Assembly: GCA_963814345.1 (NCBI GenBank)
Contig: CAWFCT010000022.1
Location: forward strand, 171,693-235,692
From: an uncultured Gemmatimonadaceae bacterium
GTDB lineage: Bacteria > Gemmatimonadota > Gemmatimonadetes > Gemmatimonadales > Gemmatimonadaceae
Reading direction: 5' to 3'
Length of the DNA stretch: 64,000 nucleotides
The notes below the pieces were generated by a model. The model worked only from the letters and a program-made list of their open reading frames with translations, made no database searches and was not told the DNA's origin. Each line of letters opens with the position of its first letter. Positions within the stretch are counted from its first letter, which is position 1. Position numbers and translations under genes: made by a program. Shown here piece after piece: positions 1 to 64,000 of this stretch.

Positions 1-552
1 GCCGTGGCGGCCGGGGTGCCCGACGTGGGCGAGAATCGCGTGCAGGAAGCGTTGCCGAAGATGGACGCGGTGTCGGTGGACGCGCGCTGGCACCTGATCG
101 GGCATCTGCAGCGAAACAAGGTGAAGGCGCTGGCGCGGTTCGTATTGCTGCATTCGCTGGACCGGCCCTCGTTGGCCGAGGCGGTCGATGCATTGGGACG
201 GTCGATGGACCGGATGTTCGACGTGCTGGTGCAGGTGAACGTATCCGGCGAAGGGAGTAAGGGCGGATACGCGCCCGCCGACTGGGCGGAGGCCGCGGAA
301 CGGTTGCGCGGCATGAGTGGCTTGCGGGTGCGGGGCGTGATGACGATGGCACCGCTCGAAGCGGGCGAGACGACGCTCCGATCGGTGTTCGCCGGCGCCC
401 GGCGGGCACGCGAGGTACTGCGGGCCGCGGGGCACGACGCGGGGATGTTGTCGATGGGGATGTCGAACGATTACGAGATCGCGGTGGAGGAGGGCGCCAC
501 CTGCGTTCGCCTGGGCACGGTCCTCTTCGGAGCCAGAGCGCATGATCGATGA
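1..552 (+). CDS. yggS: YggS/PLPBP-family pyridoxal-phosphate-binding protein, 5'-truncated at the window edge
   Basis: The frame of ORF 4..552 stays open back to nt 1. Motifs GENRVQEA, HLIGHLQRNK and SMGMSNDYEIAVEEGAT.VRLGT fit the YggS fold. The N-terminal ~50 aa, including the PLP lysine region, are missing. The stop TGA 550-552 overlaps the next start, ATG 542. Confidence 0.85.
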   Translation, partial: AVAAGVPDVGENRVQEALPKMDAVSVDARWHLIGHLQRNKVKALARFVLLHSLDRPSLAEAVDALGRSMDRMFDVLVQVNVSGEGSKGGYAPADWAEAAERLRGMSGLRVRGVMTMAPLEAGETTLRSVFAGARRAREVLRAAGHDAGMLSMGMSNDYEIAVEEGATCVRLGTVLFGARAHDR

Positions 553-1045
553 AACCTTTCATCTGACGCCACTCGACGTACGGCGCTACGACTTCGGCCG
601 GGCGCTGCGTGGGTACGACCCCGAACGCGTCGATCAATTCCGCGAGCAGGTGGCCGAGGAACTGGAGCGGCTGACCCGCCTCAACCAGGAATTGGAAGCC
701 AAGGCCAAGGGATTTCACGAGCAGCTTCGCGCCTTCCGCGAGCGCGACAAAGCGTTGAACGATGCGCTGGTGTCGGCGCAGCAACTGCGTTCCGAAATCG
801 CGGAGCAGGCCGAACGCGAGGGACAGTTGGTGATCCGCGAGGCGCGGGCCGAAGGCGACCGCCTGCTCGATCAGGCCCGTTCCGATCTCCGCCAGTTGGA
901 GCACCAACTGGACAACCTGCAACGCACCCGGCGGGCGTACATCGCGCAGTTCCGCGCGCTGATCGACCGGCAAATGGCCGATCTCTCCGCCGCCCTCGAG
1001 CCCAGTGAGACCGACGTAGCGCCGGGCTCGAACGGGGACGTCTGA
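542..1045 (+). CDS. divIVA: DivIVA-domain cell-division/polarity protein
   Basis: The N-terminus LTPLDVRRYDFGRALRGYDPERVDQFREQVAEELERL is the canonical DivIVA lipid-binding head, followed by coiled-coil-like sequence. The position directly after yggS is a common arrangement. Confidence 0.8.
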   Translation: MIDETFHLTPLDVRRYDFGRALRGYDPERVDQFREQVAEELERLTRLNQELEAKAKGFHEQLRAFRERDKALNDALVSAQQLRSEIAEQAEREGQLVIREARAEGDRLLDQARSDLRQLEHQLDNLQRTRRAYIAQFRALIDRQMADLSAALEPSETDVAPGSNGDV

Positions 1046-1056
1046 CGACCGATCGT

Positions 1057-1905
1057 ATGACGACGCACGCTTCGCCGACCATCGACCAGCCGCTGGCCGC
1101 GCAGATCCGGGCTGCCGCCGCCGTCATCCACGGTCGGTTCCCGGCGCGGCCGCACGCCGCGATCATCCTCGGCACCGGGCTGGGGCGCCTGGCGGAGGAG
1201 ATCACGCTGGAGGCCGTCATCCCGTATGCGGAGATCCCCGGCTTTCCGGTGCCGACGGTGGAGGCGCACCGCGGACGCCTGCTCTGCGGCACGCTGGCCG
1301 GAAAGACCGTGGTCGCCATGCAGGGACGGTTCCACCGCTACGAGGGGTACTCGCTGCAGCAGGTCACGCTGCCGGTGCGGGTGCTGCACGCGCTGGGCGC
1401 GCCGGCACTCGTCGTATCGAATGCCTGCGGCGGAATGAATCCGGCCTGGGCGCCGGGCGACCTGATGCTGATCACCGACCACATCAACCTGCTCGGCGAC
1501 AACCCGCTGGTCGGGCCGAACGACGACGCGTTGGGCCCGCGATTCCCCGACATGTCGGCCCCATACGATCCGGCACTGCAGGCGCTGGCGCGTGAGGTCG
1601 CGCGCGCCGAGGGGCTGACGTTGCGCGAAGGGGTGTACGTGTCGGTGATGGGGCCGAATCTCGAGACGCGCGCCGAGTACCGGATGCTGCGGCGACTGGG
1701 TGCCGACGCGGTGGGCATGTCCACCGTGCCGGAGGTGATCGTCGCCGTGCACGAGGGCATGCGCGTGCTCGGCCTTTCGATCATCACCGACGACTGCATT
1801 CCCGAAACGCTGACGCCCACCAGCCTGGCCGACGTGATCGCGGTGGCGGGTGCGGCGGAACCCAAACTTGGCCGGCTGGTGCACGGCGTGCTGGAGCGGA
1901 TGTGA
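1057..1905 (+). CDS. punA: Purine nucleoside phosphorylase (PunA/PNP family I)
   Basis: Motifs ILGTGLG, GRFHRYEGY, NACGG, RFPDMS and VGMSTVPEV. ATG start at 1057. The stop overlaps the ileS start (GTGA at 1902-1905). Confidence 0.85.
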   Translation: MTTHASPTIDQPLAAQIRAAAAVIHGRFPARPHAAIILGTGLGRLAEEITLEAVIPYAEIPGFPVPTVEAHRGRLLCGTLAGKTVVAMQGRFHRYEGYSLQQVTLPVRVLHALGAPALVVSNACGGMNPAWAPGDLMLITDHINLLGDNPLVGPNDDALGPRFPDMSAPYDPALQALAREVARAEGLTLREGVYVSVMGPNLETRAEYRMLRRLGADAVGMSTVPEVIVAVHEGMRVLGLSIITDDCIPETLTPTSLADVIAVAGAAEPKLGRLVHGVLERM

Positions 1906-4900
1906 CGAGCGCTCCCGAAACGGCGCGGTTCGCCATGCTGGCCGCCGATCAGGCGGCGGACGACCTCGAGCGCGAGGTGCTGGCGCGCTGGGAGGCCGAG
2001 GATCTCTTCGCGCGCACCCTGGCCGTGGCCGAGGGCCGGCCTTCGTTCGTGTTCTTCGAAGGACCGCCCACGGCGAACGGACGCCCCGGGATCCATCACG
2101 TCTTCTCGCGCACGATCAAGGACCTCTTCTGCCGCCACCGCGCGATGAAGGGGTTCCGGGTGGAGCGCAAGGCGGGGTGGGACACGCACGGGCTGCCGGT
2201 GGAAATCGAGGTGGAGAAGCGACTCGGCATCAGCGGCAAGCAGCAGATCGAGGCGCTGGGGGTGGCCGAGTTCAACCGGCTGAGCCGGGAGAGCGTGTTC
2301 ACCTACCGCGCCGACTGGGAGAAGCTCAGCGCCCGCATCGGGTACTGGCTGGACTACGCGCACCCATACGTGACCTACCACAACGAGTACGTGGAGAGCG
2401 TGTGGTGGGCGCTGAAGACGCTGCACGGCAAGGGCTACCTGTACCGCGGGCACAAGATTCTGCCCTACTGCCCGCGCTGCGGCACGGCGCTGTCGAGCCA
2501 CGAGGTGGCGCAGGGGTACGAGGACGTGGACGACCCGAGCGTGTACGTGGCGCTGGACCTGGTCGCCGACGGGGCCGCGCCGGGGGCGGACGGTCGCCGT
2601 ATTCTCGTCTGGACCACCACGCCGTGGACGCTGGTGTCGAACACCGCGCTCGCCGTGCATCCCGACCTCGCGTACATCGAACTCGTGCGCCAGGAAGGCG
2701 ACGACCGGCGCTCCGTGATCCTGGCGGAGTCGCGGGTCAAGGCGGTGTTGGGCGAGGACTTCGCCACGCGATGGAAGCTCGTCCGGTTGCTGCGCGGCGC
2801 CGAACTGGTGGGGCTGCGCTACCGCCGTCCGATCGACTGGCTGCCCTATCCGCCGGGCGAGCATGAAGTGATCGTGGGTGAGGACTTCGTATCGGCAGAG
2901 GACGGCACCGGCGTGGTGCACATGTCGCCGGCCTTCGGCGCCGACGACTACGCGGCCGGGCAGCGCCACGGCCTCGCCTTCCTCCAGCCGGTCAACGCGC
3001 AGGGCGAGTTTCCGGCCGAGCTTCCGCTCGTCGGCGGGAAGTTCGTGAAGGACGCCGATCCGCTGCTCATCGAGGAATTGAAGCGCCGCGGCGTGCTGTG
3101 GAAGGCGGGCAAGATCACGCACGCCTATCCCCACTGCTGGCGGTGTGGCACGCCCCTGCTGTACTACGCCCGGACGTCGTGGTTCGTGAAGACCACGGCG
3201 TATCGCGACCAGATGCTGGCGCGCAACGCCCGCGTCGATTGGCATCCGCCCGAGGTGGGGGAGGGGCGGTTCGGCGAGTGGCTCAAGAACAACATCGACT
3301 GGGCGATCTCGCGCGACCGGTACTGGGGCACGCCGTTGCCCGTCTGGGTGTGCGACGCCGACGATTCGCACGTCGACGTCGTGGGCGGCTTCGCCGAACT
3401 GGCGCGGCGCTCCGGCGCCACGCTGCCCGGCGACTTCGACCCGCACAAACCACACGTGGACGGCTACGCCTGGGCGTGCCCGCAGTCCGGCTGCGCCGGT
3501 ACCATGCGCCGCGTGCCGGAAGTGATCGATACGTGGTTCGACTCGGGCTCGATGTCGTTCGCGCAGTGGGGCTATCCGCACCGACCCGGCAGCCGGGAAG
3601 ACCTGGCGCGGCAGTATCCAGCCGACTTCATCGCCGAGGGTGTCGACCAGACGCGCGGCTGGTTCTACTCGCTGCTCGCCATCGCCACCGGCCTCGACGA
3701 CGCGCTCCCCAACAATGCGGGCGCCTCGACGCGCGCCCCGGGTGCAACGCCGGCGCCCTACGGCCACGTCGTGGTCAACGACCTCGTGCTCGACGCCGAC
3801 GGCCAGAAGATGTCGAAGAGCAAGGGAAACGTGGTCGACCCGTGGTCGGTGATCGCCGAATACGGCGCCGACGCCGTGCGCCTCTTCCTCGTGGCATCGT
3901 CCGACGTTTCGGTGCCACGCAAGTTCGACGAGCGCGCGATTCGCGAACAGGCGGTGCGATTCCTGCTCACGCTCAGGAACGTCTACAGCGGCATGTTCGC
4001 GCAGTACGCCAACTACGGGTGGGAACCGTCGCCGGCCGACCCGCCCCTCGCCGCGCGGCCGCCGATGGACCGGTGGATGCTGTCGCGGCTGGCCGAGGTG
4101 GAGCAGCAGGTGGACGGCGCGCTCGAACGCTACGACGCGACGGCCGCCGCGCGGCTGCTCATCCGGTTCGTGGACGACGACCTGGCCAACTGGTACGTGC
4201 GGTTGAGCCGCGCCCGATTCTACGACGTGGACGGCGAGGACAACCGGGCCGCGTTCGCCACGCTGCACGACGTCCTCGTCACCACCTGCCGGCTGCTGGC
4301 GCCGCTGGCCCCGTTCCTGAGCGACTGGATGCACCGCGAGCTCACCGAGGGGTCGGTGCACCTGGCGCCCTACGTGCGGGCCGAGCCGGCCCCGCGCGAT
4401 CAGGACCTGGAACGGGCGATGAGCGCGGTGCGGATGCTGGCCAAGCTTGGCCGTGCGGCGCGCGAGGCGGCCGGGGTCAAGGTGCGGCAGCCGCTGACGC
4501 GGATGGTATGTGTGGCGCCCGACGTCCCCGATGCGGCGTTGGCGCCGTTGGTGCCGTTGCTGGCCAACGAACTGAACGTCAAACGAGTAGACTTCGCGCG
4601 CACCAGCGACGCGCTGGTCACGTTGGAGGCGAAGCCGAACTTCCGCAGCCTGGGCAAGAAATTCGGCAAGCAGACGCCGCTGGCCGCGCAGGCGATTCAG
4701 GCGTTCACGAACGACGCGTTGCGAGATTTCCTGGCGGGCTCGCCGCTGGCGGTGTCGGCCGGCGGGGAGTCGCACCAGTTGGAGGCCGAGGACGTCACGA
4801 TCGTGCGACGCGCCTCGGGCGAACTTGTGGTGCAGGAGGAAGCCGGTTTCTTTGCGGCGCTCGACCCATCGGTCCCGCCGGCCCTCCGGCTGGAGGGACT

Positions 4901-5159
4901 GGCCCGGGAGCTGGTGAGCCGCATCCAGCGGCTGCGGAAGGAGTCGGGGCTTGCGGTGAGCGATCGCATCGTCTTGTATGTCGGCGGCGATGCGGAGGTT
5001 CAAGCCGCGGTCCAGGCGCACAGTGGATGGATTGGCAGTGAGGTGCTGGCGACGCGTGTGGTGTGGCGCGACGACGGCATGACCGACGATCAGGCGACGA
5101 TGCCGACCGTGGAAATCGACGAGACCACGGCACGGATCGCCATAACCAAGGCGGAGTAG
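1902..5159 (+). CDS. ileS: Isoleucine--tRNA ligase
   Basis: 1085 aa. HIGH-type motif (PTANGRPGIHHVFSR), KMSKS motif (KMSKSKGN), a CP1 editing region and a C-terminal anticodon-binding region. GTG start at 1902. Confidence 0.95.
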   Translation: MTSAPETARFAMLAADQAADDLEREVLARWEAEDLFARTLAVAEGRPSFVFFEGPPTANGRPGIHHVFSRTIKDLFCRHRAMKGFRVERKAGWDTHGLPVEIEVEKRLGISGKQQIEALGVAEFNRLSRESVFTYRADWEKLSARIGYWLDYAHPYVTYHNEYVESVWWALKTLHGKGYLYRGHKILPYCPRCGTALSSHEVAQGYEDVDDPSVYVALDLVADGAAPGADGRRILVWTTTPWTLVSNTALAVHPDLAYIELVRQEGDDRRSVILAESRVKAVLGEDFATRWKLVRLLRGAELVGLRYRRPIDWLPYPPGEHEVIVGEDFVSAEDGTGVVHMSPAFGADDYAAGQRHGLAFLQPVNAQGEFPAELPLVGGKFVKDADPLLIEELKRRGVLWKAGKITHAYPHCWRCGTPLLYYARTSWFVKTTAYRDQMLARNARVDWHPPEVGEGRFGEWLKNNIDWAISRDRYWGTPLPVWVCDADDSHVDVVGGFAELARRSGATLPGDFDPHKPHVDGYAWACPQSGCAGTMRRVPEVIDTWFDSGSMSFAQWGYPHRPGSREDLARQYPADFIAEGVDQTRGWFYSLLAIATGLDDALPNNAGASTRAPGATPAPYGHVVVNDLVLDADGQKMSKSKGNVVDPWSVIAEYGADAVRLFLVASSDVSVPRKFDERAIREQAVRFLLTLRNVYSGMFAQYANYGWEPSPADPPLAARPPMDRWMLSRLAEVEQQVDGALERYDATAAARLLIRFVDDDLANWYVRLSRARFYDVDGEDNRAAFATLHDVLVTTCRLLAPLAPFLSDWMHRELTEGSVHLAPYVRAEPAPRDQDLERAMSAVRMLAKLGRAAREAAGVKVRQPLTRMVCVAPDVPDAALAPLVPLLANELNVKRVDFARTSDALVTLEAKPNFRSLGKKFGKQTPLAAQAIQAFTNDALRDFLAGSPLAVSAGGESHQLEAEDVTIVRRASGELVVQEEAGFFAALDPSVPPALRLEGLARELVSRIQRLRKESGLAVSDRIVLYVGGDAEVQAAVQAHSGWIGSEVLATRVVWRDDGMTDDQATMPTVEIDETTARIAITKAE

Positions 5160-5160
5160 C

Positions 5161-5574
5161 ATGGCCACCAAGAGCGTGAAGAAGGCGAAGGGGATGACCA
5201 AGAAGCAGCTCCAGCACTTCGAGAAGCGTCTCCTCGAGGAGCGCCGGCGTGTCCTGAAGGAACTGGGACAGTACGACGAGGCCTTCGGCGCCACGCAGCA
5301 GTCGGCGGACGGCGGACTGAGCAGCTATTCGTTCCACATGGCGGATCAGGGGACCGACGCCATGGAGCGCGAGAAGGCATTCCTGTTCGCGAGCCAGGAA
5401 GGGCGGTTCCTGTGGCACATCGACGAAGCGATCCGGCGGCTGTACCGCGCGCCGGAGAGCTACGGCCACTGTCATTCCTGCGGCAACCTGATCGGCTTCG
5501 AGCGCCTCGATGCACTGCCGCACGCGCGCTACTGCATCGAATGCAAACAGCGTGAGGAAGATGGCAAGAAATAA
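5161..5574 (+). CDS. DksA/TraR-family C4 zinc-finger protein
   Basis: 137 aa with a C-terminal CHSCGNLIGFERLDALPHARYCIECK four-Cys finger. The location between ileS and lspA is common. Confidence 0.8.
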   Translation: MATKSVKKAKGMTKKQLQHFEKRLLEERRRVLKELGQYDEAFGATQQSADGGLSSYSFHMADQGTDAMEREKAFLFASQEGRFLWHIDEAIRRLYRAPESYGHCHSCGNLIGFERLDALPHARYCIECKQREEDGKK

Positions 5575-6103
5575 GGCCCTGCTGTTCTGGCCGGTGCTGT
5601 TCGCGGTGACGGTGAGCGATGCCGCCACCAAGGCGCTGGCCCAGCGCTGGCTGCCCCTGCCGGATCTGCCGCACGAGGTGCTCGGGAACACCGTGCGGTT
5701 CACGCTGGTGTACAACCCGGGCGCGGCGTTCGGCATCACCTTCGGCGGCTATTCCCGCTGGATCTTCATGGCGCTGACCATCGTCGCCCTGGTGATCCTG
5801 GCGCGGCTGTACGCCGGCACGCGGCACGGCAACGTCCCCCGCACGCTGGCCCTCGCGCTCGTCTGCGGAGGAGCGCTCGGCAACCTCATGGACCGCGTGT
5901 GGTCGCCCATGGGGGTGGTCGACTTCATCGACATCGGGCTGCGCAGCGCGCGCTGGCCCACGTTCAACGTCGCCGACCTGGCGGTGAGCGTCGGCGCGGT
6001 GCTGCTGGCGGTCGTGCTCTGGGGCGAGGACCGCGATGCCGTCGCGGCGGCACGCCGGGTCCCGTCTCCCCTCCGCGAGCCCTCCGCGGGCGAGATCTCC
6101 TGA
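5561..6103 (+). CDS. lspA: Lipoprotein signal peptidase II, copy 1
   Basis: I chose the internal ATG at 5561 (MARNKALLFWPVLFAV...), which overlaps the preceding stop. Motifs YNPGAAFG, GNLMDRV, VVDFID and FNVADLAVSVG are present, so both catalytic Asp contexts are retained. Confidence 0.85.
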   Translation: MARNKALLFWPVLFAVTVSDAATKALAQRWLPLPDLPHEVLGNTVRFTLVYNPGAAFGITFGGYSRWIFMALTIVALVILARLYAGTRHGNVPRTLALALVCGGALGNLMDRVWSPMGVVDFIDIGLRSARWPTFNVADLAVSVGAVLLAVVLWGEDRDAVAAARRVPSPLREPSAGEIS

Positions 6104-6113
6104 CTCCCGGCTC

Positions 6114-6614
6114 ATGACCAGCGAATCTTCCAACGGCCGCCTGTTCTGGACCGCCGCCGTGAGCGTCGTGGTGCTCGACGTGATCACCAAGACGCTGGCC
6201 GTGAAGTACCTGACGCCCTACGTCGCGCGCGACGTGTTCGGCTCGTTCGGCCGCCTCACGCTCGCCTACAATCGGGGCGCGGCCTTCAGCATGTCCCTCG
6301 GCGCGTATTCGCGCGTGGCGTTCGGCACCTTCGCGGCACTGGCCCTGGTGGTGCTGTGGTGGATGCACCGCGACGCGAAGCCGGGCGAACGCCTGAAGGT
6401 GATCGGGCTCGGCCTGGCCTGGGGCGGCGCCGCCGGCAACCTCATCGACCGGATTCGTTCCCCCCGCGGCGTGGTGGACTTCATCGACCTCGGCGTCGGC
6501 TCGGTTCGGTTCTGGACGTTCAACGTGGCCGACTCCGGGGTCACGATCGGCGCCTGCATGCTGGCCATCGCGCTCTGGATGGAAGAGCGGCACCGGCTGC
6601 AATCGCGTGAGTGA
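6114..6614 (+). CDS. lspA: Lipoprotein signal peptidase II, copy 2 (tandem paralog)
   Basis: I chose the ATG at 6114 (MTSESSNGRLFWTAAVSVVVLDVITK). Motifs YNRGAAFS, GNLIDRI, VVDFIDLG and FNVADSGVTIG are present. It begins 10 nt after copy 1 ends. Confidence 0.85.
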   Translation: MTSESSNGRLFWTAAVSVVVLDVITKTLAVKYLTPYVARDVFGSFGRLTLAYNRGAAFSMSLGAYSRVAFGTFAALALVVLWWMHRDAKPGERLKVIGLGLAWGGAAGNLIDRIRSPRGVVDFIDLGVGSVRFWTFNVADSGVTIGACMLAIALWMEERHRLQSRE

Positions 6615-7595
6615 GCGCGCCCCGCGCCACGAACGCTTCGAGGCAGCCCCGGGGGCGCCGCGCCTGGACCTGCTGGTCGCCAGCCAACTCGACATCTCCC
6701 GCAACCAGGCCGCCACGCTGATTGCGGAGGGCCACGTGCTCGTGCAGGGACGGCGGCAGAAGGCCAGCTTCCGCGCCGACCCCGGCATGTGGGTCGAGGT
6801 CACGGTGCCCGCGCCACCGTCGCGCGACGTGCTGGCGGAGCAGATTCCCCTGACCGTCGCCTACGAAGACGACGACGTGCTGGTGATCGACAAGCCGGCC
6901 GGCATGGTCGTGCATCCGGCGCCGGGCAACTGGACGGGCACCCTCGTGAACGCGCTCAAGGGGCGCGGGGGGAGCTGGCGGACGGGGGAGACGCCGAGCG
7001 GGCGGGAATCGTGCACCGGCTGGACAAGGAAACGTCGGGACTCCTGCTCGTGGCCAAGACCGACCGCGCGCATCGCGTGCTCGGCGCCGCGCTCCAGCGG
7101 CGGGAGATCACGAGGCGGTACGCGGCGCTGTGCTGGGGCCATCTGTCGGCGGAACGGGTGGAGGTGGACAAGCCGGTGGCGCGCGATCCCAACGACCGCA
7201 AACGGATGGCGGTGGTCGCCGACGGGCGCGAGGCCAGGACCCTGTTCTACCGCCTGGCGCGATTCGACGCCGTCGACCTGCTGCGCGCCCACCTCTTCAC
7301 GGGGCGCACGCATCAGATCCGCGTCCACCTGGCCTCGATCGGGCATCCCGTGGTGGGCGACGACACCTACGGGGGCGGGGGAGGGCGGCGTCTGGTTTCC
7401 CTGCCGCCCAAACGGCATTTTCTCCACGCAGCCTGGTTGGCCTTCCGGCATCCGGTGACCGGGGCGCCGGTCGAGTTGCGCTCGCCTCTGCCCGACGATC
7501 TGCGGACGGCGGTCGTGGCCGCCGCCGGCCGTGACGCCACCTTCGGAGACGTTGACCCGCTGGAATATTTCGGCTTCTTCCGCGTTGATGACTGA
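6607..7595 (+). pseudogene. rluD: 23S rRNA pseudouridine synthase RluD (RluA family), split by an apparent 1-nt frameshift at a G6 run (6967-6972)
   Basis: The frame of ORF 6607.. encodes the S4 domain and ..VIDKPAGMVVHPAPGNWTGTLVNALKGRGG. The frame of ORF 6789.. continues ..ELADGGDAERAGIVHRLDKETSGLLLVAKT...GRTHQIRVHL. The two join only if the G run has 7 (or 4) G instead of 6. Confidence 0.8.
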
Positions 7596-8007
7596 GTCTG
7601 CCGAGCTACGGACGCTGCTGTTCCGTGTGGGGACCGTCGTGTACGGCTGCGACATCGCCGCCGTCCGCGAGATCGTCCCGGTCCGCGCGGCCACCCGGTT
7701 GCCGGGAACGCCTCCCTACGTGGACGGGCTGATCAACCTGCGGGGGACCATTCTCACGGTGATCGACCTGGGGGCGCGGATGGAGGGCCGCCGGTCGTCT
7801 GACGAGGAGGGCTCGGTGATCATCGTCCAGGTCGGGGGGCGCCACCTGGGCCTGGTGGTCGGCGACGTCATGGATGTGACGCTGATGCGGGTCGACCCAC
7901 CCCCCGAGGACCGGCGCGACGACGTGGTGCGGGGGCTGGGACATCTGGGCGACACAGTCGTCATAATAGTTGATATCCCGGTGTTGGTGGGGCAGGTGTT
8001 GCTTTGA
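7588..8007 (+). CDS. cheW: CheW-like coupling protein (CheW-1)
   Basis: CheW fold motifs: LLFRVGTVVYGCDIAAVREIV, PPYVDGLINLRGTILTVIDLG, IIVQVGGRHLGLVVGDV. I chose the ATG at 7588, which overlaps the rluD stop (ATGACTGA). Confidence 0.85.
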   Translation: MTESAELRTLLFRVGTVVYGCDIAAVREIVPVRAATRLPGTPPYVDGLINLRGTILTVIDLGARMEGRRSSDEEGSVIIVQVGGRHLGLVVGDVMDVTLMRVDPPPEDRRDDVVRGLGHLGDTVVIIVDIPVLVGQVLL

Positions 8008-8010
8008 CTT

Positions 8011-8038
8011 TCGGTAGGTCGGTAGGTCGGTAGGTCGG
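8011..8038 (+). repeat. Perfect tandem 8-mer (TCGGTAGG) x3.5, i.e. seven GG runs separated by 2 nt
   Basis: Read directly: tcggtaggtcggtaggtcggtaggtcgg. It starts 4 nt after the cheW-1 stop, in the only sizeable gap of the Che/Mgl cluster. Confidence 0.9.
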
Positions 8039-8154
8039 CGGCATGTCCGCCGCGCATCCCGACGGGTCGACCCACGGACACACCACCGGGGTCTCGGCAA
8101 GACCCAACGGGCGCATTGGGGCCCGCGACAGCTTGGTCCAGACAGGAGAGACAC

Positions 8155-8517
8155 GTGAGCCACACGGTGTTGATTTGCGACGATGCGATCTTCATGCGGA
8201 CGATGGTGGGAGACATCCTGCAGTCGGCCGGGTTCGAGATCGTGGGAGAGGCCGAGACGGGGCTGCAGGCGGTGGAGAAGTACAAGCAGCTGCGCCCCGA
8301 CCTCGTGACGATGGACATCGTGATGCCCGACATGGGCGGCATCGACGCCGTGCGAGAGATCATGCAGTTCGATTCGCAGGCGAAGATTCTCATGTGCAGC
8401 GCGATGGGGCAGCAGGCACTGGTGGTCGAGGCCATCCAGGCCGGGGCCAAGGACTTCGTCGTCAAGCCGTTCCAGCCTAGCCGCGTGCTCGAAGCCGTGC
8501 AGCGCGTTCTGAGATAG
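8155..8517 (+). CDS. cheY: CheY single-domain response regulator
   Basis: Motifs VLICDDAIFMR, phospho-acceptor context LVTMDIVMPDMGG, and AGAKDFVVKPF. I chose the GTG at 8155, preceded by AGGAGAG. The ORF-track start at 8116 would add a non-conserved N-terminal extension. Confidence 0.88.
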   Translation: MSHTVLICDDAIFMRTMVGDILQSAGFEIVGEAETGLQAVEKYKQLRPDLVTMDIVMPDMGGIDAVREIMQFDSQAKILMCSAMGQQALVVEAIQAGAKDFVVKPFQPSRVLEAVQRVLR

Positions 8518-8525
8518 TCGGAGCG

Positions 8526-10499
8526 TTGGATACCTCACCGTACGCCGAGCTATTTCTCACCGAAAGCCGCGAACACGTTTCGGCGGTGAATCACTGGCTG
8601 TTGGAGTTGGAGCGCGGCGCCGGTGGGGACGAGCCGGTCCGCGAGCTCTTCCGCGCGGTGCACACGGTGAAGGGGATGAGTGCCACGATGGGCTACGCCG
8701 TCGTGGCGGAATTGTCGCACGAGATGGAGACCCTGCTCGATCGGGTCCGGCACCGGACCATGGAGATCACGCCGGAGGTGATGGACGTGCTGTTTCGCGC
8801 CGCTGACGTGCTCGAACAAGCCGTGGAGGCGTCGGTGGCCGGACGGCTGGACGACGTGCATCCCGAGGGGGTGCTCGATCGGCTGCGGGCCATGGGGCGC
8901 GCCACGCCGCGCGCGTCGGCCGCGATCGCCAGGCTGCCGATGGACGAGCACCTGTGGACGGTGCCGGCCCCGGACGGCCAGGGCACGGTGGTGCGCGTAC
9001 GCCTGGTCCGCGAAGCGCCGCTGCGCGGCGTGCGGGCGTTCCTCATCGTGCAGGAACTCGGGGCGCTCGGCGCGGTCACCGGGGTGTCGCCATCGCTCGA
9101 GGCACTGCAGGGTGACCGGTTCGAGTTCGATTTCGCGGTGCGCGTGCAGACCAGGGTGGCGGCGCAGGAGATCGAGCGCGTCGTACGGGCCGCCGGCGAC
9201 GTGATGCTGGTGGCCGTCGAGGGCGCGCCCGGGTTCGGGGCCGCGCCGACGACGCCGGAGGATCGCCCCTCGGGGCTGCTCGCCGCCGTCGAGAGTGCGG
9301 ACGCCGAGGAGCCACCGGCGAACGGCGACGCGCCGGCGCCGCCGGCGGCGCCGATCCGGGCACCCCGCCACGTCCGGGTGGATCAGCGCCGCCTGGATGC
9401 CCTGATGAACCTGATCGGCGAACTGGTGATCGCTCGCGGCCGCCTGCTGCAGATCGGCGGACGGCTGGCCGATCCCGCGCTCGACGAGACGCTGGCGCAG
9501 GCATCGCGATTGATCGCCGATTTGCGCGACGAGATCGTGACGAGCCGCATGGTGCCCGTCTGGCAGGTGTTCGACCGGTTTCCGCGGCTGGTGCGCGACG
9601 CCGCCCGCGGGTTGGACAAGGAGATCGATTTCTCCATCGAGGGCAAGGACATCGAACTCGACCGGTCGATGCTCGACGAGATCGGCGATCCGATCGTGCA
9701 CCTGCTCCGGAACGCCGTGGACCACGGCGTTGAGGCCCCGGACGATCGCGAACGGCTGGGCAAGCCGCGGGCGGGGCGGCTCGTGCTCTCGGCGGTGCGC
9801 GATCGATCGGCGGTCGTCATCAAGGTGAGCGACGACGGGCGGGGCATCGACCGGGCGCGTGTGCTGGAGAAGGCGAAGGCGACGGGGGTCGTGGACGCGA
9901 GCCGGACCGACCTCAGTGACGAGGAACTGGTGCGGCTGGTCGCGCGCCCGGGGTTCTCGACGGCCGACCAGGTGACCGGGCTGTCGGGGCGGGGCGTGGG
10001 AGTGGACGCGGTGATCTCCCGCGTCAGGGCGCTGGGTGGTTCGGTGGACATCAAGACGCAGACGGGGCTCGGGACCACGGTCACCCTCCGGCTGCCCCTC
10101 ACGCTGGCCATTCTCCGCGCCCTGATGTCGCGGGTGGCGGACGAGGTCTACGCGGTGCCGATGGCGCACGTGTGCGAGACGGTGGAACTGGCGGCCGAAC
10201 GGCTCCGGACGCTGCGCGGCCGCGAGGTGTTCACGGTGCGAGACGACGTGTTGCCGCTCCTGCGGCTCCGTGACATCGTGGGCCTGCCCCGGCGCGAGGA
10301 GGATGCGCGAGAGCACGTCATCGTGCTGGAGTTGGCGGACCGGCGGGCCGGGCTGGTCGTGGATGGGCTGGCGGGGCAGCAGGAGATCGTAGTCAAGCAG
10401 TACGATCCGGTGCGGACACAGGTGCAGGCGTTCAGCGGCGCGACGATTCTCGGGGACGGCGCCCCGGCGCTGATCCTCGACGTGGGCAGTCTCTCCTGA
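8526..10499 (+). CDS. cheA: CheA histidine kinase (P1 Hpt, P3, P4 HATPase, P5 CheW-like; no receiver domain)
   Basis: Hpt motif HTVKGMSATMG, P3/P4 motifs HLLRNAVDHG, DDGRGID and GRGVGVD, and a C-terminal CheW-like domain. TTG start at 8526 after GGAG. Confidence 0.93.
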   Translation: MDTSPYAELFLTESREHVSAVNHWLLELERGAGGDEPVRELFRAVHTVKGMSATMGYAVVAELSHEMETLLDRVRHRTMEITPEVMDVLFRAADVLEQAVEASVAGRLDDVHPEGVLDRLRAMGRATPRASAAIARLPMDEHLWTVPAPDGQGTVVRVRLVREAPLRGVRAFLIVQELGALGAVTGVSPSLEALQGDRFEFDFAVRVQTRVAAQEIERVVRAAGDVMLVAVEGAPGFGAAPTTPEDRPSGLLAAVESADAEEPPANGDAPAPPAAPIRAPRHVRVDQRRLDALMNLIGELVIARGRLLQIGGRLADPALDETLAQASRLIADLRDEIVTSRMVPVWQVFDRFPRLVRDAARGLDKEIDFSIEGKDIELDRSMLDEIGDPIVHLLRNAVDHGVEAPDDRERLGKPRAGRLVLSAVRDRSAVVIKVSDDGRGIDRARVLEKAKATGVVDASRTDLSDEELVRLVARPGFSTADQVTGLSGRGVGVDAVISRVRALGGSVDIKTQTGLGTTVTLRLPLTLAILRALMSRVADEVYAVPMAHVCETVELAAERLRTLRGREVFTVRDDVLPLLRLRDIVGLPRREEDAREHVIVLELADRRAGLVVDGLAGQQEIVVKQYDPVRTQVQAFSGATILGDGAPALILDVGSLS

Positions 10500-10511
10500 G
10501 GGAGCATTTGC

Positions 10512-11132
10512 ATGGAAGAGCTTCATTCCCTGAAGGCGTTGCAGCTGGATGCCCTGCGCGAGGTGGCCAACATCGGCGCCGGGCACGCGGCAACGGCTCT
10601 CTCACAGATGGTCGGGGGCACGATCATGATCAGCGTGCCGCGCATCAACATCCAGCGACTCGACGCCATTGCGCCGATGGTGGCGGCCCCCGACGAGCCG
10701 GTCGCGGCGGTGCTGCTGCACATTCTGGGCGACCTGTCGGGCCGGACGCTCCTCGTGTTCCCGAAGGCGGCGGCGCTCCAGTTGGCCGAGGTGATGCTGC
10801 ACCGGCCGAGCGGGTCGTCGACGGAGCTCGGGGAACTGGAGCAGTCGGCGATCAAGGAAGCCGGCAACATTCTCAGCAGCGCGTACATGAACGCGCTCAG
10901 CGAATTCATGGGCATGCTCCTGCTGCCGTCGCCGCCGGCGCTGGCGGTGGACATGTCGGCCGCGGTCCTCACCACGGCCTATCTGCAGTTCGGCACGAGC
11001 CGGGATTACGTGTTCTGCGTGGAGAGCGACTTCATGCTCCAGGGCGAGGCGGACCGCCTGCGCGGCTTCTTCCTGCTGCTGCCCGACCCGGCATCGCTGC
11101 AGGCCATTCTGCGCGCCATTCGCGTGACGTGA
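10512..11132 (+). CDS. cheC: CheC-family CheY-P phosphatase
   Basis: Two copies of the (D/S)xxxExxN active-site motif: DALREVANIGAG and SAIKEAGNILSS. 206 aa. Confidence 0.8.
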   Translation: MEELHSLKALQLDALREVANIGAGHAATALSQMVGGTIMISVPRINIQRLDAIAPMVAAPDEPVAAVLLHILGDLSGRTLLVFPKAAALQLAEVMLHRPSGSSTELGELEQSAIKEAGNILSSAYMNALSEFMGMLLLPSPPALAVDMSAAVLTTAYLQFGTSRDYVFCVESDFMLQGEADRLRGFFLLLPDPASLQAILRAIRVT

Positions 11133-11133
11133 C

Positions 11134-13824
11134 ATGGCCGCTTCGTCCCCTGGTTCCGCCCACGACCGCGAGATTCTGAGGTCGTTTGCCCGACGCATCG
11201 ATCCGTCGGACGCCGGCGCGCACAACAACCTGGGGGTGTTGTACTTCAACAAGGGGCTGCACGAGGAAGCGGTGCAGGCCTTCATGCGGGCGCTGGAACT
11301 CGATCCCCGCATGGAAGTGGCCCAACGCAACCTCGAGATCGCCTATTTCAACACCGGCTACTACGACCGGCGCGTGCCCGAGCTGCAGGATCGGGTACGC
11401 CGCGAGCCGGCGGACCGGGACGCGCGGTGGGAGTTGGCCCGCACGTACGCCCTGCTCGGCGAGCATCAGCAGGCCGTGGACGAATTCTCGGCGCTGCTCG
11501 CCCACACGCCGGACGACGTGGGCGCGATCCTGCAGTTGGGGCTTGCCGAACGCGCGCTCGGCCACACCGAGCGGGCGCAGCAGTGGCTGGAGCGGGCGCG
11601 GGACCTCGACCCCGACAGTTCGCTGGTCCACTTCTATCTCGGCGAGGTGGCCTACAATCGCGGGCTCAACGACGACGCCCTGGCGTCGCTGGAAATGGCA
11701 CTGGCCCTCAATCCCGACAACTACGACGCCCTCTACCTGATGGGATTCGTGCTCGGCGACATGGGGCGGCAGGAGGAGGCCCGCGCGCTGACCAACCGTG
11801 CCATCAAGCTCAATCCCACGCTGTCGCGCGCGCAGGCGAATCTCTCCATCGACCAGAACAAGCCGGAGCGCTACGAGGCGTTGGTCGGCGGGCGCCGGTC
11901 GCATCGCATGGAGGTGTCCCCCGACGGCCAGTTGGCGCACTACAACCTCGGGCTCGCTTTCCGGCAGAAGGGGTACTACCCCGAGGCGCTGCGCGAATAC
12001 CGGCTCGCCCTCGACCGCGGCGAGGACGAGGACCTCGTGCGGCAGGCGATGGCCGAAGTCCACCTGGTGAGTGGCGACGTGAGCGGGGCGCTGGCGCTCT
12101 ACGACCGGCTCCTCGAGCGCATGCCCGCGAGCCCCAAGCTCTGGAACGAGCGCGGCGTGGCGCTGCACCAGGACGGGCGCGCGGCCGAGGCGGAGGAGAG
12201 CTATCGGCGGGCCATCGCCGCCGACCGGCGCTACGCGCTGGCCCACAACAACCTGGGAGTCGCGCTCGGCCAGTCGGGGGACGGGGATGCCGCGCTCGCC
12301 GAGTTCCGCGCCGCCCTGGATGCGCGTCCCGACCTCGTGAAGGCGCGGCTGAACCTCGCGCTGCTGCTCTACAAGGCCAAGCGGCTGCCGATGGCGCTCG
12401 AGGCATATCGCCAGGTGCTGGCCACCGAGCCGGAACACCCGGCGGCCTGGAACGGCGCCGGCGTGGTGCTCGCCGATTTTCACAAGTTCGAGGATGCGCG
12501 GAACGCCTTTGCGCGGGCCATCCAGGCCCGGCCGCAGTACGCGGAGGCGCACTACAACCTGAGCTTCTGTCTCTCGAATCTGGGCGATTTCGAGGGCGCG
12601 CTGCGCGAGACCAAACTGGCGCTGGAGATGGAGCCGTACTACATGGGGCAGAAGTTCGAGCTCGCCATCGACCTGCAGTACGAGGACCCGGATCTTTCCA
12701 TCCAGCCCGATCTGGGCGGTGAGGCCCATACCGCGGAGGCGATCGAGGCGTTCGACTTCGACGCCGGCCTGCTGGACTCCGTGTTCACGCAGCTGGCGCC
12801 GGCGCCGGGGCCGCTGCCGCCGGTGGAGACGGACCCGTACAAGATGGCGGCCGACTTCCTGTCCAAGGGGCTCGTCGAACGGGCCCAGATGGAGGTGCGG
12901 CGGGCGCTGGCCCAGGGCGCCGACTGCGTGGCCGGTAATGTGCTGCTCGGCCAGACGTTCATGCGACAGGGGGTGTACGGGGAGGCACTGGAGCGTTTCC
13001 GCGAAGCCCGCCGCGCGGCGCCCGACCACCCGATGGCGATGCACGGCGAGGCGCGCTGTCTGCTCAACCTGGGACAGGGCGCGGCGGCGCTGCCCCTCGT
13101 CGAGAAACTGGTGCTGCATGCCTCGGAGGACATCGACACGCTGATGCTCGCGGCCGGCGTCCGCGCCGCGGCGGGCGATCCCGCCGCCGCGCTGGCCACG
13201 CTCGACGCGGCCCGCCGCGTGGCGCCGATGCGGGCCGACGTGCATCGTGAGATGGGCGACATCGCGCGGCGGCTGGGCGACCTGGAAGGCGCGATCATCA
13301 ACTATCGCAACGCCCTGGCGCTCGATCCGCAGTTCGCCGGCGTGCGCTACGAACTGGCGCATCTGCTGATCGAGAAGCGACAGCTGGCGGCGGCGGAGTA
13401 CGAGTTGCTCTCCGCCCTGGAGACGGTGCCCACGTATGCGCAGGCCACGCTGGAGTTGGCCCGGCTGCGCCGTATGACCGGGCGGGCCGAATCGGCGCTG
13501 CCGCTGCTCATCGAACTCCTGCAGCGCGACCCGTACCACTTCGACGCCCTGATCGCCCTCGGGGAGACGCTCCTCGCGCTCGGGCGCAAGGAGGACGCGG
13601 TCACCGCGTTCGCCCGCGTGCTCCGCTTCGATCCCCACCATGTGGGCGCGCTCTACCACGAAGGCGTCCTGTTCGCCGAACGCCGTCACTTTCGAGAAGC
13701 CATCGACCGGTGGGAGCAGGTGCGCACGTTGGCGCCGGCCACCGAATACGCCCGCCGGGCCCGCCGCGAGATCCGCTCGGCCACCGACCTGCAACGCATC
13801 TTCGCTGAACGCGCAACCACCTGA
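11134..13824 (+). CDS. Large tetratricopeptide-repeat (TPR) protein, 896 aa
   Basis: TPR-like 34-aa repeats run end to end (e.g. AHNNLGVLYFNKGLHEEAVQAFMRALELDP, ALAHNNLGVALGQSGDGDAALAEFRAALDARP). No other domain was recognised. It starts 1 nt after the cheC stop. Confidence 0.8.
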   Translation: MAASSPGSAHDREILRSFARRIDPSDAGAHNNLGVLYFNKGLHEEAVQAFMRALELDPRMEVAQRNLEIAYFNTGYYDRRVPELQDRVRREPADRDARWELARTYALLGEHQQAVDEFSALLAHTPDDVGAILQLGLAERALGHTERAQQWLERARDLDPDSSLVHFYLGEVAYNRGLNDDALASLEMALALNPDNYDALYLMGFVLGDMGRQEEARALTNRAIKLNPTLSRAQANLSIDQNKPERYEALVGGRRSHRMEVSPDGQLAHYNLGLAFRQKGYYPEALREYRLALDRGEDEDLVRQAMAEVHLVSGDVSGALALYDRLLERMPASPKLWNERGVALHQDGRAAEAEESYRRAIAADRRYALAHNNLGVALGQSGDGDAALAEFRAALDARPDLVKARLNLALLLYKAKRLPMALEAYRQVLATEPEHPAAWNGAGVVLADFHKFEDARNAFARAIQARPQYAEAHYNLSFCLSNLGDFEGALRETKLALEMEPYYMGQKFELAIDLQYEDPDLSIQPDLGGEAHTAEAIEAFDFDAGLLDSVFTQLAPAPGPLPPVETDPYKMAADFLSKGLVERAQMEVRRALAQGADCVAGNVLLGQTFMRQGVYGEALERFREARRAAPDHPMAMHGEARCLLNLGQGAAALPLVEKLVLHASEDIDTLMLAAGVRAAAGDPAAALATLDAARRVAPMRADVHREMGDIARRLGDLEGAIINYRNALALDPQFAGVRYELAHLLIEKRQLAAAEYELLSALETVPTYAQATLELARLRRMTGRAESALPLLIELLQRDPYHFDALIALGETLLALGRKEDAVTAFARVLRFDPHHVGALYHEGVLFAERRHFREAIDRWEQVRTLAPATEYARRARREIRSATDLQRIFAERATT

Positions 13825-13826
13825 CC

Positions 13827-14969
13827 ATGGCGATCGAAGGCCCACTTCGCGAACTCGGCATTCACGACGTCTTCCAACTGCTCGATCTGAGCCGGAAGAC
13901 GGGCACGCTTCGCGTGCGGTCGGAGCTGCGGGATGACGAGGGGGTGGTGCACTTCGCCAACGGCCGCGTGGTGCACGCCGGCATTCGCAGTCTGCCGACC
14001 TCGCTGGAAGGCATCCTCGTGTCGGCGGGCCGCGTGAGCGAGGCCGACGTCCAGGCGGCGCGGGAGCTGGTGGGGCCCCGGGGAACGCCGGCCCAGCTCG
14101 CGGACGCCCTCGTGTCGAACGGGGCGGTGTCGCAGCGCGAAGTGGAACGGCAGGTGCGGCGGCAGATCGAGTCCGTCGTCTTCGAACTGATCTCGTGGCG
14201 CGAGGGATTCTTCTCGTTCGAAGAGGTGGCCGCGCCCGACCTGCCCGTGGACAGCCGGATCAGCGTTTCGACGGAATCCCTGCTCATGGAGGGGGCGCGG
14301 CGCATCGACGAGTGGTCGCGAATCGCGGACACGGTGCCCAACCTCCAGATGGTGCCCGTGTTCGCGACGGCCGATGATGGTCAGGGCGCGCAGCTCGATC
14401 TGCTGCCGCACGAGTGGGAAGTGCTGACGATGATCGATGGAACGCGCGACCTGCGGGGGATTGCCGGCGGGCTGGGGCGGAGCGAATTCGAGGTCGCCAA
14501 GATCGCCTACGGGCTGATCACCACCGGGGTGGTGGCGCTGGAGCCCCCGACGGCGATGCCGCGCGAGACCGAGGCGAGCCGCGAGGCCGGCGCCGAGGCG
14601 CTCCGCCGCGCGCGCGAGTCGCTGGCCTGCGGCGAGTACGCGGCGGCGCTCGAGGCGGGCCGGTCCGCGATCGAGACGCAGGGCACCGAGGCGCGGCTGG
14701 TGACGGCGCGCGCCCTCGTGAAATTGGAGCGCCATGCCGATGCCGCCGAGGAACTCCGGCGGGCCGTGTACGCCGATCCGCTCACGCCACGCGTACATCT
14801 CGATCTCGGATTCGCCGCCGTGAGCACGGGAGAGTTCGCCACGGCGCGCGCGAGTTGGGAGCACTTCCTGCGATTGGCCTCCGGTGGAGCCGACGCCGCC
14901 CGCGCCCGCTCGGCCCTGGACGCGCTGACCCGACTCATGAATCTGCTGGAGGCGCACGCCGATGGCTGA
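13827..14969 (+). CDS. PATAN (DUF4388) domain protein with C-terminal TPR region
   Basis: The N-terminus GPLRELGIHDVFQLLDLSRKTGTLRV...GVVHFANGRVVHA is the DUF4388/PATAN signature. The C-terminal third is TPR-like. Confidence 0.75.
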   Translation: MAIEGPLRELGIHDVFQLLDLSRKTGTLRVRSELRDDEGVVHFANGRVVHAGIRSLPTSLEGILVSAGRVSEADVQAARELVGPRGTPAQLADALVSNGAVSQREVERQVRRQIESVVFELISWREGFFSFEEVAAPDLPVDSRISVSTESLLMEGARRIDEWSRIADTVPNLQMVPVFATADDGQGAQLDLLPHEWEVLTMIDGTRDLRGIAGGLGRSEFEVAKIAYGLITTGVVALEPPTAMPRETEASREAGAEALRRARESLACGEYAAALEAGRSAIETQGTEARLVTARALVKLERHADAAEELRRAVYADPLTPRVHLDLGFAAVSTGEFATARASWEHFLRLASGGADAARARSALDALTRLMNLLEAHADG

Positions 14970-15819
14970 CGACATCCGGCGCTGGAGCGAGGAACTGGCG
15001 CGCGACCCGGGCAGCCTGGCGTTTCTGCTGCTCGGGGAGGCACTGCGCCGCCAGGGCGACCTGGAGACGGCGCAGCGTGTTGCCGTTCACGGGCTCAAGC
15101 GGCATCCGCACCACGCCGACGCGCACGACCTCCTGGCCCGCATCTACGCCGACCAGGGGCAGGTGGACCGGGCGGCGGAGGAGTGGGAGATGACGCTCCG
15201 CATGACGCCCGAGCATCCGGGAGCGCTCAAGGGGATGGCGTTCGTCTGCTTCCAGCGGCAGCAGTTCGAGGAAGCCGAAGACTACCTGCGTCGTGCGGCG
15301 CTGGGCGACGCGCCGGATTCCGGCATCCGCGCCGCCCTGGACACCGTGCGGCGCAACTCGACGACGGTCGACGCACCGGAGCTCGAGCCGGCGGTGGATG
15401 CGGAGGCCGATGCGGATCCCCAATTGGTGTTCGCGCGCATCCTCGAGACGGAAGACCGGACGGCGCTCCTGCTCGACGGATCGGGATTGGTGCTCGCCGG
15501 CGCCTACCTGACACCCGACGGTGACGACGTCGCGGCGGAGGTGGGCGCGCAACTGAGCGGCGTGTCGGAGGAAGCGGACCGTGCGACGCGGCATCTCGGT
15601 ATCGGTGAGTGGACGTCGATCGTGTTCGAGACGGAGGCCGCGGTGGTGGCCATGGCCCCGGCGGCGGAGGGCGGGCTGCTCGTGCTCGCCGCGTCGCGCG
15701 CGACGCCGCTGGGGTTGCTGCGGCGGCTGCTCGACCGGTGCGCCGAGCAGGCGCGCCGATGGATGGCGTGGCACGACGCGGGCGGGCCCGGCGCCGCGCG
15801 GCCAGGGGACGGCGCATGA
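14962..15819 (+). CDS. TPR + Roadblock/LC7 fusion protein
   Basis: TPR repeats occupy the N-terminal ~110 aa. The C-terminal ~110 aa (ETEDRTALLLDGSGLVLAGAY...EWTSIVFETEAAVVAMAPAAEGGLLVLAAS) has the Roadblock/LC7 (MglB-like) pattern. The start overlaps the previous stop by 8 nt. Confidence 0.7.
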   Translation: MADDIRRWSEELARDPGSLAFLLLGEALRRQGDLETAQRVAVHGLKRHPHHADAHDLLARIYADQGQVDRAAEEWEMTLRMTPEHPGALKGMAFVCFQRQQFEEAEDYLRRAALGDAPDSGIRAALDTVRRNSTTVDAPELEPAVDAEADADPQLVFARILETEDRTALLLDGSGLVLAGAYLTPDGDDVAAEVGAQLSGVSEEADRATRHLGIGEWTSIVFETEAAVVAMAPAAEGGLLVLAASRATPLGLLRRLLDRCAEQARRWMAWHDAGGPGAARPGDGA

Positions 15820-16163
15820 GTTCGCCGTTTCGGGAGATGCTGCATTCGCTCATGCGACTGCGTGGAGTGTTGGCCACCATGCTCGTGGACGAGCACGAGG
15901 GCATGATCATCGATTCGATTCTGCAGGTCGGTCAGGACGGCGACCGCGTGGCGGCCCTCGCCGCGTCGCTCCACCGCAAGGCGCGCAAGTCGGCCGAGGC
16001 GGCGGGGATGGGCGGCGTCTCGTACATGCAACTCGATGCGGCGGGCGGGCGGATCTGCGCGGCCGGGCGCGGCACGATGGTGCTGGTGGTCGTGGCGGCA
16101 CCCACCGCGAACATCGGTCTGGTGCGGGTGGAGACGCTCAAAGCCGTGCAGACGCTGCCATGA
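15816..16163 (+). CDS. Roadblock/LC7-domain protein (stand-alone; MglC-like candidate)
   Basis: I chose the ATG at 15816 (ATGA overlap). 115 aa: LRGVLATMLVDEHEGMIIDS...MVLVVVAAPTANIGLVRVE. The ORF-track start at 15609 is an out-of-context extension that overlaps the upstream gene. Confidence 0.75.
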   Translation: MSSPFREMLHSLMRLRGVLATMLVDEHEGMIIDSILQVGQDGDRVAALAASLHRKARKSAEAAGMGGVSYMQLDAAGGRICAAGRGTMVLVVVAAPTANIGLVRVETLKAVQTLP

Positions 16164-16636
16164 CCATCCGCGTCGTCGAACCCTGGGTCGAAGCGCCGCT
16201 GAAGCGATTCGTGGACGATGCTCGCGTGACCATCGCCCTGTTGTTGCTGCCGAGCGGTCAGGTGCTCGCGGAGCACGGGTTCACCCGGTCGCTCGACGTC
16301 GCCGCGGCCTGCGCGCTCGCGGCCGCCATCCACGCGTCGGGGGGCGAACTGGGCCGGATGCTCGACGGCCGGCCCTTCAGTGGGCTGCACCATGCGGGCC
16401 AGGACCGCCAGATCTTCCTGGGCGAGGCGCGGACGCCGCGGGGTACGTACATTTTCCTGACCGTCTTCGATCAGGAAAGCTCACTCGGGCTCGTTCGGCT
16501 GTATTTTGACGAATTCGTGGCGAACCTGAGTGCCGCGGCCCCCGAAGGCGGCGGCGCCTCCTCCGACACCGTTCTCGCCGACACCTTCGAGCGGGATCTC
16601 AACCGCAACCTGGCCGCGTTGTTCGGTCGGGGCTGA
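16160..16636 (+). CDS. mglB: MglB, the Roadblock/LC7 GTPase-activating partner of MglA
   Basis: I chose the ATG at 16160 (ATGA overlap). TVFDQESSLGLVRLYFDEF closely matches the Myxococcus MglB motif VIFDNRTSLGLVRLRIKK as I recall it. It sits immediately upstream of mglA, as in the mglBA operon. Confidence 0.8.
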   Translation: MTIRVVEPWVEAPLKRFVDDARVTIALLLLPSGQVLAEHGFTRSLDVAAACALAAAIHASGGELGRMLDGRPFSGLHHAGQDRQIFLGEARTPRGTYIFLTVFDQESSLGLVRLYFDEFVANLSAAAPEGGGASSDTVLADTFERDLNRNLAALFGRG

Positions 16637-16656
16637 CCTCCACCTCCCATCGCTCC

Positions 16657-17262
16657 GTGCCGCTCGTCAACTACGCCACCCGCGAGATCACCTGCAAGAT
16701 CGTCTATTACGGACCCGGCCGGTCCGGAAAGACGACCAACTTGCATCACATCTACGGGCAGGTGCCGGAAGACCGGAAGGGGAAGATGGTGTCGCTGGCG
16801 ACGCAGACCGACCGCACCCTGTTCTTCGATTTCCTGCCGCTCGACCTCGGCACCATTTCGGGGTTCACCACCAAGTTCCAGCTCTACACGGTGCCGGGGC
16901 AGGTGTACTACCAGTCCACGCGGAAGCTGGTGCTGCAGGGGGCGGACGGCGTGGTGTTCGTGGCGGACAGCCAGACGCGCCAGCTCGACGAGAACATCGA
17001 GAGCTTTCAGGACCTGCACGCCAACCTGGCGGATCAGGGCGTCGACGTGCGCGCGGTGCCCCTCGTGCTCCAGTACAACAAGCAGGATCTGCCGCGCGAT
17101 CTGATCATGGCCACCGAGGAGCTGCGGGACGCGATCAACTTTCGCGGCGTTCCCGATTTTCCGGCCGATGCCCTGCACGGCCCGGGCGTGTTCGAGACCC
17201 TGCGTGGCATCTCCGAACTCGTGCTGAAGCGGCTGAGTTCTCCCTCACGTGCGGCGAGGTAG
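16657..17262 (+). CDS. mglA: MglA, Ras-like polarity/motility GTPase
   Basis: Similarity to MglA runs the full length: NYATREITCKIVYYGPGRSGKTTNL, TDRTLFFDFLPL, LYTVPGQVYY, GVVFVADSQ, QYNKQDLP. GTG start at 16657. Confidence 0.92.
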   Translation: MPLVNYATREITCKIVYYGPGRSGKTTNLHHIYGQVPEDRKGKMVSLATQTDRTLFFDFLPLDLGTISGFTTKFQLYTVPGQVYYQSTRKLVLQGADGVVFVADSQTRQLDENIESFQDLHANLADQGVDVRAVPLVLQYNKQDLPRDLIMATEELRDAINFRGVPDFPADALHGPGVFETLRGISELVLKRLSSPSRAAR

Positions 17263-17265
17263 CGC

Positions 17266-19224
17266 GTGTCGTTGGACACCCGGATGCGGTTCGAGCACTT
17301 CGAGGCGGGCGCGGCCAATCACGAGGCCGTGTCCGCGGGGCGCGCCGTCGCCCGATCGCCGGGGCAGAAGCACAACCCGCTCACCTTCTTCGGGGTAACG
17401 GGAGTCGGCAAGACGCATCTGATGCAGGCCATCGGCCATGCCGTGGTGGAGGCCCAGCCGGCGCTGCGCGTGGAGTATCAGACGGCGGACGAATTCGCGA
17501 AGCAGCTCCACGCCGCCGTCGCCGCCAGCCAGACCGACGAGTACATCCGGGGATGGGCGCGGGTGGACGTCCTGCTGCTGGATGACATTCAGGGGCTCGC
17601 CGACCAGCGTGAGGCGCAGTCGGAACTGCTGCGGCTACTCGAGGCGATGCAGAGCATGGAGCGCCAGGTGGTGATGACCTGCGATCGTCCGCCGGCCGAG
17701 ATCGCCGGGTTCGATCCCGCCCTGGTCTCGCGGATCGCCGGCGGCCGGATCGTGGAGATCGGCGCGCCCGACGCCGCGACGCGCGTGGCGATTCTCCGGG
17801 CGCGGTGCCGGGAGCGGGACGTGATCCTGGAGCCGGGCGTGGTGGAGGAGATCGGGCGCATCGAGACCGGCAACGTGCGCGAGCTGCACGGACTGCTCCA
17901 TCGCATCGTCGACTTCCAGTCGCTGGGCGACGAGCCGGTGCACGCCGACGACGTGCTGACTCTGCTCGACCACGCGCCCGAAGCGCGGGCGGCAGCGGGC
18001 GACTCGGCGCCGTCCGCGGCCACGGGTGCCCTCGATTTCGAGAGCTTCCTCACCGACATCGCGAGCGCCGTGACGGCGCACGTCGAAGGGTGGAAGTCGC
18101 ACGTGGCCGAGGCCGTGGCGGGGTGGCAGTCGGCGGGGTACCGCACCAAGGCGCTGGAGCGGTTGTTGGACGAACCGTCGCCCCCGCCCAACTACGAGGC
18201 CGTGCTGCGCGGCTTCGGCGCCACGGTTCGCCGGCTCAAGGAGCTGGAGTCCGAAGCCGTCGAGGCCGATCCGTCGGTGGCCGGCCACGACGTGTTCCGC
18301 GACCCCGAGCGCATGCGCGAAGCCGAGGCCATGGTGCAGCGTGCGCGGGCGGGCGCCGTGGACCTGCCCGGCCCCTCGGTGGAGTTCTCGCGCGCCGGGT
18401 TGGAGGTCGGCAAGTCGAATCAGGCGGCCGTGCGTGCGGCCGACGCCGTGGCGGCCGAACCGGGCAGCCGGTACAACCCCCTCGTCATCATCGGTCCCGA
18501 GGGGACGGGAAAGACGCACCTGCTCAACGCGCTGGGGCACGAACTGGTGAACGCCAGTGGAGGCGCGACCGTGGTGGCGTGCGTGACCGGCCAGCAGTTC
18601 GCCGACGAGTTCATCGCCGCCCTGCGCGACGGGACGCTCAACCAGTGGCGCCGGCGGTACCGGCGCGTGGACGCGCTGCTGATGGACGACCTCCAGGCGG
18701 TGGCCGGCAAGGAGCGCACCCAGGACGAGGTGTTCGAACTGTTCGGTGACCTGCTCGACGCCGGCAAGCAGATCGCGTGCACCGCGGCGCAGTTGCCCCG
18801 GGACATGACCGGCCTCGACGAGCGGCTCCGCGTGCGGTTCGAGGGTGGGCTCGTGGTGGAGTTGGCGCCGCCGGACGTCGCGATGCGCGAGCAGTTGTAC
18901 CGGCGGTTCCTGGACGGGGTGGCGGCCGATCAACTCGACCCGCTGGCGCGCTATCTCGCGTCCCGGCCCGCCGCGGGCGTGCCCGACATCATCGACACGA
19001 TCCATCGCCTGTCCGTATCGGCCGATGCGGTGGGGGCGCCGCTGTCGTTGGACGTGGCGCGGCGGGAACTCGAGGGGCCGGAGCCCGTGGCCGCCCCGAT
19101 GCCGACGCCGGCGAGCGCCGCCCCGGTGGTGCGGGCGGCCAGTGACATGTTCTTCCTCGACGACGAGAAAGTGGTCTGGGAGTTGCGCGACGTCGCGTCG
19201 CGCGTGGTCGAGGAGCTGGGCTAG
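17266..19224 (+). CDS. Protein with two tandem DnaA/Hda-type AAA+ ATPase modules and no DnaA domain IV
   Basis: Module 1 (aa ~8-215): F.HFEAG.AN, NPLTFFGVTGVGKTHLMQAIG, VLLLDDIQ, TCDRPP, NVRELHG. Module 2 (aa ~375-560): NPLVIIGPEGTGKTHLLNALG, ALLMDDLQAVAGKERTQDEVF, GKQIACTAAQLP, LRVRFEGGLVVEL. No DnaA-box-binding helix-turn-helix is present. GTG start at 17266. Confidence 0.8.
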   Translation: MSLDTRMRFEHFEAGAANHEAVSAGRAVARSPGQKHNPLTFFGVTGVGKTHLMQAIGHAVVEAQPALRVEYQTADEFAKQLHAAVAASQTDEYIRGWARVDVLLLDDIQGLADQREAQSELLRLLEAMQSMERQVVMTCDRPPAEIAGFDPALVSRIAGGRIVEIGAPDAATRVAILRARCRERDVILEPGVVEEIGRIETGNVRELHGLLHRIVDFQSLGDEPVHADDVLTLLDHAPEARAAAGDSAPSAATGALDFESFLTDIASAVTAHVEGWKSHVAEAVAGWQSAGYRTKALERLLDEPSPPPNYEAVLRGFGATVRRLKELESEAVEADPSVAGHDVFRDPERMREAEAMVQRARAGAVDLPGPSVEFSRAGLEVGKSNQAAVRAADAVAAEPGSRYNPLVIIGPEGTGKTHLLNALGHELVNASGGATVVACVTGQQFADEFIAALRDGTLNQWRRRYRRVDALLMDDLQAVAGKERTQDEVFELFGDLLDAGKQIACTAAQLPRDMTGLDERLRVRFEGGLVVELAPPDVAMREQLYRRFLDGVAADQLDPLARYLASRPAAGVPDIIDTIHRLSVSADAVGAPLSLDVARRELEGPEPVAAPMPTPASAAPVVRAASDMFFLDDEKVVWELRDVASRVVEELG

Positions 19225-19225
19225 C

Positions 19226-20842
19226 ATGGCCATCAAGGGCAGCTTGAAGGAGGCCAGCCTCCCCGACGTGCTCCAACTCCTGGCGATGGGCCGGAAGACC
19301 GGATGCCTGAGCGTCAACCACCGGACGAATTTCGGCTACATCTATTTCGACAAGGGGCGCATCTCGTACGCGTCGATCGTGAACCGGCGCGACCGCTTGG
19401 GCGACATGCTGGTGAAGAACGGCATCATCTCCGCCGAGCAGCTCAAGTCGGCCATCGAGGCGCAGGATCAGGAGCGCGAGCGGCGCATCGGCGAGCTGCT
19501 GGTGGAGATGGGCTTCCTGTCGCGCGACGCGCTGCGCCAGCACATCCGCGAGCAGATCGAGGAGGCGGTGTACTTCCTGTTCACCTGGAATCAGGGCTCG
19601 TTCAACTTCGAGGCCGACGTCCAGCCGGACGAGCAGGAATTCCTGGTGTCGATCAATCCCGAGTCGCTGCTGCTCGAGGGCGCGCGACGCGTGGACGAGT
19701 GGACGCTCGTCGAGAAGAAGATCCCCACGTTCGACATCGTGTTCGAGGTCGACCGGCCGAAGATCCTGGCCAGCGACCTCGATCTGACGCCGGAGCAGCG
19801 GGGGCTGCTGGAGCTGGTCGACGGCCGGCGCGACGTGCAGCAGATCATCGACGCCTCGGGCATGGGCGAGTTCGAAGTGGGGAAGGTGCTGTACGGCCTC
19901 GCCACCACCGGATTTCTGCACCGCATCGGCACGTCGAAGGCGGGCGACGCCCAGGTGTCGGAAGCCCGGGTACAGGAGCATTACAACCTCGGCGTCGCGT
20001 TCTACAAGACGGGGATGTTCGACGAAGCGGTGCGCGAGTTCCGGCGCGTGATGGACCTCAAGCCCAACGATCCCTCGGCGCAGTTCTACCTCGGGCTCGT
20101 GCAGCTGCGCCAGGAACGGTGGCACGATGCGCTGGCGACGTTCGAGGCCGCGGTAGCGCGCCCCGGCGCCACCGCTGCGGTGTATCACAACCTCGCGTAC
20201 GCGCTCGAACGGTTGGGGCGCCTGGCCGAGGCGCAGCGGGCGCTGCAGGAGGCGTCGGCCCGCAGCCACGGGGCGAGCCCGCAGATCGAAACCTCGATCG
20301 GCATCGTCGCCCTACGCTCCGGCGACCTGGCGGCGGCCGATGAGGCGCTGACGGCCGCGCGCCCGTTGTGGTCCCGGGCACCGTCATCGGCCTGGTATCA
20401 CTACGCGGCACTCACGGCGGCCCTGCTCGGCGACCTCGCGCGGGCGCAGACCATTCTCGACGAAGCCGTGGGCGCGCATCCGCACAGCGCCGTGCTCTAC
20501 AACAATCTTGCCGTGGTGCGCGAACGCCAGAACGCCGGTGAGGCGGCGGCGGCGGCGCTCGACCGGGCGCTGTCGGAGGATCCCTCCGTGCCGCAGGTGC
20601 ACAAGAACCTCGGCGACGTGGCCTACCGCGCCGGGCGGTTCGACGAGGCGCTCGAGTCGTACCAGCGCGCCGTCAAAGCGAAGCCGGATCTCGGGGACGA
20701 CGTCTACCTCAAGCTCGGCAACATCAAGTTCCGCCAACAGCAGAAGGAGGAGGCGCTGCGGCTCTGGCAGCGCGCGCTCGAACTCGATCCGACCAACGCC
20801 ATCGTGCGTACCAACCTCGACGCCGTGCGGCAGGCGCTCTGA
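19226..20842 (+). CDS. PATAN (DUF4388) domain protein with long C-terminal TPR region (second paralog)
   Basis: I chose the ATG at 19226. The N-terminus GSLKEASLPDVLQLLAMGRKTGCLSV...GYIYFDKGRISYA is the PATAN signature. TPR repeats run from about aa 250 to the end. The ORF-track start at 18845 overlaps the upstream gene. Confidence 0.78.
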   Translation: MAIKGSLKEASLPDVLQLLAMGRKTGCLSVNHRTNFGYIYFDKGRISYASIVNRRDRLGDMLVKNGIISAEQLKSAIEAQDQERERRIGELLVEMGFLSRDALRQHIREQIEEAVYFLFTWNQGSFNFEADVQPDEQEFLVSINPESLLLEGARRVDEWTLVEKKIPTFDIVFEVDRPKILASDLDLTPEQRGLLELVDGRRDVQQIIDASGMGEFEVGKVLYGLATTGFLHRIGTSKAGDAQVSEARVQEHYNLGVAFYKTGMFDEAVREFRRVMDLKPNDPSAQFYLGLVQLRQERWHDALATFEAAVARPGATAAVYHNLAYALERLGRLAEAQRALQEASARSHGASPQIETSIGIVALRSGDLAAADEALTAARPLWSRAPSSAWYHYAALTAALLGDLARAQTILDEAVGAHPHSAVLYNNLAVVRERQNAGEAAAAALDRALSEDPSVPQVHKNLGDVAYRAGRFDEALESYQRAVKAKPDLGDDVYLKLGNIKFRQQQKEEALRLWQRALELDPTNAIVRTNLDAVRQAL

Positions 20843-21666
20843 TGACGATCGCCGAGCCGCAGGACGAGGAGTTTCAGGCGCTGCTCGACAAGATCTCGCG
20901 CGATCGCGGCTTCCACTGCGCCAGCTACAAGGCGACCTGCCTGCGCCGCCGGGTCGGGGTGCGCATGCGGGCACGCGGGCTGCACCGCTACGTGGATTAC
21001 GCGGGTCTGCTCGACGCCGACCTGGGGGAATACGACCTGCTGCTCGATGCGTTGACGATCAACGTCACGAAGCTGTTCCGGAACCCCGAGGTGTACCACG
21101 CCATGCTGCGCGACGTGGTCCCCGCGGTGTGGGCAGCGGCCCCGTCCCGCATTCGCGTGTGGAGCGCCGGGTGCGCGTCGGGCGAGGAGCCGTATTCGCT
21201 GGCCGCCCTGTTCCACCTGCACGCGGCGGCGCGGGGCGAACTCCACCGCCTGCCGCGCGTGGAGATTCTGGGCACCGACATCGACCGTCGCAGTCTCGTG
21301 GCGGCCGAGCGCGGCGAGTTCGAGGAGCGCGATTTCAGCGAGACACCCGAGGCCTGGCGGTCGGCCTATTTCGCGCCCGCGGCGCCGTTCACGGTGGTCC
21401 CCGAGTTGCGCCGGCTGGTGAAGTTCCGGCAACATGATCTGTTGCGCGAGCCCCCGCCGCAGGGCGGGCACGACTTGATCGTGTGCCGAAATGCGATCAT
21501 CTACTTCGATCGGGCGTCGCAGGAGCGGCTGTTCGAATCCTTCTACTCGGCGTTGGCCCCCGGAGGGTTCCTGGTACTCGGTAAGGTGGAAACGCTTTTC
21601 GGTCGTGCGCGGCAGTTGTTCCGCCCCGTAGACGCCCGCGAACGGATCTTCGTGCGCCCCGCATGA
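20842..21666 (+). CDS. cheR: CheR chemotaxis protein methyltransferase
   Basis: N-terminal CheR helical domain (YKATCLRRRVGVRMR) plus a SAM-binding domain (RVWSAGCASGEEPYSLA, ILGTDID, DLIVCRNAIIYF). Confidence 0.9.
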   Translation: MTIAEPQDEEFQALLDKISRDRGFHCASYKATCLRRRVGVRMRARGLHRYVDYAGLLDADLGEYDLLLDALTINVTKLFRNPEVYHAMLRDVVPAVWAAAPSRIRVWSAGCASGEEPYSLAALFHLHAAARGELHRLPRVEILGTDIDRRSLVAAERGEFEERDFSETPEAWRSAYFAPAAPFTVVPELRRLVKFRQHDLLREPPPQGGHDLIVCRNAIIYFDRASQERLFESFYSALAPGGFLVLGKVETLFGRARQLFRPVDARERIFVRPA

Positions 21667-22145
21667 GCGAACAACGGGTCGGGATCGCCGATCTCGCGGT
21701 CGCCGCGGGGGAGGGAACGCTCTGCACGCTCGGGCTCGGCTCCTGCGTCGCGATCGTGCTCTACGACGCGGTGGTGCGGGTGGGCGGGCTGGCGCACGTC
21801 CTGTTGCCCGAACCGGCCATGTCGCGCCTGCACGACAACCCGGCGCGCTTCCCGGAGACCGCCGTGCCCGCCCTCGTCGCGCGGATGCGGGAGCTCGGCG
21901 CCGACCCGGCCCGGATGACGGCCCGCCTCGTCGGCGGGGCCAGCATGTTCTCCAGCCTGCTGCCCCGCGGCGCGCCGACGATCGGCGGGCGAAACGTGGA
22001 TGCCTCGCGGCAGGCGCTGCAGCGAGCCGGCATCACGATCGCGGGCGAGGACGTGGGCATGGAGCATGGGCGCAGCGTCTACCTGCACATCGCCGACGGC
22101 CAGGTCGAAGTGCGCTCGCTCGCGCGAGGGAGTCGTGTCCTCTAA
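21663..22145 (+). CDS. cheD: CheD chemoreceptor glutamine deamidase
   Basis: 160 aa. The GLGSCVAIVLYD motif contains the catalytic Cys. ATGA overlap with cheR. Confidence 0.85.
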   Translation: MSEQRVGIADLAVAAGEGTLCTLGLGSCVAIVLYDAVVRVGGLAHVLLPEPAMSRLHDNPARFPETAVPALVARMRELGADPARMTARLVGGASMFSSLLPRGAPTIGGRNVDASRQALQRAGITIAGEDVGMEHGRSVYLHIADGQVEVRSLARGSRVL

Positions 22146-23202
22146 GCCCTCCGTCCTGGTGGTGGACGATAGCGCGCTCATGCGGCGCGTGATCGCAGAG
22201 CTGGTCACCGAATCGGAGGAGTTCACCGTGGTCGGCGTGGCGCGCAACGGGCGGGAGGCGATTGCGCGCGTGCAGGCGCTCAACCCCGACCTCGTGACAC
22301 TCGACATCGAGATGCCGGAGATGGACGGGCTGCAGGCGCTGGCGCAGATCATGCGCGATGCCCCCCGCCCGGTGGTGATGCTGAGCGGGGCCGAGACCAT
22401 GGATGGGCGCGACGCCGCGCTACGCGCGCTCGAACTCGGCGCCGTGGACTTCGTGCGCAAGCCGTCGGGCCCGATCAGTCTGGACCTCGCCGTCGTGGGC
22501 GAGCGGTTGCGCGGCGCGCTCCGAGCCGCCGCGCAGGCGAACCTGCGCGGCCTGCAGACGCCGGTGCGAAGCCCCGGGGCGCCCCGCCGTGGGCCAGGCC
22601 GGCCGGCGGCGTCCCGCCCCACGCGCGCCGTGGCGATCGCGGCCTCGACCGGCGGCCCGCGCGCCCTCACGCAGGTCCTGCCGGGGCTGCCGGCTGCGCT
22701 CGACGCCGCGGTGTTCGTGGTGCAACACATGCCCGCTGGATTCACGCGCAGCCTGGCGCAGCGGCTCGACGCGATGGGGCCGCTGCCCGTGCACGAGGCC
22801 GAGGCGGGCCAGGTCGTCCGCAGCGGGCATGTATACGTGGCGCCCGGCGGCAAGCACATGCGCGTGGCCGACGACGCCCAACCGGTGATCGTGCTCGACG
22901 AGACGCCGCCCGTGTGGGGCGTGCGACCGGCCGCCGATCCCCTCTTCCGGTCGGTGGCCGCCGTGTTCGGCGACCGGTGTGTAGGCGTGGTGCTCACCGG
23001 CATGGGACGCGACGGCGCCGACGGGCTGCGGGCCATCCGCGATGCGGGGGGCCGCCGCGTCGTGCAGGACCGGGACAGCTCGATCATCTACGGCATGCCG
23101 CACGCCGCGCTGGAGGCAGCGGGCGCCGACCGCGTGGCGCCGCTGGCGAGCGTCGCGGCCGCTGTCGTCGCGCTGCTCGCCACGGTGGGTGAGCCGGCAT
23201 GA
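22135..23202 (+). CDS. cheB: CheB protein-glutamate methylesterase (REC + esterase)
   Basis: I chose the GTG at 22135, after GAGGGAG. REC domain: VLVVDDSALMR, LVTLDIEMPEMDG. Esterase domain: AIAASTGGP, VVQHMP, VVLTGMGRDG. Confidence 0.9.
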   Translation: MSSKPSVLVVDDSALMRRVIAELVTESEEFTVVGVARNGREAIARVQALNPDLVTLDIEMPEMDGLQALAQIMRDAPRPVVMLSGAETMDGRDAALRALELGAVDFVRKPSGPISLDLAVVGERLRGALRAAAQANLRGLQTPVRSPGAPRRGPGRPAASRPTRAVAIAASTGGPRALTQVLPGLPAALDAAVFVVQHMPAGFTRSLAQRLDAMGPLPVHEAEAGQVVRSGHVYVAPGGKHMRVADDAQPVIVLDETPPVWGVRPAADPLFRSVAAVFGDRCVGVVLTGMGRDGADGLRAIRDAGGRRVVQDRDSSIIYGMPHAALEAAGADRVAPLASVAAAVVALLATVGEPA

Positions 23203-23996
23203 TCGACGAGCACTGGGGCCTGCTACGCAAACCGTTCGCGAACACGCCTGATCCGGCCTTCGTGTACCACTCCCCGGTGTTCGACGAGGGATTCGCCCGC
23301 CTGCTGTACGACGTCACGGATCTGCGAGGGGGCCTGTCGCTGGTCACGGGCGAGATCGGCTGCGGCAAGACAATGCTCGTGGAGGCACTGCGCGCCCGGC
23401 TCGGCGGCACCGCCTACGAGCCCTGGGTCGTGGAATATCCGCGCCTCACCGGCGCCCAGTTGCTGCAGTTCGTCGCCGGAGCGGCCGCGCTGTCCACCCC
23501 GCCCAAGAACAAGCCCGCCCTGGTGGGGGCGCTGCGGGGCCGGCTGGCCGAGCTGCATGCCGCGGGACGGCGTCCCGTGTTGATCGTGGACGAGGCACAG
23601 TTGGCGAGCCCGAGCCTGCTCGAGGAACTGCGGTTACTCACCAACTTCGAGGACCGAACCGACAAGCACCTCCACGTGGTGCTGCTGGGGCAGCCGGAGT
23701 TGCGCGACCGCGTCGTGAAGCGTCCGCAGATCGACCAGCGCGTGAGCCTGCGGTTCCATCTCGATCCGCTCGACGCCGATGACGTGCAGGCGTACGTCCG
23801 GCATCGGCTGCGGGTGGCGGGGGCGATGCACGAGATCTTCACGGCCGAGGCGCTTGTCGCCCTGGCGGCGCGGAGCGGTGGTGTTCCGCGCGTCGTGAAC
23901 AACCTGGCCATGCAGGCGCTGTTCGTTGGGGCGATGCGCGGACTGCCGCGCGTCGACGAGCGACTGATACACGACGTGGCGGACGATCGGCAATGA
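23199..23996 (+). CDS. ExeA/GspA/MshM-like AAA+ ATPase (AAA_22-type)
   Basis: Walker A LVTGEIGCGKTML, Walker B VLIVDEAQL, and the characteristic N-terminus FANTPDPAFVYHSPVFDEGFARL together with LHVVLLGQPEL. ATGA overlaps at both ends. Confidence 0.75.
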   Translation: MIDEHWGLLRKPFANTPDPAFVYHSPVFDEGFARLLYDVTDLRGGLSLVTGEIGCGKTMLVEALRARLGGTAYEPWVVEYPRLTGAQLLQFVAGAAALSTPPKNKPALVGALRGRLAELHAAGRRPVLIVDEAQLASPSLLEELRLLTNFEDRTDKHLHVVLLGQPELRDRVVKRPQIDQRVSLRFHLDPLDADDVQAYVRHRLRVAGAMHEIFTAEALVALAARSGGVPRVVNNLAMQALFVGAMRGLPRVDERLIHDVADDRQ

Positions 23997-24649
23997 AGAC
24001 ACCCACCATCAGCTACCGCGAATGGCTCCACCGGACGCCGACGCCGCCGGCGTCGGTCGCGCCGGTGGTCGAGCCCGGGCAGCCGTCTCCCGAAGCGCCC
24101 GCGCCTCCGGCCGGGGAGCCGGACGCACACCGCGCCGCGCCGGCGGAGGTGGCCGCTCCCACCAGGCCGCGGCCCGAGGCTGCGCCGGCGCCGGTGCCCG
24201 CGGCGGCGTCTGCGGCGAACGCGGTGGAGCATCTGGTGTTCCGGGTGGGGCGCGAGTTGTTCGCGCTGCCACTCGACGTCGTCGAGGAAGTGTTCGACAT
24301 CGACCGCATCCAGCGCATTCCGGAGATGAGCCGCACGATGTTGGGGGTGCTCACGTTGCGCGGCGCCACCGTGCCGCTGTACGCGCCGTCGATTCCGCTG
24401 GGCGTGCCCGATAGCGACCATCGGGCGGCACTCGTCTTCGTTCGGGCGAGAGGGACGGTGGCCCTCGCCGTGGATGATGTGGACGACGTGCTGGAGATCG
24501 CCGGCGACGACGTGCAGCGCCCGCCGCTGGATTTCACCGACGGCCTGCTGTCGGGCGTCACCCGTCGTGGCGCGGACCTCATCGGCGTGCTCGATGCCGA
24601 CGCGCTCATCGCCGCCTGTCGCGCCGAACCGGTGCTGGAGACCGCATGA
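23993..24649 (+). CDS. CheW-like protein with ~70-aa Pro/Ala-rich N-terminal extension
   Basis: The N-terminus is PTPPASVAPVVEPGQPSPEAPAPPAGEP...PRPEAAPAPVP. The CheW fold follows: LVFRVGRELFALPLDVVEEV, MLGVLTLRGATVPLY. Confidence 0.8.
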   Translation: MKTPTISYREWLHRTPTPPASVAPVVEPGQPSPEAPAPPAGEPDAHRAAPAEVAAPTRPRPEAAPAPVPAAASAANAVEHLVFRVGRELFALPLDVVEEVFDIDRIQRIPEMSRTMLGVLTLRGATVPLYAPSIPLGVPDSDHRAALVFVRARGTVALAVDDVDDVLEIAGDDVQRPPLDFTDGLLSGVTRRGADLIGVLDADALIAACRAEPVLETA

Positions 24650-25128
24650 CCAAGCCTCGTATTGCCAAGATCGTCTGGTTCCGCCTTGGTTCGGACTACT
24701 TCGCGGCCGACATCTTTTCGGTGGAGCGTGTGCTGCGCTACCAGCCGCCGACCACGGTGCCCAACGTGCCCGAATGGATCGAAGGGGTGATCGAGTATCA
24801 GGGGCGGGTGGTCCCGGTGGTGAGCCTGCGCCGCCGGTTCCAGCTCCCCGCCGTGCCGGCCACGCCCGAGACCCGCGTGCTGGTCCTCAAGTCGGGCGAT
24901 GAGTGGGTGGGGGTGGTGGTCGACGCCGTGCTCGAAGTCGCCAGCTTCGATGAAGCGTTGCTGTCGCCCCCGCCGCCGCTCTTCCGGGGGCTCGCCGGTG
25001 AATACCTGCGGGGCATCGTCCGCCTGGACGACCGCCTGCTGATCTATCTCGACGTCGACCGTCTGCTGTCGTCCGACGACCGGCTGGCCCTGGAGCGTGC
25101 GACCGGGGAGGCGCTGCCGAATGGCTGA
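24646..25128 (+). CDS. cheW: CheW-like coupling protein
   Basis: Motifs WFRLGSDYFAADIFSVERVL, PEWIEGVIEYQGRVVPVVSLRRRF and VLVLKSGDEWVGVVVDAV. Confidence 0.85.
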   Translation: MTKPRIAKIVWFRLGSDYFAADIFSVERVLRYQPPTTVPNVPEWIEGVIEYQGRVVPVVSLRRRFQLPAVPATPETRVLVLKSGDEWVGVVVDAVLEVASFDEALLSPPPPLFRGLAGEYLRGIVRLDDRLLIYLDVDRLLSSDDRLALERATGEALPNG

Positions 25129-25966
25129 CGGCCCGCTCGGCGGGTACCGGGCACAGTACGCGGCGCTGGACTCGCGGCTCGACGCGCCGAGCGCCGGCGC
25201 CGAGCGCGACGCGCTGAAAGCCGAGATCGTGGCGTTCTTCCGAGAGGTGGAGCGGGACGTCGTCGAACTCACGAAGCTGCGCGACGAGATCAAGACGCTC
25301 GTCGACAAGTGGAAGACGCTGGCCGCGCCATCGCTCGTCCCGCAGTTCGACGCGGCGCGGCCGGTGGTTCACGCCGACCACATCGGGGCCTCCACGTTCA
25401 TCGAGAAGGGTTGGAGCCGGCTGTCGCTGGGCGAGTACGAGGCCGCCGAAGCGGCCCTGCGCAAGGCCATCGAACTCTCGCCCAACGATCCGCAATCCGA
25501 AGCGCTGCTCGGCTGGGCGCTGATGCTTCAGGAGAAGTACGACGACGCGCTGCTGACCTTCCAGCAGGTGCTCATCCGCGAGCCGATGAACGCTCTGGCG
25601 CGCATCAACGTCGGCTATATCTGTCTCAAGAAGCGGATCTTCGGCGAGTCCATCGAACACCTGTCCAAGGCCATCCGGCTGGACAACGACAAGAAGGCGA
25701 CGCTGTACGCGCACTTCTACCTGGGGCTGGTGTATCTGGAGCGCGATATGTTCGAGGACGCCCAGACCTTTTTCCAGAAGACCATCGCGCTGGGACCGAA
25801 CCTGATCGAGGCCTATTACGAGCTGGGACGCGCGTACTGGTTCAATGGCCAGCGTGACGAGGCGATGCAGACGTGGCGCGACGGATTCGCCATGAACAAG
25901 TTCAATCCATGGGGAAAGCGGTGCGCCGAAGTCCTGAAGACGGTGGAGGCGGGCGGGGAGCCATAG
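25121..25966 (+). CDS. TPR-repeat protein
   Basis: I chose the ATG at 25121 (8-nt overlap with cheW). An N-terminal coiled region is followed by TPRs (EAEAALRKAIELSPNDPQSEALLGWALMLQEKYDDALLTFQQVL ...). Confidence 0.7.
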   Translation: MADGPLGGYRAQYAALDSRLDAPSAGAERDALKAEIVAFFREVERDVVELTKLRDEIKTLVDKWKTLAAPSLVPQFDAARPVVHADHIGASTFIEKGWSRLSLGEYEAAEAALRKAIELSPNDPQSEALLGWALMLQEKYDDALLTFQQVLIREPMNALARINVGYICLKKRIFGESIEHLSKAIRLDNDKKATLYAHFYLGLVYLERDMFEDAQTFFQKTIALGPNLIEAYYELGRAYWFNGQRDEAMQTWRDGFAMNKFNPWGKRCAEVLKTVEAGGEP

Positions 25967-25998
25967 CCGGACGGCGCGCCCGACCGGCCGTGCGCGCC

Positions 25999-26964
25999 AT
26001 GCTGCTCGCGTGCGCGGTGGCGCTCGTCGTGCCGGCGGTGGCGTGGAGCCAGGCGGCCGCCCCGCTTCGCTTCGACCGCGGGCGGTTCACGGTGGTCGCC
26101 TATCCGGAGGACGCGCGGCTGGCGCGGACCATTCTCCAGACCGCGCTGGTGCACGACACCTTTCCATGGCTGCCGCGCCCGCGGGAGCACGTGCTGATCG
26201 CCATCGCTCCCGACTACGCGCGATTCCGCGAATGGGCCGGCCCCGACGCGCCCGAATGGGGCGCGGCGCTCGCCTTTCCCGATACGCGACGGATCGTGCT
26301 GCAGGGCAGTCGGTCGGGCGCCGACGCCGGGAACCCCGTCGAGGTCGTGCGCCACGAACTGGCCCACCTGGCGCTCCACGAGTATCTGGGCGGCCTGCCG
26401 CCGCGCTGGTTCGACGAGGGCTATGCCAGTTACTCGGCCCACGAACTCTCGCGCGACGATGCGCTTGCGGCCAATCTCGCGCTGGCGCTCGAAGGGGTGC
26501 CCACCCTGCGCCAGTTGGAGGGGTACTTCTCGCAGGGGGCAACGACGGCGCGCGCCGGGTACGCGCTGGCGGCGAGCGCCGTAGCCGATATGGCCGCGCT
26601 GGATCCCCGGCATGGCCTGACTCATGTGTTTGCGGCCTGGCGGGAGACCGGATCCCTCGATCGGGCGCTGCGCCGGTCCGACGGAATGACGCTGGACGGC
26701 TTCGAAGCGGACTGGCGAAAGCAGGCGCGCCGGCGCTACGGGGCGCTGGCCCTCATGGAAGATCTGACCCTGCTCGGGATCCTGTTCCTGGTGTTCGTGC
26801 TGCCGCTCTGGATTGCGCGGCGCCGGCGTGATCGCTCCCGGATGGAGGCCTTGAAGGCGGCCGACGCGGCCGCCGAGGCGTTGGAGCGTGAAAGCGCGCT
26901 GGCCGAGCTGCTGGGACCGTGGCCGCCGGCGGGCGAAACGGGCCGAGAACCGGGCGATGTGTAG
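25999..26964 (+). CDS. Membrane-anchored HExxH protein (peptidase MA-like)
   Basis: Signal-like N-terminus MLLACAVALVVPAVAWSQ, a VVRHELAHLALHEY zinc motif with downstream DEGYASY, and a C-terminal TM helix LTLLGILFLVFVLPLWIARRRR. The start is uncertain; GTG 25990 is an alternative. Confidence 0.55.
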   Translation: MLLACAVALVVPAVAWSQAAAPLRFDRGRFTVVAYPEDARLARTILQTALVHDTFPWLPRPREHVLIAIAPDYARFREWAGPDAPEWGAALAFPDTRRIVLQGSRSGADAGNPVEVVRHELAHLALHEYLGGLPPRWFDEGYASYSAHELSRDDALAANLALALEGVPTLRQLEGYFSQGATTARAGYALAASAVADMAALDPRHGLTHVFAAWRETGSLDRALRRSDGMTLDGFEADWRKQARRRYGALALMEDLTLLGILFLVFVLPLWIARRRRDRSRMEALKAADAAAEALERESALAELLGPWPPAGETGREPGDV

Positions 26965-26997
26965 CTGCCGTAACCGCCCGTAGCGACTGGGGTTGCC

Positions 26998-27026
26998 TTG
27001 ACACTAACTTTGGCGGTCCATAGTCT
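26998..27026 (+). promoter_or_regulatory. Candidate sigma70-type promoter: TTGACA-N17-TAGTCT
   Basis: A perfect -35 hexamer at 26998-27003, an exactly 17-nt spacer and a weak -10 at 27021-27026. The predicted transcription start falls 1-3 nt before the ATG at 27035. Confidence 0.35.
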
Positions 27027-27034
27027 TGTGGTTT

Positions 27035-27205
27035 ATGGCAGAAACCGACATCTCATCCCGCTCTCGCCGCCTGGGCTGGTGGGGCCTGGCTCTCGCGACG
27101 ATCTTCGCCGGGTACGCCGACCTCGCTCGGGGTGGCGACACGATTGCACCGATCCTCCTCGTCGTCGGTTACTGTGTTCTCGTTCCACTCGCAATTCTGA
27201 AGTAA
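27035..27205 (+). CDS. Small hypothetical membrane protein, 56 aa, two predicted TM helices (below the ORF-track size cut-off)
   Basis: My own translation: MAETDISSRSRRLGWWGLALATIFAGYADLARGGDTIAPILLVVGYCVLVPLAILK*. Third codon positions are mostly G/C, as in neighbouring genes. The basic N-terminus plus two hydrophobic spans is a plausible topology. Confidence 0.45.
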   Translation: MAETDISSRSRRLGWWGLALATIFAGYADLARGGDTIAPILLVVGYCVLVPLAILK

Positions 27206-27229
27206 TCTCCCGGGGTGTCGGCGTTCTGA

Positions 27230-27303
27230 GGGCGAATAGCTCAGCTGGTTAGAGCGCCTGCCTTACACGCAGGAAGTCGGGGGTTCGAGTCCCTCTTCGC
27301 CCA
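27230..27303 (+). tRNA. tRNA-Val, anticodon TAC
   Basis: Cloverleaf read by hand. Acceptor GGGCGAA/TTCGCCC plus discriminator A. D-arm GCTC-AGCTGGTTA-GAGC. Anticodon arm CCTGC-CTTACAC-GCAGG. T-arm GGGGG-TTCGAGT-CCCTC. CCA is not encoded. Confidence 0.9.
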
Positions 27304-27371
27304 CTAGGGGTAAAGGGGGAACTACGTTCCGTTGTCTTGGGTACGATTTACATAGTGCGGAGGAGCCGACC

Positions 27372-29123
27372 GTGAAGGTATTGCAGCGCCGGATGGTGGT
27401 GGGTCTCGCGATCGCCGTGGTGGCGGGTATGCCGTCGATGGCCGAAGCGCAGTACGGGTACAACCGTCCGCGCGGCCCGACGGCCGATACGCCCCACCTG
27501 CTGGTGGGCACGTGCCACAGCACGCCGCGCCAGATCGGGGTCGACGCCGCCAAGGAACTCCGCGATCGCATCCAGATCGAGAACAACCCGCGCGACCTGT
27601 ACGTCATTCCCAACAAGGACGTGAACACGGCGCTTACGGCGTCCGGCTACGCGCCGGATTCCGCGCTGAGCATCAGCGACCTCGGGGCGCTCGGCAAGCT
27701 CGTGCACGCCGACGAGATCCTGGACTGCGACGCGTCGCAGACCTCGGACGGCGTCCAACTGACCGCGCGTATGCTGCTGGCCAGCGACGTCACGAAGACC
27801 CAGCCGCTGCCCCCCGTCGACGCCAAGAACTTCGGCGACGCGGCCAAGGTAGTGGAGCGCGAGCACACGGCGGCGCGCAAACAGCTCGACGGCTACAACA
27901 AGTGCCGCAACGAACTGCTGGACGGCAAGTTGCAGGATGCCGCGAAGGACGCGATGGATGCGATCCGTCAGTACCCGCAGGCAACGCTCGCCCGGCTCTG
28001 TCTGGCGTCGGTGTATGCCGACAAGCGGATGAACTATCCGCCGGACTCCGTGCTGGCGATCACCGACCAGATCCTCAAGATCGATCCGCAGAACTCGTTC
28101 GCACTCCGCATCGCGATCGGCGCCTACAGCCAGAAGGGCGACCAGGCGGCCGAGATCGACGCGGAGCAGCGGCTGTTCAAGCTCGAGCCGCAGAACCAGA
28201 CGTTGGCCACGCAGATCGTCGACGCGCTCGCCGCGTCCCCCGATCCGTCCAAGGCGCTGCCGATCCTGGAGAGTCTGCTCAAGAAGAATCCGGGCGACCC
28301 GAGCTACCTGCAGCAGTTGTGGAAGCTCCAGGCCAAGCTGAACATGTTCCCACAGGCCCTCGCCACCGGCGATGAGATGGTGCAGTCGGATTCGACACTG
28401 GCCGACAGCGCGTACTTCCATCGTCAGATCGCCATGGCCTCGCAGGACAGCAACTGGGCGAAGGTCGCGCAGTACGCGCAGCAGGGGGAGCAGAAGTTCC
28501 CCAAGGACGGGCAACTCGCGTTTCTCGGCGGGGTGGCGTTACGGAATCTGAAGCAGTTCGATCAGGCCGCCACGTCGTTCCGCACCGCGCTTGCCGCCGA
28601 CTCCTCGAACAACAACGCACGCCTCTATCTTGCGCAGACGTATTCCGACCTCAACCAGCCGGATAGCGTGCTGAAGATCGCTGATGCGGCCATCGCCGAC
28701 GGCGGCGACAAGAGCGTGTGGGGGCCGATGCTGCTCGCGCCGGTGCAGGACCTGCTGGAGAAGACCAAGACCGATACCGCCAACGCGACCCAGTACTACC
28801 TGCGCGCCTATCAGTTGTCGATGCACGCGGACAGCCTGGCCCCGTCGGCCACCGGGCACTTCTTCATCGGCGTGACGTCGATCCAGTTGGCCGTCGATGC
28901 GATGCGCCGGTCGCAGACGGCCGCGCAGGATAAGCACATGGAGGACGCCTGCACGGCTGCGAAGGAAGCCCAGAACTACTTCACCCAGTCGCAGTTGCAC
29001 ATGCCGCAGGGTGGCTCGGTGGACGCGCAGACGGCCGGCGCGGTGATGAACGCGGTCACCCAGTACGCCCCGAACGCCGACAAGATGGTGAAGGCCTACT
29101 GCACGACGAAGAAGAAGCACTAG
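27372..29123 (+). CDS. Secreted TPR-like repeat protein, 583 aa
   Basis: GTG start at 27372 after GGAGGAG. Signal peptide MKVLQRRMVVGLAIAVVAGMPSMAEAQ. Helical repeats with TPR character follow. No catalytic motif was recognised. Confidence 0.65.
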   Translation: MKVLQRRMVVGLAIAVVAGMPSMAEAQYGYNRPRGPTADTPHLLVGTCHSTPRQIGVDAAKELRDRIQIENNPRDLYVIPNKDVNTALTASGYAPDSALSISDLGALGKLVHADEILDCDASQTSDGVQLTARMLLASDVTKTQPLPPVDAKNFGDAAKVVEREHTAARKQLDGYNKCRNELLDGKLQDAAKDAMDAIRQYPQATLARLCLASVYADKRMNYPPDSVLAITDQILKIDPQNSFALRIAIGAYSQKGDQAAEIDAEQRLFKLEPQNQTLATQIVDALAASPDPSKALPILESLLKKNPGDPSYLQQLWKLQAKLNMFPQALATGDEMVQSDSTLADSAYFHRQIAMASQDSNWAKVAQYAQQGEQKFPKDGQLAFLGGVALRNLKQFDQAATSFRTALAADSSNNNARLYLAQTYSDLNQPDSVLKIADAAIADGGDKSVWGPMLLAPVQDLLEKTKTDTANATQYYLRAYQLSMHADSLAPSATGHFFIGVTSIQLAVDAMRRSQTAAQDKHMEDACTAAKEAQNYFTQSQLHMPQGGSVDAQTAGAVMNAVTQYAPNADKMVKAYCTTKKKH

Positions 29124-29144
29124 GCGCACCTCGAGGTCGTTCGC

Positions 29145-29175
29145 GAAGCCCGCCGCTCTTGTCGGCGGGCTTCGT
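29145..29175 (+). terminator. Strong GC hairpin (11-bp stem, 7-nt loop) after the TPR gene
   Basis: GAAGCCCGCCG-ctcttgt-CGGCGGGCTTC, a perfect complement, 22 nt after the stop. The downstream tract gtcgcttgt is only weakly T-rich. Confidence 0.6.
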
Positions 29176-29187
29176 CGCTTGTGGGGG

Positions 29188-30189
29188 ATGCCCTCTCCCT
29201 ATTGCTTTCTCTCCGTGATCTCCGACGTTCATCAGCCCGCCGAACCTGCCGCCGACGCGGCGCCGTCCCTCGCCTGGGCCAGCGCATACCACGCGCCGGT
29301 GCTGGCCGACGACGTGGTGCGCCTCATGGCGGGCGCACGCGACGTGCTCGACGGCACGTTGGGCGGCGGGGGCCACACGGCGGCGCTGCTCGCCGCCGGT
29401 GCCCGCGTGACCGCCGTCGACCGCGACCCGGACGCCATCGCGGCGGCGGGCGCCCGGCTCGCGCGCTACGTGCGGGAGCGGACGCTGCGGCTGGTGCCCG
29501 GCAACTACGCGCAGCTCGACCGCACGCCGATCGCCGGCGAGCGATTCGACGGCATCCTGCTCGACCTCGGCATCTCGTCCCATCAGATCGACGATGCCGC
29601 GCGCGGATTCAGCTTTCGTGAGGGTGCCCCGCTGGACATGCGCATGGGCCCCGATGCCGCGCAGGATGCGGCCACGTTCCTGAACACGGCGGACGAAGGG
29701 GAGTTGGCGTGGGTGTTCCGCGAGTACGGCGACGAGCGCCGCGCCATCCGGCTGGCCCGCTCGGTGGTGCACCGCCGTGCCACCCGTCCCTTCGCCACCA
29801 GCGACGATTTCGTGGGCGCCATCCGGGCCGCCCTCGGGCCGCGGAGCGGGCCGGGGGATTTCGCGCGCCTGTTCCAGGCAGTGCGCATCGCGATCAACGA
29901 GGAACTGCTCGGCCTGGAGCGCGCGCTGCCCGATCTCCGCGAACGCCTGCAGCCGCACGGTGTGTTCGCGGTCATCTCGTACCACTCGGGTGAGGACCGC
30001 ATCGTCAAGCACGCGTTCCGCGACTGGAGCACGGCCTGCACCTGCCCGCCGCGGCAGCCGGTGTGCACGTGCGGCGGAACGGCTCTTGGCGCGCTCGTCA
30101 CGCGCCGGGCCGTCCAGGCCACGCCGGCCGAAGTGGATGCCAACCCCCGCGCGCGCAGCGCGAGACTCCGGGCATGGCGCGCCGCGTAA
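29188..30189 (+). CDS. rsmH: 16S rRNA (cytosine1402-N4)-methyltransferase RsmH (MraW)
   Basis: Motifs HAPVLADDVV, LDGTLGGGGHT, GILLDLGISSHQID, SYHSGEDRIVK and NPRARSARLR. I chose the ATG at 29188; TTG 29179 is possible. Confidence 0.9.
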   Translation: MPSPYCFLSVISDVHQPAEPAADAAPSLAWASAYHAPVLADDVVRLMAGARDVLDGTLGGGGHTAALLAAGARVTAVDRDPDAIAAAGARLARYVRERTLRLVPGNYAQLDRTPIAGERFDGILLDLGISSHQIDDAARGFSFREGAPLDMRMGPDAAQDAATFLNTADEGELAWVFREYGDERRAIRLARSVVHRRATRPFATSDDFVGAIRAALGPRSGPGDFARLFQAVRIAINEELLGLERALPDLRERLQPHGVFAVISYHSGEDRIVKHAFRDWSTACTCPPRQPVCTCGGTALGALVTRRAVQATPAEVDANPRARSARLRAWRAA

Positions 30190-30482
30190 AGCGCGGGTGG
30201 AACCCGCGCGCCGTGGTCGCTCTCGTATTGCTGGGTTTCGTTCTGGTGGCTACGGGCGTCATCTGGCGGAGGAGTCTCGGCATCCGGCAGCAACGGGCCC
30301 TGCGCCAACTGGAGCGGCAGCGCGATGCGCTGGAGGCCGAGCGCGTCCGGCTGACGGGCGAGATCCGCGATTCATCGAGCCTGGCGCGTTTGGCGCCCAT
30401 TCTGCAACGCATGAACATGCACGTCCCCGCCGACAGCACCGTCATCACCCTGCCGCGGTCGCGCCCGCATGATCCGGAATAG
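30174..30482 (+). CDS. ftsL: FtsL-like cell-division protein
   Basis: 102 aa: a basic N-terminus, one TM helix (AVVALVLLGFVLVATGVIW) and a coiled coil (QLERQRDALEAERVRL). It sits between rsmH and ftsI. ATG 30174 overlaps the rsmH 3' end. Confidence 0.7.
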   Translation: MARRVKRGWNPRAVVALVLLGFVLVATGVIWRRSLGIRQQRALRQLERQRDALEAERVRLTGEIRDSSSLARLAPILQRMNMHVPADSTVITLPRSRPHDPE

Positions 30483-32508
30483 CCGGATCGGACTCGTGCA
30501 CCTGTCGCTTGCCGCGCTCGCCCTGGCCGTGATCGCGAAGGCGGGGCAGGTGCAGCTGGTGCAGGGACGGACGTGGGCGGCGCAGGCGCACAACCAGCAC
30601 TTCACCAGCCGCACCGTGCCGGCACCGCGCGGCGACATTCTCGACGCGACGGGTCGCACGCTCGCCGAGAGCCGGATCATGGTGCAGCTCGCGGTGGCGC
30701 CGCGGGAAGTGCTCGACCGCCGCCGCCTGGCCACCGTGCTGGCCCACGCCGGCATCGATCGCAAGTGGATCGGACGGGCCACCGACACCTCGCGCAAGTG
30801 GGTCGCCATTCCCGGGCACTTCCGCGCCACCGACGTGGCGCCGGTAACGGCGCTGCGGGGCGTCTACACCGATCCCGTGTCCGACCGGGTGTATCCGGGA
30901 TCCGAAGCCACCCGCCGCATCGTGGGCCGTGTGAACGCCGAGGGGCAGCCGGTGGATGGCATCGAGCTCGCGCTCGACAGCCTGCTCCGCGGCCGGGCCG
31001 GCGTCGCGGGAATGGTGCGCGACGGCACCGGCCACAGCTTCAACTCCCCGACACTGCCGGGCACGCCACCGCGCGAGGGCAATACGGTGGTGCTCACGCT
31101 CAATTCCGATCTGCAGCAGATCGCCGAGCAGGCGTTGGACGAGGCGGTGGCCAAGCTGGGAGCGGACGGCGGGGACATCGTGATTCTCGATCCGGCGGAC
31201 GGCGACGTGCTCGCCATGGCGAGCCACCGGCAGAATCCCCGGTCTACCTCGGCCACGGCGCTCACCGAGCCGTACGAGCCGGGATCCACGATGAAGCCGC
31301 TGATCGCCGCGGCGTTGCTCGCCCGCGGGCTGGTGACGCCCAGCGACTCGGTGGCGACCTTCGGCGGCGAGCTCACCATCAACGGGCGCACCATCCACGA
31401 CGATCGGGAGGAAGGGCCGGAGCCGACGCACCTCTCACTGGCCGACGTGATCCGGCGGTCGAGCAATGTCGGCATCGTGCAGTTCGCCGAACGGCTCACC
31501 CCCGCCCAGGAGTATCAGGCGCTGCGCGACTTCGGGTTCGGCACGCCGACCGAGATCGCCTATCCTGCCGAGAGCAACGGCATTCTGCGGACGCCCTCGC
31601 AGTGGACGTCGGAGTCGCCGAATTCAATGGCCATGGGCTACGAGATCGCCGTCACACCGCTGCAGTTGGCCACCGCATACGCCGCCATCGCCAACGGCGG
31701 GGAACTGCTTCAACCGGCCATCGTCAAGGAGATCCGTTCCCCCGACGGCCGGGTGCTCTACGAGCATCATCGGCGCGTGGTGCGCCGCGTGATTCCGCCG
31801 GCCGTCGCGGCCGAGGTGCGTCAGATGCTGCTGGGCGTGGTGGAGAACGGGACGGCCGTCAAGGCCGACCTCGCCGACTACCTGCTGGGTGGCAAGACCG
31901 GAACGCCGCGTCGCACCGTGAACGGGCGCTACGCGCCGCATGCGTACACCCCGAATTTCGTGGGGCTCTTTCCGGGGAACGCACCACAGTTCGTGATCGT
32001 GGTCAAACTCGACAACCCGCAGGCCGAGTACTACAGCGCGAGCACGGCGGCGCCGCTCACGAAGACGATTCTCCAGGCGGCGCTGGCGGCGCGCGACGCG
32101 GCCCTGAATCGCCGGCAACTCATGAACGACGTCGTCAGCCGAGCACCGGCGACCGGCGGCCCCGGTGCGCGGCTGGCGCTGGATCGGCCGGAGGCGGACT
32201 CGACGGCGGCCGTGGTGCGGGCCGAAGCGGCTGCCGCACGGGCGGCCGCCGCGGCCGATCTTGCCGCGGAGCCGCCTCCCGTCACGTTCACGCTGCCCGC
32301 CTCGCCCACACCGCCCCCGGCGGCACCGGCGCGGCCACCGCGCGCCGTGCCCGCCGTGGCCGGCATGCCGTTGCGCGATGCCGTACGCACGCTGCACGAC
32401 GCAGGCTTCCGCGTCCGGCTCGTGCGCGGCGCGCCGATGGCGACGGTGCCGGCGGCCGGAGCCATGGCGGGGGCGGGGTCGACGGTCGTCCTGAGATACG
32501 ACTTCTGA
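30469..32508 (+). CDS. ftsI: Peptidoglycan D,D-transpeptidase FtsI (class B PBP) with one C-terminal PASTA-like domain
   Basis: Motifs YEPGSTMKP (SxxK), SSNVG (SxN) and GGKTGTP (KTG). The C-terminal VPAVAGMPLRDAVRTLHDAGFRVRLVRG...GSTVVLRY resembles PASTA. Confidence 0.9.
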   Translation: MIRNSRIGLVHLSLAALALAVIAKAGQVQLVQGRTWAAQAHNQHFTSRTVPAPRGDILDATGRTLAESRIMVQLAVAPREVLDRRRLATVLAHAGIDRKWIGRATDTSRKWVAIPGHFRATDVAPVTALRGVYTDPVSDRVYPGSEATRRIVGRVNAEGQPVDGIELALDSLLRGRAGVAGMVRDGTGHSFNSPTLPGTPPREGNTVVLTLNSDLQQIAEQALDEAVAKLGADGGDIVILDPADGDVLAMASHRQNPRSTSATALTEPYEPGSTMKPLIAAALLARGLVTPSDSVATFGGELTINGRTIHDDREEGPEPTHLSLADVIRRSSNVGIVQFAERLTPAQEYQALRDFGFGTPTEIAYPAESNGILRTPSQWTSESPNSMAMGYEIAVTPLQLATAYAAIANGGELLQPAIVKEIRSPDGRVLYEHHRRVVRRVIPPAVAAEVRQMLLGVVENGTAVKADLADYLLGGKTGTPRRTVNGRYAPHAYTPNFVGLFPGNAPQFVIVVKLDNPQAEYYSASTAAPLTKTILQAALAARDAALNRRQLMNDVVSRAPATGGPGARLALDRPEADSTAAVVRAEAAAARAAAAADLAAEPPPVTFTLPASPTPPPAAPARPPRAVPAVAGMPLRDAVRTLHDAGFRVRLVRGAPMATVPAAGAMAGAGSTVVLRYDF

Positions 32509-33980
32509 TGCCGGTCGCCTCCGAAACCATCGTGCGCGTCCTGCGCGAGGCGGGACTCCTGGCCGGCACCCGCGGCCACCTGCCGGAAAGCTTCGCCGGG
32601 ATCACCGACGACAGTCGCCGCGTGCCTCGCCAGGGTCTGTTCCTGGCGGTGCGGGGATCGCTTCGCGACGGGCACGACTTCCTGGACGCGGCGCGCGAGG
32701 CCGGTGCCTCCGCCGCGCTGGTCGAGGATCCCACGCGCACCGAGTTGCCCGCGATCATCGTGCGCGAGGGGATGGGGCGGCGGGCCGCTGCCGTGGCCGC
32801 CGCCGCCGCATACGACTGGCCGGCGCGCGGCCTGCGGTTCGTCGGCGTCACCGGGACCAACGGCAAGACGACCACGGTGCACATGCTGCGCCACCTGCTG
32901 GATGAAGCCGCCGCCCGCAGCGCCTCGATCGGCACGCTCGGGGTCCGCGTCGGCAGCGCCGGCGAGCCGCTCGACGGCGGATCGGGCCTCACGACGCCGG
33001 GACCCGTGGAGCTGCAGCGGGTCTGCCGGTCGCTCGCGGACGCGGGCGTGCGCACGGTGGCGATGGAGATGTCGTCGCACGCGCTCGACCAGCACCGGGC
33101 CGAGGGCATTACGTTCGCCGGCGCGGTGTTCACGAACCTCACGCGCGACCATCTGGACTACCACGGCACCATGGAGGCGTACTTCCAGGCGAAGGCCCTG
33201 CTCGCCGATCAGGTCGCGGCCGACGGGGTGGTGGTCGTCAACGCCGACGATCCGGCGTGGCAGGCGCTGCGGCCGCCGGGGCGGCTGGTCCGCTTCTCTG
33301 CGGCCGGCGCGGTGGCCGAAGTGCGGGCGATGGACATCGAAGCGGGTCCGCGGGGCAGCGGGTTCGTGCTCGCCATCGGCGCCGAGCAGCACCGTGTGGA
33401 ACTCCCGCTCATCGGCGACTTCAACGTGGCCAACGCCGCAGGGGCGGCGGCGGCCGCATGGGCACTCGGCGAGCGGCCCTCCGCTATCGCCGAGCGCCTG
33501 TCGTCGATGCCCCAGGTGCCCGGCCGGTTGGAACTGCTCGCCGAGCGGCCACTCGTGCTCCGGGACTACAGCCACACGCCCGACTCGCTCATGCGGGCCC
33601 TGGCGGCGCTGCGCCCGTTCACGGCGGGGCGGCTGATCTGCGTCTTCGGCGCGGGGGGTGATCGCGACCGGGGCAAGCGACCACTCATGGGCGCGGTGGT
33701 GGACCGGGGTGCCGACGTCGTGGTGGTGACGAGCGACAACCCGCGCACCGAGGATCCCGAACGCATCATCGACGAGGTCGTGGCCGGAATCGCGCGCAGC
33801 GACTACGTTCGCTTCGCGGACCGGCGCGAGGCCATCGCGCATGCGCTCTCGGAGGCCCGTGCCGGCGACGTGGTGCTCCTGGCCGGCAAGGGGCACGAGA
33901 CCTATCAGGTCATCGGCACCACCAACGTTCCCTTCGACGAGAAAGCGATCGTGCACGAACTGCTGGGCTCGGCGGCATGA
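32508..33980 (+). CDS. murE: UDP-N-acetylmuramoyl-L-alanyl-D-glutamate--2,6-diaminopimelate ligase MurE
   Basis: I chose the ATG at 32508 (TGATG overlap with ftsI). Motifs GVTGTNGKTT, MEMSSHAL, DNPR and GKGHE. The ORF-track start at 30573 is an out-of-frame shadow over ftsI. Confidence 0.9.
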   Translation: MPVASETIVRVLREAGLLAGTRGHLPESFAGITDDSRRVPRQGLFLAVRGSLRDGHDFLDAAREAGASAALVEDPTRTELPAIIVREGMGRRAAAVAAAAAYDWPARGLRFVGVTGTNGKTTTVHMLRHLLDEAAARSASIGTLGVRVGSAGEPLDGGSGLTTPGPVELQRVCRSLADAGVRTVAMEMSSHALDQHRAEGITFAGAVFTNLTRDHLDYHGTMEAYFQAKALLADQVAADGVVVVNADDPAWQALRPPGRLVRFSAAGAVAEVRAMDIEAGPRGSGFVLAIGAEQHRVELPLIGDFNVANAAGAAAAAWALGERPSAIAERLSSMPQVPGRLELLAERPLVLRDYSHTPDSLMRALAALRPFTAGRLICVFGAGGDRDRGKRPLMGAVVDRGADVVVVTSDNPRTEDPERIIDEVVAGIARSDYVRFADRREAIAHALSEARAGDVVLLAGKGHETYQVIGTTNVPFDEKAIVHELLGSAA

Positions 33981-35383
33981 GCATCGATGTGCGGGCGCCC
34001 GAACGGCGGGAACCGCCCGCGTCGGCGCCGGTGTTCTGGACGCGGGACCGCGTGGCGGCCGCGCTCGGGCAGGGGCCGGGGGGCGACGGCCGCTTCAACC
34101 GCGTCTGGACCGATACGCGCACGGTGCAGCGGGCCGATCTCTTCGTAGCGCTGCGGGGCCCGAACTTCGACGGACACGACTTCCTGCGGGCAGCGGTGGA
34201 CGCCGGCGCCGGGGGCGTCGTGGTCTCGGACGCCAGGCGCGGGGCGAATCTCGGAGTGCCGGTGTACGTGGTGGCCGATACCACGCAGGCGCTCGGCGCG
34301 CTGGCGCGGTTCCGACGCCGCGTCTGGAGCGGACCGGTTGTCGGCGTGGTCGGCTCCAACGGGAAGACCAGCACCCGGGCGCTGCTGCAGGCCGCGCTCG
34401 AGTCGCGGCTCGACGTGCATGCGTCGGCCGCCAACTTCAACAACCTCATCGGCGTGCCGCTCACGCTGCTGGCCCTCCCCGACCACGCCGACGTGGCCGT
34501 GGTCGAGATGGGCACCAATTATCCGGGGGAGATCGCCACGCTGCGGATGATCGCCGAGCCGGACATCGTCGTCGTGACGTCGGTGGCCGAGGAGCACCTG
34601 GAAGGACTCGGGGATCTGGACGGCGTGATGCGCGAGGAGCTTTCGGCCTGCGACGGCGTGCCGCTGGCCGTCGTGCCCGCCTCGCAGCCCGACGTCGTGG
34701 CGGAGGCTCGGCGTAGGGCGGCCAGCACGGCGTCGGCCGGACTGGAGGCGGGCGACTGGCGGGCCGATGAGTGGAGCCTCGATGCGGACGGATTCGGGCG
34801 GGCCCGGGTGGGCGCGGTGGAGGTGACCCCTCCGGCGCGGGGGGCGCACCACCTGCGCAACGCGATGCTGGCGCTGGCGGCGGCCGACGCCTGCGGCGTG
34901 TCCGCCGAGGACGCGGCGCGTGGGCTGGCCGGGGCCCGCATGCCCGCCATGCGCGGAACCGTCGAGCGAGTCGGGGGCGCGCTGCTCGTGAACGACGCCT
35001 ACAACGCCAATCCGGCGTCCGTGCTGGCGGGGCTCGAGTTGCTGTCCCGCGTGGGGCAGGGACGCCAGCGCGTCGCCGTGCTGGGCTCGATGCTCGAGAT
35101 GGGCGCGCATTCGGTCCGGGTACACGACACCGTGGCGCGGGCGGCGCTCGACTCACCGGTGGAGCTACTCGTCGGCATCGGCGAGTTCGCCGCCGCCTTC
35201 GATCGTGCCGGAGCGCCCCCCTCGCGCGTCATCACTGCGTCGGACGTGCCTTCGGCGTGGACGGCGCTGGCGCCCCGGCTCCAACCCGACGCCGCCATCC
35301 TGCTCAAGGGATCGCGAGGGGGGCGGCTGGAGCGGATGGCGCCCTTGGTTGCCGGGTGGGCGGCGGAGCATCAACGACAGTAG
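33977..35383 (+). CDS. murF: UDP-N-acetylmuramoyl-tripeptide--D-alanyl-D-alanine ligase MurF
   Basis: Motifs GVVGSNGKTSTR, VVEMGTNYPGEI, DAYNANP and LLKGSRG. ATGA overlap with murE. Confidence 0.9.
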   Translation: MSIDVRAPERREPPASAPVFWTRDRVAAALGQGPGGDGRFNRVWTDTRTVQRADLFVALRGPNFDGHDFLRAAVDAGAGGVVVSDARRGANLGVPVYVVADTTQALGALARFRRRVWSGPVVGVVGSNGKTSTRALLQAALESRLDVHASAANFNNLIGVPLTLLALPDHADVAVVEMGTNYPGEIATLRMIAEPDIVVVTSVAEEHLEGLGDLDGVMREELSACDGVPLAVVPASQPDVVAEARRRAASTASAGLEAGDWRADEWSLDADGFGRARVGAVEVTPPARGAHHLRNAMLALAAADACGVSAEDAARGLAGARMPAMRGTVERVGGALLVNDAYNANPASVLAGLELLSRVGQGRQRVAVLGSMLEMGAHSVRVHDTVARAALDSPVELLVGIGEFAAAFDRAGAPPSRVITASDVPSAWTALAPRLQPDAAILLKGSRGGRLERMAPLVAGWAAEHQRQ

Positions 35384-35390
35384 GGCGGCA

Positions 35391-35414
35391 GGTCAGTAGG
35401 TTGGTGGGTCGGTG
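35391..35414 (+). repeat. Degenerate GGT-rich element related to the 8011-8038 repeat
   Basis: ggtcagtaggttggtgggtcggtg begins 8 nt after the murF stop and is flanked by the inverted GGCGGCA (35384-35390) and TGCCGCC (35413-35419). Confidence 0.5.
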
Positions 35415-35479
35415 CCGCCGCAGCCACGCACCCGCGCCGACCAGTTCACCGTTTCATCACCGCGATCTCACGCGAACAC

Positions 35480-36625
35480 GTGCTCTACCACTTCCTGGTT
35501 CCGCTCATCCACCGGTTCAGAGTCCTGAACCTGTTCACCTACATCACGTTCCGCGCGGCCGGCGCGGCGGTGACGGCGCTCGTGCTGGCGTTCATCGTGG
35601 GACCGATGATCATTGGCCGGCTGCGCCGCCGCGAGGTGACCCAGACGGTGCGCGAAGGCACGCCGGACTCGCACGCCGGCAAGGGCAGCACGCCGACGAT
35701 GGGCGGGCTGATCATCCTGTTCTCGGCCATCACGTCGACGCTGCTCTGGGCTCGCCTGAGCAGCCGGTATATCTGGCTGGCGCTCGCCGTCACCGCGGCC
35801 ATGGGAGGCATCGGGCTGCTGGACGACGTGCTCAAGCTGCACCAGAAGCGCGCCGGCAAGAAGAATCTGGGTCTGGTGGAGCGGTACAAGCTGGCGGGGC
35901 AGGTGACCATCGGGCTGCTGTTGGGGCTGTACGTGTGGCAGTTCCCGCTCGCTCCCGACCTTCCGGGTGCCTCCACGACACTCCCCTTCTTCAAGTACGT
36001 CCTGGTGGTGCCGATCTCGGCGGGTTTCGCGTGGCTGTACGTGGTGTTCACCACGTTCGTGCTCACCGGGGTGAGTAACGCGGTCAACCTCACGGACGGT
36101 CTCGATGGGCTGGCGGCGGGTCTCTCGGCGATCGCGTTCTCGTCGTTCGCCGTGTTCGCGTACGCCATCGGGCGCGTGGACTGGAGCCACTATCTCGGAT
36201 TGTTCTATCTTGCCGACTCCGGCGAGCTGACGGTGTTTTGTACGGCGATGGCGGGCGCGCTGCTGGCCTTTCTCTGGTTCAATACGCATCCCGCCGAGAT
36301 CTTCATGGGCGACACCGGGTCGTTGGCGCTGGGCGGCGGGCTCGGCGCCGTTGCCATTCTGCTCAAGTCGGAGTTCCTGCTGGTGTTCATCGGCGGGGTG
36401 TTCATGTGCGAGACGCTGTCGGTGATGATCCAGCGGAGCGTGTTCAAGTACCGGCGCCGTCGATACGGTGTGGAATACGCGAGGACGCACCGGGTCTTTC
36501 TGCGCGCGCCCATCCATCATCATTTCGAGTTGAAGGGCTGGCCGGAGACGCAGGTGGTGGTGCGGTTCTGGATTCTCGGCCTGCTGTGCACGTTCCTGGC
36601 GCTGGCAACGCTCAAGGTGCGGTGA
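35480..36625 (+). CDS. mraY: Phospho-N-acetylmuramoyl-pentapeptide transferase MraY
   Basis: Motifs GTPTMGG, NAVNLTDGLDGLA and MGDTGSLALGG, with a polytopic membrane profile. GTG start at 35480. Confidence 0.93.
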   Translation: MLYHFLVPLIHRFRVLNLFTYITFRAAGAAVTALVLAFIVGPMIIGRLRRREVTQTVREGTPDSHAGKGSTPTMGGLIILFSAITSTLLWARLSSRYIWLALAVTAAMGGIGLLDDVLKLHQKRAGKKNLGLVERYKLAGQVTIGLLLGLYVWQFPLAPDLPGASTTLPFFKYVLVVPISAGFAWLYVVFTTFVLTGVSNAVNLTDGLDGLAAGLSAIAFSSFAVFAYAIGRVDWSHYLGLFYLADSGELTVFCTAMAGALLAFLWFNTHPAEIFMGDTGSLALGGGLGAVAILLKSEFLLVFIGGVFMCETLSVMIQRSVFKYRRRRYGVEYARTHRVFLRAPIHHHFELKGWPETQVVVRFWILGLLCTFLALATLKVR

Positions 36626-36632
36626 GCCGTTC

Positions 36633-38027
36633 ATGACGCGGAGCGTTGGAGTGGCTGCGGAGTTCGGATGGCTGCGCGGCGAAGTCGCGGTGGTCGGGCT
36701 GGCGCGGAGCGGCGTGGCCGTGAGCCGCCTGCTCGCCCGGCAGGGCGGAACGGTCTACGCCTCGGACGCGGGGGAGGCCCGGGCCATCCACGAGGCCGCG
36801 CAATCGCTGCGGGCCGAGGGCGTGGCGGTGGACGTCGGCGGCCACGACCTCGAGCGCATCGCCGGCGCGTCGCTCGTGGTGACCAGCCCCGGTGTGCCGC
36901 CCGACGCGCCTCCCATCGCGCGCGCGCGCCGGGAAGGGGTTCCGGTGGTGAGCGAGGTGGAGATCGGCCTGCGGTTCCTGCCCGCGCTCCGCTACATCGC
37001 CGTCACCGGCACCAACGGCAAGACCACCACCACCTCGCTCGTCGCGCACCTCTTGCGATCGATGGGGCTCCGGGCGGAGGCGGCCGGGAACATCGGGCGT
37101 CCGCTCAGCGAGTTGGCGCTCTCCCCCGATCCGGCGCCCTGGGTGGCGCTGGAGCTGTCGTCGTTCCAACTGCACGACACGCCGGGGATCGCTCCCGACG
37201 TGGGGGTGCTCACCAATCTGTCGGGCAATCACCTGGACCGGTACGCCAGCGTGGAGGCGTACTATGCCGACAAGGCGCTGCTGTTCCAGAACGCGACGCC
37301 GCGCGCCACGTGGGTGGTCAACGGCGACGACGTCGCCGCGCAGGCCATGACGTGGGACGTGGCGGGGTTGCGCACGGAGTTCTCGACCCTGCAACCGGCC
37401 GACGCCCACTACGATCGCGCGGCGAACCAGTTGGTGGTGCTCGGCGAACCGCTGCTCGCGCGCCACGAGCTGCACCTGGTGGGTGACCACAACGTGGCCA
37501 ACGCGCTGGCGGCCACGCTGGCCGTCATGCTGGCCGAGCGGAGTCACCGCGCCCGGCCGGCCGTGTCGCAACTGGCGCAGGGGTTGCGCGACTTCCGGGC
37601 GCTGGAGCACCGCATCGAGCCGGTGGCGGACATCGACGGCGTGCAGTGGATCAACGATTCGAAATCCACCAACGTGGCGTCGACGCTGGTCGCGCTCCGC
37701 GGCATGGACCGGCCGACCGTGCTGCTGCTCGGGGGGCGACACAAGGGGGAACCGTACACGCCGCTGGCGCCCGAACTCCGCCGGACGGTCAAGCGGGTGA
37801 TCGCCTACGGCGAATCGGCGCCGCTCATCGAGAAGGATCTCCGGAAGGCAGTCCCGGTGGAGCGCTTGCCTCCCGGCACCTCGTTCGAACGCGTGGTGCA
37901 GGCCGCGCGGGCGGCGGCCAGGCCCGGCAATGCGGTGCTGCTGTCGCCGGCCTGCTCCAGCTACGACATGTTCGACAACTACGAACAACGTGGGGCCGAG
38001 TTCAAGCGGCTCGCGGCCGGCCGGTGA
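36633..38027 (+). CDS. murD: UDP-N-acetylmuramoylalanine--D-glutamate ligase MurD
   Basis: Motifs VVGLARSG, AVTGTNGKTTTT and NDSKSTN. Confidence 0.9.
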   Translation: MTRSVGVAAEFGWLRGEVAVVGLARSGVAVSRLLARQGGTVYASDAGEARAIHEAAQSLRAEGVAVDVGGHDLERIAGASLVVTSPGVPPDAPPIARARREGVPVVSEVEIGLRFLPALRYIAVTGTNGKTTTTSLVAHLLRSMGLRAEAAGNIGRPLSELALSPDPAPWVALELSSFQLHDTPGIAPDVGVLTNLSGNHLDRYASVEAYYADKALLFQNATPRATWVVNGDDVAAQAMTWDVAGLRTEFSTLQPADAHYDRAANQLVVLGEPLLARHELHLVGDHNVANALAATLAVMLAERSHRARPAVSQLAQGLRDFRALEHRIEPVADIDGVQWINDSKSTNVASTLVALRGMDRPTVLLLGGRHKGEPYTPLAPELRRTVKRVIAYGESAPLIEKDLRKAVPVERLPPGTSFERVVQAARAAARPGNAVLLSPACSSYDMFDNYEQRGAEFKRLAAGR

Positions 38028-39238
38028 TGGAATACTCCGGCCCCGACGGGTTCGCCGGCGGACCGGACGCCACGCCGGCGCGCCGGGCGGCGATGACGAG
38101 CGGCGCGGACGTGCGGGAACGCTGGCGCATGGGGCCGGAAGCCAAGGCGCTGGTGTTCATTACCGCGGCCGTGCTCGCATTCGGGCTCGCCGTGCTGTAC
38201 AGCGCCAGCGCCATCGTGGCCATGAACGAGAACCGGTCGAGTGCCTACTTCCTGATCCGGCAGTTGGAGGGAACGGCGGTGGGCGTGGTGGCGTTCGCCA
38301 TCGCCGCCAAGATGGACGCGCAGAAATGGGAGAAGTGGGCCTGGCCGCTGATGTGGCTCGCGATCGCGGCGATGACGCTGGCCCTGTTCTCTCCGCGCAT
38401 CCACGGCTCGCGCCGCTTCCTGTTCGGACAGTCGCTGCAGCCGTCCGAACTGGGCAAGTTCGCCGTGATCGTCTGGGTGGCGATGCTGACGGTCAAGAAG
38501 GGCGATCAACTGCGGCACCTCACCAAGGGGATCCTCCCCTTCCTGCTCGTGATCGGGCTGCTCGACGTGCTGGCGGTGCTCGAGCCCGATCTGTCGGTGG
38601 CCATGCTGTACACGCTCCTCATGGCGGTGATCCTGTACGCCGGCGGTGCGCGGATCGGCCACTTCGTGGCCATCGGCGTGGTGGCGACGCCGCTCCTCTG
38701 GTCGCGCGTCGAGAAGCTGCAATACGCCATTCTGCGACTCACGAGCTTCTTCGACCCCGGCTCCGCGCCGGCTACGGTGAGCTACCAGTTGCAGCAGTCG
38801 CTGGTGGCGGTGGGATCGGGCCGGCTGTTCGGCGTGGGGTTCGGCCAGGGGCGGCAGCAGTACGGATTCCTTCCCTTCCCGTATAGCGACTTCATCGCCA
38901 GCAACATCGGGGAGGAGTGGGGGTTCCTGGGGCTGGCGGCGATCACGCTGGCGTTCGCGGCGTTCGGGCTGTTCGGATTCCGCATCGCGCGCCAGGCGCG
39001 ATCGCCCTTCCTGCAGCTGGTGGCCGTGGGGCTGACCTTCGTCACCGTGCTCACCGCCCTGTTGCACGTGGGCGTCGTGGTGGGCCTGCTGCCGACGACG
39101 GGTCTCACACTGCCGTTCGTGTCGTACGGCCGCTCGAATCTCGTGCTCACGCTGTTCACGACCGGGGTACTGGTGAACATCGGCAGCACCAAGGAACGCG
39201 TGTACGGCGCGAACGCCACCAACCCGCTGGGGGAGTAG
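38027..39238 (+). CDS. ftsW: Peptidoglycan glycosyltransferase FtsW (SEDS family)
   Basis: I chose the ATG at 38027 (TGATG overlap). SEDS motifs: QPSELGKFAVIVW, DLSVAML, LPFPYSDFI, LPFVSYGRSN. The dcw position between murD and murG supports the call. Confidence 0.88.
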   Translation: MEYSGPDGFAGGPDATPARRAAMTSGADVRERWRMGPEAKALVFITAAVLAFGLAVLYSASAIVAMNENRSSAYFLIRQLEGTAVGVVAFAIAAKMDAQKWEKWAWPLMWLAIAAMTLALFSPRIHGSRRFLFGQSLQPSELGKFAVIVWVAMLTVKKGDQLRHLTKGILPFLLVIGLLDVLAVLEPDLSVAMLYTLLMAVILYAGGARIGHFVAIGVVATPLLWSRVEKLQYAILRLTSFFDPGSAPATVSYQLQQSLVAVGSGRLFGVGFGQGRQQYGFLPFPYSDFIASNIGEEWGFLGLAAITLAFAAFGLFGFRIARQARSPFLQLVAVGLTFVTVLTALLHVGVVVGLLPTTGLTLPFVSYGRSNLVLTLFTTGVLVNIGSTKERVYGANATNPLGE

Positions 39239-39242
39239 CGGC

Positions 39243-40352
39243 GTGCGGGTGATCTTCGCGGGCGGCGGCACCGGTGGGCACCTGTACCCGGGGTTGGCGA
39301 TCGCCCGCGCGCTGGTGCGCCTGCGTCCCGATATCGAACCGTTCTTCGTGGGGGCGCTCCGTGGCATCGAGCGCGAGGTGCTGCCGAAAGCGGAATTTCC
39401 GTATCAGCTGCTCGACCTGCACCCGCTGCACCGGCGCTCGCCGTGGAAGAACTGGCGCACCGTGGTGAGCGCGGTGACCGTGTGGCGGAAGATCGGCAAG
39501 CTGGTGAAGGAGCAGCGGCCGGCGCTCGTGGTGGGCACGGGAGGCTACGCGTCGGGGCTCATGCTCGAGTACGCCCGCCGTCGCCGGATTCCCATCGTGG
39601 AGCAGGTGGGGGACAGCTTTCCCGGCATCACGGCGCGGCGGTACTCGCGGGACTGCGTGGAGGTCTACCTGACCTTTCCCGAAGCGGCGCGCTATCTGCG
39701 CGTCCGATCGAAGGCGGTGCTCATCGACACCGGGGCACCCATCGATCCCCCGACCTCGATGAGCCTGTCGCGCGGCACCGCGCGCGCCAAGTGGGGATTC
39801 CCGCGGGAGGGCGGCCACGTGGTGCTGGTGTATGGCGGCAGCCAGGGGTCGCAGGCCATCAACCGCGCGGTGGCCGGCTGGCTCAACCTGGGGTTGCCGG
39901 ACGACGTGTACCTCATCTGGATGACGGGGAAGGCGACGTACGGCGAGTTCGCGACGTACGAGAGCGATCGGGTGCGGGTGCGCGAGTACCTGTCACCCAT
40001 TGCCGACGCGTATGCCGCCGCGGATCTCGCCGTGGCGCGCGCCGGCTCGATGACCACCAGCGAACTGTTCGCGTGGAAGATTCCGGCGATCCTCGTTCCG
40101 CTCCCGACGGCGGCGGCGCAGCATCAGACCACGAATGCGGCGACGCTGGAGCACGCCGGCGCCGCGATTCACCTCCCCCAGCACCAGTTGACGGGCCCCA
40201 AGCTGCACGAACTGATCGGCGGATTGCTGGCCGATCCGGCACGGCTGGCGCGAGTTTCAGAGGGTGCGGCGCGCCGCGCGCGCCCGCGCGCCGCCGAGGA
40301 TATCGCGGAACACATCATCGCGCTCGTCGATCGGCCGCCGGTGAAGGCTTGA
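39243..40352 (+). CDS. murG: UDP-N-acetylglucosamine--LPS-independent lipid I transferase MurG
   Basis: Motifs AGGGTGGHLYPGLAIA and ARAGSMTTSELFAW, plus HQTTNA. GTG start at 39243. Confidence 0.9.
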   Translation: MRVIFAGGGTGGHLYPGLAIARALVRLRPDIEPFFVGALRGIEREVLPKAEFPYQLLDLHPLHRRSPWKNWRTVVSAVTVWRKIGKLVKEQRPALVVGTGGYASGLMLEYARRRRIPIVEQVGDSFPGITARRYSRDCVEVYLTFPEAARYLRVRSKAVLIDTGAPIDPPTSMSLSRGTARAKWGFPREGGHVVLVYGGSQGSQAINRAVAGWLNLGLPDDVYLIWMTGKATYGEFATYESDRVRVREYLSPIADAYAAADLAVARAGSMTTSELFAWKIPAILVPLPTAAAQHQTTNAATLEHAGAAIHLPQHQLTGPKLHELIGGLLADPARLARVSEGAARRARPRAAEDIAEHIIALVDRPPVKA

Positions 40353-40391
40353 GTCGCGGGGCGCGCGGCGCCTATATTGCCCGCGCCTTCC

Positions 40392-41768
40392 ATGTCCCTC
40401 ATCGATTCCAGTGACCCGCGCCCCGTCCACTTCGTGGGCATCGCCGGCGCCGGCATGCGCGCACTGGCCGAACTGCTCAGCAGACGCGGGGTGCGGGTCA
40501 CCGGTTGCGACGCCGTCGCCGACGACGTGGGCGATCTGCGCGCCGCCGGTATCGAGGTGTTGACCGGGCACGACCCATCGCACGTGGAGGGCGCGCGCGC
40601 CCTCGTGGTTACCTCCGCGATGCCGCCGGCGCATCCGGAATTGGAGCGGGCGCGCTCGGTCGGGTGCCCGGTGATCCGGCGGGCCGAAGCACTGGGCGAG
40701 GCCACCGCCGGGGCGGAACTCGTGGCGGTGGCCGGGACCCACGGCAAGTCCACGACCACGGTCATGGCAACGGAAGCGCTGGCCGCGGCGGGGCTCGATC
40801 CGACGGCGCTCGTCGGCGCGCGCGTGACCGGTTGGCGCGGCAACCTCCGCCCCGGCGGCACCAGGTTGTACGTGGTGGAGGCCGACGAGTACGACCGGTC
40901 GTTCCTCGCCCTGTCGCCCACCGTTGCCGTGATCACGAACATCGAAGCCGACCACCTGGACATCTATCGCGACCTGGACGACATCCGCGGCGCGTTCGCC
41001 CAGTTCGCGTCGGGGGCGCGCGCGGTGGTCGTCTCCGCCGACGACGAGGTGGCCAACAGGCTGCCGCTTCCGGCGTCGGCCGACGTGGTGCGATTCGGCA
41101 TCCGCTCCACGAAGGCGCGACTCCGCGCCGCCGAAGTGCGGGCGGGGGACGGAGGCACCCGGTTCGACGTGCGGTTCGACGGGACGCGCGTGGGGCAGGT
41201 TCACCTGCGGGTACCGGGCACGCACAACGTGCTCAATGCCCTTGCCGCGCTCGGCGCCGGACTGGCCGAAGGGCGCACGGTGGTCGAGATGGCGCCCGGG
41301 CTCGAAGCGTTCGGCGGCGTGGAGCGCCGCTTCCAGCGCGTGGGCGACGCGGCCGGGGTTGCGGTGGTGGACGACTACGCCCACCACCCCACGGAGATCG
41401 CGGCCACGATCGCCGCGGCGCGCGAAGCATTCCCGGGGCGCCGCCTCGTCGTGGCGTTCCAGCCGCACCTTTACTCGCGCACACGCGACTTCGCACCGGC
41501 ATTCGCCGCGGCGCTCGCCGGGGCCGACGTCATCTTCCTGGCCGACATCTATCCGGCGCGCGAGCAACCGATGCCCGGTGTGTCGGCGGACCTGATCGCG
41601 GACCAGTTCGGCGCGGCGCGCAACCGCCTGCAATGGCGCGGCGGGCGGACGGACATGGCGGAGGCGCTCGCGGCCTCGGTGCGCGATGGCGACGTGGTGC
41701 TCACGATGGGCGCCGGCGACGTGACCCGGGTCGGGCCGGCCCTCGTGGAACGGTTGGGCGGCCGGTGA
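40392..41768 (+). CDS. murC: UDP-N-acetylmuramate--L-alanine ligase MurC
   Basis: Motifs HFVGIAGAGMRALAELL, VAGTHGKSTTT, DEYDRSF and DDYAHHP. I chose the ATG at 40392; TTG 40377 is possible. Confidence 0.9.
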   Translation: MSLIDSSDPRPVHFVGIAGAGMRALAELLSRRGVRVTGCDAVADDVGDLRAAGIEVLTGHDPSHVEGARALVVTSAMPPAHPELERARSVGCPVIRRAEALGEATAGAELVAVAGTHGKSTTTVMATEALAAAGLDPTALVGARVTGWRGNLRPGGTRLYVVEADEYDRSFLALSPTVAVITNIEADHLDIYRDLDDIRGAFAQFASGARAVVVSADDEVANRLPLPASADVVRFGIRSTKARLRAAEVRAGDGGTRFDVRFDGTRVGQVHLRVPGTHNVLNALAALGAGLAEGRTVVEMAPGLEAFGGVERRFQRVGDAAGVAVVDDYAHHPTEIAATIAAAREAFPGRRLVVAFQPHLYSRTRDFAPAFAAALAGADVIFLADIYPAREQPMPGVSADLIADQFGAARNRLQWRGGRTDMAEALAASVRDGDVVLTMGAGDVTRVGPALVERLGGR

Positions 41769-42508
41769 GCGCGGGGCGCGCCGATGGGGCGGGCGTGGAG
41801 TCCCCGCACGCCGGGGGCGAGACGTCCGGCCGCCGCCGGCGCTGGAAGCGGATCGGGTACGTCGTGCTCGCGCTCTGTGTGCTGGCGTCGCCCTGGTGGG
41901 GACCGCCGCTGCTGTCGCATCTGGCCTTCTTCCGCGTGCGTCGTGTGGAAGTGGTGGGAGCGCGCTACACGTCGCCGCGTGACATTCTCCGTCAGCTGCA
42001 CGTCGATACCACGGTGTCGGTGTGGGTCGAGCCGGGTCCCCTGGAGAAGCGGGTGGAGCAGTTGCCGGAGGTGCGCCGGGCCGTGATTCGGCGTAAGCTT
42101 CCGGGGACGCTCGTCGTCGCCGTTACCGAACGGGTGCCGGTGGCGCTGGTGCCGACGCCGCAGGGACTTCGACCGTACGATGCGGCGGGGATGCCGCTGC
42201 CGATCGATCCGTCGCGCTCGCACGTGGACGTGCCGATCGTGACGCCGCGCGACTCGGCGGCCCTGCGCCTGTTGGGCGCCCTGCGGCGGCAGGCGCCGGA
42301 GTTGTACCAGCGCGTGAGCGAAGTGCGGCGGGTGGGAGACGAGTTGGATCTCTCGCTCAGTTCGTTCCTCGTTCGCGCGATGGCCGATGTGACCGTTCGC
42401 CGTCTGGAAGACGTGGAACCGGTGGCGCGAGACCTCGCCAACCGCCGGCTCTCCGTTGCCGAGCTGGATCTCCGCTACCGTGACCAAGTGATCGCCCGAC
42501 TCAAATGA
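41765..42508 (+). CDS. ftsQ: Cell-division protein FtsQ (POTRA domain)
   Basis: GTG start at 41765 (GTGA overlap). One TM helix (IGYVVLALCVLASPWW), then a POTRA-like FRVRRVEVVGARYTSPRDIL and the FtsQ beta domain. Confidence 0.75.
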   Translation: MSAGRADGAGVESPHAGGETSGRRRRWKRIGYVVLALCVLASPWWGPPLLSHLAFFRVRRVEVVGARYTSPRDILRQLHVDTTVSVWVEPGPLEKRVEQLPEVRRAVIRRKLPGTLVVAVTERVPVALVPTPQGLRPYDAAGMPLPIDPSRSHVDVPIVTPRDSAALRLLGALRRQAPELYQRVSEVRRVGDELDLSLSSFLVRAMADVTVRRLEDVEPVARDLANRRLSVAELDLRYRDQVIARLK

Positions 42509-43761
42509 ACGCAGACAATCTCGTCGCCGGTCTCGACATCGGCTCCGCCAAGACCACCGCGATCATCGCCGAAGTCGTCGGCGACCTGCCGCGGCATCCC
42601 TCCATCAAGGTGCTCGGGGTGGGGCAGACCCGCACCACCGGCATGCGGCGCGGGGTCGTGTCCGACATCGAGGAGACGACGCGATCGATCCGCAAAGCCC
42701 TCCAGGACGCCGAACGGATGGCCGGCGTCCAGGTGCAGGAGGTGTACGCGGGGATCGCCGGCGAACACGTGCAGGCGATGACCAGCAAGGGCATCGTCGC
42801 CGTGTCGGGCGACGAGATCACGCGCGCCGACGTGGAGCGCGCCAACGAGGTCGCGCGGGCCCAGGCCATTCCGCAGGACCGCGAGCTGCTGCACGCCATC
42901 CCGCAGGAATACACGGTGGACAAGAACACCGGCATCCGCGATCCCGTCGGCATGAGCGGGATGCGGCTGGAAGTCGAGATGTACCTGGTGACCATCGGCA
43001 GCTCGCCGGCCGTCAATCTCCGCAAGAGCGTGGAGCGGGCCGGCTACAAGGTGCGCGACCTGGTGCTGGAGCCGCTCGCGAGCGCGCTCGCCGTGCTCAC
43101 GGAGGACGAGAAGGAACTGGGCGTCGGGCTCGTGGAGATGGGCGCCGGCACCACGGACATCGCGCTGTTCCACGAGGGCAAGATCCGGCATCTGGGCACC
43201 GTGCCCTTCGGCGGGAACAACGTCACCAACGACATCGTGCACGGGCTGGGCGTGACCCAGTCGGACGCCGAGCGGCTCAAGGAGCGCTACGGCAGCGCCT
43301 ACGAGCCGCTGGTCGATCCGCAGGACATCATCCAGCTCCCGAGCACCGTGGCCCAGGGCGAACGGCAGATCCCCCGCGAACTGCTGGCGCACATCATCCA
43401 CCAGCGCATGGACGAGATCTTCGACCTGGTGCAACACGACATTGCCGGAGCGGGATACGCCAACCGTCTGAGTGCCGGCATCGTGCTCACCGGGGGCGCA
43501 GCCGCCATGGAGGGGTCCGGCGAGCTGGCGGCCGACGTGTTCGGTACCGGGGTGCGCGTGGCGTCACCGGCGGAGAACCTCGGCGGCCTGAGCGATTCGG
43601 TGGAAGCGCCGCGGTTCGCGACGGTGGTCGGGCTCGCCCAGTTCGGCGCCACCCGGCTCGCACTCGGGGCGTCGTCCACGGCGCGGCGCATGTCGGTGGG
43701 AGGGGCCGGGGTGGAGAAATGGGTCCAGCGGCTCAAATACTGGCTTCAGGACTTCTTCTGA
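42505..43761 (+). CDS. ftsA: Cell-division protein FtsA
   Basis: Actin-like ATPase motifs GLDIGSAKTTAII, VEMGAGTTDIALF and IVLTGGAA, with a C-terminal amphipathic tail WVQRLKYWLQDFF. Confidence 0.93.
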   Translation: MNADNLVAGLDIGSAKTTAIIAEVVGDLPRHPSIKVLGVGQTRTTGMRRGVVSDIEETTRSIRKALQDAERMAGVQVQEVYAGIAGEHVQAMTSKGIVAVSGDEITRADVERANEVARAQAIPQDRELLHAIPQEYTVDKNTGIRDPVGMSGMRLEVEMYLVTIGSSPAVNLRKSVERAGYKVRDLVLEPLASALAVLTEDEKELGVGLVEMGAGTTDIALFHEGKIRHLGTVPFGGNNVTNDIVHGLGVTQSDAERLKERYGSAYEPLVDPQDIIQLPSTVAQGERQIPRELLAHIIHQRMDEIFDLVQHDIAGAGYANRLSAGIVLTGGAAAMEGSGELAADVFGTGVRVASPAENLGGLSDSVEAPRFATVVGLAQFGATRLALGASSTARRMSVGGAGVEKWVQRLKYWLQDFF

Positions 43762-43790
43762 TTCTTCCCGGCAGTTCGCCGGTCGGACCG

Positions 43791-44327
43791 TCAGCCTCCC
43801 GGACGGTCGAACAGTGACGGGGCGGCGCGGCCCAGGACCCGCTGTTCGTGCTCCAGGAGCCACCGCTTGCGCTCGATTCCGCCCCCGAACCCCGTGAGCG
43901 AGCCGTTGGCGCCCACGACCCGGTGACAGGGTACCACGATCGAGATCGGATTCCGGCCATTGGCCGCGCCCACGGCGCGGGCGGCACCGGGGCTGCCCAG
44001 TCGGTGGGCGAGCTCCCCGTATGACGTGAGCTGCCCGAACGGGATGCGCCGGAGTTCCGCCCACACCCGATGCTGAAAGTGCGTGCCGACCGGGTCCAAC
44101 GGGAGATCGAACTGCGTGCATTCACCGCTGAAATAGGCGGTCAACTGCTCGCGGGTGCGCGCCAAGATGCCGGATGCCGGGTTGCGGCCGTCATCACGCG
44201 CCCAGACGGCGCGCGCCGTTGCCGCGGGGCCGTGTCGGTGTCGCGCGAAGTAGACGGCGGCGAGCCCGCGTTCGCTGGCCGCGAGCGTCAACTCGCCGAC
44301 CGGGCTGGGCATGGTGACGAAGTGCAT
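43791..44327 (-). CDS. ogt: Methylated-DNA--protein-cysteine methyltransferase (Ogt/Ada C-terminal type)
   Basis: Active-site PCHRVV motif, plus [12 protein letters not shown] and [12 protein letters not shown]. It is the only real minus-strand gene I accept in the window. Confidence 0.88.
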
Positions 44328-44396
44328 CGTGCCTGGGAAGGTAGGGGCGTACGGCGTGAAAAATCCACATCAAAAACCTGCTATCGCATCACCGTC

Positions 44397-44405
44397 TGTG
44401 GATAA
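44397..44405 (-). promoter_or_regulatory. Perfect DnaA-box 9-mer (TTATCCACA on the minus strand) in the ogt/ftsZ divergent intergenic region
   Basis: Read directly: TGTGGATAA at 44397-44405. A degenerate copy, AAATCCACA, lies on the + strand at 44361-44369. Confidence 0.4.
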
Positions 44406-44602
44406 GAAACGCGTACTCTTTCACCGCGTCCCTCGTCCTACATGCGGGGGTAGTCGCAAGCGGTAAAAGCATTATATTGCCGCAACTGATTACACCACTG
44501 TGGCGTGCGACATTCCGACACGCCCGGTTCCCGGTCCCGTCCGGCGATCGGCAAGGTGAACGCCGACCGTTCCCACCTCGCAAGTGCGGGAGTTCCACTC
44601 GC

Positions 44603-45790
44603 ATGGTCTTCGAGTTCGAGGAAAACGCGACTCAACACGCCCGGATGAAGGTCGTGGGCGTTGGCGGCGGCGGTGGCAACGCCGTCAATCGCATGATCGA
44701 GGAACGCCTCGAGTATGTCGAGTTCATCTCGGTCAATACCGACAATCAGGCCCTGCTGAACTCGAAGTCGGACATGAAGGTCCAGATCGGCAAGAAGCTG
44801 ACGCGTGGGCTGGGCGCAGGGGCTCGTCCGGAGATCGGACGCCAGGCGATCGAGGAGAATCGGGAAGAGGTGGCCGCGACGCTGCAGGGCGCGGACCTGG
44901 TGTTCATCACCTGCGGCATGGGTGGCGGCACGGGTACCGGCGCGGCACCGGTGGTGGCCGAGCTGGCGCGTGCGGCGGGCGCCCTGACCGTGGGCATCGT
45001 GACCAAGCCCTTCCTGTTCGAGGGGCGGAAGCGGATGCGGCAGGCCGAGCAGGGCATCGCCGAGATGCGCAAGAACGTGGATACCATGATCGTGGTCCCC
45101 AACGAGCGGCTGCTGGCCGTGGTGGGCAAGGGGATTCCGTTCCAGGATGCACTGAAGAAGGCCGACGAGGTGCTGCTGCACGCTACGCAGGGCATCAGCA
45201 CGCTGATCACCAAGCCGGGCCTGGTGAACGTGGACTTCGCCGATGTGCGCACCGTGATGCGCGAGGGCGGGTCGGCGCTCATGGGAACGGGCGTGGGCCG
45301 CGGCGAGAACCGCTCCATGGAAGCGGCGCAGCAGGCGATCTCGAGCCCGCTGCTCGACAACGTGTCGATCTCCGGGTCGCGCGGCGTGCTGCTCAACATC
45401 ACCGGCGGCGGCGATCTCACGCTGGGTGAGGTGACCCAGATCAGTGACATCGTCCACGACGCGGCGGGTGACGACGCCGAGATCATCTTCGGTGCGGTGC
45501 ACGAGCCCGCCATGCAGGGTGAACTGCGGGTGACCGTCATCGCCACCGGGTTCGACAAGACGGTGGCCACCGGACTCACGCCGGCACACGACCTCAAGGG
45601 CGCGCCGGTCATTCCGTTCCCGAGAGTACGGCCCGGGCGTGCCGGCGCGGTGCCGATGCGCAGCACGGGGAGCGCGCCGGCCGATCAGTCGCGTCAGGCC
45701 AGGCCCGCGGAGCCGGACGACAAGGAGAAGGGGCCGGGCGATCTCAGCGACATGGAGATCCCGACCTTCATCCGGAGGCAGATGGATTGA
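44603..45790 (+). CDS. ftsZ: Cell-division GTPase FtsZ
   Basis: I chose the ATG at 44603 (MVFEFEEN...[16 protein letters not shown]). Tubulin signature [13 protein letters not shown], plus NTDNQAL. The C-terminal peptide [11 protein letters not shown] is the conserved FtsA/ZipA-binding tail. Confidence 0.95.
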
Positions 45791-47058
45791 CGGTTCGCGG
45801 CGCGCGCGTCATCACCTATCTGGTGGTGGCCCTTCTTGCTTTCGTCGCCATCCGCGTGACGACCCCGGTGGCCTCGGCCGGCGGCCAGGTGGTGCCGCGG
45901 GATACGCTGCCGACGCCCAGCTGGGATCTCTCGTACGACAGCGTGGCGCGCGGTGAGACGCTCGTCAATGCCCTCGTGCGCGGCGGGCTGAGCGACACGG
46001 CGGCGGGGAGCGTGGTGCGGGCGGCCATCCCCGCCATCGATCCGCGGCGGATTCCCGTGGGGCTGCCGGTGGCGGTTCTCCACGCGGCCCCCACCGATTC
46101 GCAGCCGGTTGAGGTGGTGGTGGAATTGGCCACCGACCACTACCTCCATCTGACCCGCGATTCCAGCGGATGGACGGAGCGCGACGAGCGCCTGCCGTGG
46201 AAGACCGACACGATCGCCATCCAGGGCACGATCCACACGAATCTCTACCAGGCGATGTACGCGGCGGCGGACAGCGCGCTGCCCCGCGACGCGCAGAACG
46301 CGCTCGTGGTGAAGCTCGCGGACGACGTGTACGAGTATCGGGTGGACATGAGCCGCGATCTGCAGGACGGCGACACCTTCCGCGTGATGGCCGAGCGGAG
46401 CACGCTCCCCAACGGCGTCGTGAAGATCGGTGACGTCGTGGCGGCGCAGCTGAATCTGTCGGGCACCGAGATCGACGCCGTGCACTTCACCGACGACAAA
46501 CTGGCCGGCAATTACTTCGATCAGAACGGCCGCTCGCTCAAGGCCGCGTTCCTGCGCGTGCCGCTCAAGTTCAAGTACATCACCAGCGGGTTCGGCGAGC
46601 GATTCCATCCGATCCTCAAGCGCTGGCGCGAGCACAAGGGCATCGACTACGCGGCCAATGCGGGAACTCCGGTGCGCGCCATCGGTGCCGGCGTGGTGGT
46701 GCGGGCCGGTGTGGCGAGCGGCTATGGCAATCTCATCGAGATCCGGCATGCCAACGGCTTCTCGTCGCGCTACGGACACCTGCGCGCCTTCGCCCGGGGT
46801 ATCCACGCCGGCGCTCATGTGGACATCGGCCAGACCATCGGCTACGTCGGCATGACGGGGCTGGCCACCGGGCCGCACCTGCATTTCGAGTTCCTGGTGC
46901 ACGGCGTGCAGCGCAATCCGCGCGTCGCGCTCCGGAACGTGGGTGGCGACCCGATCCCCAAGGCGCTCATGGCGTCGTTCGATTCGCTGCGCAACCGGCT
47001 GATCGGCGCCATGGTGGCCAGCACGGGACGAGTGACGACCGTCGCGGTCGGTCAGTAG
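45787..47058 (+). CDS. M23/LytM-family metalloendopeptidase
   Basis: Catalytic motifs HKGIDYAA (HxxxD) and GPHLHFEF (HxH) are intact, and there is an N-terminal TM helix. The TTG start at 45787 overlaps the ftsZ stop; the start codon is uncertain. Confidence 0.8.
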
Positions 47059-47103
47059 TCTCGGCGCGCCCCGGCGGCGCCCACCACGGGGCGAGGGCCC
47101 ACG

Positions 47104-48924
47104 ATGCTCTGGCTGATCTCGCTGCTTGCCGGCCTCGCCGGCGCGCTCCTGCAGTACGGCTGGGCGGGGTGGGGGAGGCGGAGCGGGTTCAAGCAGGCCG
47201 CCGCCACGCCACTGCCCGCGCTGCTGCGCGCCGCCGCGTTCGCCGTGGTGGTGGCCCTGCTGCTGAATGCGCCGGCGGGGCGGTCGCGCGTCGCCCCGCC
47301 GTGGGTGGCGTTGGACGCGTCCCTGAGCATGTCGCGGGGCAGCGATCCGGCGGTGTGGCCCGCCGCGATCGACTCCGCACGCGCGGTCCACGCCGACTCG
47401 ATCTTCCTGTTCGGCGACTCGCTGCGCGCGGCCAACCCACCCGCGCAGCCTGCCGATCTGCACTCGAACGTTGACGCCGTGGTGCAACGGGCGCTCGCCA
47501 CGGGCCGCCGCGTGATCGTCGTGACCGACGGCGAGCTGCCACAGGCCGCCGAACTCCGCCAGCTTCCCGCGGGGTCGCGCGTGATCGTGGTGCCGCACGT
47601 CCGGGCGCCCGACGCCGCGGCGGTGAACCTGGACGCCCCGCGGGCCTTGGTGTCGGGCGACACCACGGAGATCCGGCTCACGGTGGGTGCCGGCGCCGGC
47701 GGGGCCGGGGCCGGCACCGTGCGCTTCTTCCTCGACGGGCGTGCGCTCGGCACGGGGCGCTTCGATTCCCTCGGCGCGTTCGCCGAGCAGGATGTCACGC
47801 TCCGAACGGCGATCGTGGCGCCCGAGGGGCCGGCGGAGTTGCGCGCCGTGGTGGTGGCCGCGGCGGATGCGGAGCCGCGCAACGACTCCCTCGGCATGGG
47901 AATCGACCTGTCGCGACAGCCGGGCGCAGTGTTCGTGTCCACGTCGCCCGATTACGACGCACGCTATGCGCTGGCGGTCCTGCGAGGGGCGCTGGCGCTT
48001 CCCACCCGCGCCTTCTACCACCTGTCGCCCGGGAACTGGCGGGTGGATGGCAGCTACGCGCCGATCACCGAAGCCCAGGTGCGCGCCGCGTTCCGCGATG
48101 CGCCGGTGGCGATCCTCCACGGTGACACGGCGGTGTTCGGTCCGCCGCGCCAGGCCACGCGGGCGCCGCTGGCGCTCATCGTGCCGTCGGCGGGGGACGG
48201 GCACGAGTGGTACGTGAACGCGGCTCCGGTATCACCGCTCAGTGCAGCACTCGCCGGCCTGCCCTGGGATTCGCTGCCGCCCCTGCTCGTGGGGGGCGGA
48301 CCGGAGCCCAAGGGCCAGTGGCGCGCGCTCGACGCCCGGCGCGGACGCGAGGCGCTCACGCGGACGATCGTCGCCGGTGACGACTCTCCGCGGCGCGTGG
48401 TGGTGGTGGCCGCCTCCGACCTGTGGCGATGGGAGTTCCGCGGCGGCCCGTCGGCCGACGCGTTCACCGCGCTCTGGGGGAGCATCTTCGACTATCTCGC
48501 GTCGCAGCGCGCCGACCGGCGGGCTGCCGTGCCCGATGCGGGCGTGCTGCGCGCCGGGGACGCCGTCACGTGGCGGCGCGGCGCGTCGGGCGACAGCGAC
48601 GTGGCCGTCGCACTCCAGCGGCCGGAGAGTCGAGGTGCGGACACCCTCCGGTTGCGCTTTCCGGCCGGAGCCGCGGTGGTGCGCTCGGCGCCGCTGCCGC
48701 CGGGGCGATACACGGCGCGTATGGCCGGCGGCAGCGCCGTGCTGGTGGTGAATGCGGCCGACGAACTCGTGCCGCGCGCGCCGGGCATCCGGTCGGGGCG
48801 CATCGGCGGGACGCCGCCGCGCGGAGCGGCGCCCGGGGCGCGTGACACGGGCTGGATCTATGCGCTGCTCGTGCTGCTCCTGTGCGCGGAGTGGCTGTTG
48901 CGCCGCCGCGCGGGAATGCGATGA
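47104..48924 (+). CDS. Hypothetical membrane protein with N-terminal double-TM region and vWA/MIDAS-like DxSxS motif (BatA-like)
   Basis: N-terminus MLWLISLLAGLAGALLQYGW...AAFAVVVALLLNA, then VALDASLSMS (DxSxS). A C-terminal TM anchor WIYALLVLLLCAEWLLRRR. The domain call is tentative. Confidence 0.45.
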   Translation: MLWLISLLAGLAGALLQYGWAGWGRRSGFKQAAATPLPALLRAAAFAVVVALLLNAPAGRSRVAPPWVALDASLSMSRGSDPAVWPAAIDSARAVHADSIFLFGDSLRAANPPAQPADLHSNVDAVVQRALATGRRVIVVTDGELPQAAELRQLPAGSRVIVVPHVRAPDAAAVNLDAPRALVSGDTTEIRLTVGAGAGGAGAGTVRFFLDGRALGTGRFDSLGAFAEQDVTLRTAIVAPEGPAELRAVVVAAADAEPRNDSLGMGIDLSRQPGAVFVSTSPDYDARYALAVLRGALALPTRAFYHLSPGNWRVDGSYAPITEAQVRAAFRDAPVAILHGDTAVFGPPRQATRAPLALIVPSAGDGHEWYVNAAPVSPLSAALAGLPWDSLPPLLVGGGPEPKGQWRALDARRGREALTRTIVAGDDSPRRVVVVAASDLWRWEFRGGPSADAFTALWGSIFDYLASQRADRRAAVPDAGVLRAGDAVTWRRGASGDSDVAVALQRPESRGADTLRLRFPAGAAVVRSAPLPPGRYTARMAGGSAVLVVNAADELVPRAPGIRSGRIGGTPPRGAAPGARDTGWIYALLVLLLCAEWLLRRRAGMR

Positions 48925-48957
48925 TGCGTCGGGACCGCCACCGTTAGATTCTCTGCC

Positions 48958-49893
48958 ATGCCCCGCCTCCTCCGAAAATCCGGCGATACCCCCCGGCGCA
49001 CGTTCTGGCAGCGCGTCAAGGACGTGGCCCTCCGGGACGTGGGCGTCATGGTGCGGGGCGGGGTCAAGCAGGGATCGCTGGAGCAGCTCGAGGAATTGCT
49101 GCTCGAGGCCGACTTCGGCGTACCGGTGACCCTGCGGCTCGTGGCGGCGGTCGAGGACCGGGCCAAGCGCGGCCAGGTGAAGACCGAAGAGGAATTCCGG
49201 CTGGCCCTTGCCGAGGGCGTGGAGGGCGCGCTGCGGGCGGGGAACAGCGATCCGGCGCTCGCGCTGCCCGGCGCGCGGCCGGCCGTCGTGCTGATCATCG
49301 GGGTGAACGGCGCCGGCAAGACGACGTTCATCGGCAAGCTGGCGGCGAAGCTGCGCGGGGAGGGCAAGCGCGTGATGGTGGCGGCGGGGGACACCTTCCG
49401 GGCCGGCGCCATCGATCAGCTCCGCGTGTGGGCCGATCGCACGGGGGCGGAGTTCGTGGGAGCGCAGCCGGGGGCCGATCCCGCCGCGGTGGCGTTCGAC
49501 GCGATCGACGCTGCCGTGGCACGCGGCGTGGACGTGCTGATCGTCGATACGGCGGGGCGGCTGCACACGAGCGGCGGCCTGATGGACGAGCTGCGCAAGG
49601 TGGCGCGCGTCATCGGCAAGCGGTTGGAGGGGGCGCCGCACGAAACGCTGCTCGTGCTCGACGGAACGATCGGGCAGAACGCGGTGGCCCAGGCGCGCAC
49701 GTTCACGGCCGCGGTGCCGGTGACGGGGTTGGTGGTCACGAAGCTCGATGGCACGGCGCGGGGCGGGGTGGTGGTGGCGGTGCACGAAGCCATCGACGTG
49801 CCGGTGAAGTTCCTCGGTGTGGGCGAAGCGGCCGAGGATCTCGAGCCGTTCGATCCTGCGGAGTTCGCGCGGGAGCTGTTGAGCGACGAGTAG
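48958..49893 (+). CDS. ftsY: Signal recognition particle receptor FtsY (short form)
   Basis: NG-domain motifs GVNGAGKTTFIGKLA, DTFRAGAIDQL, DTAGRLH and TKLDGTARGG. Confidence 0.92.
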   Translation: MPRLLRKSGDTPRRTFWQRVKDVALRDVGVMVRGGVKQGSLEQLEELLLEADFGVPVTLRLVAAVEDRAKRGQVKTEEEFRLALAEGVEGALRAGNSDPALALPGARPAVVLIIGVNGAGKTTFIGKLAAKLRGEGKRVMVAAGDTFRAGAIDQLRVWADRTGAEFVGAQPGADPAAVAFDAIDAAVARGVDVLIVDTAGRLHTSGGLMDELRKVARVIGKRLEGAPHETLLVLDGTIGQNAVAQARTFTAAVPVTGLVVTKLDGTARGGVVVAVHEAIDVPVKFLGVGEAAEDLEPFDPAEFARELLSDE

Positions 49894-49894
49894 C

Positions 49895-51997
49895 ATGCCG
49901 TCGGCGAATCCGCGGGTCACGCTGGACACGCCGATCACGTACCTCAAGGGCGTCGGCCCGCGGCGCGCCGCGGCGTTCGAGAAGCTGAACGTCACGACCG
50001 CCGGCGACCTGCTGTGGCTCATTCCGCATCGCTACGAGGATGCGAGTACGGTGTCGCGCATCGCGTCGCTCCGGACGGGCGCCGACGCCACCGTGATCGG
50101 CCGCGTGATCTCCAAGGGTGTGCTGCCCACGCGCCGGGGCCTGCGGATCTTCCAGGCGGTGCTGCAGGACGACAGCGGCATGATCGAAGCCGCGTGGCCG
50201 GGACAGCCCTTCCTCGACCGCAGCATCAACAAGGGCGACGTGTTGCTCGCGTCGGGCACGGTGCGCTTCTATCACGGACGCCAGCTGGCCCCGCGCGAGT
50301 TCGTGAACCTCGGCCCCGACGACGAGGGCACGGAACGGGGACGGGTGCTCGCCGTGTATCCGGCCACCGAAGGACTGTCGTTCAAGGTCATCCGGAACAT
50401 CGTGGACGCCCATCTGGATGTGCTCCTGCCCCAGGTGAAGGAGTACTTCCCGCCGGCGATCGTCCGGGGGGCCGGCGTGGCCGGCATCACCGACGCGCTT
50501 CGCATGGTGCACCGCCCGCAGACGATGGCCGAGGCGATGGCGGGCCGCGACCGGCTGGCGTTCGAGGAACTGTTCTTCGTGCATCTGCTGCACCAGCGGG
50601 TCAAGGCGCTGGCGCGCGAAACGCGACGCGGCATCCGGTTCGAGAACAAGCGCCGTCTCACGACGCAACTGCGCGAGTCGCTGCCTTACACGCTCACCAA
50701 CGCCCAGGTACGCGCCCTGCGTGAGATCGTGGACGACATGTGCAGCGACCGGCGCATGCATCGCCTGTTGCAGGGCGACGTGGGAAGCGGCAAGACGATC
50801 GTCGCGCTGTTCGCGGCGCTGCTCGCGTTGGAGAACGGGTTCCAGGCCGCGATCATGGTCCCCACCGAATTGCTGGCCGAGCAGCACCACCGGACCATCA
50901 CCGGACTCCTGGCCCCGCTCGGCGTGGCCCCGTTGCTGCTCACGGGCAGCCTGTCCACCAAGGCCCGCCGGGAGGTGGCGGGGCGGCTGTCGCAGGCCGA
51001 GCCGTCGCTGGCGCAGGAATGGCCGGAACTCGTGATCGGTACGCACGCGCTGGTCCAGGCGGCCACGGAGTTCGCCCGCCTCGGGTTCGTGGCCATCGAC
51101 GAGCAGCACCGGTTCGGCGTGGAGCAGCGCAAGGCGCTGGCCGCCAAGGGCGAGATGCCCGACGTGCTGCTGATGAGCGCCACGCCCATCCCCCGGTCGC
51201 TGGCGCTCACGGTCTACGGCGACCTCGACGTCAGCTTCCTCGACGAGCGGCCCCCCGGGCGGCGGCCGATCACGACCACGCTGCGATCGAACGCGTCGCG
51301 CGACCGGCTGATGGCGTTCGTCGACCGCGAGGTGGAAAAGGGACGCCAGGCGTACATCGTCTATCCGGTGATCGAGGAATCGGAGAAGCTCGATCTCAAG
51401 GCGGCGACGACGAGCTACGAGGAACTGCGCGCCGGGCCGTTCGCGCACCGCCGTGTGGCGCTGCTCCACGGGCGCATCCCCAACGACGAGCGCGACGACA
51501 TCATGCGCCGGTTTCGGGATGGCGCCATCGACATTCTCGTGGCGACCACGGTGATCGAGGTCGGCATCGACGTACCCAATGCCACGGTGATGGTCATCGA
51601 ACATCCCGAGCGCTTCGGCCTGTCGCAGCTGCACCAGCTGCGCGGCCGCGTGGGACGCGGCGGGGAGCAGAGCTACTGCATTCTGCTCGGCGACATGGGG
51701 CGGGAGTCACGGCAGCGTCTGCAGATCTTCGTGGAGACGGAAGACGGGTTCCGGATCGCCGAGGCCGATCTGCGCATGCGGGGCATGGGCGACCTGTTCG
51801 GGGAGCGGCAGAGCGGGGTGCCGACGTTCAAAGTGGCCGATCCGATGCGCGACGCCGCCCTGAGCGACCATGCGCGGGAAGCGGCGGCTACGCTGCTGGC
51901 CAGCGATCCCGAGTTGCGGTCGCGAGAGGATACCCCCCTGCGCCGGGTGCTCGGCGCCCGGTACGCGCGCGCCGTCGAACTCTTCCACGTCGGCTGA
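49895..51997 (+). CDS. recG: ATP-dependent DNA helicase RecG
   Basis: A wedge/OB N-terminal domain, then helicase motifs GDVGSGKT, DEQHRFGV, SATPIPRS and QLHQLRGRVGRG. Confidence 0.93.
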   Translation: MPSANPRVTLDTPITYLKGVGPRRAAAFEKLNVTTAGDLLWLIPHRYEDASTVSRIASLRTGADATVIGRVISKGVLPTRRGLRIFQAVLQDDSGMIEAAWPGQPFLDRSINKGDVLLASGTVRFYHGRQLAPREFVNLGPDDEGTERGRVLAVYPATEGLSFKVIRNIVDAHLDVLLPQVKEYFPPAIVRGAGVAGITDALRMVHRPQTMAEAMAGRDRLAFEELFFVHLLHQRVKALARETRRGIRFENKRRLTTQLRESLPYTLTNAQVRALREIVDDMCSDRRMHRLLQGDVGSGKTIVALFAALLALENGFQAAIMVPTELLAEQHHRTITGLLAPLGVAPLLLTGSLSTKARREVAGRLSQAEPSLAQEWPELVIGTHALVQAATEFARLGFVAIDEQHRFGVEQRKALAAKGEMPDVLLMSATPIPRSLALTVYGDLDVSFLDERPPGRRPITTTLRSNASRDRLMAFVDREVEKGRQAYIVYPVIEESEKLDLKAATTSYEELRAGPFAHRRVALLHGRIPNDERDDIMRRFRDGAIDILVATTVIEVGIDVPNATVMVIEHPERFGLSQLHQLRGRVGRGGEQSYCILLGDMGRESRQRLQIFVETEDGFRIAEADLRMRGMGDLFGERQSGVPTFKVADPMRDAALSDHAREAAATLLASDPELRSREDTPLRRVLGARYARAVELFHVG

Positions 51998-52152
51998 GGC
52001 GCCGCCCGGCCCCGGGTGGGGGTTGACCGGAAGGGGGCGGCCCGTGAGGGTTCCACAGCCGCGGAGCCGCCGCATTTCCAACGTTCCGCGCGCCGATGCG
52101 TAGTTCTCACAGTGTGTTCAACTCGATTCAAGGACTCCCAAGGACCTCGATA

Positions 52153-52581
52153 ATGCGTCGTTTCTTCGCGTTCCTGATCGTTATTGGCGGATTGGCGGCC
52201 GTTGCCGCGCCGGCGTCGGCACAATCGTCCATCGCCCCGCTGCCGTCGGGCGTGACCCTTCGCATCAATGGGCCCGGCTCGAACATCATCGGCGTGCTGT
52301 ATGAGCAGTCGATCGATTCGGTGTGGGTACGGCCGCGCGGCGACAATACGATGGTCCGGAGCATCGCCGTCTCGCGCATCACGCGCGTGGACCAGGAGCG
52401 GCCGGAATATGCCAAGAGCATCCTCGTCGGCACCGGGATCGGCATTCTCGTCGGGGCGGCGCTCTACCCGATCACGTCGCACAACGATCATGACGTCTTC
52501 ATCGGACTGAGCGTGATCGGCGGTGCGGTGGCGGGCATGCTGTTCCCGCACGCCGGTTGGGTGCCCGTGCTGCTGCATTGA
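52153..52581 (+). CDS. Hypothetical exported/membrane protein, 142 aa
   Basis: I chose the ATG at 52153: signal peptide MRRFFAFLIVIGGLAAVAAPASAQ. The C-terminal hydrophobic glycine-zipper-like segment is ILVGTGIGILVGAALY...GLSVIGGAVAGMLF. Confidence 0.5.
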   Translation: MRRFFAFLIVIGGLAAVAAPASAQSSIAPLPSGVTLRINGPGSNIIGVLYEQSIDSVWVRPRGDNTMVRSIAVSRITRVDQERPEYAKSILVGTGIGILVGAALYPITSHNDHDVFIGLSVIGGAVAGMLFPHAGWVPVLLH

Positions 52582-52788
52582 GAGGGATAGGAAATTCGAT
52601 TCCCTTGTGTAATGGCGATGCCGGGATGGAAGCCGTGCGGCAAGCGCGGCCCTGCGGTCGCGTGGGGGCCCCCGTGCGGCGCCGCGGGACTGGCGGAGGT
52701 GCGCCAGAATCCGGTCGATCACCGGGCTCTCGGTAATTCGAGACGAAGCTGGCGTTGAAGCGGGATCCGAACGTGGAGTGGGTGCAAT

Positions 52789-53697
52789 ATGAAGGTGCAG
52801 ACGATTCTGTTTGCGACCTGCTGGCTGGCCTTCGGCGCCTCACCGCTGTTTGGACAGGGCGATAGCGCCCGCTTCGCTTCCGTCATCGCTTGCATGCGAG
52901 CGCATCCAGAACGCGCGGGCGCTCCGGTGGTCGTGTATGCATACACGCACGTGGACCCGACGCAGGAGCAGGCCGCGTCGGTGCGGCTCGCGGCTGAGAA
53001 CCTCCTGCAACCCGTGGCCGACGGCATGGCGCGGCTGCTGGGCGTCAAACCGGGAGTACTTCCGATTTCCGACTCAACGATCCCGTGGTACGCCTCAAAG
53101 GCCGACGTCTACGTGGAGGCGTCCCGCGACGGGCGCGTCACCTACCATACTTACTCGAACGGTTCTACCACCGCCGCGGAGCGCTTCATCGAGTTGGCCA
53201 TCGACTCGGCTGTCGCTCATGAGAACGGCCCGCTGGTCGTGAACCCGGACGGCACGCCGCCTCCCGATCGGGCCCACTTTCACATCCTCACAGGGCACGC
53301 CGCCACGGGCGTCGAGGGGTACTCGTTCCCAATGGCATACGAGGGGGCCGCGGTGCCCTTGTTCGCAACGCGCTTCCCATCGTCCACGCAGGTGGACGGA
53401 CCGATGGACTTCGTGCCGCCCCAGTTTCCCAAGGACTCCACGCTGTCGTACGTGGACGGGAGGGTCATCGAGCGGTTTCTCGTCGATACGAATGGGCGCG
53501 CCGTGCCGTCGTCCATCCGTGACGTGTGGCCCCACGGCGTTTCAAGACTTACCGGGGACGAGAGCAACTATTGGGACGAGTTCGTCTCGGCCGTGCACAA
53601 CTGGTTGAAGGAGGCACACTTCAAACCGGCCACAATCGGTGGATGTCCCGTCCCGCAGATGGCCCAGGAGCCATTCGAGTTCCATATCGCCAGATAG
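52789..53697 (+). CDS. Hypothetical secreted protein with TonB-C-terminal-like domain
   Basis: Signal peptide MKVQTILFATCWLAFGASPLFGQ. The last ~90 aa (PPQFPKDS...GRVIERFLVDTNGRAV...WLKEAHFKPATIGGCPVPQMAQEPFEF) resemble a TonB_C fold. The call is tentative. Confidence 0.45.
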   Translation: MKVQTILFATCWLAFGASPLFGQGDSARFASVIACMRAHPERAGAPVVVYAYTHVDPTQEQAASVRLAAENLLQPVADGMARLLGVKPGVLPISDSTIPWYASKADVYVEASRDGRVTYHTYSNGSTTAAERFIELAIDSAVAHENGPLVVNPDGTPPPDRAHFHILTGHAATGVEGYSFPMAYEGAAVPLFATRFPSSTQVDGPMDFVPPQFPKDSTLSYVDGRVIERFLVDTNGRAVPSSIRDVWPHGVSRLTGDESNYWDEFVSAVHNWLKEAHFKPATIGGCPVPQMAQEPFEFHIAR

Positions 53698-53952
53698 CCG
53701 GCATCGATTCAGGGTTGGTCGATGCCGTCGGTCCGCCGGCCGGACGGCACCTTCTCCTCCCCAAGGGATGAGAAATTCGACTCCTGTCTGGACTGGCGCT
53801 GGCGGCGGCGGGTGTCGCCGCCCGTCGTGTTCTTGTCCCGCCGGGGGGCGGCGACTGCCCCACAGCCCCGCGGCATTCGCCCGACTTGGCGCCGTCACGG
53901 GCTGGTCTATCGTTTGGTGTCTACCAACGATTTCCAGAGGCGGGAGGCGATC

Positions 53953-55023
53953 ATGCGCGGCAAATCCTTGACGGCCATTGGCGTCGCCCTGATGGCGGCG
54001 GCGTGCACCGGCGGCACGAGTTCCAACCAACAGAACCAGGCGGCGGTGACGGGCAAGACCCTGCCGGCCGTGGAGACCGCGGCCCTCACACCGTCGGAAC
54101 GCGCGATGTTCGGCCCGCTGCCGGCGCGCATGGACCTGCCCGGGCAGCCGGCGACCGAGGCCCAGGTGGCCCTCGGCCGCGGCCTGTACTACGAGACGGT
54201 GTTGTCGGAAGGGCACGACGTATCGTGCAACTCCTGTCATGCGCTCAACGGCTACGGCGCCGACGGGCGGCGGGTGAGCTTCGGCCACAAGGGCCAGATG
54301 GGAAGCCGCAACGCGCCCACCGTGTACAACGCGGCGGCCCAGGTGGCGCAGTTCTGGGACGGGCGCGCGCCGACGGTCGAGGAACAGGCCAAGGGACCGA
54401 TTCTCAACCCCGCGGAGATGGGGATGTCGGGCACGGGAGCCGTGCTGGAGCACCTGACGTCGTCGCCCAAATATCGCGCCGAGTTCGCGGCGGCGTTCCC
54501 CAATGAATCCAAACCCATCACGTACGACAACGTCGGCCGGGCCATCGGCGCGTTCGAGCGCGGCCTGGTGACGCCGTCGCGGTGGGACCGGTTCCTGAAG
54601 GGCGATACCGCGGCGCTCACCGAGCAGGAGCAACGCGGGGCGCGCACCTTCGTCGCGGCCGGCTGCGTGGCGTGCCATGCCGGTACCTACGTCGGCGGGC
54701 AGGTGTTCCAGAAGGCGGGGCTGGTGGAGCCGTGGCCGCAGTTGGCGGACAGTGGCCGCATCGCGGTGACGCACGCGCCGGCCGACCTGCACGTGTTCAA
54801 GGTGCCGACCCTGCGCAACGTCGAGATGACGGGGCCGTACTTCAGCGACGGGTCGGTGGGATCGCTCGACAGTGCGATCATGTTGATGGCCCGGCACCAG
54901 TTGGGGCTCACGCTGACCGACGCGCAGGTGGGCGATATCCACGCCTGGCTCCGGTCGCTGACCGGCGAGATTCCGGTGGAGTACGTGGCCCATCCACAGC
55001 TGCCGGGGAAGGCGGCCTTCTAG
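53953..55023 (+). CDS. Di-haem cytochrome c peroxidase (CCP/MauG family), probable lipoprotein
   Basis: I chose the ATG at 53953, after GGGAGG. Lipobox-like ALMAAAC. Two CxxCH haem motifs (CNSCH, CVACH), plus NAPTVYN, FWDGRA, KVPTLRNV and PYFSDGS. Confidence 0.88.
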   Translation: MRGKSLTAIGVALMAAACTGGTSSNQQNQAAVTGKTLPAVETAALTPSERAMFGPLPARMDLPGQPATEAQVALGRGLYYETVLSEGHDVSCNSCHALNGYGADGRRVSFGHKGQMGSRNAPTVYNAAAQVAQFWDGRAPTVEEQAKGPILNPAEMGMSGTGAVLEHLTSSPKYRAEFAAAFPNESKPITYDNVGRAIGAFERGLVTPSRWDRFLKGDTAALTEQEQRGARTFVAAGCVACHAGTYVGGQVFQKAGLVEPWPQLADSGRIAVTHAPADLHVFKVPTLRNVEMTGPYFSDGSVGSLDSAIMLMARHQLGLTLTDAQVGDIHAWLRSLTGEIPVEYVAHPQLPGKAAF

Positions 55024-55104
55024 CCGCCGGGGACCGTTCCGTCTCCGCGTGCCGGGGTGCATAGTAGGGGCACCGGGCCGGCACCCGGAGATGGAGGTCC
55101 CACC

Positions 55105-56253
55105 ATGCATTCCGCGGCGCATCGTCCGTTCGTCGTCCATCCACAAACGCTGTTCGCGTCGTTGCTGGCGCTGGCCGTGCTGGCGGCGCCGGCCCCGCAG
55201 CGTTCCCGGCAGCCGCTACCCGACCGCCTGGCCGACAGCACCTACTGGCGCCTGGTGACCACGATGTCGGAGCCGGGGGGTTTCTTCCGCTCCGACAACT
55301 TCGTTTCGAACGAGGTCAACTATCAGCACATCCTCGACCGGTTGCAGGCGGCCACGCCGTCCGGCGGTGTGTACCTGGGCGTCGGGCCCGATCAGAACTT
55401 CACGTACATCGTGGCGCTCCATCCCCGCATGGCGTTCATCGTCGACATCCGCCGCCAGGCGATGTTGCAGCAGTTGATGTACAAGGCGCTGTTCGAGATG
55501 TCGCCCACGCGGGCGGCCTTCCTCGCGCATCTGTTCTCGCGGCGCCTCCCCGCGGGACTCGATACCAATGCCTCGCCGGCGGCGCTCTTTCAGGCGGTCG
55601 CCGCGGCGCTTCCGGATTCGGCGCGCTACTCCGCCAACCTGGGCGAGATCGACGACCGGCTGGTGCACCGGCACGGCTTCACGCTGTCCGCCGACGACCT
55701 GAGCGGGCTGGCCTACGTGTACGACGCGTTCTTCACCATCGGTCCCGACATCAGCTACTCGGGCGATCCGCGCCGTGGGCGCGGCGGCTGGTGGATGCCC
55801 GGCTACGCCGAAATGATGCTGCAGACCGACAGCGCCGGCACGAACCGGAGCTATCTGGGGAGCGAGGCCCGCTACCGCGCGATCAGGAACTTCGAAGCGG
55901 CGAATCTGCTGGTGCCGGTGGTGGGCGACTTCGGCGGGCCGAAGGCGCTCCGTGCGGTGGGCGCATACGTGCGCGCGCACGACGCCACCGTGACCACCTT
56001 CTATACGTCGAACGTGGAGCAGTACCTGTTCCGCGAGGACGATGCCTGGCGCCACTTCTACGAGAACGTCGCCAGCGTGCCCCACGACAGCAGCAGCCTG
56101 TTCATCCGGGCGGTGTTCGGCGGGTACGGCTACGGCCGCGGGTACGGCGTGCGGCGCGGCGAGATGCTGGTGGTGCCCATCGACCGCATTCTCTCGGCGT
56201 TCCGGGACGGCCGGATCAAGAGCTACTGGGACGTGATCGACCTGTCGCACTGA
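55105..56253 (+). CDS. Conserved-looking hypothetical exported protein
   Basis: I chose the ATG at 55105, after GGAGGT. The N-terminus is signal-like (LFASLLALAVLAAPAP). No family was recognised. GVYLGVGPDQNF is loosely Rossmann-like. Confidence 0.45.
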   Translation: MHSAAHRPFVVHPQTLFASLLALAVLAAPAPQRSRQPLPDRLADSTYWRLVTTMSEPGGFFRSDNFVSNEVNYQHILDRLQAATPSGGVYLGVGPDQNFTYIVALHPRMAFIVDIRRQAMLQQLMYKALFEMSPTRAAFLAHLFSRRLPAGLDTNASPAALFQAVAAALPDSARYSANLGEIDDRLVHRHGFTLSADDLSGLAYVYDAFFTIGPDISYSGDPRRGRGGWWMPGYAEMMLQTDSAGTNRSYLGSEARYRAIRNFEAANLLVPVVGDFGGPKALRAVGAYVRAHDATVTTFYTSNVEQYLFREDDAWRHFYENVASVPHDSSSLFIRAVFGGYGYGRGYGVRRGEMLVVPIDRILSAFRDGRIKSYWDVIDLSH

Positions 56254-56441
56254 CGGGTGGGGGCGGGCACGCGGCGAACGCGGGCCGCCGCTGGCGGGGG
56301 CCGGGTGCGCCCCCTCGCGGATTCGCGGTCCCCGCCGTATTCATTGGCCCGTCGACCCCCCAAACGGCCGGCTCCCTCCGGCCCATCTCCCCCGCGATTC
56401 CCCCCCCGTTCCCCCATACGACCATCGCATCAGGAGGCAGG

Positions 56442-59411
56442 ATGTCCAGCAGCAGAGGACGACTGCGCGCGTTTCCCTGGGCCCTCGTCGCCGCCGCCAT
56501 GCTCTGGCCGGCGACGCGCGCCATCGCGCAGCAGAAGAACGATCCGGAATACACCGCGCTGATCAGGAAGGATCTCACCGATCCACGGATCTCGACCGAA
56601 CTGGTCGATCACCTGCCGGCCTCTGCAACGGTGCCCACGCCGCTCAAGGTGCTGGGCCACATCATCGGCGCGCCGGGCATCATCGATCACGCCGAGGACC
56701 TGAACCACTACCTGCAGGTCATCGCACAGTCGGCGCCGGCTCGTGCCCGCTACGTCACCATCGGGAAGTCGGAAGAGGGGCGCGACATGGCGGTCCTCAT
56801 CATCGGGAACGAGGAGACGATCCGGAACCTCGACCGGTACAAGGGCTATCTGTCCGACCTCACCGATCCGCGCAAGACGACCGCAGCCAGGGCCAAGGAG
56901 ATCGAGAAAGTCGCCAAGCCGGTGTACTGGATCACCAGCGGCATGCATTCCCCGGAGCGCGGCGGCCCCGAGATGCTGATGGAACTGGCCTACCGGCTGG
57001 TGGTGGACGAGTCGCCGTTCGTGAAGGAGATCCGCGACAACGTGATCACCATGATCACGCCGGTGGTGGAGATGGATGGGCGCGACAAGGATGTGGACAC
57101 CTACTACTTCAACAAGGACCGCCCGGAGGGTGAGGCGCGCCTGCCTCTGATGTACTGGGGCAAGTACGTGCAGCACGACAACAACCGCGACGGCATGGGG
57201 CAGTTCCTCGATCTCACCAAGAACATCGAGAAGTGGGGGCTCGAGTGGCACCCCACGGTCCTGCACGATCTGCACGAGGCGCAGACGCTGCTCTATGCGT
57301 CCACGGGCACGGGCCCGTACAACGAGCAGCTCGATCCGATCACGATCGACGAATGGTGGACGCTGGCCGAGAACGACGTGCTGGAGATGACCAAACGCGG
57401 GGTGCCGGGCGTCTGGACCTACGGGTTCTACGACGGCTGGGTGCCGAACTACATGTTCTACGTGGTGCACGCGCACAACGCGACGGGCCGGTTCTACGAG
57501 GTGCAGAGCTACGGTCCCGACACCACGCGCTACCACTTCAACCAGAGCCGGGAGTGGTTCCGGCCCAACCCGGCGCCCAAGGAGATTCTCTGGGGGCCGC
57601 GCGCCAACACGAACATCCAGGAATCGGCGATCATGTTCGCCCTGCACCGGGTGGCTCGGGACAAGGACCTCTGGCTCGACGACTACTGGGTGAAGAACAA
57701 CAACGCCGTGAACAAGGGGAAGACGGGCCCCGTCTTCGGCTGGGTGATTCCGGCCGACCAGCGGCGCAAGGCCGACGCGGCCGCCGCGGTCAACGAGCTG
57801 ATGGATCAGGGGCTGGAGTTCCACCGCGCCACGCGCGCATTCAAGGCCGGGAACATCGAGGTGAAGCCGGGCGACTACATCGTCCGCGGCGACCAGCCCT
57901 TCCGCACCTTGGCCGACATCTACTTCGCCGTCCAGAACTACGCCATCGGCAACCCGTCGCCCTACGACGACACCGGATGGACCTTCCAGTACATGCGCGA
58001 CATCATCATCGCGCCGTGCACCGACAAGCAGCTCCTGTCGGAGCCGATGGCACCGGTGACGGGGCACGTGCAGGCGGCGGGATCGATTGCCGGCAGCGGC
58101 AGCACGGTGGTCGTCGAGCATACCGGCGACAACAACATCGTCACCTTCCGTTACACGCTGAAGGACGTGCCGATGCGGGCCGCCGAGCAGGACTTCGACG
58201 CCGACGGCCACCACTTCCGCGCCGGCGCCATCGTCATCGACAACGCCAACCGCGGCCAGATCGAACCGGTGCTCAAGCAACTCGGCCTGTCGGGCTATGC
58301 CATGGCGTCGGCGCCGAACGTGAAGACGCACGACCTCGACATCCCGCGCATTCTGTACCTGCACAGCTGGTCGCGCACGCAGGACGAAGGGTGGGTGCGG
58401 GCCGCGCTCGATACTTACGGAGTGCCGTACACCTACATGGGCGACAAGGAAATCGCCGCGATGCCCGACCTGCGGGCGCACTACGACGTGGTCGTGTTCC
58501 CGCACGTGGGCGGCACGGCGGCCTCGATCGTGGCCGGGATCGCGAAAACGGGCACGATGCCGCTGCCGTACGAGAAGAGCGCCAAGTACCCGAGCTTGGG
58601 CACGCCCGACTCCAGTCCCGACATTCGCGGCGGCATGGGAGTGGAAGGCCTCATGAACCTGTACCGGTTCGTGCAGGACGGCGGCACGCTGATCACCGAA
58701 GGCAACACGTCGATCCTGTTCCCCGAGTACAACCTCACGCCGGGGGTCAGCGTCGAGGCGCCGGCCGAGCTGTTCGCGCGCGGCTCGGTGATGCGCGGCG
58801 TGATTGCCGACATGAACAGCCCACTCGTGTACGGCCTGGCCGATGCGCAGATGCCCGTGTACTTCAGCCAGGGGCCGGTGCTCAACGTCGCCGCCGGTGG
58901 CGGCGGGTTCGCGTTCAACCGGGGCGGCGCAGGGTACAGCCAGAACACGCAGCCCATGGCCACTCCGATCAAGGACATCTCGGTACTGCTCCCGGGTGGC
59001 GCGCCGCCGCTGCCCGACGAACTGAATCCCAGAACGCAGGCGGCCGAGGCCGGTCGAGCTGGTGGACGAGGCTTCGGCCGGGGCGGACGCGGCGGTCGCG
59101 GGGGCGCGGTTTCCGAAGAGCGCCCGCGTGTCGTGATGCGCTTCCCCACGGATACCACGCAGATGTTGTTGTCGGGCGTGCTCGCCGGCGGGAGCGCGCT
59201 CGATGGACGCGCCCAACTCGTGGACGATCCGATCGGCAAGGGGCACGTGGTCATGTTCGCCATCCGGCCCTTCTGGCGGTGGCAGACGCAGGGCACGTTC
59301 ATCCTCGGCTTCAACGCGATCCTGAACTGGAACGACCTGAGCGCCGGCGAGCAGTCCGGCAACGGGCCAGGCCGGTCGGGTCGCGGCGGACGGCGGGGGG
59401 GCGGCCGGTAG
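56442..59411 (+). CDS. Large secreted M14-family zinc carboxypeptidase-like protein (989 aa) with Arg/Gly-rich segments
   Basis: I chose the ATG at 56442, after AGGAGG. Signal peptide ..ALVAAAMLWPATRAIAQ. The M14 zinc site is in GMHSPERGGPEM (HxxE), preceded by IGKSEEGRDMAVLIIG. RGG-type tracts: GRGFGRGGRGGRGG and the C-terminal GRSGRGGRRGGGR. Confidence 0.75.
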   Translation: MSSSRGRLRAFPWALVAAAMLWPATRAIAQQKNDPEYTALIRKDLTDPRISTELVDHLPASATVPTPLKVLGHIIGAPGIIDHAEDLNHYLQVIAQSAPARARYVTIGKSEEGRDMAVLIIGNEETIRNLDRYKGYLSDLTDPRKTTAARAKEIEKVAKPVYWITSGMHSPERGGPEMLMELAYRLVVDESPFVKEIRDNVITMITPVVEMDGRDKDVDTYYFNKDRPEGEARLPLMYWGKYVQHDNNRDGMGQFLDLTKNIEKWGLEWHPTVLHDLHEAQTLLYASTGTGPYNEQLDPITIDEWWTLAENDVLEMTKRGVPGVWTYGFYDGWVPNYMFYVVHAHNATGRFYEVQSYGPDTTRYHFNQSREWFRPNPAPKEILWGPRANTNIQESAIMFALHRVARDKDLWLDDYWVKNNNAVNKGKTGPVFGWVIPADQRRKADAAAAVNELMDQGLEFHRATRAFKAGNIEVKPGDYIVRGDQPFRTLADIYFAVQNYAIGNPSPYDDTGWTFQYMRDIIIAPCTDKQLLSEPMAPVTGHVQAAGSIAGSGSTVVVEHTGDNNIVTFRYTLKDVPMRAAEQDFDADGHHFRAGAIVIDNANRGQIEPVLKQLGLSGYAMASAPNVKTHDLDIPRILYLHSWSRTQDEGWVRAALDTYGVPYTYMGDKEIAAMPDLRAHYDVVVFPHVGGTAASIVAGIAKTGTMPLPYEKSAKYPSLGTPDSSPDIRGGMGVEGLMNLYRFVQDGGTLITEGNTSILFPEYNLTPGVSVEAPAELFARGSVMRGVIADMNSPLVYGLADAQMPVYFSQGPVLNVAAGGGGFAFNRGGAGYSQNTQPMATPIKDISVLLPGGAPPLPDELNPRTQAAEAGRAGGRGFGRGGRGGRGGAVSEERPRVVMRFPTDTTQMLLSGVLAGGSALDGRAQLVDDPIGKGHVVMFAIRPFWRWQTQGTFILGFNAILNWNDLSAGEQSGNGPGRSGRGGRRGGGR

Positions 59412-59440
59412 CCGCTGCGCGTTCGTTACATGAAGGTGGT

Positions 59441-59474
59441 GAAGCGGCCCGCACCGGGTGGTGCGGGCCGCTTC
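59441..59474 (+). terminator. Strong hairpin (15-bp perfect stem, 4-nt loop) after the M14 gene
   Basis: GAAGCGGCCCGCACC-gggt-GGTGCGGGCCGCTTC, 30 nt after the stop. No clear T-tract follows. Confidence 0.6.
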
Positions 59475-59573
59475 GCCTTCCTCCGCCGGACGGCTCCGCG
59501 AATTCCCGGACAGTAGATAAACCGCATACCGCCCCGATAGTTTGCGGAATCCGAAAAGTCCGGAGGAGCAGCG

Positions 59574-60737
59574 ATGGGTGTCGGGCGTGTTGGGCGCCGA
59601 GGGCGGTGGATGCGGGTAGCCGCCTCGGCCGTGGTGGTGGGTGGGGCGGCGTGCGGGGGCAAGCCGCAGTCCGGGGGACCCGGCGGTTTCACGATGCCGC
59701 CGGCGCAGGTGGCGGTGGTGACCGTGAATCCCCACGTGGTGGCGACGCCCTACGAATTCGCCGGGCAGGTCGAAGCGTTCCGGCGCGTCGAAGTGCGCTC
59801 GCGCGTGGAAGGCGTGATCGAAGCCCGGCCGTTCACGGATGGATCGCTGGTCCGGCGCGGCGCCTTGCTGTATCAGCTCGACACGGTCCGCTACTCGGCG
59901 GCGTACGAAGGCGCCCTTGCGACGTACGACAACGCCACGCGAACGCTTGCCCGGTTGCAGCCGCTGCTTCCGCGCCACGCGGTGGCTCAGCAGGACGTGG
60001 ACAACGCCCAGACGGCCGTCGAGGCCGCGAAGGCCGCGCTCGACCAGGCCCGCAAGGACCTGCACGATACGCAGATCCGCGCCGGAATCGACGGGCGCAT
60101 CGCGCGCACGCGGTTTCAGGTCGGGGCTCGCGTCACCGGGCCGGCGGACCTGTTGACGACCATCGATCAGCTCGATCCCATCTACGTGGGCTTCCGGCCA
60201 CCGTCCGACCAGATCGCGGCCTGGCATCGCAGCGCGTCGGATCGCGCGCTGATCCGGCCGGGCAGCAAGCTGGTGGTTCACGTGGTGTTCGAGGACGGCT
60301 CGGAGCTGCCGGCCGTGGGCCGGCTCGACTACGTATCGCCGGTGATCGACTCCGCCACCGGCACGCAGGAATATCGCGCGCGCTTCGGCAACCGCGACGG
60401 GACGCTCGTGCCGGGCGAGTTCGTGCACGTCCGGCTCGACGGGTTCGTGGATCCGCACGCGATCACGGTGCCGCAGCGGGCGGTCCAGCAGGGACTCGGG
60501 CGGCAGTTCGTGTATGTCGTGGGACCGGGCGATACGGTCTCGACGCGCGATATCGTGCCCGGCCGGTGGACGGGTCATGACTGGGTGATCGACAGCGGGC
60601 TCGTCGCAGGCGACCGGGTGATCGTGGATGGGGTGCAGAAGGTGGGACCGGGGCGGGTGGTGAAGCCCGTGCCGGCGACCGATTCGAGTGCCGGTGCCGC
60701 CGCCCCGACGGCGCGCCCGGGCGGCGCCAAGCCGTGA
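59574..60737 (+). CDS. RND efflux periplasmic adaptor (membrane fusion protein, AcrA/HlyD family)
   Basis: Lipobox-like VVGGAACGG. Barrel-sandwich, hairpin and beta-barrel pattern: VEVRSRVEGVI, LYQLD, AKAALDQARKDLHDTQIRAGIDGRI, VIVDGVQKV. RBS GGAGGAG. Confidence 0.88.
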   Translation: MGVGRVGRRGRWMRVAASAVVVGGAACGGKPQSGGPGGFTMPPAQVAVVTVNPHVVATPYEFAGQVEAFRRVEVRSRVEGVIEARPFTDGSLVRRGALLYQLDTVRYSAAYEGALATYDNATRTLARLQPLLPRHAVAQQDVDNAQTAVEAAKAALDQARKDLHDTQIRAGIDGRIARTRFQVGARVTGPADLLTTIDQLDPIYVGFRPPSDQIAAWHRSASDRALIRPGSKLVVHVVFEDGSELPAVGRLDYVSPVIDSATGTQEYRARFGNRDGTLVPGEFVHVRLDGFVDPHAITVPQRAVQQGLGRQFVYVVGPGDTVSTRDIVPGRWTGHDWVIDSGLVAGDRVIVDGVQKVGPGRVVKPVPATDSSAGAAAPTARPGGAKP

Positions 60738-63700
60738 GCGGCGTCGTGCCGTCCGGCGAGGGAGGAAGCGGCGGGCCGTCCCGGAGTGGGCGTCCCCCGG
60801 AAGCGCGCTACTTCTTCATCCGGCGCCCGGTGTTGGCGTCGGTGCTGTCCATCGTCATTACGCTGCTCGGGCTGCTGGCGATCTTCGTGCTGCCCGTCGC
60901 GCAGTACCCGAACATCACGCCGCCGGCCATCCGGGTCACGGCGGTTTATCCGGGGGCATCCGCCGAGGACGTGGAACAGGCCGTGGCGGCGCCGATCGAA
61001 GAGCAGCTGGCCGGCTTGCAGGGCCTCCTGTACTACTCGTCGGCGAACTCGAGCGACGGAACGATGATGCTGACGATCACGTTCGACGTATCGCGCGATC
61101 AGGATCTCGCGGCGGTCGACGTGCAGAACGCCATCAAACTCGCCGAGCCGCAGCTTCCACAGTCGGTGCTCACCAACGGCATCACGATCGTCAAGGCGAA
61201 CACCAACATCCTGGCGCTGGTGGCGCTGACGTCCGACGACCCCAAGTACGACGCGTCGTATCTCACCAACTATCTGAACCTGTACGTGCTCGACGAGCTG
61301 AAGCGCGTACCGGGCGTGGGTGATGCCACGGCCTTTGCGGGGCTCAACTACGCGATGCGGATCCAGCTCGATCCCGAGAAGATGGCGCGGTTGGGGATCA
61401 CCGTCGGCGACGTGACGAGCGCGGTGCGCGAGCAGAACGCCACCAACCCGGCCGGCCGGCTGGGGCGGGAGCCGTCGCCGCCGGGCACGGAGTTGACGAT
61501 CCCGGTCACGGCGCAGGGACGGCTGCAGACCACGCAGCAGTTCGACGACATCATCGTCCGGGCCCAGGCCGACGGCGCGGTCGTGCGCATCCGCGACATC
61601 GGGCGCGCGGTGCTCGGGGCCCAGAGCTACGACCTGCAGGGGCGGCTGGACGGCCGGCCGACCGCGGTGGTGCTGCTCTACGCGCGGCCGGGGGCCAACG
61701 CGCTCGCCGTGAAGGATGCGATCGCGAAGCGGATGGACGAACTGTCGGCGAGCTTCCCGCGGGGCGTGAAGTACGAGATCCCGTTCGACACCACGCCCTT
61801 CGTCACCGCATCGATTCGCGAGGTCTCGATCACGCTCATCGAGGCGCTGATCCTGGTGACGCTGGTGGTGTTCCTGTTCCTGCAGAGCTGGCGGGCCACG
61901 CTGATCCCGATGCTCGCCGTGCCGGTGAGCGTGATCGGCACGTTCGGCGGGCTGCTGGTGCTGCACATGTCGATCAACGTGCTCACGCTGTTCGGCCTCG
62001 TGCTGGCCATCGGGATCGTGGTGGACGACGCGATCGTCGTGATCGAGAACGTCGAGCGCATCATGGCCAGCGAGAAGCTGTCCGCGCGCGAGGCCGCCGA
62101 CCGGGCCATCACGCAGGTGGCGAGTGCCCTGGTGGCCATCGTGCTGTCGCTCTGCGCCGTGTTCATCCCGGTGGCGTTCATCGGCGGGGTGACGGGCGCG
62201 CTCTTCCGGCAGTTCGCCATCACGATCGTCGTCGCGGTCGTCCTGTCCGGGATCGTGGCGCTCAGTCTCACGCCGGCGCTCTGTTCGCTGCTGCTCAAGG
62301 AGTCGAACGAGGCGAACACCACCGGCTTCTTCGGTTGGTTCAACCGCACCTTCGAACGCGGCCGCCGCCGGTACACCGGGATCACCGGGAGCGTGCTCGA
62401 CCATCCGCGCGTCTGGCTCGCGTTCTTCCTCGTGATCGTCGCCCTCACGGGGCTGCTCTGGCGCCGGATCCCGACGGCGTTCCTCCCCACGGAGGACAAG
62501 GGATACATGGCAATCGCGGTGCAGCTCCCGGACGCCGCCTCGCTGCAGCGCACGGTGGACGTGGTGCAGCAGGTCGAGGGGATTCTCCGGCAGCAGCCCG
62601 GGGTGGCGCACTTCGTGGCGCTGGCGGGGTTCAGCATCCTCGGGTTCTCGTCGCAGACCAATGCCGCGACGGTGTTCGCGCAGTTCAAACCGTGGGGCGA
62701 GCGAGGGCCGGGGCAGTCGGCCGACGCCATCGCGGCGCGGGTGAACGGCGCGTTGTTCGCCCTCAAGGGCGCCACGGCATTCGCGTTCAATCTGCCCGAG
62801 GTGCCGGGCCTCGGCACGTCGGCCGGCATCGAGCTCAACCTGCAGAACCGCAGTGGGGAGGACATCCGCGCCTTCGCGCAGCAGGTGCAGGCGTTCCAGG
62901 CGGACGTGAACGAGTTGCCGGCCGCGCAGAACGTCACCACCCAGTTCCGCGCCAGCGTCCCGCAATTGTACGTCACCGTCGATCGCACGGCCGCCAAGGC
63001 GCGTGGCGTGAACCTCAGTGACCTGTTCGGTACGCTGCAGACGTTCCTGTCGTCGGTGTACATCAACGATTTCAACCTGCACGGCAAGACGTTCCGCGTG
63101 CAGGCGGAGGCCGAGCCGCAGTTCCGGCAGTCGCCGGCCGACATCGGCCACCTGTACGTGCGGGGCAGCGGCGATGCCATGATCCCCGTGTCGGCGCTCA
63201 CCACGACCGAGTTCCGGAGCGGCCCGACGGTCATTCCGCGCTTCAACGGATTCCCGTCGGCGCTGTTCACGGGCACGCCCAAGCCGGGGTGGAGTTCCGG
63301 CCAGTTGCTCAACCAGATCGACTCGCTCGTCAGGGCGCGGTTCGCCTCGTCGGGGGTCGGCGTCGCGTACTCCGGGCAGTCGTACCAGGAGCGGGCCTCG
63401 AGCGGTGATGCGGCGCTCGTATTCGGCATCGGATTGCTGATCGTGTTCCTGGTGCTCGCGGCGCAGTACGAGAGTTGGTCGGTCCCGTTCGCGGTGCTGC
63501 TCGGCCTGCCGTTCGGCGTGCTCGGGGCGCTGCTCGGCATCTGGCTGCGCGGCCAGGCCAACGACATCTATTTCCAGGTGGGGGTGATCGCCGTGGTGGG
63601 GTTGGCGGCCAAGAACGCGATTCTGATCGTGGAATTCGCCACGGAACTGCGCGGGCAGGGCATGTCGATCCGCGAGGCCGCGCACGAGGCGGCACGCGAA

Positions 63701-63943
63701 CGGTTGCGCCCCATTCTCATGACCTCGTTCGCGTTCATTCTCGGGGTACTGCCGCTGGCCATCGCCACCGGCGCGGGCTCGGCGAGCCGCCACTCGATCG
63801 GCACGGGGGTGTTCGCGGGCATGCTCATCGCGACGACCGTGGGCATCTTCTTCATTCCGCTGTTCTTCGAAGTGATCCGGCAACTCGCCGAGGGCGGGCG
63901 AGCACGGGCGGCGGCCGGGGACGCCGCGGGAGGGACACGATGA
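60734..63943 (+). CDS. RND multidrug efflux permease (HAE1, AcrB-like)
   Basis: 1069 aa. FFIRRPVLASVLSIVITLLG, GIVVDDAIVVIEN, and a 12-TM plus two periplasmic-loop architecture. GTGA overlap with the MFP gene. Confidence 0.93.
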   Translation: MSGVVPSGEGGSGGPSRSGRPPEARYFFIRRPVLASVLSIVITLLGLLAIFVLPVAQYPNITPPAIRVTAVYPGASAEDVEQAVAAPIEEQLAGLQGLLYYSSANSSDGTMMLTITFDVSRDQDLAAVDVQNAIKLAEPQLPQSVLTNGITIVKANTNILALVALTSDDPKYDASYLTNYLNLYVLDELKRVPGVGDATAFAGLNYAMRIQLDPEKMARLGITVGDVTSAVREQNATNPAGRLGREPSPPGTELTIPVTAQGRLQTTQQFDDIIVRAQADGAVVRIRDIGRAVLGAQSYDLQGRLDGRPTAVVLLYARPGANALAVKDAIAKRMDELSASFPRGVKYEIPFDTTPFVTASIREVSITLIEALILVTLVVFLFLQSWRATLIPMLAVPVSVIGTFGGLLVLHMSINVLTLFGLVLAIGIVVDDAIVVIENVERIMASEKLSAREAADRAITQVASALVAIVLSLCAVFIPVAFIGGVTGALFRQFAITIVVAVVLSGIVALSLTPALCSLLLKESNEANTTGFFGWFNRTFERGRRRYTGITGSVLDHPRVWLAFFLVIVALTGLLWRRIPTAFLPTEDKGYMAIAVQLPDAASLQRTVDVVQQVEGILRQQPGVAHFVALAGFSILGFSSQTNAATVFAQFKPWGERGPGQSADAIAARVNGALFALKGATAFAFNLPEVPGLGTSAGIELNLQNRSGEDIRAFAQQVQAFQADVNELPAAQNVTTQFRASVPQLYVTVDRTAAKARGVNLSDLFGTLQTFLSSVYINDFNLHGKTFRVQAEAEPQFRQSPADIGHLYVRGSGDAMIPVSALTTTEFRSGPTVIPRFNGFPSALFTGTPKPGWSSGQLLNQIDSLVRARFASSGVGVAYSGQSYQERASSGDAALVFGIGLLIVFLVLAAQYESWSVPFAVLLGLPFGVLGALLGIWLRGQANDIYFQVGVIAVVGLAAKNAILIVEFATELRGQGMSIREAAHEAARERLRPILMTSFAFILGVLPLAIATGAGSASRHSIGTGVFAGMLIATTVGIFFIPLFFEVIRQLAEGGRARAAAGDAAGGTR

Positions 63944-64000
63944 AGCGCCGCTCGCTGGCCCTGCTGGCCGCCGCGCCGATGGCCGCCTGCATGATCGGTC
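63940..64000 (+). CDS. Probable efflux outer-membrane factor lipoprotein, 3'-truncated (first 20 codons only)
   Basis: ATGA overlap with the RND gene. MKRRSLALLAAAPMAACMIG has a signal peptide and a lipobox Cys. The identity is inferred from operon position only. Confidence 0.5.
   Translation, partial: MKRRSLALLAAAPMAACMIG

Follow-up and report, generated by a model that had tools for sequence, protein, structure and literature searches.

Twenty co-directional genes (g01 to g20) occupy positions 7588–26964 of the window, the whole stretch of 64,000 nucleotides that was analysed, from a Gemmatimonadaceae genome; the bacterium lives in soil and belongs to Gemmatimonadota, a phylum that has been little studied. 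They were defined by open reading frame listing and translation, and all coordinates below refer to the + strand. The earlier note had described about 19 genes in a single-direction block. The block stands, but the count is 20, which is also the number of genes that note's own list names, and the shared strand is nothing special, with nearly the whole 64-kb window on the + strand. Its account of the junctions agrees with the coordinates: eleven are start/stop overlaps, comprising 4-nt ATGA overlaps (15816, 16160, 21663, 23199, 23993, and 24646), 8-nt overlaps (7588, 14962, and 25121), one 11-nt overlap (22135), and a 1-nt TGATG overlap (20842), and the sole large gap is 147 nt (8008–8154). The same tight junctions were repeated in 80 related loci, with medians from −11 to +27 nt, so the compact packing is not due to chance. 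Junctions at module boundaries had medians of 21 nt (CheC to the large TPR gene) and −1 nt (second PATAN gene to CheR) across these loci. No terminator signal above chance was detected. We infer operon status from gene spacing, and the arrangement suggests that the parts work as one machine.

Every domain assignment made in the earlier note was matched by Pfam. In order, the matches were CheW, REC, five-domain CheA, CheC, an 896-aa TPR protein, DUF4388 (PATAN) with TPR, TPR with Robl_LC7, Robl_LC7, a weak Robl match (MglB), small GTPase, two Bac_DnaA stretches, DUF4388 with TPR, CheR, CheD, CheB, AAA_22, CheW with a Pro-rich N-terminus, CheW, TPR, and Peptidase_MA_2.

The chemotaxis genes lie in two halves. 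The first begins with CheW (g01, 139 aa, 7588–8007; Pfam CheW E 1.4e-28), which shares its first 8 nt with the end of rluD, followed by a CheY-type single-domain response regulator (g02, 120 aa, 8155–8517; Response_reg E 1.2e-30) with its acceptor residues in place (DD9-10, D54, S82, and K104). CheA (g03, 657 aa, 8526–10499) has Hpt, P2, dimerisation, HATPase, and CheW domains and no receiver domain in Pfam; its best NCBIfam models are CheA, with scores below the model cutoffs. A CheC-type CheY-P phosphatase (g04, 206 aa, 10512–11132; Pfam CheC E 2e-21) has a median identity of 77% between loci and is always immediately 5′ of the large TPR gene. The second half consists of the CheR methyltransferase (g13, 20842–21666; E 1.3e-47), CheD (g14, 21663–22145; E 1.4e-26), CheB with REC and methylesterase domains (g15, 22135–23202; CheB_methylest E 3.6e-64), an AAA_22 ATPase of the ExeA / PEP-CTERM-associated type (g16, 23199–23996; AAA_22 E 4.5e-21; 179 bits against NCBIfam TIGR03015, below cutoff), a CheW-domain protein with a Pro/Ala-rich N-terminal extension of ~75 aa (g17, 23993–24649; CheW at residues 80–207, E 3.9e-25), and a further CheW (g18, 160 aa, 24646–25128; E 7.3e-38). 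The presence of both CheC and CheD matches the make-up of classical flagellar and archaellar pathways. Neither chemoreceptor genes nor motility-organelle genes were found within or adjoining the cluster at any locus examined.

Between the two halves lie genes for a putative polarity switch. These encode a TPR and Roadblock/LC7 protein (g07, 285 aa, 14962–15819; Pfam TPR_19, and Robl_LC7 E 1e-8), a single Roadblock/LC7 protein (g08, 115 aa, 15816–16163; Robl_LC7 E 1.8e-8; PDB 7yh1_D E 3.8e-5), an MglB homologue (g09, 158 aa, with boundaries corrected to 16160–16636), and an MglA GTPase (g10, 201 aa, 16657–17262). The MglB homologue matches Myxococcus xanthus MglB (PDB 6h5b_B, E 7.9e-8), with an NCBIfam MglB score below cutoff (E 1.9e-4) and a weak Pfam Robl match. 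The GTPase matches M. xanthus MglA over residues 1–194 (PDB 6h17_A, E 1.1e-73), carries the motifs GPGRSGKT (P-loop), TVPGQ, and NKQD, and has a median identity of 87% over 80 loci. Judged by sequence, g10 is a bona fide MglA and g09 is recognisable as MglB.

The gene following mglA encodes a tandem DnaA-domain-III AAA+ protein (g11, hereafter 2xDnaA; 652 aa, 17266–19224; two Pfam Bac_DnaA stretches, E 8.5e-88). Its layout consists of an AAA+ module (residues 1–235), a helical middle domain (~259–363), a second AAA+ module (375–603), and a conserved acidic C-terminal motif. The protein matches PDB 8bv3 (E 4.5e-42), and its AF2 model (mean pLDDT 82) superimposes on Bacillus subtilis DnaA domain III from that entry (Foldseek TMt 0.93, rmsd 1.9 Å). 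Like members of the DnaA/Hda family, each half is a DnaA domain III with Walker A/B and a box VII arginine, and both contain the initiator-specific helical insertion. Unlike them, 2xDnaA has two modules per chain with a conserved helical domain between, together with a conserved acidic peptide at the C-terminus. It lacks domains I, II, and IV as well as a clamp-binding motif, and its gene sits among signalling genes. Proteins of this type, which were found in Gemmatimonadota as well as three low-GC genomes (one of them labelled Cloacimonetes), constitute a new protein family.

These close structural matches to the initiator raise the idea of cell-cycle coupling, in which 2xDnaA would form mixed oligomers with initiator DnaA, or act on DnaA-ATP like Hda, and the cluster would let polarity or signals from the environment bear on division or the initiation of replication in these budding-prone bacteria. 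The combined score above the NCBI DnaA cutoff (399 versus 343.9 bits) and the neighbouring dcw cluster are in keeping with this idea. However, we regard it as very improbable, as 2xDnaA lacks the DNA-binding domain IV, domain I, and the N-terminal clamp-binding motif, it is constantly partnered by a membrane peptidase and by signalling proteins of the PATAN/TPR kind rather than by replication genes, and the low-GC version of the cluster is not near dcw.

Those partners are encoded on both sides of the 2xDnaA gene. The all-TPR cytoplasmic protein (g05, 896 aa, 11134–13824; Pfam TPR families) precedes the first of two PATAN (DUF4388) and TPR proteins (g06, 380 aa, 13827–14969; E 6e-30). The second (g12, 538 aa, with a start corrected to 19226, 19226–20842; E 2.4e-40) has homologues that adjoin 2xDnaA homologues in almost every context found, with locus L088 as the exception. 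The pilus motor PilB1 is a known binding partner of PATAN proteins. PATAN genes also frequently adjoin mglA/mglB (PMC4316618). The block closes with a TPR protein (g19, 281 aa, 25121–25966; Pfam TPR families; median identity 73%) and an MA-clan metallopeptidase-like protein with the motif HELAH (g20, 25996–26964; Peptidase_MA_2 E 2.3e-9). A hydropathy scan of the latter, the cluster's only membrane protein, showed a signal/TM segment at the N-terminus, another TM near residues 250–270, and a tail of ~50 aa. Its start is probably the signal-peptide-like Met at 25996, not the alternative GTG at 25873. A tRNA-Val(TAC) gene (27230–27304; Rfam 74 bits) marks a conserved right-hand boundary, as supported by ARAGORN on the window and on loci L001, L003, L009, L025, L081, and L084.

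The whole gene order recurs, at the same chromosomal site, in dozens of species-level genomes, with rluD upstream and tRNA-Val and the dcw cluster downstream. Order and site were conserved in the best 80 species-level genomes among the 599 pattern matches listed, 482 of which encode a 2xDnaA relative; identity of this protein among the 80 genomes was 47%–98%. The Che–Mgl linkage proposed in the earlier note is thus present well beyond the source genome. Synteny from ileS through dcw is deeply conserved, and we note that conservation of adjacency is therefore weaker evidence here than elsewhere. It could even be that a chemotaxis operon of the ordinary kind was interleaved by chance with an independent Mgl polarity module and that the two persist as neighbours by inertia, a reading that fits with each module occurring without the other and with no literature link between them having been found. 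Yet where both flanks could be read (30 loci), both che halves were present in 26 and absent from four, and no locus had just one, so the halves are kept or lost together, and start/stop overlaps are retained at module boundaries. Within Gemmatimonadota, che, TPR, PATAN, and 2xDnaA genes are linked at another site too, and in a far more distant lineage the linkage is seen again with another order and site, making chance neighbours quite improbable. In a midpoint-rooted NJ tree of 2xDnaA, the che-less loci form a single cluster, which also includes che+ L015, nested among che+ loci.

Loci outside this set differed in which modules they contained. Deeper lineages (2xDnaA identity 30%–39%) had rluD-CheW-CheY-CheA-CheC-core, CheY-CheC-core, or the core alone, and another Gemmatimonadota genome had the core with CheR-CheB-CheW at a different chromosomal site. 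These include Gemmatimonadota that keep the Mgl core with CheY/CheC alone (no kinase) or without any che genes. The three low-GC genomes had CheW-CheY-CheA-AAA22-CheW-CheC followed directly by TPR-PATAN-2xDnaA, away from dcw, with Mgl/Roadblock genes absent from this che-core cluster. It is orthologous to that of the window: compared with locus L087, CheY is 67% identical, CheC 49%, and the AAA_22 ATPase 39%, and g05 is collinear with the TPR826 protein across 891 aa (E 2e-69). The most widely conserved element was 2xDnaA beside a PATAN protein; in most cases a large TPR protein and an MA-type peptidase anchored in the membrane accompany the pair. Because a che-core occurs without Mgl in low-GC genomes and an Mgl core without the kinase, or without che genes, in Gemmatimonadota, we consider the cluster modular; most likely, the Che pathway is wired to the 2xDnaA/PATAN core, and Mgl/Roadblock is a Gemmatimonadota-specific layer. 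The dispensability of MglA/MglB in the low-GC cluster, and of che genes in several Gemmatimonadota, counts against an integrated system, as do the flagellar/archaellar make-up of the Che set and the lack of receptor and motility-organelle genes in or beside the cluster at the loci examined.

The Che genes could alternatively be ordinary flagellar chemotaxis, with the Mgl, TPR, PATAN, and 2xDnaA proteins upstream as a positioning system that marks the pole, places the receptor array and/or a single polar flagellum, and passes them on at division, functionally analogous to HubP-ParC-ParP or FlhF/FlhG. Cultured Gemmatimonas has one polar flagellum (PMC9862903), the Che set is F1-like in composition, the run of cheB, ATPase, Pro-rich CheW-domain protein, and cheW recalls the parC-parP arrangement in che operons, and in nearly every locus the cluster has dcw, the division cluster, as its neighbour. 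We nevertheless find this reading unlikely. Where CheA, CheW, CheR, and CheB are missing, the core still has CheY and CheC beside it, which is hard to explain if the core only places arrays; an ortholog of g02 is kept, at ~71% identity, in four loci where all other che genes are lost, and the core also occurs without any che genes. The AAA_22 ATPase is an optional member, following CheB in 25 of 46 loci and missing in about half of che+ loci. Additionally, published supplementary tables suggest, by locus-tag interpolation, an apparent second CheA in G. phototrophica ~1.86 Mb from the cluster. A published study reports this CheA as induced along with flagellar genes, and the cluster's Che proteins may therefore serve a pathway other than the flagellar one.

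What is seen directly is which genes and domains are present, how tightly the genes are packed, and how they are co-inherited, and with about even confidence we read the region as one functionally integrated Gemmatimonadota signalling system of three modules inherited together. The first would be a receptor-less Che pathway (CheW, CheY, CheA, and CheC; CheR, CheD, CheB, AAA_22 ATPase, Pro-rich CheW, and plain CheW), the second MglA, MglB, and two more Roadblock proteins, and the third an older core of the ~900-aa TPR protein, PATAN-TPR proteins, 2xDnaA, the small TPR protein, and the membrane-anchored MA-type peptidase. CheA, controlled by chemoreceptors encoded elsewhere, would phosphorylate CheY, and CheC, beside the big TPR scaffold, would read and turn over CheY-P. 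The CheY-P state may then pass through TPR/PATAN/Roadblock proteins to MglB/MglA and set the location of MglA-GTP in the cell. An ATP-dependent 2xDnaA/PATAN-TPR complex, tethered to the envelope via the peptidase's cytoplasmic tail, could act with MglA-GTP to switch or position a polar structure, candidates being type IV pili, a single polar flagellum, or the growing/division pole. Adaptation would come from CheR/CheD/CheB, and the receptor array would probably be anchored or placed by the AAA_22 ATPase and Pro-rich CheW, in the manner of Vibrio ParC/ParP. The "hard-wired chemosensory-to-polarity device" of the earlier note, inferred from gene arrangement, stands in part: the Che–Mgl linkage is real and conserved, but the low-GC genomes show that MglA/MglB is not the most constant che partner. 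That note had also not recognised the gene order as a described system, and the literature searched yielded no published description of a Che, Mgl, and 2xDnaA architecture. A complete chemotaxis pathway, an MglA/MglB switch, and 2xDnaA in one conserved 20-gene block have apparently not been described before.

Among known systems, the M. xanthus Frz pathway with MglA/MglB/RomR likewise brings together, in one organism, Che-type signalling and a group-1 MglA that has a Roadblock GAP. The window MglA is ~60% identical to that of M. xanthus, the extra Roadblock proteins recall MglC, the TPR proteins SgmX, and the PATAN proteins the PATAN candidates given alongside SopA (PMC11580455). In contrast to Frz, the window genes are interleaved in one block, whereas in M. 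xanthus the genes for the partners of MglA lie away from mglA (PMC4316618). The window cluster has no FrzCD-like receptor, CheA-CheY fusion, FrzZ, or RomR/RomX-like gene, and it has CheC, CheD, a tandem DnaA-type ATPase, and an MA peptidase. With all Frz-defining features absent, the comparison is an analogy only.

Surveys of mglA/mglB-PATAN neighbourhoods (Makarova et al. 2006; Wuichet & Sogaard-Andersen 2014) describe, in the passages searched, group-1 MglA beside MglB and PATAN proteins, and Gemmatimonadetes are among the phyla listed there with group-1 MglA (PMC4316618). Those neighbourhoods are variable, with PATAN genes only occasional, and che genes, a 2xDnaA ATPase, or a peptidase were not found reported in the same passages. 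In ParP, a Pro-rich linker joins the N-terminal domain to a CheW-like domain, and an ATPase gene lies immediately upstream in the che operon (PMC5706961), and the g16–g17 pair shares the order of ATPase, then Pro-rich linker and CheW-like domain, with ParC/ParP of Vibrio and Pseudomonas. However, g16 is AAA_22 (ExeA / PEP-CTERM-ATPase-like), not a ParA/MinD-type ATPase, and the pair is optional in the window's relatives (25/46 loci). Finally, the set of CheA, CheW, CheY, CheC, CheD, CheR, and CheB resembles the F1-type pathways of Bacillus, Thermotoga, and Archaea, and among NCBIfam models it scored best against CheA/CheY of the haloarchaeal type and CheC of Thermotogales, with scores all below family cutoffs. 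Unlike in those pathways, no flagellar genes or receptors lie nearby, and the window pathway is split around a non-Che module.

The block between 7588 and 26964 comprises 20 genes, all on the + strand, as determined by open reading frame listing, a filter on third-codon-position G+C and translation. The gene junctions listed in the earlier note all agreed with the gene coordinates: ATGA overlaps at 15816, 16160, 21663, 23199, 23993 and 24646; overlaps of 8 nt at 7588, 14962 and 25121 and of 11 nt at 22135; and a TGATG at 20842, with a lone 147-nt gap (8008–8154) at the CheW/CheY junction. We corrected the coordinates of the MglB gene to 16160–16636 and the start of the second PATAN gene to 19226. 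That every gene lies on the + strand is true, but it does not distinguish the block, because nearly all of the 64-kb window (G+C ~69–70%) is + strand. Pfam annotation of all 20 proteins bore out the original domain calls in gene order. The first stretch encodes CheW, a CheY-type receiver, a five-domain CheA and CheC. It is followed by an 896-aa TPR protein, a PATAN (DUF4388) and TPR protein, a TPR and Roadblock protein, a Roadblock protein, a protein with a weak Roadblock match, a small GTPase, a protein with two Bac_DnaA domains and a second PATAN and TPR protein. The last stretch encodes CheR, CheD, CheB, an AAA_22 ATPase, a CheW domain after a Pro/Ala-rich extension, a further CheW, a TPR protein and a Peptidase_MA_2 protein.

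The block is preceded by ileS, a dksA-like gene, two lspA copies and rluD. On the other side, tRNA-Val(TAC) at 27230–27304 comes directly after the peptidase gene, and beyond it are a secreted 583-aa TPR protein and a division and cell-wall cluster (rsmH, ftsI, mur genes, ftsA and ftsZ). We ruled out a defence island, as PADLOC matched only generic P-loop and TPR proteins and the locus belongs to the core chromosome, between fixed flanks. Promoter and terminator scans gave nothing beyond shuffled controls; the consensus is probably unsuited to this phylum.

Several other features of the window were recorded in passing. The two lspA copies (signal peptidase II; 5510–6103 and 6036–6614) are in tandem, and each has a full Peptidase_A8 domain. 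The deeper lineages L081, L084 and L089 have a single lspA, so the pair represents a family-level tandem duplication. The rluD gene (6607–7595) is in two reading frames, with the frame change at a G-run (6966–6973). Joining the frames at the run GCGGGGGGAG restored a normal RluD sequence (...KGRGGELADGGDAERAGIVHRLDKETSG...), and rluD is intact in related loci (331–334 aa); the split is probably a homopolymer indel of long-read assembly and not a real pseudogene. The 583-aa TPR protein (27372–29123) has a signal peptide and stands where the dcw cluster usually begins with mraZ, before rsmH, a position that it keeps across loci at 29–96% identity. Between an M23 peptidase gene and ftsY, a 621-aa open reading frame (47059–48924) has a third-position G+C of 0.90, a strong coding signal, and two N-terminal hydrophobic segments, with no Pfam match. 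At the 3' end of the window (53722–63943), an HlyD-type adaptor and an AcrB-type pump form an RND efflux pair. This end also encodes a MauG-like di-haem cytochrome c peroxidase, a DUF7790 protein and a protein of 1,053 aa that includes an M14 carboxypeptidase domain; all of these are unrelated to the Che-Mgl block.

The linkage of che and mgl genes proved to be conserved outside the source genome. The tandem DnaA-type protein (g11, hereafter 2xDnaA) had over 1,500 relatives; the best 120 were full-length and 50–100% identical, and each named source was a member of Gemmatimonadota. Scanning a single genome for each GTDB species gave at least 599 pattern matches, at least 482 of them encoding a 2xDnaA relative, and every taxon-named locus among the best 80 of these belonged to Gemmatimonadota. 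When all 20 proteins were compared with these best 80 loci by tblastn, the full gene order recurred wherever the contig was long enough. MglA and MglB adjoined 2xDnaA in 70 of 70 assessable loci, and an AAA_22 gene followed cheB in 25 of 46. Median identity across loci reached 87% for MglA and 77% for CheC. Intergenic distances were tiny and conserved at each junction, including module boundaries (medians of 21 nt from CheC to TPR and −1 nt from the second PATAN protein to CheR), and terminator-like hairpins were no more frequent than in shuffled sequence. The related loci also share flanks, with rluD before the block and tRNA-Val, the 583-aa TPR gene and rsmH after it. tRNA-Val(TAC) holds its place in six related loci, including lineages in which 2xDnaA is just 30–37% identical; in two of these six, tRNA-Asp precedes rsmH.

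Variation among loci was modular. Across the 30 loci readable on both sides, CheA and CheR were both present in 26 and both absent from four, and neither occurred alone. On a neighbour-joining tree of 2xDnaA, midpoint-rooted and without support values, the che-less loci formed one cluster nested among che-bearing loci, with the che-bearing locus L015 also inside. Four che-less loci retain a CheY ortholog (~71% identity) immediately 5' of the large TPR gene. Together, the nesting and the retained CheY suggest that che genes were lost secondarily. Among 50%-identity representatives, many full-length 2xDnaA proteins at 30–45% identity occurred in varied contexts. One variant has the kinase half only (rluD-CheW-CheY-CheA-CheC-TPR-PATAN-TPR/Roadblock-Roadblock-MglB-MglA-2xDnaA-PATAN-TPR-peptidase, with a matching upstream half at another locus). 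Others are kinase-less (rluD-CheY-CheC-core-tRNA-Val-TPR-rsmH), che-free (rluD-core) or minimal (rluD-2xDnaA-PATAN/TPR-peptidase), and one, at a different chromosomal site, combines the core with CheR-CheB-CheW-peptidase. In L088, from a Gemmatimonadetes MAG (GCA_003697105.1), 2xDnaA has no recorded PATAN, che or mgl neighbor. There (3765–4667 and 7373–12701) it lies between 867-aa and 200-aa proteins with no recorded Pfam match, and two bactofilin genes lie ~5 kb upstream. In L089 the CheA is just 500 aa long (4227–5729), with neither a P2 nor a dimerisation domain match recorded, and the large TPR protein has shrunk to 188 aa (6369–6935); the other Mgl core genes there are intact.

In three low-GC genomes (loci L087, 44.6% G+C; L083, 49.0% G+C; and L091), one of them bearing the label 'Candidatus Cloacimonetes bacterium 4572_55', the arrangement is instead CheW-CheY-CheA-AAA22-long CheW-CheC-TPR(~820 aa)-PATAN-2xDnaA, with flanks that differ from those of the window. 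The proteins are orthologous to those of the window (identity 67% for CheY, 49% for CheC, 39% for AAA22 and 37% for CheA). Collinearity of the TPR proteins extends across 891 residues (E 2e-69), and identity is ~30% for PATAN and for 2xDnaA. MglA, MglB and Roadblock genes were absent from these three clusters. Given these varied contexts, the most consistently conserved element is 2xDnaA adjoining a PATAN protein, usually with the large TPR protein and, in Gemmatimonadota, with the MA peptidase. The che genes are tied to the core in two very different architectures, and the Mgl/Roadblock set is an addition seen in Gemmatimonadota. The earlier note had interpreted the block as a chemosensory-to-polarity device with the MglA/MglB switch embedded in a Che phosphorelay; this interpretation is partly supported, with the emphasis moved from Mgl to the 2xDnaA/PATAN core.

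One integrated system of Che, Mgl and core genes is the reading that we favor, with about even confidence. Integration is favored because the che halves are kept or lost together and CheY and CheC remain with the core once the kinase is gone. It is favored further by the independent che-TPR-PATAN-2xDnaA linkage in a distant lineage and by overlapping junctions that persist at module boundaries. The alternative that Che and core genes are mere neighbors in a region of stable synteny would fit the fixed flanks; we consider it improbable. Under integration, phosphorylated CheY would be read via CheC and a TPR/PATAN/Roadblock scaffold, and would control MglA/MglB and a 2xDnaA-PATAN-peptidase assembly at the cell pole.

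The GTPase (g10) matched M. xanthus MglA across residues 1–194 (E 1.1e-73). TDRTLFFDF and YTVPGQ are conserved, Thr replaces Asp in the switch-II motif and the switch-I Arg is kept; the protein is a genuine group-1 MglA. Its neighbor (g09), 20 nt upstream, matched M. xanthus MglB (6h5b_B) at E 7.9e-8 with a weak Pfam Robl_LC7 match, and is an MglB homologue and predicted Roadblock GAP. The two PATAN proteins carry PF14332 (DUF4388/PatA_N) at E 6.2e-30 (g06) and E 2.4e-40 (g12). PATAN genes often neighbor mglA/mglB, and the PATAN-REC regulators of Synechocystis bind the pilus motor PilB1. Among block proteins, only the peptidase (g20) has membrane segments; its start is more likely at 25996, because a signal-peptide-like segment begins there.

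The 652-aa 2xDnaA protein gave two matches to DnaA domain III, with E 4.5e-42 against that of B. subtilis. In its AlphaFold model (mean pLDDT 82), AAA+ modules at residues 1–235 and 375–603 are separated by a confident helical domain at ~259–363, and a short helical motif at the C-terminus is reached through disordered linkers; the top Foldseek match was B. subtilis DnaA domain III (TMt 0.93, rmsd 1.9 Å). Walker A, Walker B and the box VII arginine are retained in both halves, and the sensor-II arginine is gone from the second half in this genome. The DnaA initiator has a single domain III flanked by PF11638 (domain I) and PF08299 (domain IV), which the true DnaA sequences among our matches carry, whereas 2xDnaA and its relatives do not; Pfam found just two Bac_DnaA stretches in g11 and no domain I, II or IV. 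Hda also differs, as a single domain III of ~230 aa, and its clamp-binding motif was not seen by eye in the 2xDnaA N-terminus VSLDTRMRFEHF. These differences stand beside the domain III match and the nearby division genes when a coupling of the cluster to DnaA and the cell cycle is considered, a reading we regard as very improbable. Past the disordered linker, the C-terminus (residues ~625–652; 19140–19224) carries an acidic conserved peptide, ...EKVVWEL.DV.SRVVEELG. The motif [EK]K.[VI]W.W..[LV]..R.[VI]EE[LM] occurs in all lineages examined, including homologues P0136, P0163, P0184, P0202 and P0276. The peptide resembles those that dock into TPR domains and, speculatively, could be a TPR-docking tail. 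Relatives are annotated merely as 'DnaA/Hda family' or 'chromosomal replication initiator'; 2xDnaA is evidently a widespread unnamed family that moved from replication into signalling. More tentatively, 2xDnaA, its PATAN-TPR partner and the membrane-anchored MA peptidase may form a previously unrecognised ATP-driven assembly. In such an assembly the initiator's filament-forming ATPase would be repurposed for cell-pole organisation, under lineage-dependent control by the Che phosphorelay, the MglA/MglB switch or both.

The AAA_22 ATPase (g16) and the Pro-rich CheW protein (g17), whose CheW domain (residues 80–207) lies behind a Pro/Ala-rich stretch, overlap by 4 nt at the g16 stop. In ParP, a domain that binds ParC occupies the N-terminus and a Pro-rich linker joins it to a CheW-like domain; parC is directly upstream, within che operons (PMC5706961). 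The pair shares this layout and the ATPase-then-partner gene order in a che context. However, ParC is a ParA/MinD-type ATPase, whereas g16 (AAA_22/TIGR03015) matched neither the ParA families nor any solved structure. The pair may tether the array as ParC/ParP does, without a ParA-type ATPase. Such a tether, and the single polar flagellum of cultured Gemmatimonas (PMC9862903), would fit a core that positions the receptor array or flagellum instead of receiving the Che signal; CheY and CheC remain with the core in kinase-less loci, and we consider this reading unlikely, though less so than mere neighborhood. The block pairs a Che pathway, whose output is likely non-canonical, with an MglAB module; it also encodes a possible array tether of non-ParA type and a member of a new family of tandem DnaA-type ATPases.

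Gemmatimonadota are abundant in soil, and to our knowledge almost nothing is known of their cell biology. Part of the published gene tables for G. phototrophica AP64 (NZ_CP011454.1) places CheW at 1,873,383, a receiver gene at 1,873,850, a DUF4388 gene at 1,879,654, a 'GTPase domain' gene at 1,880,861 and CheB at 1,885,605 (PMC9862903). Seven genes were recovered between 1,873,383 and 1,889,101 (CheW, REC, DUF4388, a 'GTPase domain protein', CheB, a 319-aa hypothetical and M23). The 237-aa GTPase domain protein directly follows the DUF4388 gene, and Roadblock genes are annotated at 1.54 and 2.04 Mb (PMC9862903). The 4.0 kb between the GTPase gene and cheB would hold three genes, whose content is a guess. 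In these entries, the spacing agrees with the window save for the Roadblock trio, apparently missing, and the cluster seems to be a shorter version of that in the window. CheA RS15835, reported as induced with flagellar genes (PMC9862903), would lie ~1.86 Mb from the cluster, as estimated from the position of locus tag RS15800 and not read directly. It is therefore probable that at least one cultured relative carries both a second Che kinase and some form of the cluster, which would make these questions testable.

The earlier note did not recognise the architecture as a characterised system, and we found no published description in open-access papers and preprints, an absence that is not proof. 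Wuichet and Søgaard-Andersen list Gemmatimonadetes among phyla with group-1 MglA, with variable neighborhoods, occasional PATAN genes and, in Myxococcus and Bdellovibrio, mglA away from partner genes; the passages searched make no mention of che linkage (PMC4316618). A comparative paper on Geobacter che clusters does not mention MglA, Roadblock, PATAN, TPR or DnaA. Guzzo et al. proposed that MglAB was recruited to a chemosensory system in Deltaproteobacteria, and 'Gemmatimon' has no match in that paper (PMC4546325).

The block encodes a complete Che kinase set (CheA with P1–P5, CheW and CheY, the latter with acceptor-site residues DD9–10, D54, S82 and K104) and, for adaptation, CheR and CheB. 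Neither the annotated proteins of the window nor the related clusters gave an MCPsignal match, so the receptor genes must lie elsewhere. The CheC and CheD composition and best NCBIfam models are suggestive of the F1 class of Wuichet and Zhulin. The hallmarks of Frz, the Myxococcus chemosensory pathway acting on MglA/MglB, are missing: CheA has no Response_reg domain, in contrast to the FrzE-type CheA-receiver fusion, and the cluster encodes neither a receptor such as cytoplasmic FrzCD nor a dual-receiver protein such as FrzZ. Even in Myxococcus, whose corresponding genes are dispersed, communication from Che to MglA/MglB has been worked out only in part. In the present case, one conserved block packs together kinase, response regulator, phosphatase, GTPase, putative GAP, extra Roadblock proteins and candidate scaffolds, and so offers experimenters a short list of connectors. 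If the ATP-driven pole assembly is real, chemosensing would have been coupled to Ras-like polarity control a second time, independently, in Gemmatimonadota, with the connectors in the same operon.

Follow-up and report, generated by a model that had tools for sequence, protein, structure and literature searches.

Three distinct Roadblock proteins, one fused to TPR repeats, encoded with an MglA GTPase in a chemosensory gene cluster of Gemmatimonadota

Gene layout of the locus

The analysed window, a 64,000-nucleotide stretch from an uncultured Gemmatimonadaceae bacterium, carries on its plus strand four consecutive genes in the order TPR-Roadblock fusion (TPR-Rbl), stand-alone Roadblock protein (Rbl), MglB-type protein (MglB2) and MglA GTPase (MglA2), flanked by the two halves of a Che cluster without a receptor gene (Table 1). 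The coordinates given in the earlier note held when ORFs and frames of the four genes were checked, as did its statement that two Roadblock ORFs upstream of mglB are linked by ATGA: 4-nt overlaps of this kind are located at 15816 (fusion/Rbl) and 16160 (Rbl/MglB2). MglB2 terminates 20 nt before mglA2, so that an MglB gene lies within four genes of the GTPase gene, as is characteristic of Group 1 MglA. PATAN-TPR gene 1 overlaps the start of the fusion by 8 nt (ATGGCTGA), with no ATGA at this junction. The four genes can be read as a translationally coupled sub-operon encoding a dedicated MglA2 switch with two layers of Roadblock regulators; this is our best explanation of the locus as a whole, held tentatively and falling a little short of probable. 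The 896-aa all-TPR protein may be a scaffold or an effector similar to SgmX, whose TPR repeats bind MglA-GTP (PMC11580455).

Table 1. Genes of the MglA2/Roadblock locus and of the surrounding Che cluster (window positions).
Feature	Position	Strand	Evidence and remarks
cheW, cheY, cheA, cheC (upstream half of Che cluster)	7531..11132	+	Pfam
896-aa all-TPR protein	11134..13824	+	Pfam TPR families; synteny conserved
PATAN(DUF4388)-TPR protein 1	13827..14969	+	Pfam DUF4388 E 6e-30 plus TPR; directly upstream of fusion
TPR-Roadblock fusion, 285 aa	14962..15819	+	Pfam TPR families, Robl_LC7, AF2 and Foldseek
Stand-alone Roadblock/LC7 protein (Rbl), 115 aa	15816..16163	+	Pfam, profile vs PDB sequences, AF2, Foldseek
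MglB2, divergent MglB-type Roadblock protein, 158 aa	16160..16636	+	phmmer, alignment A4
MglA2, Group-1-type MglA GTPase, 201 aa	16657..17262	+	phmmer, alignments
Tandem DnaA-type AAA+ protein	17266..19224	+	Pfam Bac_DnaA, two stretches, E 8.5e-88; directly after mglA2
PATAN(DUF4388)-TPR protein 2	19232..20842	+	Pfam DUF4388 E 3e-40 plus TPR
cheR, cheD, cheB, AAA_22 ATPase, two cheW (downstream half of Che cluster)	20842..25128	+	Pfam

The GTPase and its Roadblock neighbours

MglA2 matches the M. xanthus MglA structures with a phmmer E of 1e-73 and Thermus MglA with 2e-65, and shares 57% identity with M. xanthus MglA and 52% with MglA1 of the same genome. Group 1 members are defined by the P-loop GxxxxGKT, an intrinsic arginine finger (R53 equivalent), a G3 motif in which Thr replaces the Asp of Ras and which includes a catalytic Gln, and NKxD. 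The corresponding motifs (GPGRSGKT, TDRTLFFDF, YTVPGQ and NKQD) are all found in MglA2, in agreement with the earlier reading of the gene as close to Myxococcus mglA with P-loop, TDRTLFFDF and TVPGQ. Judging from these motifs, MglA2 is catalytically complete, possessing both the intrinsic Arg finger and the catalytic Gln.

MglB2 is assigned to MglB by its significant similarity to the characterised M. xanthus structures (phmmer E 8e-8; 6h5b_B, 6izw_B and 6hjm_A; residues 11-117). Its identity is only 30% with the core of M. xanthus MglB and 29% with MglB1 of the same genome, and it scores 18.7 bits against Pfam Robl_LC7 (PF03259), under the gathering cut-off of 23 bits. The SLGLVRL motif, recognized previously, is present within SSLGLVRLYF, and alignment A4 reveals a conserved C-terminal segment, FERDLNRNLAALFGR. 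MglB homodimers act as the GAP of their cognate MglA, speeding up its GTP hydrolysis; by homology, MglB2 would likewise dimerise, bind MglA2-GTP and raise its GTPase activity.

The two upstream proteins, proposed in the earlier note to be Roadblock/LC7 proteins, one of them fused to TPRs, both score above the Robl_LC7 cut-off: Rbl with 34.5 bits (E 1.8e-8) and the fusion, at residues 166-243, with 35.2 bits (E 1.1e-8), the latter also containing Pfam TPRs at residues ~20-125. The fusion consists of a TPR domain (1-136), a disordered variable linker (137-146) and a Roadblock domain (~150-272), in which GAxLSG of helix a2 and TPLGLxRRLLxRC of helix a3 are invariant among 22 orthologues (alignment A1). 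The AF2 models of the fusion (pLDDT 85) and of Rbl (pLDDT 94.4, a1-b1-b2-a2-b3-b4-b5-a3) are both predicted to have the a-b-b-a-b-b-b(-a) fold of PF03259 and match solved Roadblock dimers in Foldseek (TM 0.78-0.84), as would be expected under the original assignment. The fusion model matches the Roadblock3 homodimer 9jue_B (E 2.9e-5, TM 0.78) and the Rbl model matches an Asgard Roadblock (TM 0.84), LAMTOR2 (0.83) and MglB (0.79). When the whole fusion model is searched, TPR matches dominate and the first Roadblock match appears at rank 28. The fusion already bears the IMG label COG2018 and, being present in 176 of the 301 sampled Gemmatimonadota genomes, is not rare. No account of MglA modules that include a TPR-Roadblock fusion was found in the literature searched, in line with the previous impression that it is undescribed.

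A profile of Rbl retrieves, among PDB sequences, 7yh1_D (2e-9) and dynein LC7 (1e-5), and MglB merely at 0.07. MglC structures are available in the PDB (PMC10329633), and no chain named MglC was matched by the single Rbl sequence to E 10, by its profile to E 1 or among the top 50 Foldseek matches of its model. Hence, an assignment of the 115-aa protein as an MglC orthologue is unsupported, and from the parallel to MglC drawn in the earlier note, the Roadblock identity of the extra proteins stands whereas a relation to MglC in sequence is not detectable.

The three Roadblock families are remote from each other (hhalign P 0.004-0.01), with TPR-Rbl and Rbl being as distant from MglB2 as from one another. 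Given this distance and the separate conservation of each family across two classes, recent tandem duplication of mglB was rejected; by sequence comparison, the three proteins are ancient paralogues, and their great mutual distance suggests specialised rather than redundant copies. All three are under purifying selection (dN/dS 0.03-0.26; 0.06-0.26 for the fusion). In the alignment of each family, conservation peaks at helix a2 and at the GL(V/L)R motif of a3, and the corresponding faces of MglB bind MglA and MglC (PMC10329633).

Conservation, losses and genomic context

The co-occurrence of the fusion with mglA, which the earlier note had singled out for profiling, was followed across related loci: TPR-Rbl, Rbl, MglB and MglA stand in this order in 80/80 of them, where the contig allows, and together with dN/dS of 0.03-0.26 this conservation is far beyond chance. 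The same order recurs in further families and orders of the class as well as in the class Longimicrobia, where the three Roadblock genes of Longimicrobium are likewise joined by 4-nt overlaps. Every match bearing an organism name belongs to the Gemmatimonadota, Longimicrobia included. All three Roadblock genes are present in 169 of the 301 sampled genomes, and none of the 301 contains TPR-Rbl without Rbl. These two different Roadblock proteins thus essentially always occur together, adjacent in every place listed; the few discrepancies stem from score thresholds or contig ends. A natural single-chain fusion of TPR-Rbl to Rbl was sought, and the search returned just a truncated read-through (P0144) and a frame-scrambled call (P0196), neither of them usable.

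Two kinds of departure from the full set occur. Six genomes from five genera encode TPR-Rbl, Rbl and MglA2 without MglB2, with Rbl ending ~40 nt before mglA, indicating that docking on MglB2 cannot be the sole role of the TPR-Rbl/Rbl pair. The earlier note had placed the extra Roadblock proteins on the GAP side; their Roadblock identity is borne out, but the GAP-side position is unproven, given that the pair dispenses with MglB2 in these lineages. Gemmatimonas and one other genus have kept MglA2 along with the DnaA-like ATPase and the PATAN proteins but carry no Roadblock gene with them, suggesting that the switch can run without Roadblocks or with MglB1 in trans. The trio is absent from a single-contig Gemmatimonas genome, in agreement with the 2015 census, in which the entry for the G. 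aurantiaca paralogue reads 'PATAN>MglA>-PATAN>' and includes no MglB (PMC4316618). The lack of a Roadblock gene next to Gemmatimonas MglA2 accounts for the census showing no MglB beside this MglA paralogue, and in the cultured model species that it sampled, these genes have apparently been lost. The picture drawn from the census is thereby corrected.

The mglBA pair in the window is the second one of the genome; a more Myxococcus-like pair, which follows dnaX-ybaB-recR on another contig, led us to reject the window pair as the main MglA/MglB of the cell. Similarly, service of the module in flagellar chemotaxis is unlikely because another CheA/R/B/D set, accompanied by an MCP, is located near fliG on a further contig. 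With a more canonical mglBA pair and the flagellar Che system both encoded separately, the Roadblock/MglA2 module can be regarded as a dedicated add-on. By analogy, its cellular output is probably the type IV pilus or a pole-specific behaviour; pilus ATPases are encoded elsewhere in the genome.

Possible roles of the Roadblock pair

From their strict co-occurrence, we infer that TPR-Rbl and Rbl are an obligate pair, probably assembled into a Roadblock heterodimer, as in LAMTOR2/3 or two-MglB systems. This second Roadblock layer could dock on MglB2 and/or MglA2, being MglC- or Ragulator-like in function, with the TPR arm anchoring the platform to TPR or PATAN-TPR proteins or to CheY of the Frz-like, receptor-gene-less cluster. 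The pair might accordingly tether or tune MglB2/MglA2 on TPR/PATAN scaffolds, and an arm anchored to the chemosensory cluster would allow Che signalling to relocate or gate GTPase regulation. A link of GTPase regulators to TPR scaffolds remains the most economical reading of the fusion. A bolder version, which we consider unlikely, casts the TPR-Rbl:Rbl heterodimer as the bacterial equivalent of Ragulator: the nucleotide state of MglA2 would set its stacking on the MglB2 dimer, and CheY~P or a PATAN-TPR protein would deliver the Che output directly to the TPR arm. If so, the operon would encode a complete, hard-wired link from a chemosensory phosphorelay to a small-GTPase polarity switch, a link that in Myxococcus is so far just partly mapped.

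The six genomes without MglB2 are also compatible with the pair itself being a GAP, or a RomY-like co-GAP, that binds MglA2-GTP by its two-helix face, leaving MglB2 as an accessory or alternative GAP subunit. Small-residue motifs on a2 of both TPR-Rbl and Rbl, and the Group 3 MglA systems with two different MglB genes per MglA (PMC4316618), are in keeping with such a role. However, 169 of about 175 carriers have MglB2, which is also the more strongly conserved protein, MglB1 is still found elsewhere in the lineages lacking MglB2, as judged by weak A4 matches for other genomes, and Rbl proteins resemble LC7 and Asgard Roadblocks more closely than they do MglB, so that we regard this alternative as doubtful. 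Quite unlikely, in our view, is a position of the pair on the activating side, where it would recruit MglA2 or promote its nucleotide exchange in the manner of Ragulator, counteracting MglB2 and taking the part of RomR/RomX in Myxococcus. In eukaryotes, Roadblock and Longin dimers serve more often as GEF platforms (PMC13408092) and the Rbl model resembles LAMTOR2, but no more than it resembles other Roadblocks; furthermore, GEF-like activity is reported for MglB itself (PMC11016934), on which basis a separate GEF may be unnecessary.

The two extra Roadblocks might also not act on MglA2 at all, regulating instead the DnaA-type AAA+ or the AAA_22 ATPase or serving as plain scaffold subunits. The Roadblock superfamily is tied to NTPase regulation generally (Koonin and Aravind 2000, as quoted in PMC4316618), and almost every locus has the DnaA-like gene after mglA. 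Yet the Roadblock genes, translationally coupled to mglB, are always found with PATAN1 on one side and mglB/mglA on the other, the DnaA-like gene is unchanged where Roadblocks are lost, and in Longimicrobium the DnaA-like protein is single-domain and two genes are inserted, with the Roadblock trio unaltered, making this possibility very unlikely.

Returning to the proposed tethering or tuning of MglB2/MglA2, the resemblance to Myxococcus MglA/MglB/MglC includes a Group 1 MglA with Arg finger and Gln, an MglB-type gene directly upstream, an extra Roadblock beside the GAP, TPR proteins in the pathway (compare SgmX) and a chemosensory system apart from the flagella-adjacent one of the genome. MglC, which lacks GAP activity, binds a polar landmark as well as the MglB dimer, and MglA-GTP breaks the interaction. 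The role of this extra Roadblock was worked out only in 2023, when GTPase-controlled stacking of Roadblock dimers was proposed to be an ancient principle common to Rag/Ragulator (PMC10329633). By contrast with Myxococcus, the components here form one gene string inside a Che cluster, there are two extra Roadblocks, one TPR-fused, instead of one, neither is detectably similar to MglC in sequence, MglB2 is merely ~30% identical to its M. xanthus counterpart, and a canonical mglBA pair is encoded separately. In Myxococcus, Frz is reported, from genetic evidence, to act on MglA/MglB through RomR (PMC4316618).

In Ragulator, different Roadblocks (LAMTOR2/3 and LAMTOR4/5) are likewise stacked as dimers on a small GTPase, a likeness to which the predicted structure of Rbl adds (TM 0.83 to LAMTOR2), but the similarity does not extend to orthology in sequence, MglA2 itself carries no Roadblock domain and the heterodimer is proposed from strict co-occurrence only. 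Two-MglB systems (Group 3 and a small subset of Group 1; Wuichet and Sogaard-Andersen 2015) share more than one Roadblock gene per mglA and, for some Group 1 members, PATAN-domain neighbours, whereas no TPR-Roadblock fusion is included in the 2015 census. In Response_reg-Roadblock fusions and in the actinobacterial conservon CvnB, a Roadblock is similarly fused to or located beside signalling domains together with an MglA-family GTPase; in the present case, however, the partner is TPR rather than a receiver or histidine kinase, and both the GTPase group and the phylum differ.

The locus represents a natural, operon-encoded case of one GTPase with three distinct Roadblocks, one of them with a protein-interaction arm, among Che genes. 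The set, which would exert layered Roadblock control of a small GTPase, is conserved across two Gemmatimonadota classes and missing in the model species. Its distribution amounts to a natural deletion series, with the trio in most lineages, the duo without MglB2 in six genomes from five genera, and none in Gemmatimonas and one further genus, which provides comparative and biochemical handles; Longimicrobium terrae is a cultured carrier.

Three Roadblock genes ahead of mglA

In the window (G+C content ~70%), the gene for MglA2 is preceded by genes for a TPR-Roadblock fusion (TPR-Rbl), a stand-alone Roadblock protein (Rbl) and an MglB (MglB2). As the earlier note had claimed, ATGA start/stop overlaps join the three Roadblock genes, at 15816 and 16160 of the raw sequence; furthermore, the ATG of the TPR-Rbl gene lies in an 8-nt overlap with the stop of the upstream gene (ATGGCTGA). 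Pfam searches (cut-off 23 bits) detected TPR families at residues ~20-125 and Robl_LC7 at residues 166-243 (35.2 bits) of TPR-Rbl, and Robl_LC7 in Rbl (34.5 bits), confirming the suggested TPR fusion and the membership of both proteins in the Roadblock/LC7 superfamily. For MglB2, Robl_LC7 scores 18.7 bits, under the cut-off, and the protein is assigned as an MglB relative through its sequence similarity to the solved Myxococcus xanthus MglB (E = 8e-8) rather than through the Pfam threshold; the SLGLVRL motif noted previously is present. MglA2 shows weak Arf/Ras matches in Pfam and, among sequences of solved structures, matches MglA of M. xanthus (E = 1e-73) and Thermus (E = 2e-65). The previously named mglA motifs were recovered as GPGRSGKT, TDRTLFFDF and YTVPGQ, together with NKQD, and the sequence of MglA2 has the defining features of a Group 1 MglA.

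Genes and loci of the Roadblock/MglA modules, with the source of the gene calls
Feature	Location	Strand	Product	Source
TPR-Rbl fusion gene	window, 14962-15819	+	285 aa	ORF listing and raw sequence
Rbl gene	window, 15816-16163	+	115 aa	ORF listing and raw sequence
MglB2 gene	window, 16160-16636	+	158 aa	ORF listing and raw sequence
MglA2 gene	window, 16657-17262	+	201 aa	ORF listing and raw sequence
Second mglB-mglA pair	L001, C9:111000-122000; 5524-6099 and 6114-6791			
Fifth Roadblock gene and response-regulator gene	L002, C18:345000-356000; 5192-5599 and 5603-6019			
Locus lacking MglB2	L085, G050:C2:69500-83500, 4905-7811	minus		
Locus lacking all three Roadblock genes	L083, G067:C1:1684500-1698500, 6965-8736			
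Longimicrobium sp. locus	L092, DATIND010000156.1, 9700-11790			

In the AlphaFold2 model of TPR-Rbl (mean pLDDT 85; built on 22 orthologues), residues 1-136 form a helical TPR domain and residues about 150-272 an α/β Roadblock domain, with a disordered linker (137-146) between them. Foldseek searches of the PDB with the whole model retrieved mostly TPR proteins, as well as the Roadblock3 homodimer of Prometheoarchaeum (9jue_B; E = 2.9e-5, TM 0.78, 115 columns). The Rbl model (pLDDT 94.4; α1-β1-β2-α2-β3-β4-β5-α3) has an Asgard Roadblock (TM 0.84), LAMTOR2 in Ragulator (TM 0.83), a Streptomyces Roadblock and M. xanthus MglB (TM 0.79) among its best structural matches. Profile searches place the Rbl family closer to Asgard Roadblocks and dynein LC7 (2e-9 to 1e-5), with MglB more distant (0.07), and the C-terminal domain of TPR-Rbl yields marginal matches to Roadblock proteins and Thermus MglB (0.0045-0.14). 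No chain named MglC appeared among the structural or profile matches listed for either protein, and their membership in the MglC family is not demonstrable. Pairwise profile-profile comparison of the TPR-Rbl, Rbl and MglB2 families gave P of just 0.004-0.01, which marks the three as ancient, specialised paralogues. In the alignment of each family, conservation is highest in helix α2, with the motifs VAALAAS, GAxLSG and ACALAA, and in the GL(V/L)R motif where α3 begins.

Conservation and phyletic distribution

TPR-Rbl has more than 120 clusters of relatives at 56-95% identity, all of those with an organism name coming from Gemmatimonadota and many being labelled COG2018 by IMG. With each species represented by one genome, a scan identified 242 relatives; the best 80 of these 242 loci are all from Gemmatimonadota, and wherever the contig allows, 80 of 80 keep the order CheC, TPR, PATAN1, TPR-Rbl, Rbl, MglB, MglA, DnaA-like, PATAN2, CheR. 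The full order is also kept elsewhere in the class Gemmatimonadetes, in further families and orders. The profile of the TPR-Rbl Roadblock domain retrieved just 308 representatives among 1.84 billion (E up to 0.001), nearly always at the C-terminus of proteins of 260-470 aa; the long proteins combine TPR and Robl_LC7 with longer linkers. Against four relatives, TPR-Rbl has a dN/dS of 0.06-0.26 and Rbl one of 0.06-0.21; the values are 0.03-0.11 for MglB2 and no more than 0.10 for MglA2. A divergent TPR-Rbl clade comes from Longimicrobium and Longimicrobiaceae, and the cultured Longimicrobium terrae is among its members. On a Longimicrobium contig the gene string is the same, the three Roadblock genes again overlapping by 4 nt. 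In Longimicrobium sp. (L092), mglA and the gene for the DnaA-type ATPase are separated by two small genes, of 60 and 216 aa, for which no Pfam match is on record; the ATPase is single-module (391 aa) there, whereas that of the window is tandem (652 aa).

Across 301 sampled genomes of Gemmatimonadota, the TPR-Rbl Roadblock domain was found in 176, the 115-aa Rbl in 181 and MglB2, counted by strong matches, in 176; 169 genomes carry all three Roadblock genes, and none of the 301 carries TPR-Rbl alone. Discordant genomes are mostly near the score threshold or a contig end, and in every listed place the Roadblock genes are adjacent and in the same order. Whole-genome searches identified six genomes from five genera with TPR-Rbl and Rbl but without MglB2 (G140, G173, G277, G287 and, counted here as well, the two g6 genomes G050 and G237), and in all six both proteins are unusually divergent for the family. 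For instance, the G050 locus reads PATAN1, TPR-Rbl (264 aa), Rbl (122 aa), MglA. Genera g8 and g12 keep CheC, TPR, PATAN1, MglA2, DnaA-like and PATAN2 and have no Roadblock gene at all, PATAN1 being directly followed by MglA2 (L083 in g8 and, likewise, L084 in g12). One g8 genome, G067, is a single contig of 4,636,964 bp and is presumably that of Gemmatimonas aurantiaca T-27. The Roadblock-free pattern of both genera agrees with Table S2 of Wuichet and Sogaard-Andersen (2015), where G. aurantiaca has the entries GAU_1115 'MglB>MglA>' and GAU_1409 'PATAN>MglA>-PATAN>' (PMC4316618). Thus, the 2015 census listed no MglB beside the MglA2 paralogue, which fits the Roadblock genes having apparently been lost from the model strain used there.

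In the gene call of one metagenome protein, P0144 (424 aa), TPR-Rbl continues via a stretch rich in Gly into the beginning of the next Roadblock protein. The call reflects either a genuine TPR-Rbl::Rbl fusion or a stop that was missed and, because P0144 ends early, it is unusable as fusion evidence.

Several MglB genes for one MglA, PATAN neighbours and fusions of receiver and Roadblock domains have already been published (PMC4316618). In the literature searched, we found no paper on an MglA module with a TPR-Roadblock fusion, in line with the novelty originally suggested for the fusion, nor one describing the trio of TPR-Rbl, Rbl and MglB2 inside a Che cluster. The trio, which rests on a well-known family and whose mechanism we infer, is real, conserved and undescribed; a natural deletion series is available as a useful resource, as is a cultured carrier.

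Genomic setting and the second mglBA pair

The co-directional string starts with cheW, cheY, cheA, cheC and the genes for an 896-aa TPR protein and the first PATAN(DUF4388)-TPR protein, continues with TPR-Rbl, Rbl, MglB, MglA, a tandem DnaA-type AAA+ protein and the second PATAN-TPR protein, and ends downstream with cheR, cheD, cheB, an AAA_22 ATPase, two cheW, a TPR protein, a peptidase and rsmH. The Che cluster (7531-25128) has no MCP gene, though CheR, CheD, CheB and several CheW are present; the six MCP-signal matches of the genome all lie outside it, the nearest ~170 kb upstream on the same contig. The genome (4.32 Mb in 22 contigs) contains two Che systems, the other being on contig C13 with an MCP, near fliG, as well as five Roadblock matches and two MglA genes. 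Given the separate second mglBA pair and the other Che system, the window module is an additional switch in its own Che cluster, apart from the other Che system.

The second mglB-mglA pair (MglB1/MglA1), directly after dnaX-ybaB-recR on contig C9, rules out the window pair as the cell's only MglA/MglB, and is the more Myxococcus-like of the two. MglB1, which contains VLFDNRTTLGLVRLKMK, shares 47% identity with the M. xanthus MglB core, against 30% for MglB2. MglA1 shares 61% identity with M. xanthus MglA (57% for MglA2) and 52% with MglA2; compared with these two proteins, it carries an insertion of 33 residues ahead of the last helix. The fifth Roadblock/LC7 gene (135 aa; nearest solved relative CvnB5, E = 3e-6) is located on contig C18 just upstream of a single-domain response-regulator gene, with no GTPase gene identified among the scanned neighbouring ORFs. 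The genome encodes seven T2SSE-type ATPases, and there are hints that PATAN proteins are connected to the pilus motor in this organism. A weak PATAN-like match, 31% identical to the second PATAN-TPR protein over 86 residues, adjoins PilT-like and PilB-like ATPase genes (C10:111592-114530).

Possible roles of the TPR-Rbl/Rbl pair

The strict co-occurrence, adjacency, translational coupling and mutual divergence of TPR-Rbl and Rbl argue that the two act together. Given that Roadblock proteins work as dimers, and that heterodimers are known for LAMTOR and have been proposed for two-MglB systems, a TPR-Rbl:Rbl heterodimer would be the simplest form of joint action. The α2 face of MglB binds MglA, and R115, the Arg of GLVRL, belongs to the MglC-binding surface. 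An MglC dimer is held between RomR and two MglB dimers, a contact that MglA-GTP breaks; the authors likened this arrangement to Rag/Ragulator (PMC10329633). By analogy, we propose TPR-Rbl:Rbl as a second Roadblock layer, docking on MglB2 and/or MglA2, with the TPR arm tying this layer to the TPR and PATAN-TPR proteins of the cluster, or to CheY. The TPRs of SgmX bind MglA-GTP (PMC11580455), so the TPR arm may also bind MglA2 directly.

Alternatively, the TPR-Rbl/Rbl pair might itself be a GAP or co-GAP, a reading kept alive by the lineages without MglB2, in which the pair has a role with no need for that protein. All of these steps, namely, heterodimer, docking, partners of the TPR arm and the pair as a GAP, are ones that we infer. 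The lineages without any Roadblock gene show that MglA2 can persist without a cluster-encoded Roadblock protein, perhaps using MglB1.

Follow-up and report, generated by a model that had tools for sequence, protein, structure and literature searches.

A conserved double DnaA core of Gemmatimonadota that appears to be reused for cell-polarity or pilus control

Domain III of DnaA is familiar as a module for replication. Its AAA+ fold, helical insert, Walker A and B motifs and Box VII arginines are common to both modules of the tandem protein described here, and sensor I and sensor II are likewise found in most members of the tandem family. Unlike DnaA, the tandem protein lacks domain I (interaction with DnaB, DiaA or HobA), domain II and domain IV (DnaA-box binding), but has two modules in each chain, to which a helical domain and a C-terminal motif are added. 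In addition, its second module bears a Gln at the position of the catalytic Glu, and its gene stands among MglA, PATAN, TPR and Che genes, whereas the context of dnaA is dnaN-recF-gyrB. Hda and HdaA resemble the tandem protein in being DnaA-derived AAA+ proteins with no DNA-binding domain and a retained arginine finger, and they set a precedent for DnaA-III modules that act on AAA+ proteins, not on DNA. However, Hda consists of only one module (~230 aa) and has a clamp-binding motif at its N-terminus, while the tandem protein has 652 aa, no such motif and a different gene context. To our knowledge, those derivatives of DnaA domain III that are known, Hda and DnaC/IstB, have remained in replication or transposition.

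Two AAA+ modules per polypeptide are also found in p97/Cdc48, NSF and ClpB. Type II AAA+ proteins show a recurring division of labour in which hydrolysis falls to one site, while the other serves mainly to bind nucleotide and keep the assembly stable. Nevertheless, p97/Cdc48, NSF and ClpB belong to the classical clade and build closed, stacked hexameric rings with pore loops, unlike the initiator clade, whose modules normally form open spirals. Foldseek comparison of the tandem model with tandem AAA+ proteins gave likeness at the generic AAA+ level only (TM ≤0.35, rmsd >24 Å over the full length).

The MglA-MglB system with its TPR effectors (M. xanthus SgmX, B. bacteriovorus), together with the PATAN pilus regulators, comprises the same set of components that is gathered in one operon here. 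Elsewhere, MglA/MglB, TPR and PATAN components polarise pilus motors (PMC4316618, PMC11580455, bioRxiv 10.1101/2021.06.11.447907). It has been described that PATAN domains bind the N-terminal domain of PilB as well as PilC (bioRxiv 10.1101/2021.06.11.447907), that the TPR protein SgmX is recruited by MglA, leading to T4aP activation (PMC11580455), and that PATAN genes are often adjoined by MglA and MglB genes (PMC4316618). In the literature on these systems we found no mention of a DnaA-type ATPase, and no literature on a tandem DnaA-III protein was found either.

Two DnaA-type modules and a helical domain

The tandem gene lies in a 64-kb window, that is, the whole stretch of DNA that was analysed, and comprises the following features:

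17266..19224, + strand: tandem DnaA-type AAA+ gene, 652 aa, GTG start, TAG stop; the N-terminus matches that of homologues in the alignment
17266..17970, + strand: module 1, aa 1-235, DnaA domain IIIa and IIIb
17971..18033, + strand: variable spacer, aa 236-256, pLDDT <50, poor conservation
18034..18381, + strand: helical inter-module domain, aa 257-372, with motifs DF.SFL, W..xGYRT..LE and FRDPER and invariant columns
18382..19083, + strand: module 2, aa 373-606, DnaA domain III
19138..19221, + strand: conserved C-terminal motif, FFLDDEKVVW.L.D..SRVVEELG (family consensus EK.VW.WP....R.IEE.)

A sequence-only reading had recognised two copies of DnaA domain III in this protein, and the searches bear this out. 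Bac_DnaA (PF00308) was found twice by Pfam (E 8.5e-88), each half alone matched B. subtilis DnaA domain III (8bv3/8btg) with E ~1e-41, and the same domain was the top Foldseek match of the AlphaFold model (TM 0.93, rmsd 1.8 Å). The pLDDT exceeds 90 across modules 1 and 2, while the pTM of 0.47 for the whole protein makes the inter-domain geometry unreliable. As to clade, the models for DnaA, Hda and IstB scored 217.6, 80.6 and 63.6 bits for module 1, and 187.4, 61.8 and 45.5 bits for module 2; DnaA is thus far above the others for both halves, and the possibility raised in that reading that they belong to a different AAA+ clade did not materialise. The DnaA model TIGR00362 aligned at positions 103-336 of 437 only, and the single-module scores lie below its cut-off of 343.9; the whole protein reaches 399 bits because two partial matches are summed. 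The cut-off of Hda (TIGR03420, 194.8) was reached neither by the whole protein (135.7 bits) nor by its modules, nor were those of IstB, DnaC and DnaI (200, 357 and 228) by the 105, 37.6 and 61 bits obtained, and the PDB match to DnaI was weak (E 1.9e-7). In the predicted structure both modules contain the initiator-clade helical insert between beta2 and beta3, which superposes on that of DnaA III: helices 74-86 and 90-98 lie between strands 69-73 and 102-106 in module 1, and helices 442-455 and 458-466 between strands 437-441 and 470-474 in module 2.

The lack of domains I and IV, also noticed from the sequence, was confirmed. Pfam gave no match to PF08299 (domain IV, the Bac_DnaA_C helix-turn-helix) or PF11638 (domain I) in the protein, which begins directly at the domain-III N-terminal segment, and tblastn with six canonical DnaA proteins found neither domain anywhere in the 64-kb window, the domain-III matches being these two stretches only. 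DnaA-box recognition is impossible for a protein without domain IV, and the tandem protein is therefore unable to recognise DnaA boxes. On reading the sequence and the alignment, the N-terminus (MSLDTRMRFEHFEAG; family consensus MQVDxRHRFENY) has no beta-clamp-binding motif, which in Hda is N-terminal and of the QL[SP]LPL type. The C-terminal 'DMFF' was considered as a clamp-binding motif and rejected, being missing in divergent orthologues. An identity as anti-phage defence protein (PADLOC) was also discarded, with short matches at the P-loop level only and no stretch passing alone. Altogether, the best explanation is that the tandem protein belongs to the DnaA branch of the AAA+ ATPases without being an initiator. 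Records of ~650 aa in JGI/IMG that are labelled 'chromosomal replication initiator protein DnaA' are mis-named.

What had been described as a ~150-aa linker does separate the modules, but it is not a plain linker: it holds a conserved, folded helical domain (pLDDT 83-91), which is under the strongest constraint within the gene (dN/dS 0.05-0.08) and recurs in proteins P0226 and P0294. This domain had no Pfam match at E up to 10, nothing significant in a profile search against PDB sequences and, when modelled separately with AlphaFold, no significant Foldseek match in the PDB; it is defined here as a new conserved helical domain. The HMM of the C-terminal motif matches 182 full-architecture proteins.

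Nucleotide sites of the two modules

The residues that correspond to the DnaA nucleotide site are distributed as follows:

Module 1: Walker A K49; Walker B D106/D107; catalytic-acid position D75; sensor I D140; equivalent of Eco R281 is A152 (lost); arginine finger R156; sensor II R205
Module 2: Walker A K416; Walker B D474/D475; catalytic-acid position is Q443; sensor I is A508 (lost); R520 and arginine finger R524 kept; sensor II is P573 (lost)

The sequence-only reading had taken 'DR'/'SDR' for the Box VII arginine, and had proposed that module 1 keeps this residue and sensor II, while module 2 keeps Walker A and B but has lost both arginines. In the alignment to B. subtilis DnaA, 'TCDRPP'/'SDR' falls on sensor I (Eco D269), and the arginine finger (Eco R285) is found in both modules, within 'VSRI' (R156) and 'RVRF' (R524). 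Hence, for module 2 the retention of Walker A and B and the loss of the sensor II arginine hold, but that of Box VII does not; module 1 keeps sensor II and the finger, but not the R281 equivalent. Module 2 also contains an 'AGKERTQDE' motif that resembles DnaA.

The loss of sensor I and sensor II in module 2 is confined to relatives at least 64% identical, which represent the sub-clade of the window; across the 218 family members, module 2 has the sensor I Asp in 148 and the sensor II Arg in 157. The family-wide asymmetry between the modules lies not there but at the catalytic Glu. At the position of Eco E204/Bsu E183, module 2 carries Gln in 139/218 and an acidic residue in only 7/218, whereas module 1 carries Asp or Glu in 189/218; canonical DnaA has Glu in 23/25. 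It has been shown that E204Q/E183Q lowers the ATPase activity of DnaA (PMC5319796). The functional asymmetry proposed earlier is thus upheld, though not as argued, and this position is a better basis for one catalytic and one regulatory module than the motifs first invoked.

At least ~90% of members retain Walker A/B in both modules, and ~90% keep the two arginine fingers, while divergent Gemmatimonadales have lost both Box VII arginines; all 14 scored residues are present in 118/203 near-full-length relatives. In the window protein, the ATP site of module 1 and the arginine finger of module 2 are fully intact. The conservation of both fingers suits an open polymer assembled head-to-tail no less well than the closed intramolecular pseudo-dimer suggested in the sequence-only reading. 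A mapping of the residue losses in the window protein (Box VII of module 1, ATP site of module 2) to one composite interface was dropped: the family-wide co-occurrence test is non-discriminating, because all cis/trans combinations are strongly associated and relatedness inflates the association too.

Family, operon and gene context

The order module 1, linker, module 2 is present in 218 relatives among the 385 proteins compared. The family spans Gemmatimonadota, where orthologues 29-53% identical share gene order and a chromosomal site by the dcw cluster, and relatives also exist in a 'Cloacimonetes' MAG. The whole gene is under purifying selection (dN/dS 0.20-0.26), with an intact reading frame and a third-position GC of 0.92, and is the least conserved of its cluster (e.g., 29% identity versus 73% for MglA). 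The dN/dS is 0.38-0.51 in module 1 against loci L002/L003, and 0.14-0.18 in module 2; module 1 is fast-evolving in the window's own lineage. In a neighbour-joining tree of the modules and DnaA, built without Hda or DnaC outgroup sequences and with very short internal branches, module 2 forms one group (26/29) and module 1 two or three, which shows only that the tandem derives from DnaA and was already present in the ancestor of the family. Among canonical DnaA clusters, the nearest ones retrieved come from Actinomycetota and Chloroflexota.

The tandem gene has the following neighbours:

7531..11132, + strand: cheW, cheY, cheA, cheC
11134..13824, + strand: large TPR protein, 896 aa, conserved alongside the family
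13827..14969, + strand: upstream PATAN(DUF4388)-TPR protein
14962..15819, + strand: TPR-Roadblock fusion protein (Robl_LC7 match)
15816..16163, + strand: Roadblock/LC7 protein, 115 aa (orthologues carry PF03259)
16160..16636, + strand: Roadblock/MglB-like protein, 158 aa (weak MglB match, E 1.9e-4)
16657..17262, + strand: mglA, 201 aa (250 bits, E 1e-73 to M. xanthus MglA 6h17)
19226..20842, + strand: downstream PATAN-TPR protein, 538 aa, with tandem MshEN-type c-di-GMP-binding motif; most constant neighbour
19394..19555, + strand: two 24-residue RLGxxLVxxG..L...L..Q motifs, RLGDMLVKNGIISAEQLKSAIEAQ and RIGELLVEMGFLSRDALRQHIREQ, in the PATAN-TPR gene
within 20842..26964, + strand: cheR, cheD, cheB, AAA_22 ATPase (23199-23996), two cheW
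within 20842..26964, + strand: TPR (25097-25966), Peptidase_MA_2 (25873-26964)

MglA and Roadblock/MglB-type partners share an operon with the tandem gene. An ORF listed at 16036-16509 is in the wrong frame, the corrected call being the Roadblock/MglB-like gene given above. The identification of the neighbour as MglA and the Che context proved real, and an MglA/Che context is indeed unusual for a DnaA or Hda homologue. The proximity to mglA was also correct, although the distance from its stop to the tandem start is 3 nt rather than 4; the tandem stop and the PATAN-TPR ATG are 1 nt apart, and this tight spacing points to translational coupling with both neighbours. The MshEN motif has been defined as a tandem of 24-residue RLGxx(L/V/I)(L/V/I)xxG(L/V/I)(L/V/I)xxxxLxxxLxxQ units (PMC5013675). 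Both units can be read in the downstream PATAN-TPR protein, with a spacer of 6 instead of 5 residues, they are conserved in orthologues, and the protein passes the curated MshE-type model NF053729 (57.3 bits, cut-off 38), so that it is a predicted c-di-GMP receptor. No pilus genes were found within the 64-kb window, and its Che cluster could equally serve flagella. It has been reported that Gemmatimonas genomes encode both type IV pili and flagella, and that division occurs by fission and budding (PMC7844134).

The gene context was compared in 13 related and two outgroup loci. Among nine independent contexts, PATAN and the large TPR protein are each present in 8/9, MglA in 6/9 and CheA in five; the steadiest neighbours are thus the PATAN-TPR protein with the MshEN-type motif and the large TPR protein, MglA and Che being dispensable. 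Most loci have the tandem gene between cheC and cheR, and the locus lies directly upstream of the dcw division cluster. In L010, MglA and Che genes are both missing and the protein lacks the inter-module domain, while L008 has neither the PATAN neighbour nor Che genes.

A parallel is offered by locus L014, in which MshEN and DnaA-III fusion proteins (P0206 and two neighbours) are encoded inside a pilD / pilB-pilT-pilC / pilS-pilR cluster. Like the tandem protein, P0206 and P0215 lack domain IV and are not initiators; they contain one or two DnaA-III modules. They differ in carrying the MshEN motif in the same protein, whereas the Gemmatimonadota family has it in the adjoining PATAN-TPR gene, and in their canonical modules (Glu kept, all motifs intact) with ~1,250 aa of helical repeats between them. 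The inter-module domain is not detectable in them with the linker HMM; a resemblance of the P0206 repeats to it, plausible by eye, was rejected on the HMM result (E = 5). Since there is also no special sequence affinity to the tandem family, the parallel may be convergent.

A candidate role in cell polarity

The place of the tandem gene between those for MglA and a predicted c-di-GMP receptor suggests that an initiator-type ATPase was put to new use in polarity or pilus control. The reading that we prefer, although tentatively and at somewhat less than even odds, is that the tandem protein would be an ATP-dependent switch or scaffold of the MglA/PATAN/TPR polarity module, acting with MglA, three Roadblock/MglB-like proteins, the PATAN-TPR adaptors and the large TPR protein. 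This module would be under a Che-type pathway, and the MshEN-type motif of the downstream PATAN-TPR protein would feed c-di-GMP signals into it. The DnaA modules would assemble head-to-tail as in DnaA, each ATP site being completed by the arginine finger of the neighbouring module. Module 2 (Gln) would be a stable or regulatory ATP-holding site and module 1 (acidic) a hydrolysing, resetting site; in the window lineage the second site has degenerated further with the loss of both sensors. The inter-module domain and the C-terminal motif are likely docking surfaces for TPR, PATAN or MglA partners, and the most likely output would be polar placement or activation of the type IV pilus machine or of another polar machine. 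The plasticity of the catalytic residues, including the Box VII losses, makes a scaffold fit better than an obligatory enzyme. Weighing against the preferred reading are also the low conservation of the gene within its cluster, the contexts of L010 and L008, a Che cluster that might just as well act on flagella in a window with no pilus genes, and the possibly convergent origin of the L014 parallel.

A static pseudo-ATPase in the window lineage, which would bridge TPR, PATAN and MglA with no ATP cycle and with nucleotide structural at most, is unlikely. Such a scaffold would agree with the loss of the catalytic acid and both sensors in module 2, the missing R281 equivalent and raised dN/dS of module 1, the strongest constraint falling on a non-ATPase domain and the repeated loss of catalytic residues across the family, but not with the persistence of the Walker A Lys and Walker B Asp-Asp in both window modules and in most of the family, nor with the intact pairing of the module 1 site and the module 2 finger. 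Rather improbable is an Hda-like regulator whose modules, like Hda, dock on genuine DnaA by contacts between AAA+ domains to couple initiation to polarity, chemosensory state, division or budding. Both modules are indeed nearer to DnaA (mean distances 0.63 and 0.68) than to each other (0.73), they keep DnaA-specific features such as both Box VII arginines and the two-helix insert, a 'GKERTQEE' stretch in module 2 is nearly as in E. coli DnaA, and the locus is fixed upstream of dcw in a group with fission and budding. However, the clamp-binding motif is absent, the Hda cut-off is missed, the constant neighbours are PATAN, TPR and MglA instead of replication genes, arginine fingers are degenerate in many members, and the MshEN-fused DnaA-III modules sit in a pilus cluster.

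There is a small chance that the protein is an accessory of the chemosensory pathway, for array assembly or adaptation, with flagella as output. The usual position between cheC and cheR, a second ATPase (AAA_22) in the cluster and the 'Cloacimonetes' relative, which has Che genes and no MglA, speak for it, whereas L013 and L010 have lost cheA/W/R/B and still keep the tandem gene with PATAN-TPR and TPR genes, and L008 has no Che genes at all. DnaA domain III also binds ssDNA, and an ATP-dependent single-stranded nucleic-acid binder, serving DNA uptake by type IV pili or nucleoid anchoring of the polarity module, would suit the association with pilus systems; module 2 conserves equivalents of the E. 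coli ssDNA-binding residues, which we take to be those of the DnaA H/B motifs (K482 in 151/218, R484 in 183/218, and I at I450, the V211 equivalent, in 161/218). Yet module 1 has lost two such positions (E at the R245 and H at the V211 equivalent), competence or recombination genes are absent nearby and the residues may be structurally retained, so that this role is very improbable. Finally, a mis-assembled or decayed dnaA, or the only dnaA of the genome, is hardly credible: the closest canonical DnaA proteins retrieved do come from other phyla, but the 640-660-aa architecture recurs at a syntenic site in hundreds of independent assemblies, the gene is intact and under purifying selection, and its product cannot recognise DnaA boxes.

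Beyond the preferred switch or scaffold, a wider scenario, which we regard as doubtful, is that initiator-clade modules were recruited, probably more than once, as nucleotide-dependent polar assembly switches. In Gemmatimonadota, a head-to-tail polymer with alternating stable (module 2) and hydrolysable (module 1) interfaces, controlled by MglA-GTP and a c-di-GMP-binding PATAN-TPR adaptor, would position type IV pili or the budding pole, or activate them; the other lineage would hard-wire this logic as MshEN-DnaA-III fusions beside pilB/pilT/pilC, and the inter-module domain would be a new partner-binding domain that archaeal DnaA-III proteins have as well.

If true, the phylum-wide family and the MshEN fusion would extend the initiator clade of AAA+ ATPases into cell-polarity and motility control, and would give the MglA switch, which has been described to date as a GTPase/GAP/GEF system, an ATP-driven component. 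Residues K49, D75, R156, K416, Q443 and R524 are offered for testing. Gemmatimonadota are abundant in soil, little studied and partly budding, and a polarity module fixed beside the dcw cluster would be a good starting point for work on their cell biology.

Tandem-DnaA and its two ATPase modules

Tandem-DnaA, the 652-aa product of the open reading frame at 17266-19224 (+), is encoded by a real gene that starts with GTG and has a third-position GC of 0.92, typical of genes in the window (69% GC). The sequence-only reading had seen in it two DnaA domain-III (DnaA-III) modules and neither domain I nor domain IV, and both points have held. Pfam Bac_DnaA matches the protein twice (E 8.5e-88), and each module taken alone finds as its best match domain III of B. 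subtilis DnaA (8bv3/8btg, ~1e-41), followed by the DnaA proteins of T. maritima and A. aeolicus. The NCBIfam models for DnaA, Hda and IstB score 217.6, 80.6 and 63.6 on module 1, and 187.4, 61.8 and 45.5 on module 2. By these per-module scores, with DnaA well above the others, both are assigned to the DnaA branch and not to Hda or the helicase loaders; the module phylogeny is distance-based. In an AlphaFold model built from 45 family sequences, pLDDT exceeds 90 across both modules, the top structural match is B. subtilis DnaA domain III (TM 0.93, rmsd 1.8 Å), and each module carries between beta2 and beta3 the two-helix insert that is the mark of initiator-clade AAA+ proteins. Neither Pfam nor tblastn with canonical DnaA detected anything like DnaA domain I or IV in the protein or elsewhere in the 64-kb window.

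The motif residues were assigned by aligning each module to B. subtilis DnaA and then carrying over the E. coli numbering. In this alignment the 'TCDRPP' or 'SDR' pattern corresponds to the sensor I region (E. coli D269), and the 'DR' of module 1 is not the Box VII arginine for which it had been taken; Box VII lies in 'DRLRSRF'. R156 and R524 align with E. coli R285, and the arginine finger is therefore present in both modules. It had also been claimed that module 2 has lost both arginines: this is true of sensor II (P573), and sensor I is gone too (A508), but the arginine finger is kept.

Motif residues of the window protein and, in brackets, the number of proteins retaining each in a 218-protein census (all proteins with module 1, linker and module 2 as their first three units)
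Residue (E. coli): module 1; module 2
Walker A Lys: K49 (209); K416 (195)
Walker B: D106/D107; D474/D475
Sensor I (D269): D140 (195); A508, lost (148)
R281 equivalent: A152, lost (182); R520 (193)
Arginine finger (R285): R156 (187); R524 (191)
Sensor II (R334): R205 (194); P573, lost (157)

Relatives of tandem-DnaA are numerous, with more than 1,500 word-index matches; the best 120 of these are all about 645 aa long and 50-100% identical, and those among them that carry names are Gemmatimonadaceae. In an exhaustive search of representatives, the most distant full-length relatives were about 30% identical. The full architecture (module 1, inter-module domain, module 2, C-terminal motif) is present in 182 of the 385 fetched proteins, and a further 35 are without the C-terminal motif only, the remainder being mostly canonical DnaA. 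All 14 scored residues are intact in 118 of 203 near-full-length members, which marks the loss of sensor I and sensor II in module 2 as a trait of the window's sub-clade (at least 64% identity). A family-wide difference is found at the catalytic-glutamate position, whose numbering (E204 in E. coli, E183 in B. subtilis) is confirmed in PMC5319796: of the 218 proteins, 139 have Gln there in module 2 and only 7 an acidic residue; in module 1, 189 have Asp or Glu, and of 25 canonical DnaA proteins 23 have Glu. In DnaA, the E204Q and E183Q substitutions lower ATPase activity (PMC5319796). Module 2 also decays more often than module 1 across the family, and in several lineages its Walker A and B motifs are gone, though its arginine finger remains and module 1 is intact. 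Both the glutamine and the commoner decay of module 2 support a division between one site that would hydrolyse ATP and one that would bind it or regulate. A catalytic and a regulatory site had been proposed before from the arginines, grounds that do not carry the proposal.

The inter-module domain and selection along the gene

The region between the modules, previously described as a ~150-aa linker, is instead a conserved domain (~257-372) that is predicted to be helical (pLDDT 83-91). F258, F261, D264, K277, W287, G291, Y292, L324, L327, E328, D335, F344, D346, P347 and R349 are invariant in the family alignment, and no match to the domain was found in Pfam, PDB sequences or a fold search. 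Its dN/dS is 0.05-0.08 in comparisons of the window with two related loci, L002 and L003. The final ~20 residues of the protein (EK.VW.WP....R.IEE.) are kept even at 30% overall identity.

dN/dS of the window against L002 and L003
Inter-module domain: 0.08; 0.05
Module 2: 0.18; 0.14
C-terminal tail: 0.23; 0.22
Module 1: 0.51; 0.38
Whole tandem-DnaA gene: 0.26; 0.20
Neighbouring genes: 0.05-0.12; 0.05-0.12

In other proteins, e.g., P0226 and P0294, tandem copies of the domain stand N-terminal to a single DnaA-III module, and P0226 and P0243 combine DnaA-III with DUF835. In P0294 (839 aa; outgroup locus L015, 6050-8569, GCA_964609045.1), two to three copies accompany one DnaA-III module and zinc ribbons, and the neighbouring genes on its contig look archaeal (eIF2-alpha, S27e, L44e, PAC2).

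The gene cluster and its predicted c-di-GMP motif

By gene annotation of the window, tandem-DnaA lies in a Che operon, as had been described. The gene before it is a true mglA, its product matching M. xanthus MglA at E 1e-73, and ends 3 nt, not the 4 nt first given, upstream of the GTG.

1057-7458: purine nucleoside phosphorylase-family gene, ileS, dksA-type zinc-finger gene, two lspA, rluD-like gene
5510-6103 and 6036-6614: the lspA paralogues, adjacent and overlapping
13827-14969 (+): upstream PATAN-TPR gene
15816-16163: Roadblock-type gene, 115 aa
16160-16636: MglB-like Roadblock-type gene, 158 aa
16657-17262: mglA
19226-20842 (+): downstream PATAN-TPR gene
19394-19465 and 19484-19555: tandem MshEN-type motifs inside the PATAN domain of the downstream PATAN-TPR protein
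23199-23996: AAA_22 ATPase gene
25873-26964: Peptidase_MA_2 gene
27372-30189: 583-aa TPR gene and rsmH, with the dcw cluster next by synteny with locus L013

Thirteen related loci were compared by tblastn and precomputed Pfam. The usual Gemmatimonadota order is cheW, cheY, cheA, cheC, large TPR, PATAN-TPR, TPR-Roadblock, Roadblock, Roadblock-like, mglA, tandem-DnaA, PATAN-TPR, cheR, cheD, cheB, AAA_22, two cheW, TPR and Peptidase_MA_2, constantly flanked by ileS, dksA-like, lspA and rluD genes on one side and by the ~580-aa TPR gene, rsmH and the dcw cluster on the other. The two Roadblock-type genes between TPR-Roadblock and mglA each overlap a neighbour by 4 nt; a candidate gene at 16036-16509 was rejected as a wrong-frame artefact, rich in arginine and not alignable with orthologues. 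The AAA_22 ATPase, between cheB and cheW, scores 179 bits against the model of the XrtA/PEP-CTERM system-associated ATPase (TIGR03015), which it resembles but whose cut-off of 324 it does not reach; it recurs next to cheA in L007. In nearly all Gemmatimonadota loci, Che-less ones among them, Peptidase_MA_2 is the last gene of the conserved cluster. In L005, from the close relative MFD05502.bin.2.137 (7584-9584), the mglA match is partial and tandem-DnaA is shorter (P0013, 615 aa, 81% coverage), which may reflect an assembly problem or gene decay.

Tandem-DnaA is consistently the least conserved gene of the cluster (29% identity to the window in L013, where MglA has 73% and the downstream PATAN-TPR 51%). 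Since the L012 and L013 copies (29-42% identity) occupy exactly the same chromosomal site, these divergent sequences are orthologues, not paralogues. L013 is without cheA, cheW, cheR, cheB and cheD and keeps all other cluster genes. L010 (GCA_036556205.1), at the same site, has no Che gene, no Roadblock gene and no mglA, and retains tandem-DnaA and the PATAN-TPR, TPR and Peptidase_MA_2 genes; its orthologue (P0288, 10001-11758, 585 aa) is missing most of the inter-module domain, with a 60-aa connector in its place. In L007 ('Ca. Cloacimonetes bacterium 4572_55', 27% identity) there are Che genes, AAA_22, large TPR and, directly upstream, PATAN, with no MglA, and in L008 only the large TPR lies upstream. 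Across nine independent contexts, PATAN and large TPR genes each occur in eight and MglA in six; tandem-DnaA therefore has the PATAN and TPR proteins as its tightest partners, rather than MglA or the Che proteins.

The downstream PATAN-TPR gene, whose ATG lies 1 nt past the tandem-DnaA stop, passes the NCBIfam curated model for the MshE-related c-di-GMP motif (NF053729, 57.3 bits against a cut-off of 38). Both 24-residue c-di-GMP-binding motifs defined by Wang et al. (PMC5013675) are readable in its product, as RLGDMLVKNGIISAEQLKSAIEAQ and RIGELLVEMGFLSRDALRQHIREQ, and the tandem motif is conserved in every Gemmatimonadota orthologue examined; the upstream PATAN-TPR has no NF053729 match. The downstream protein is thus a predicted c-di-GMP receptor. 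The representative search also returned two giant proteins, P0206 (1,990 aa) and P0215 (1,876 aa), with the layout MshEN, DnaA-III, ~1,250 aa of helical sequence and a second DnaA-III. P0206 is encoded in a type IV pilus cluster (outgroup locus L014, 1-25923; GCA_030620115.1, JAUXFG010000024.1) in the order PilD, two more MshEN-DnaA-III proteins, an MshEN protein, P0206, a TonB_C protein, PilB, an unassigned 330-aa gene, PilT, PilC, PilS, a second PilT-like ATPase and PilR, so that three proteins of this locus fuse MshEN domains to DnaA-III modules. Two links thus tie DnaA-III without domain IV to the MshEN motif: in Gemmatimonadota the genes adjoin, and elsewhere the domains are fused, there beside pilus motor genes. 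The two links may represent parallel recruitment, because no special sequence affinity was found between the L014 modules and the tandem-DnaA family.

Proposed function and place among DnaA-type proteins

In published work, PATAN domains set pilus polarity and bind the N-terminal domain of PilB and PilC (bioRxiv 10.1101/2021.06.11.447907), pili are activated when MglA-GTP recruits SgmX, a TPR protein (PMC11580455), and PATAN genes often adjoin those of MglA and MglB (PMC4316618). Gemmatimonas genomes encode type IV pili and flagella, and the cells divide by fission and budding (PMC7844134). For tandem-DnaA, the anatomy, conservation, selection pattern and context are observed; the most economical reading of its role, an inference that we hold tentatively and somewhat short of an even chance, is that of an ATP-dependent switch or scaffold of the polarity module. 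Because both ATP sites and both arginine fingers are kept in most members and initiator-clade AAA+ modules form open spirals, a head-to-tail polymer in which module 1 sites alternate with those of module 2 would be no less likely than a closed pseudo-dimer. In such an assembly, the site of module 2, with its glutamine, would hold ATP for long, that of module 1 would do the resetting, and the inter-module domain and C-terminal motif would be the best candidates for docking of partners.

A mostly static pseudo-ATPase scaffold, to which the plasticity of the catalytic residues and the relaxed constraint on module 1 in the window's lineage would speak, is unlikely. That tandem-DnaA connects with DnaA and the cell cycle in the manner of Hda, as the retained DnaA-specific residues and the adjoining dcw cluster suggest, is distinctly improbable. 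In falling order, we give slender chances to a chemosensory accessory protein and to an ssDNA binder, and practically none to an artefact.

No published account of such a tandem DnaA-III protein was found in the literature on DnaA together with MglA and PATAN, on DnaA-like proteins in chemosensory systems and Gemmatimonadetes, or on MshEN with DnaA, and a comparative study of prokaryotic small GTPases (PMC4316618) makes no mention of a DnaA-type protein. NCBIfam and Pfam hold no dedicated model for the family, whose members appear in databases as 'DnaA/Hda family protein' or under the mistaken name 'chromosomal replication initiator protein'. Tandem-DnaA is a new architecture, and a new context, for a known ATPase module.
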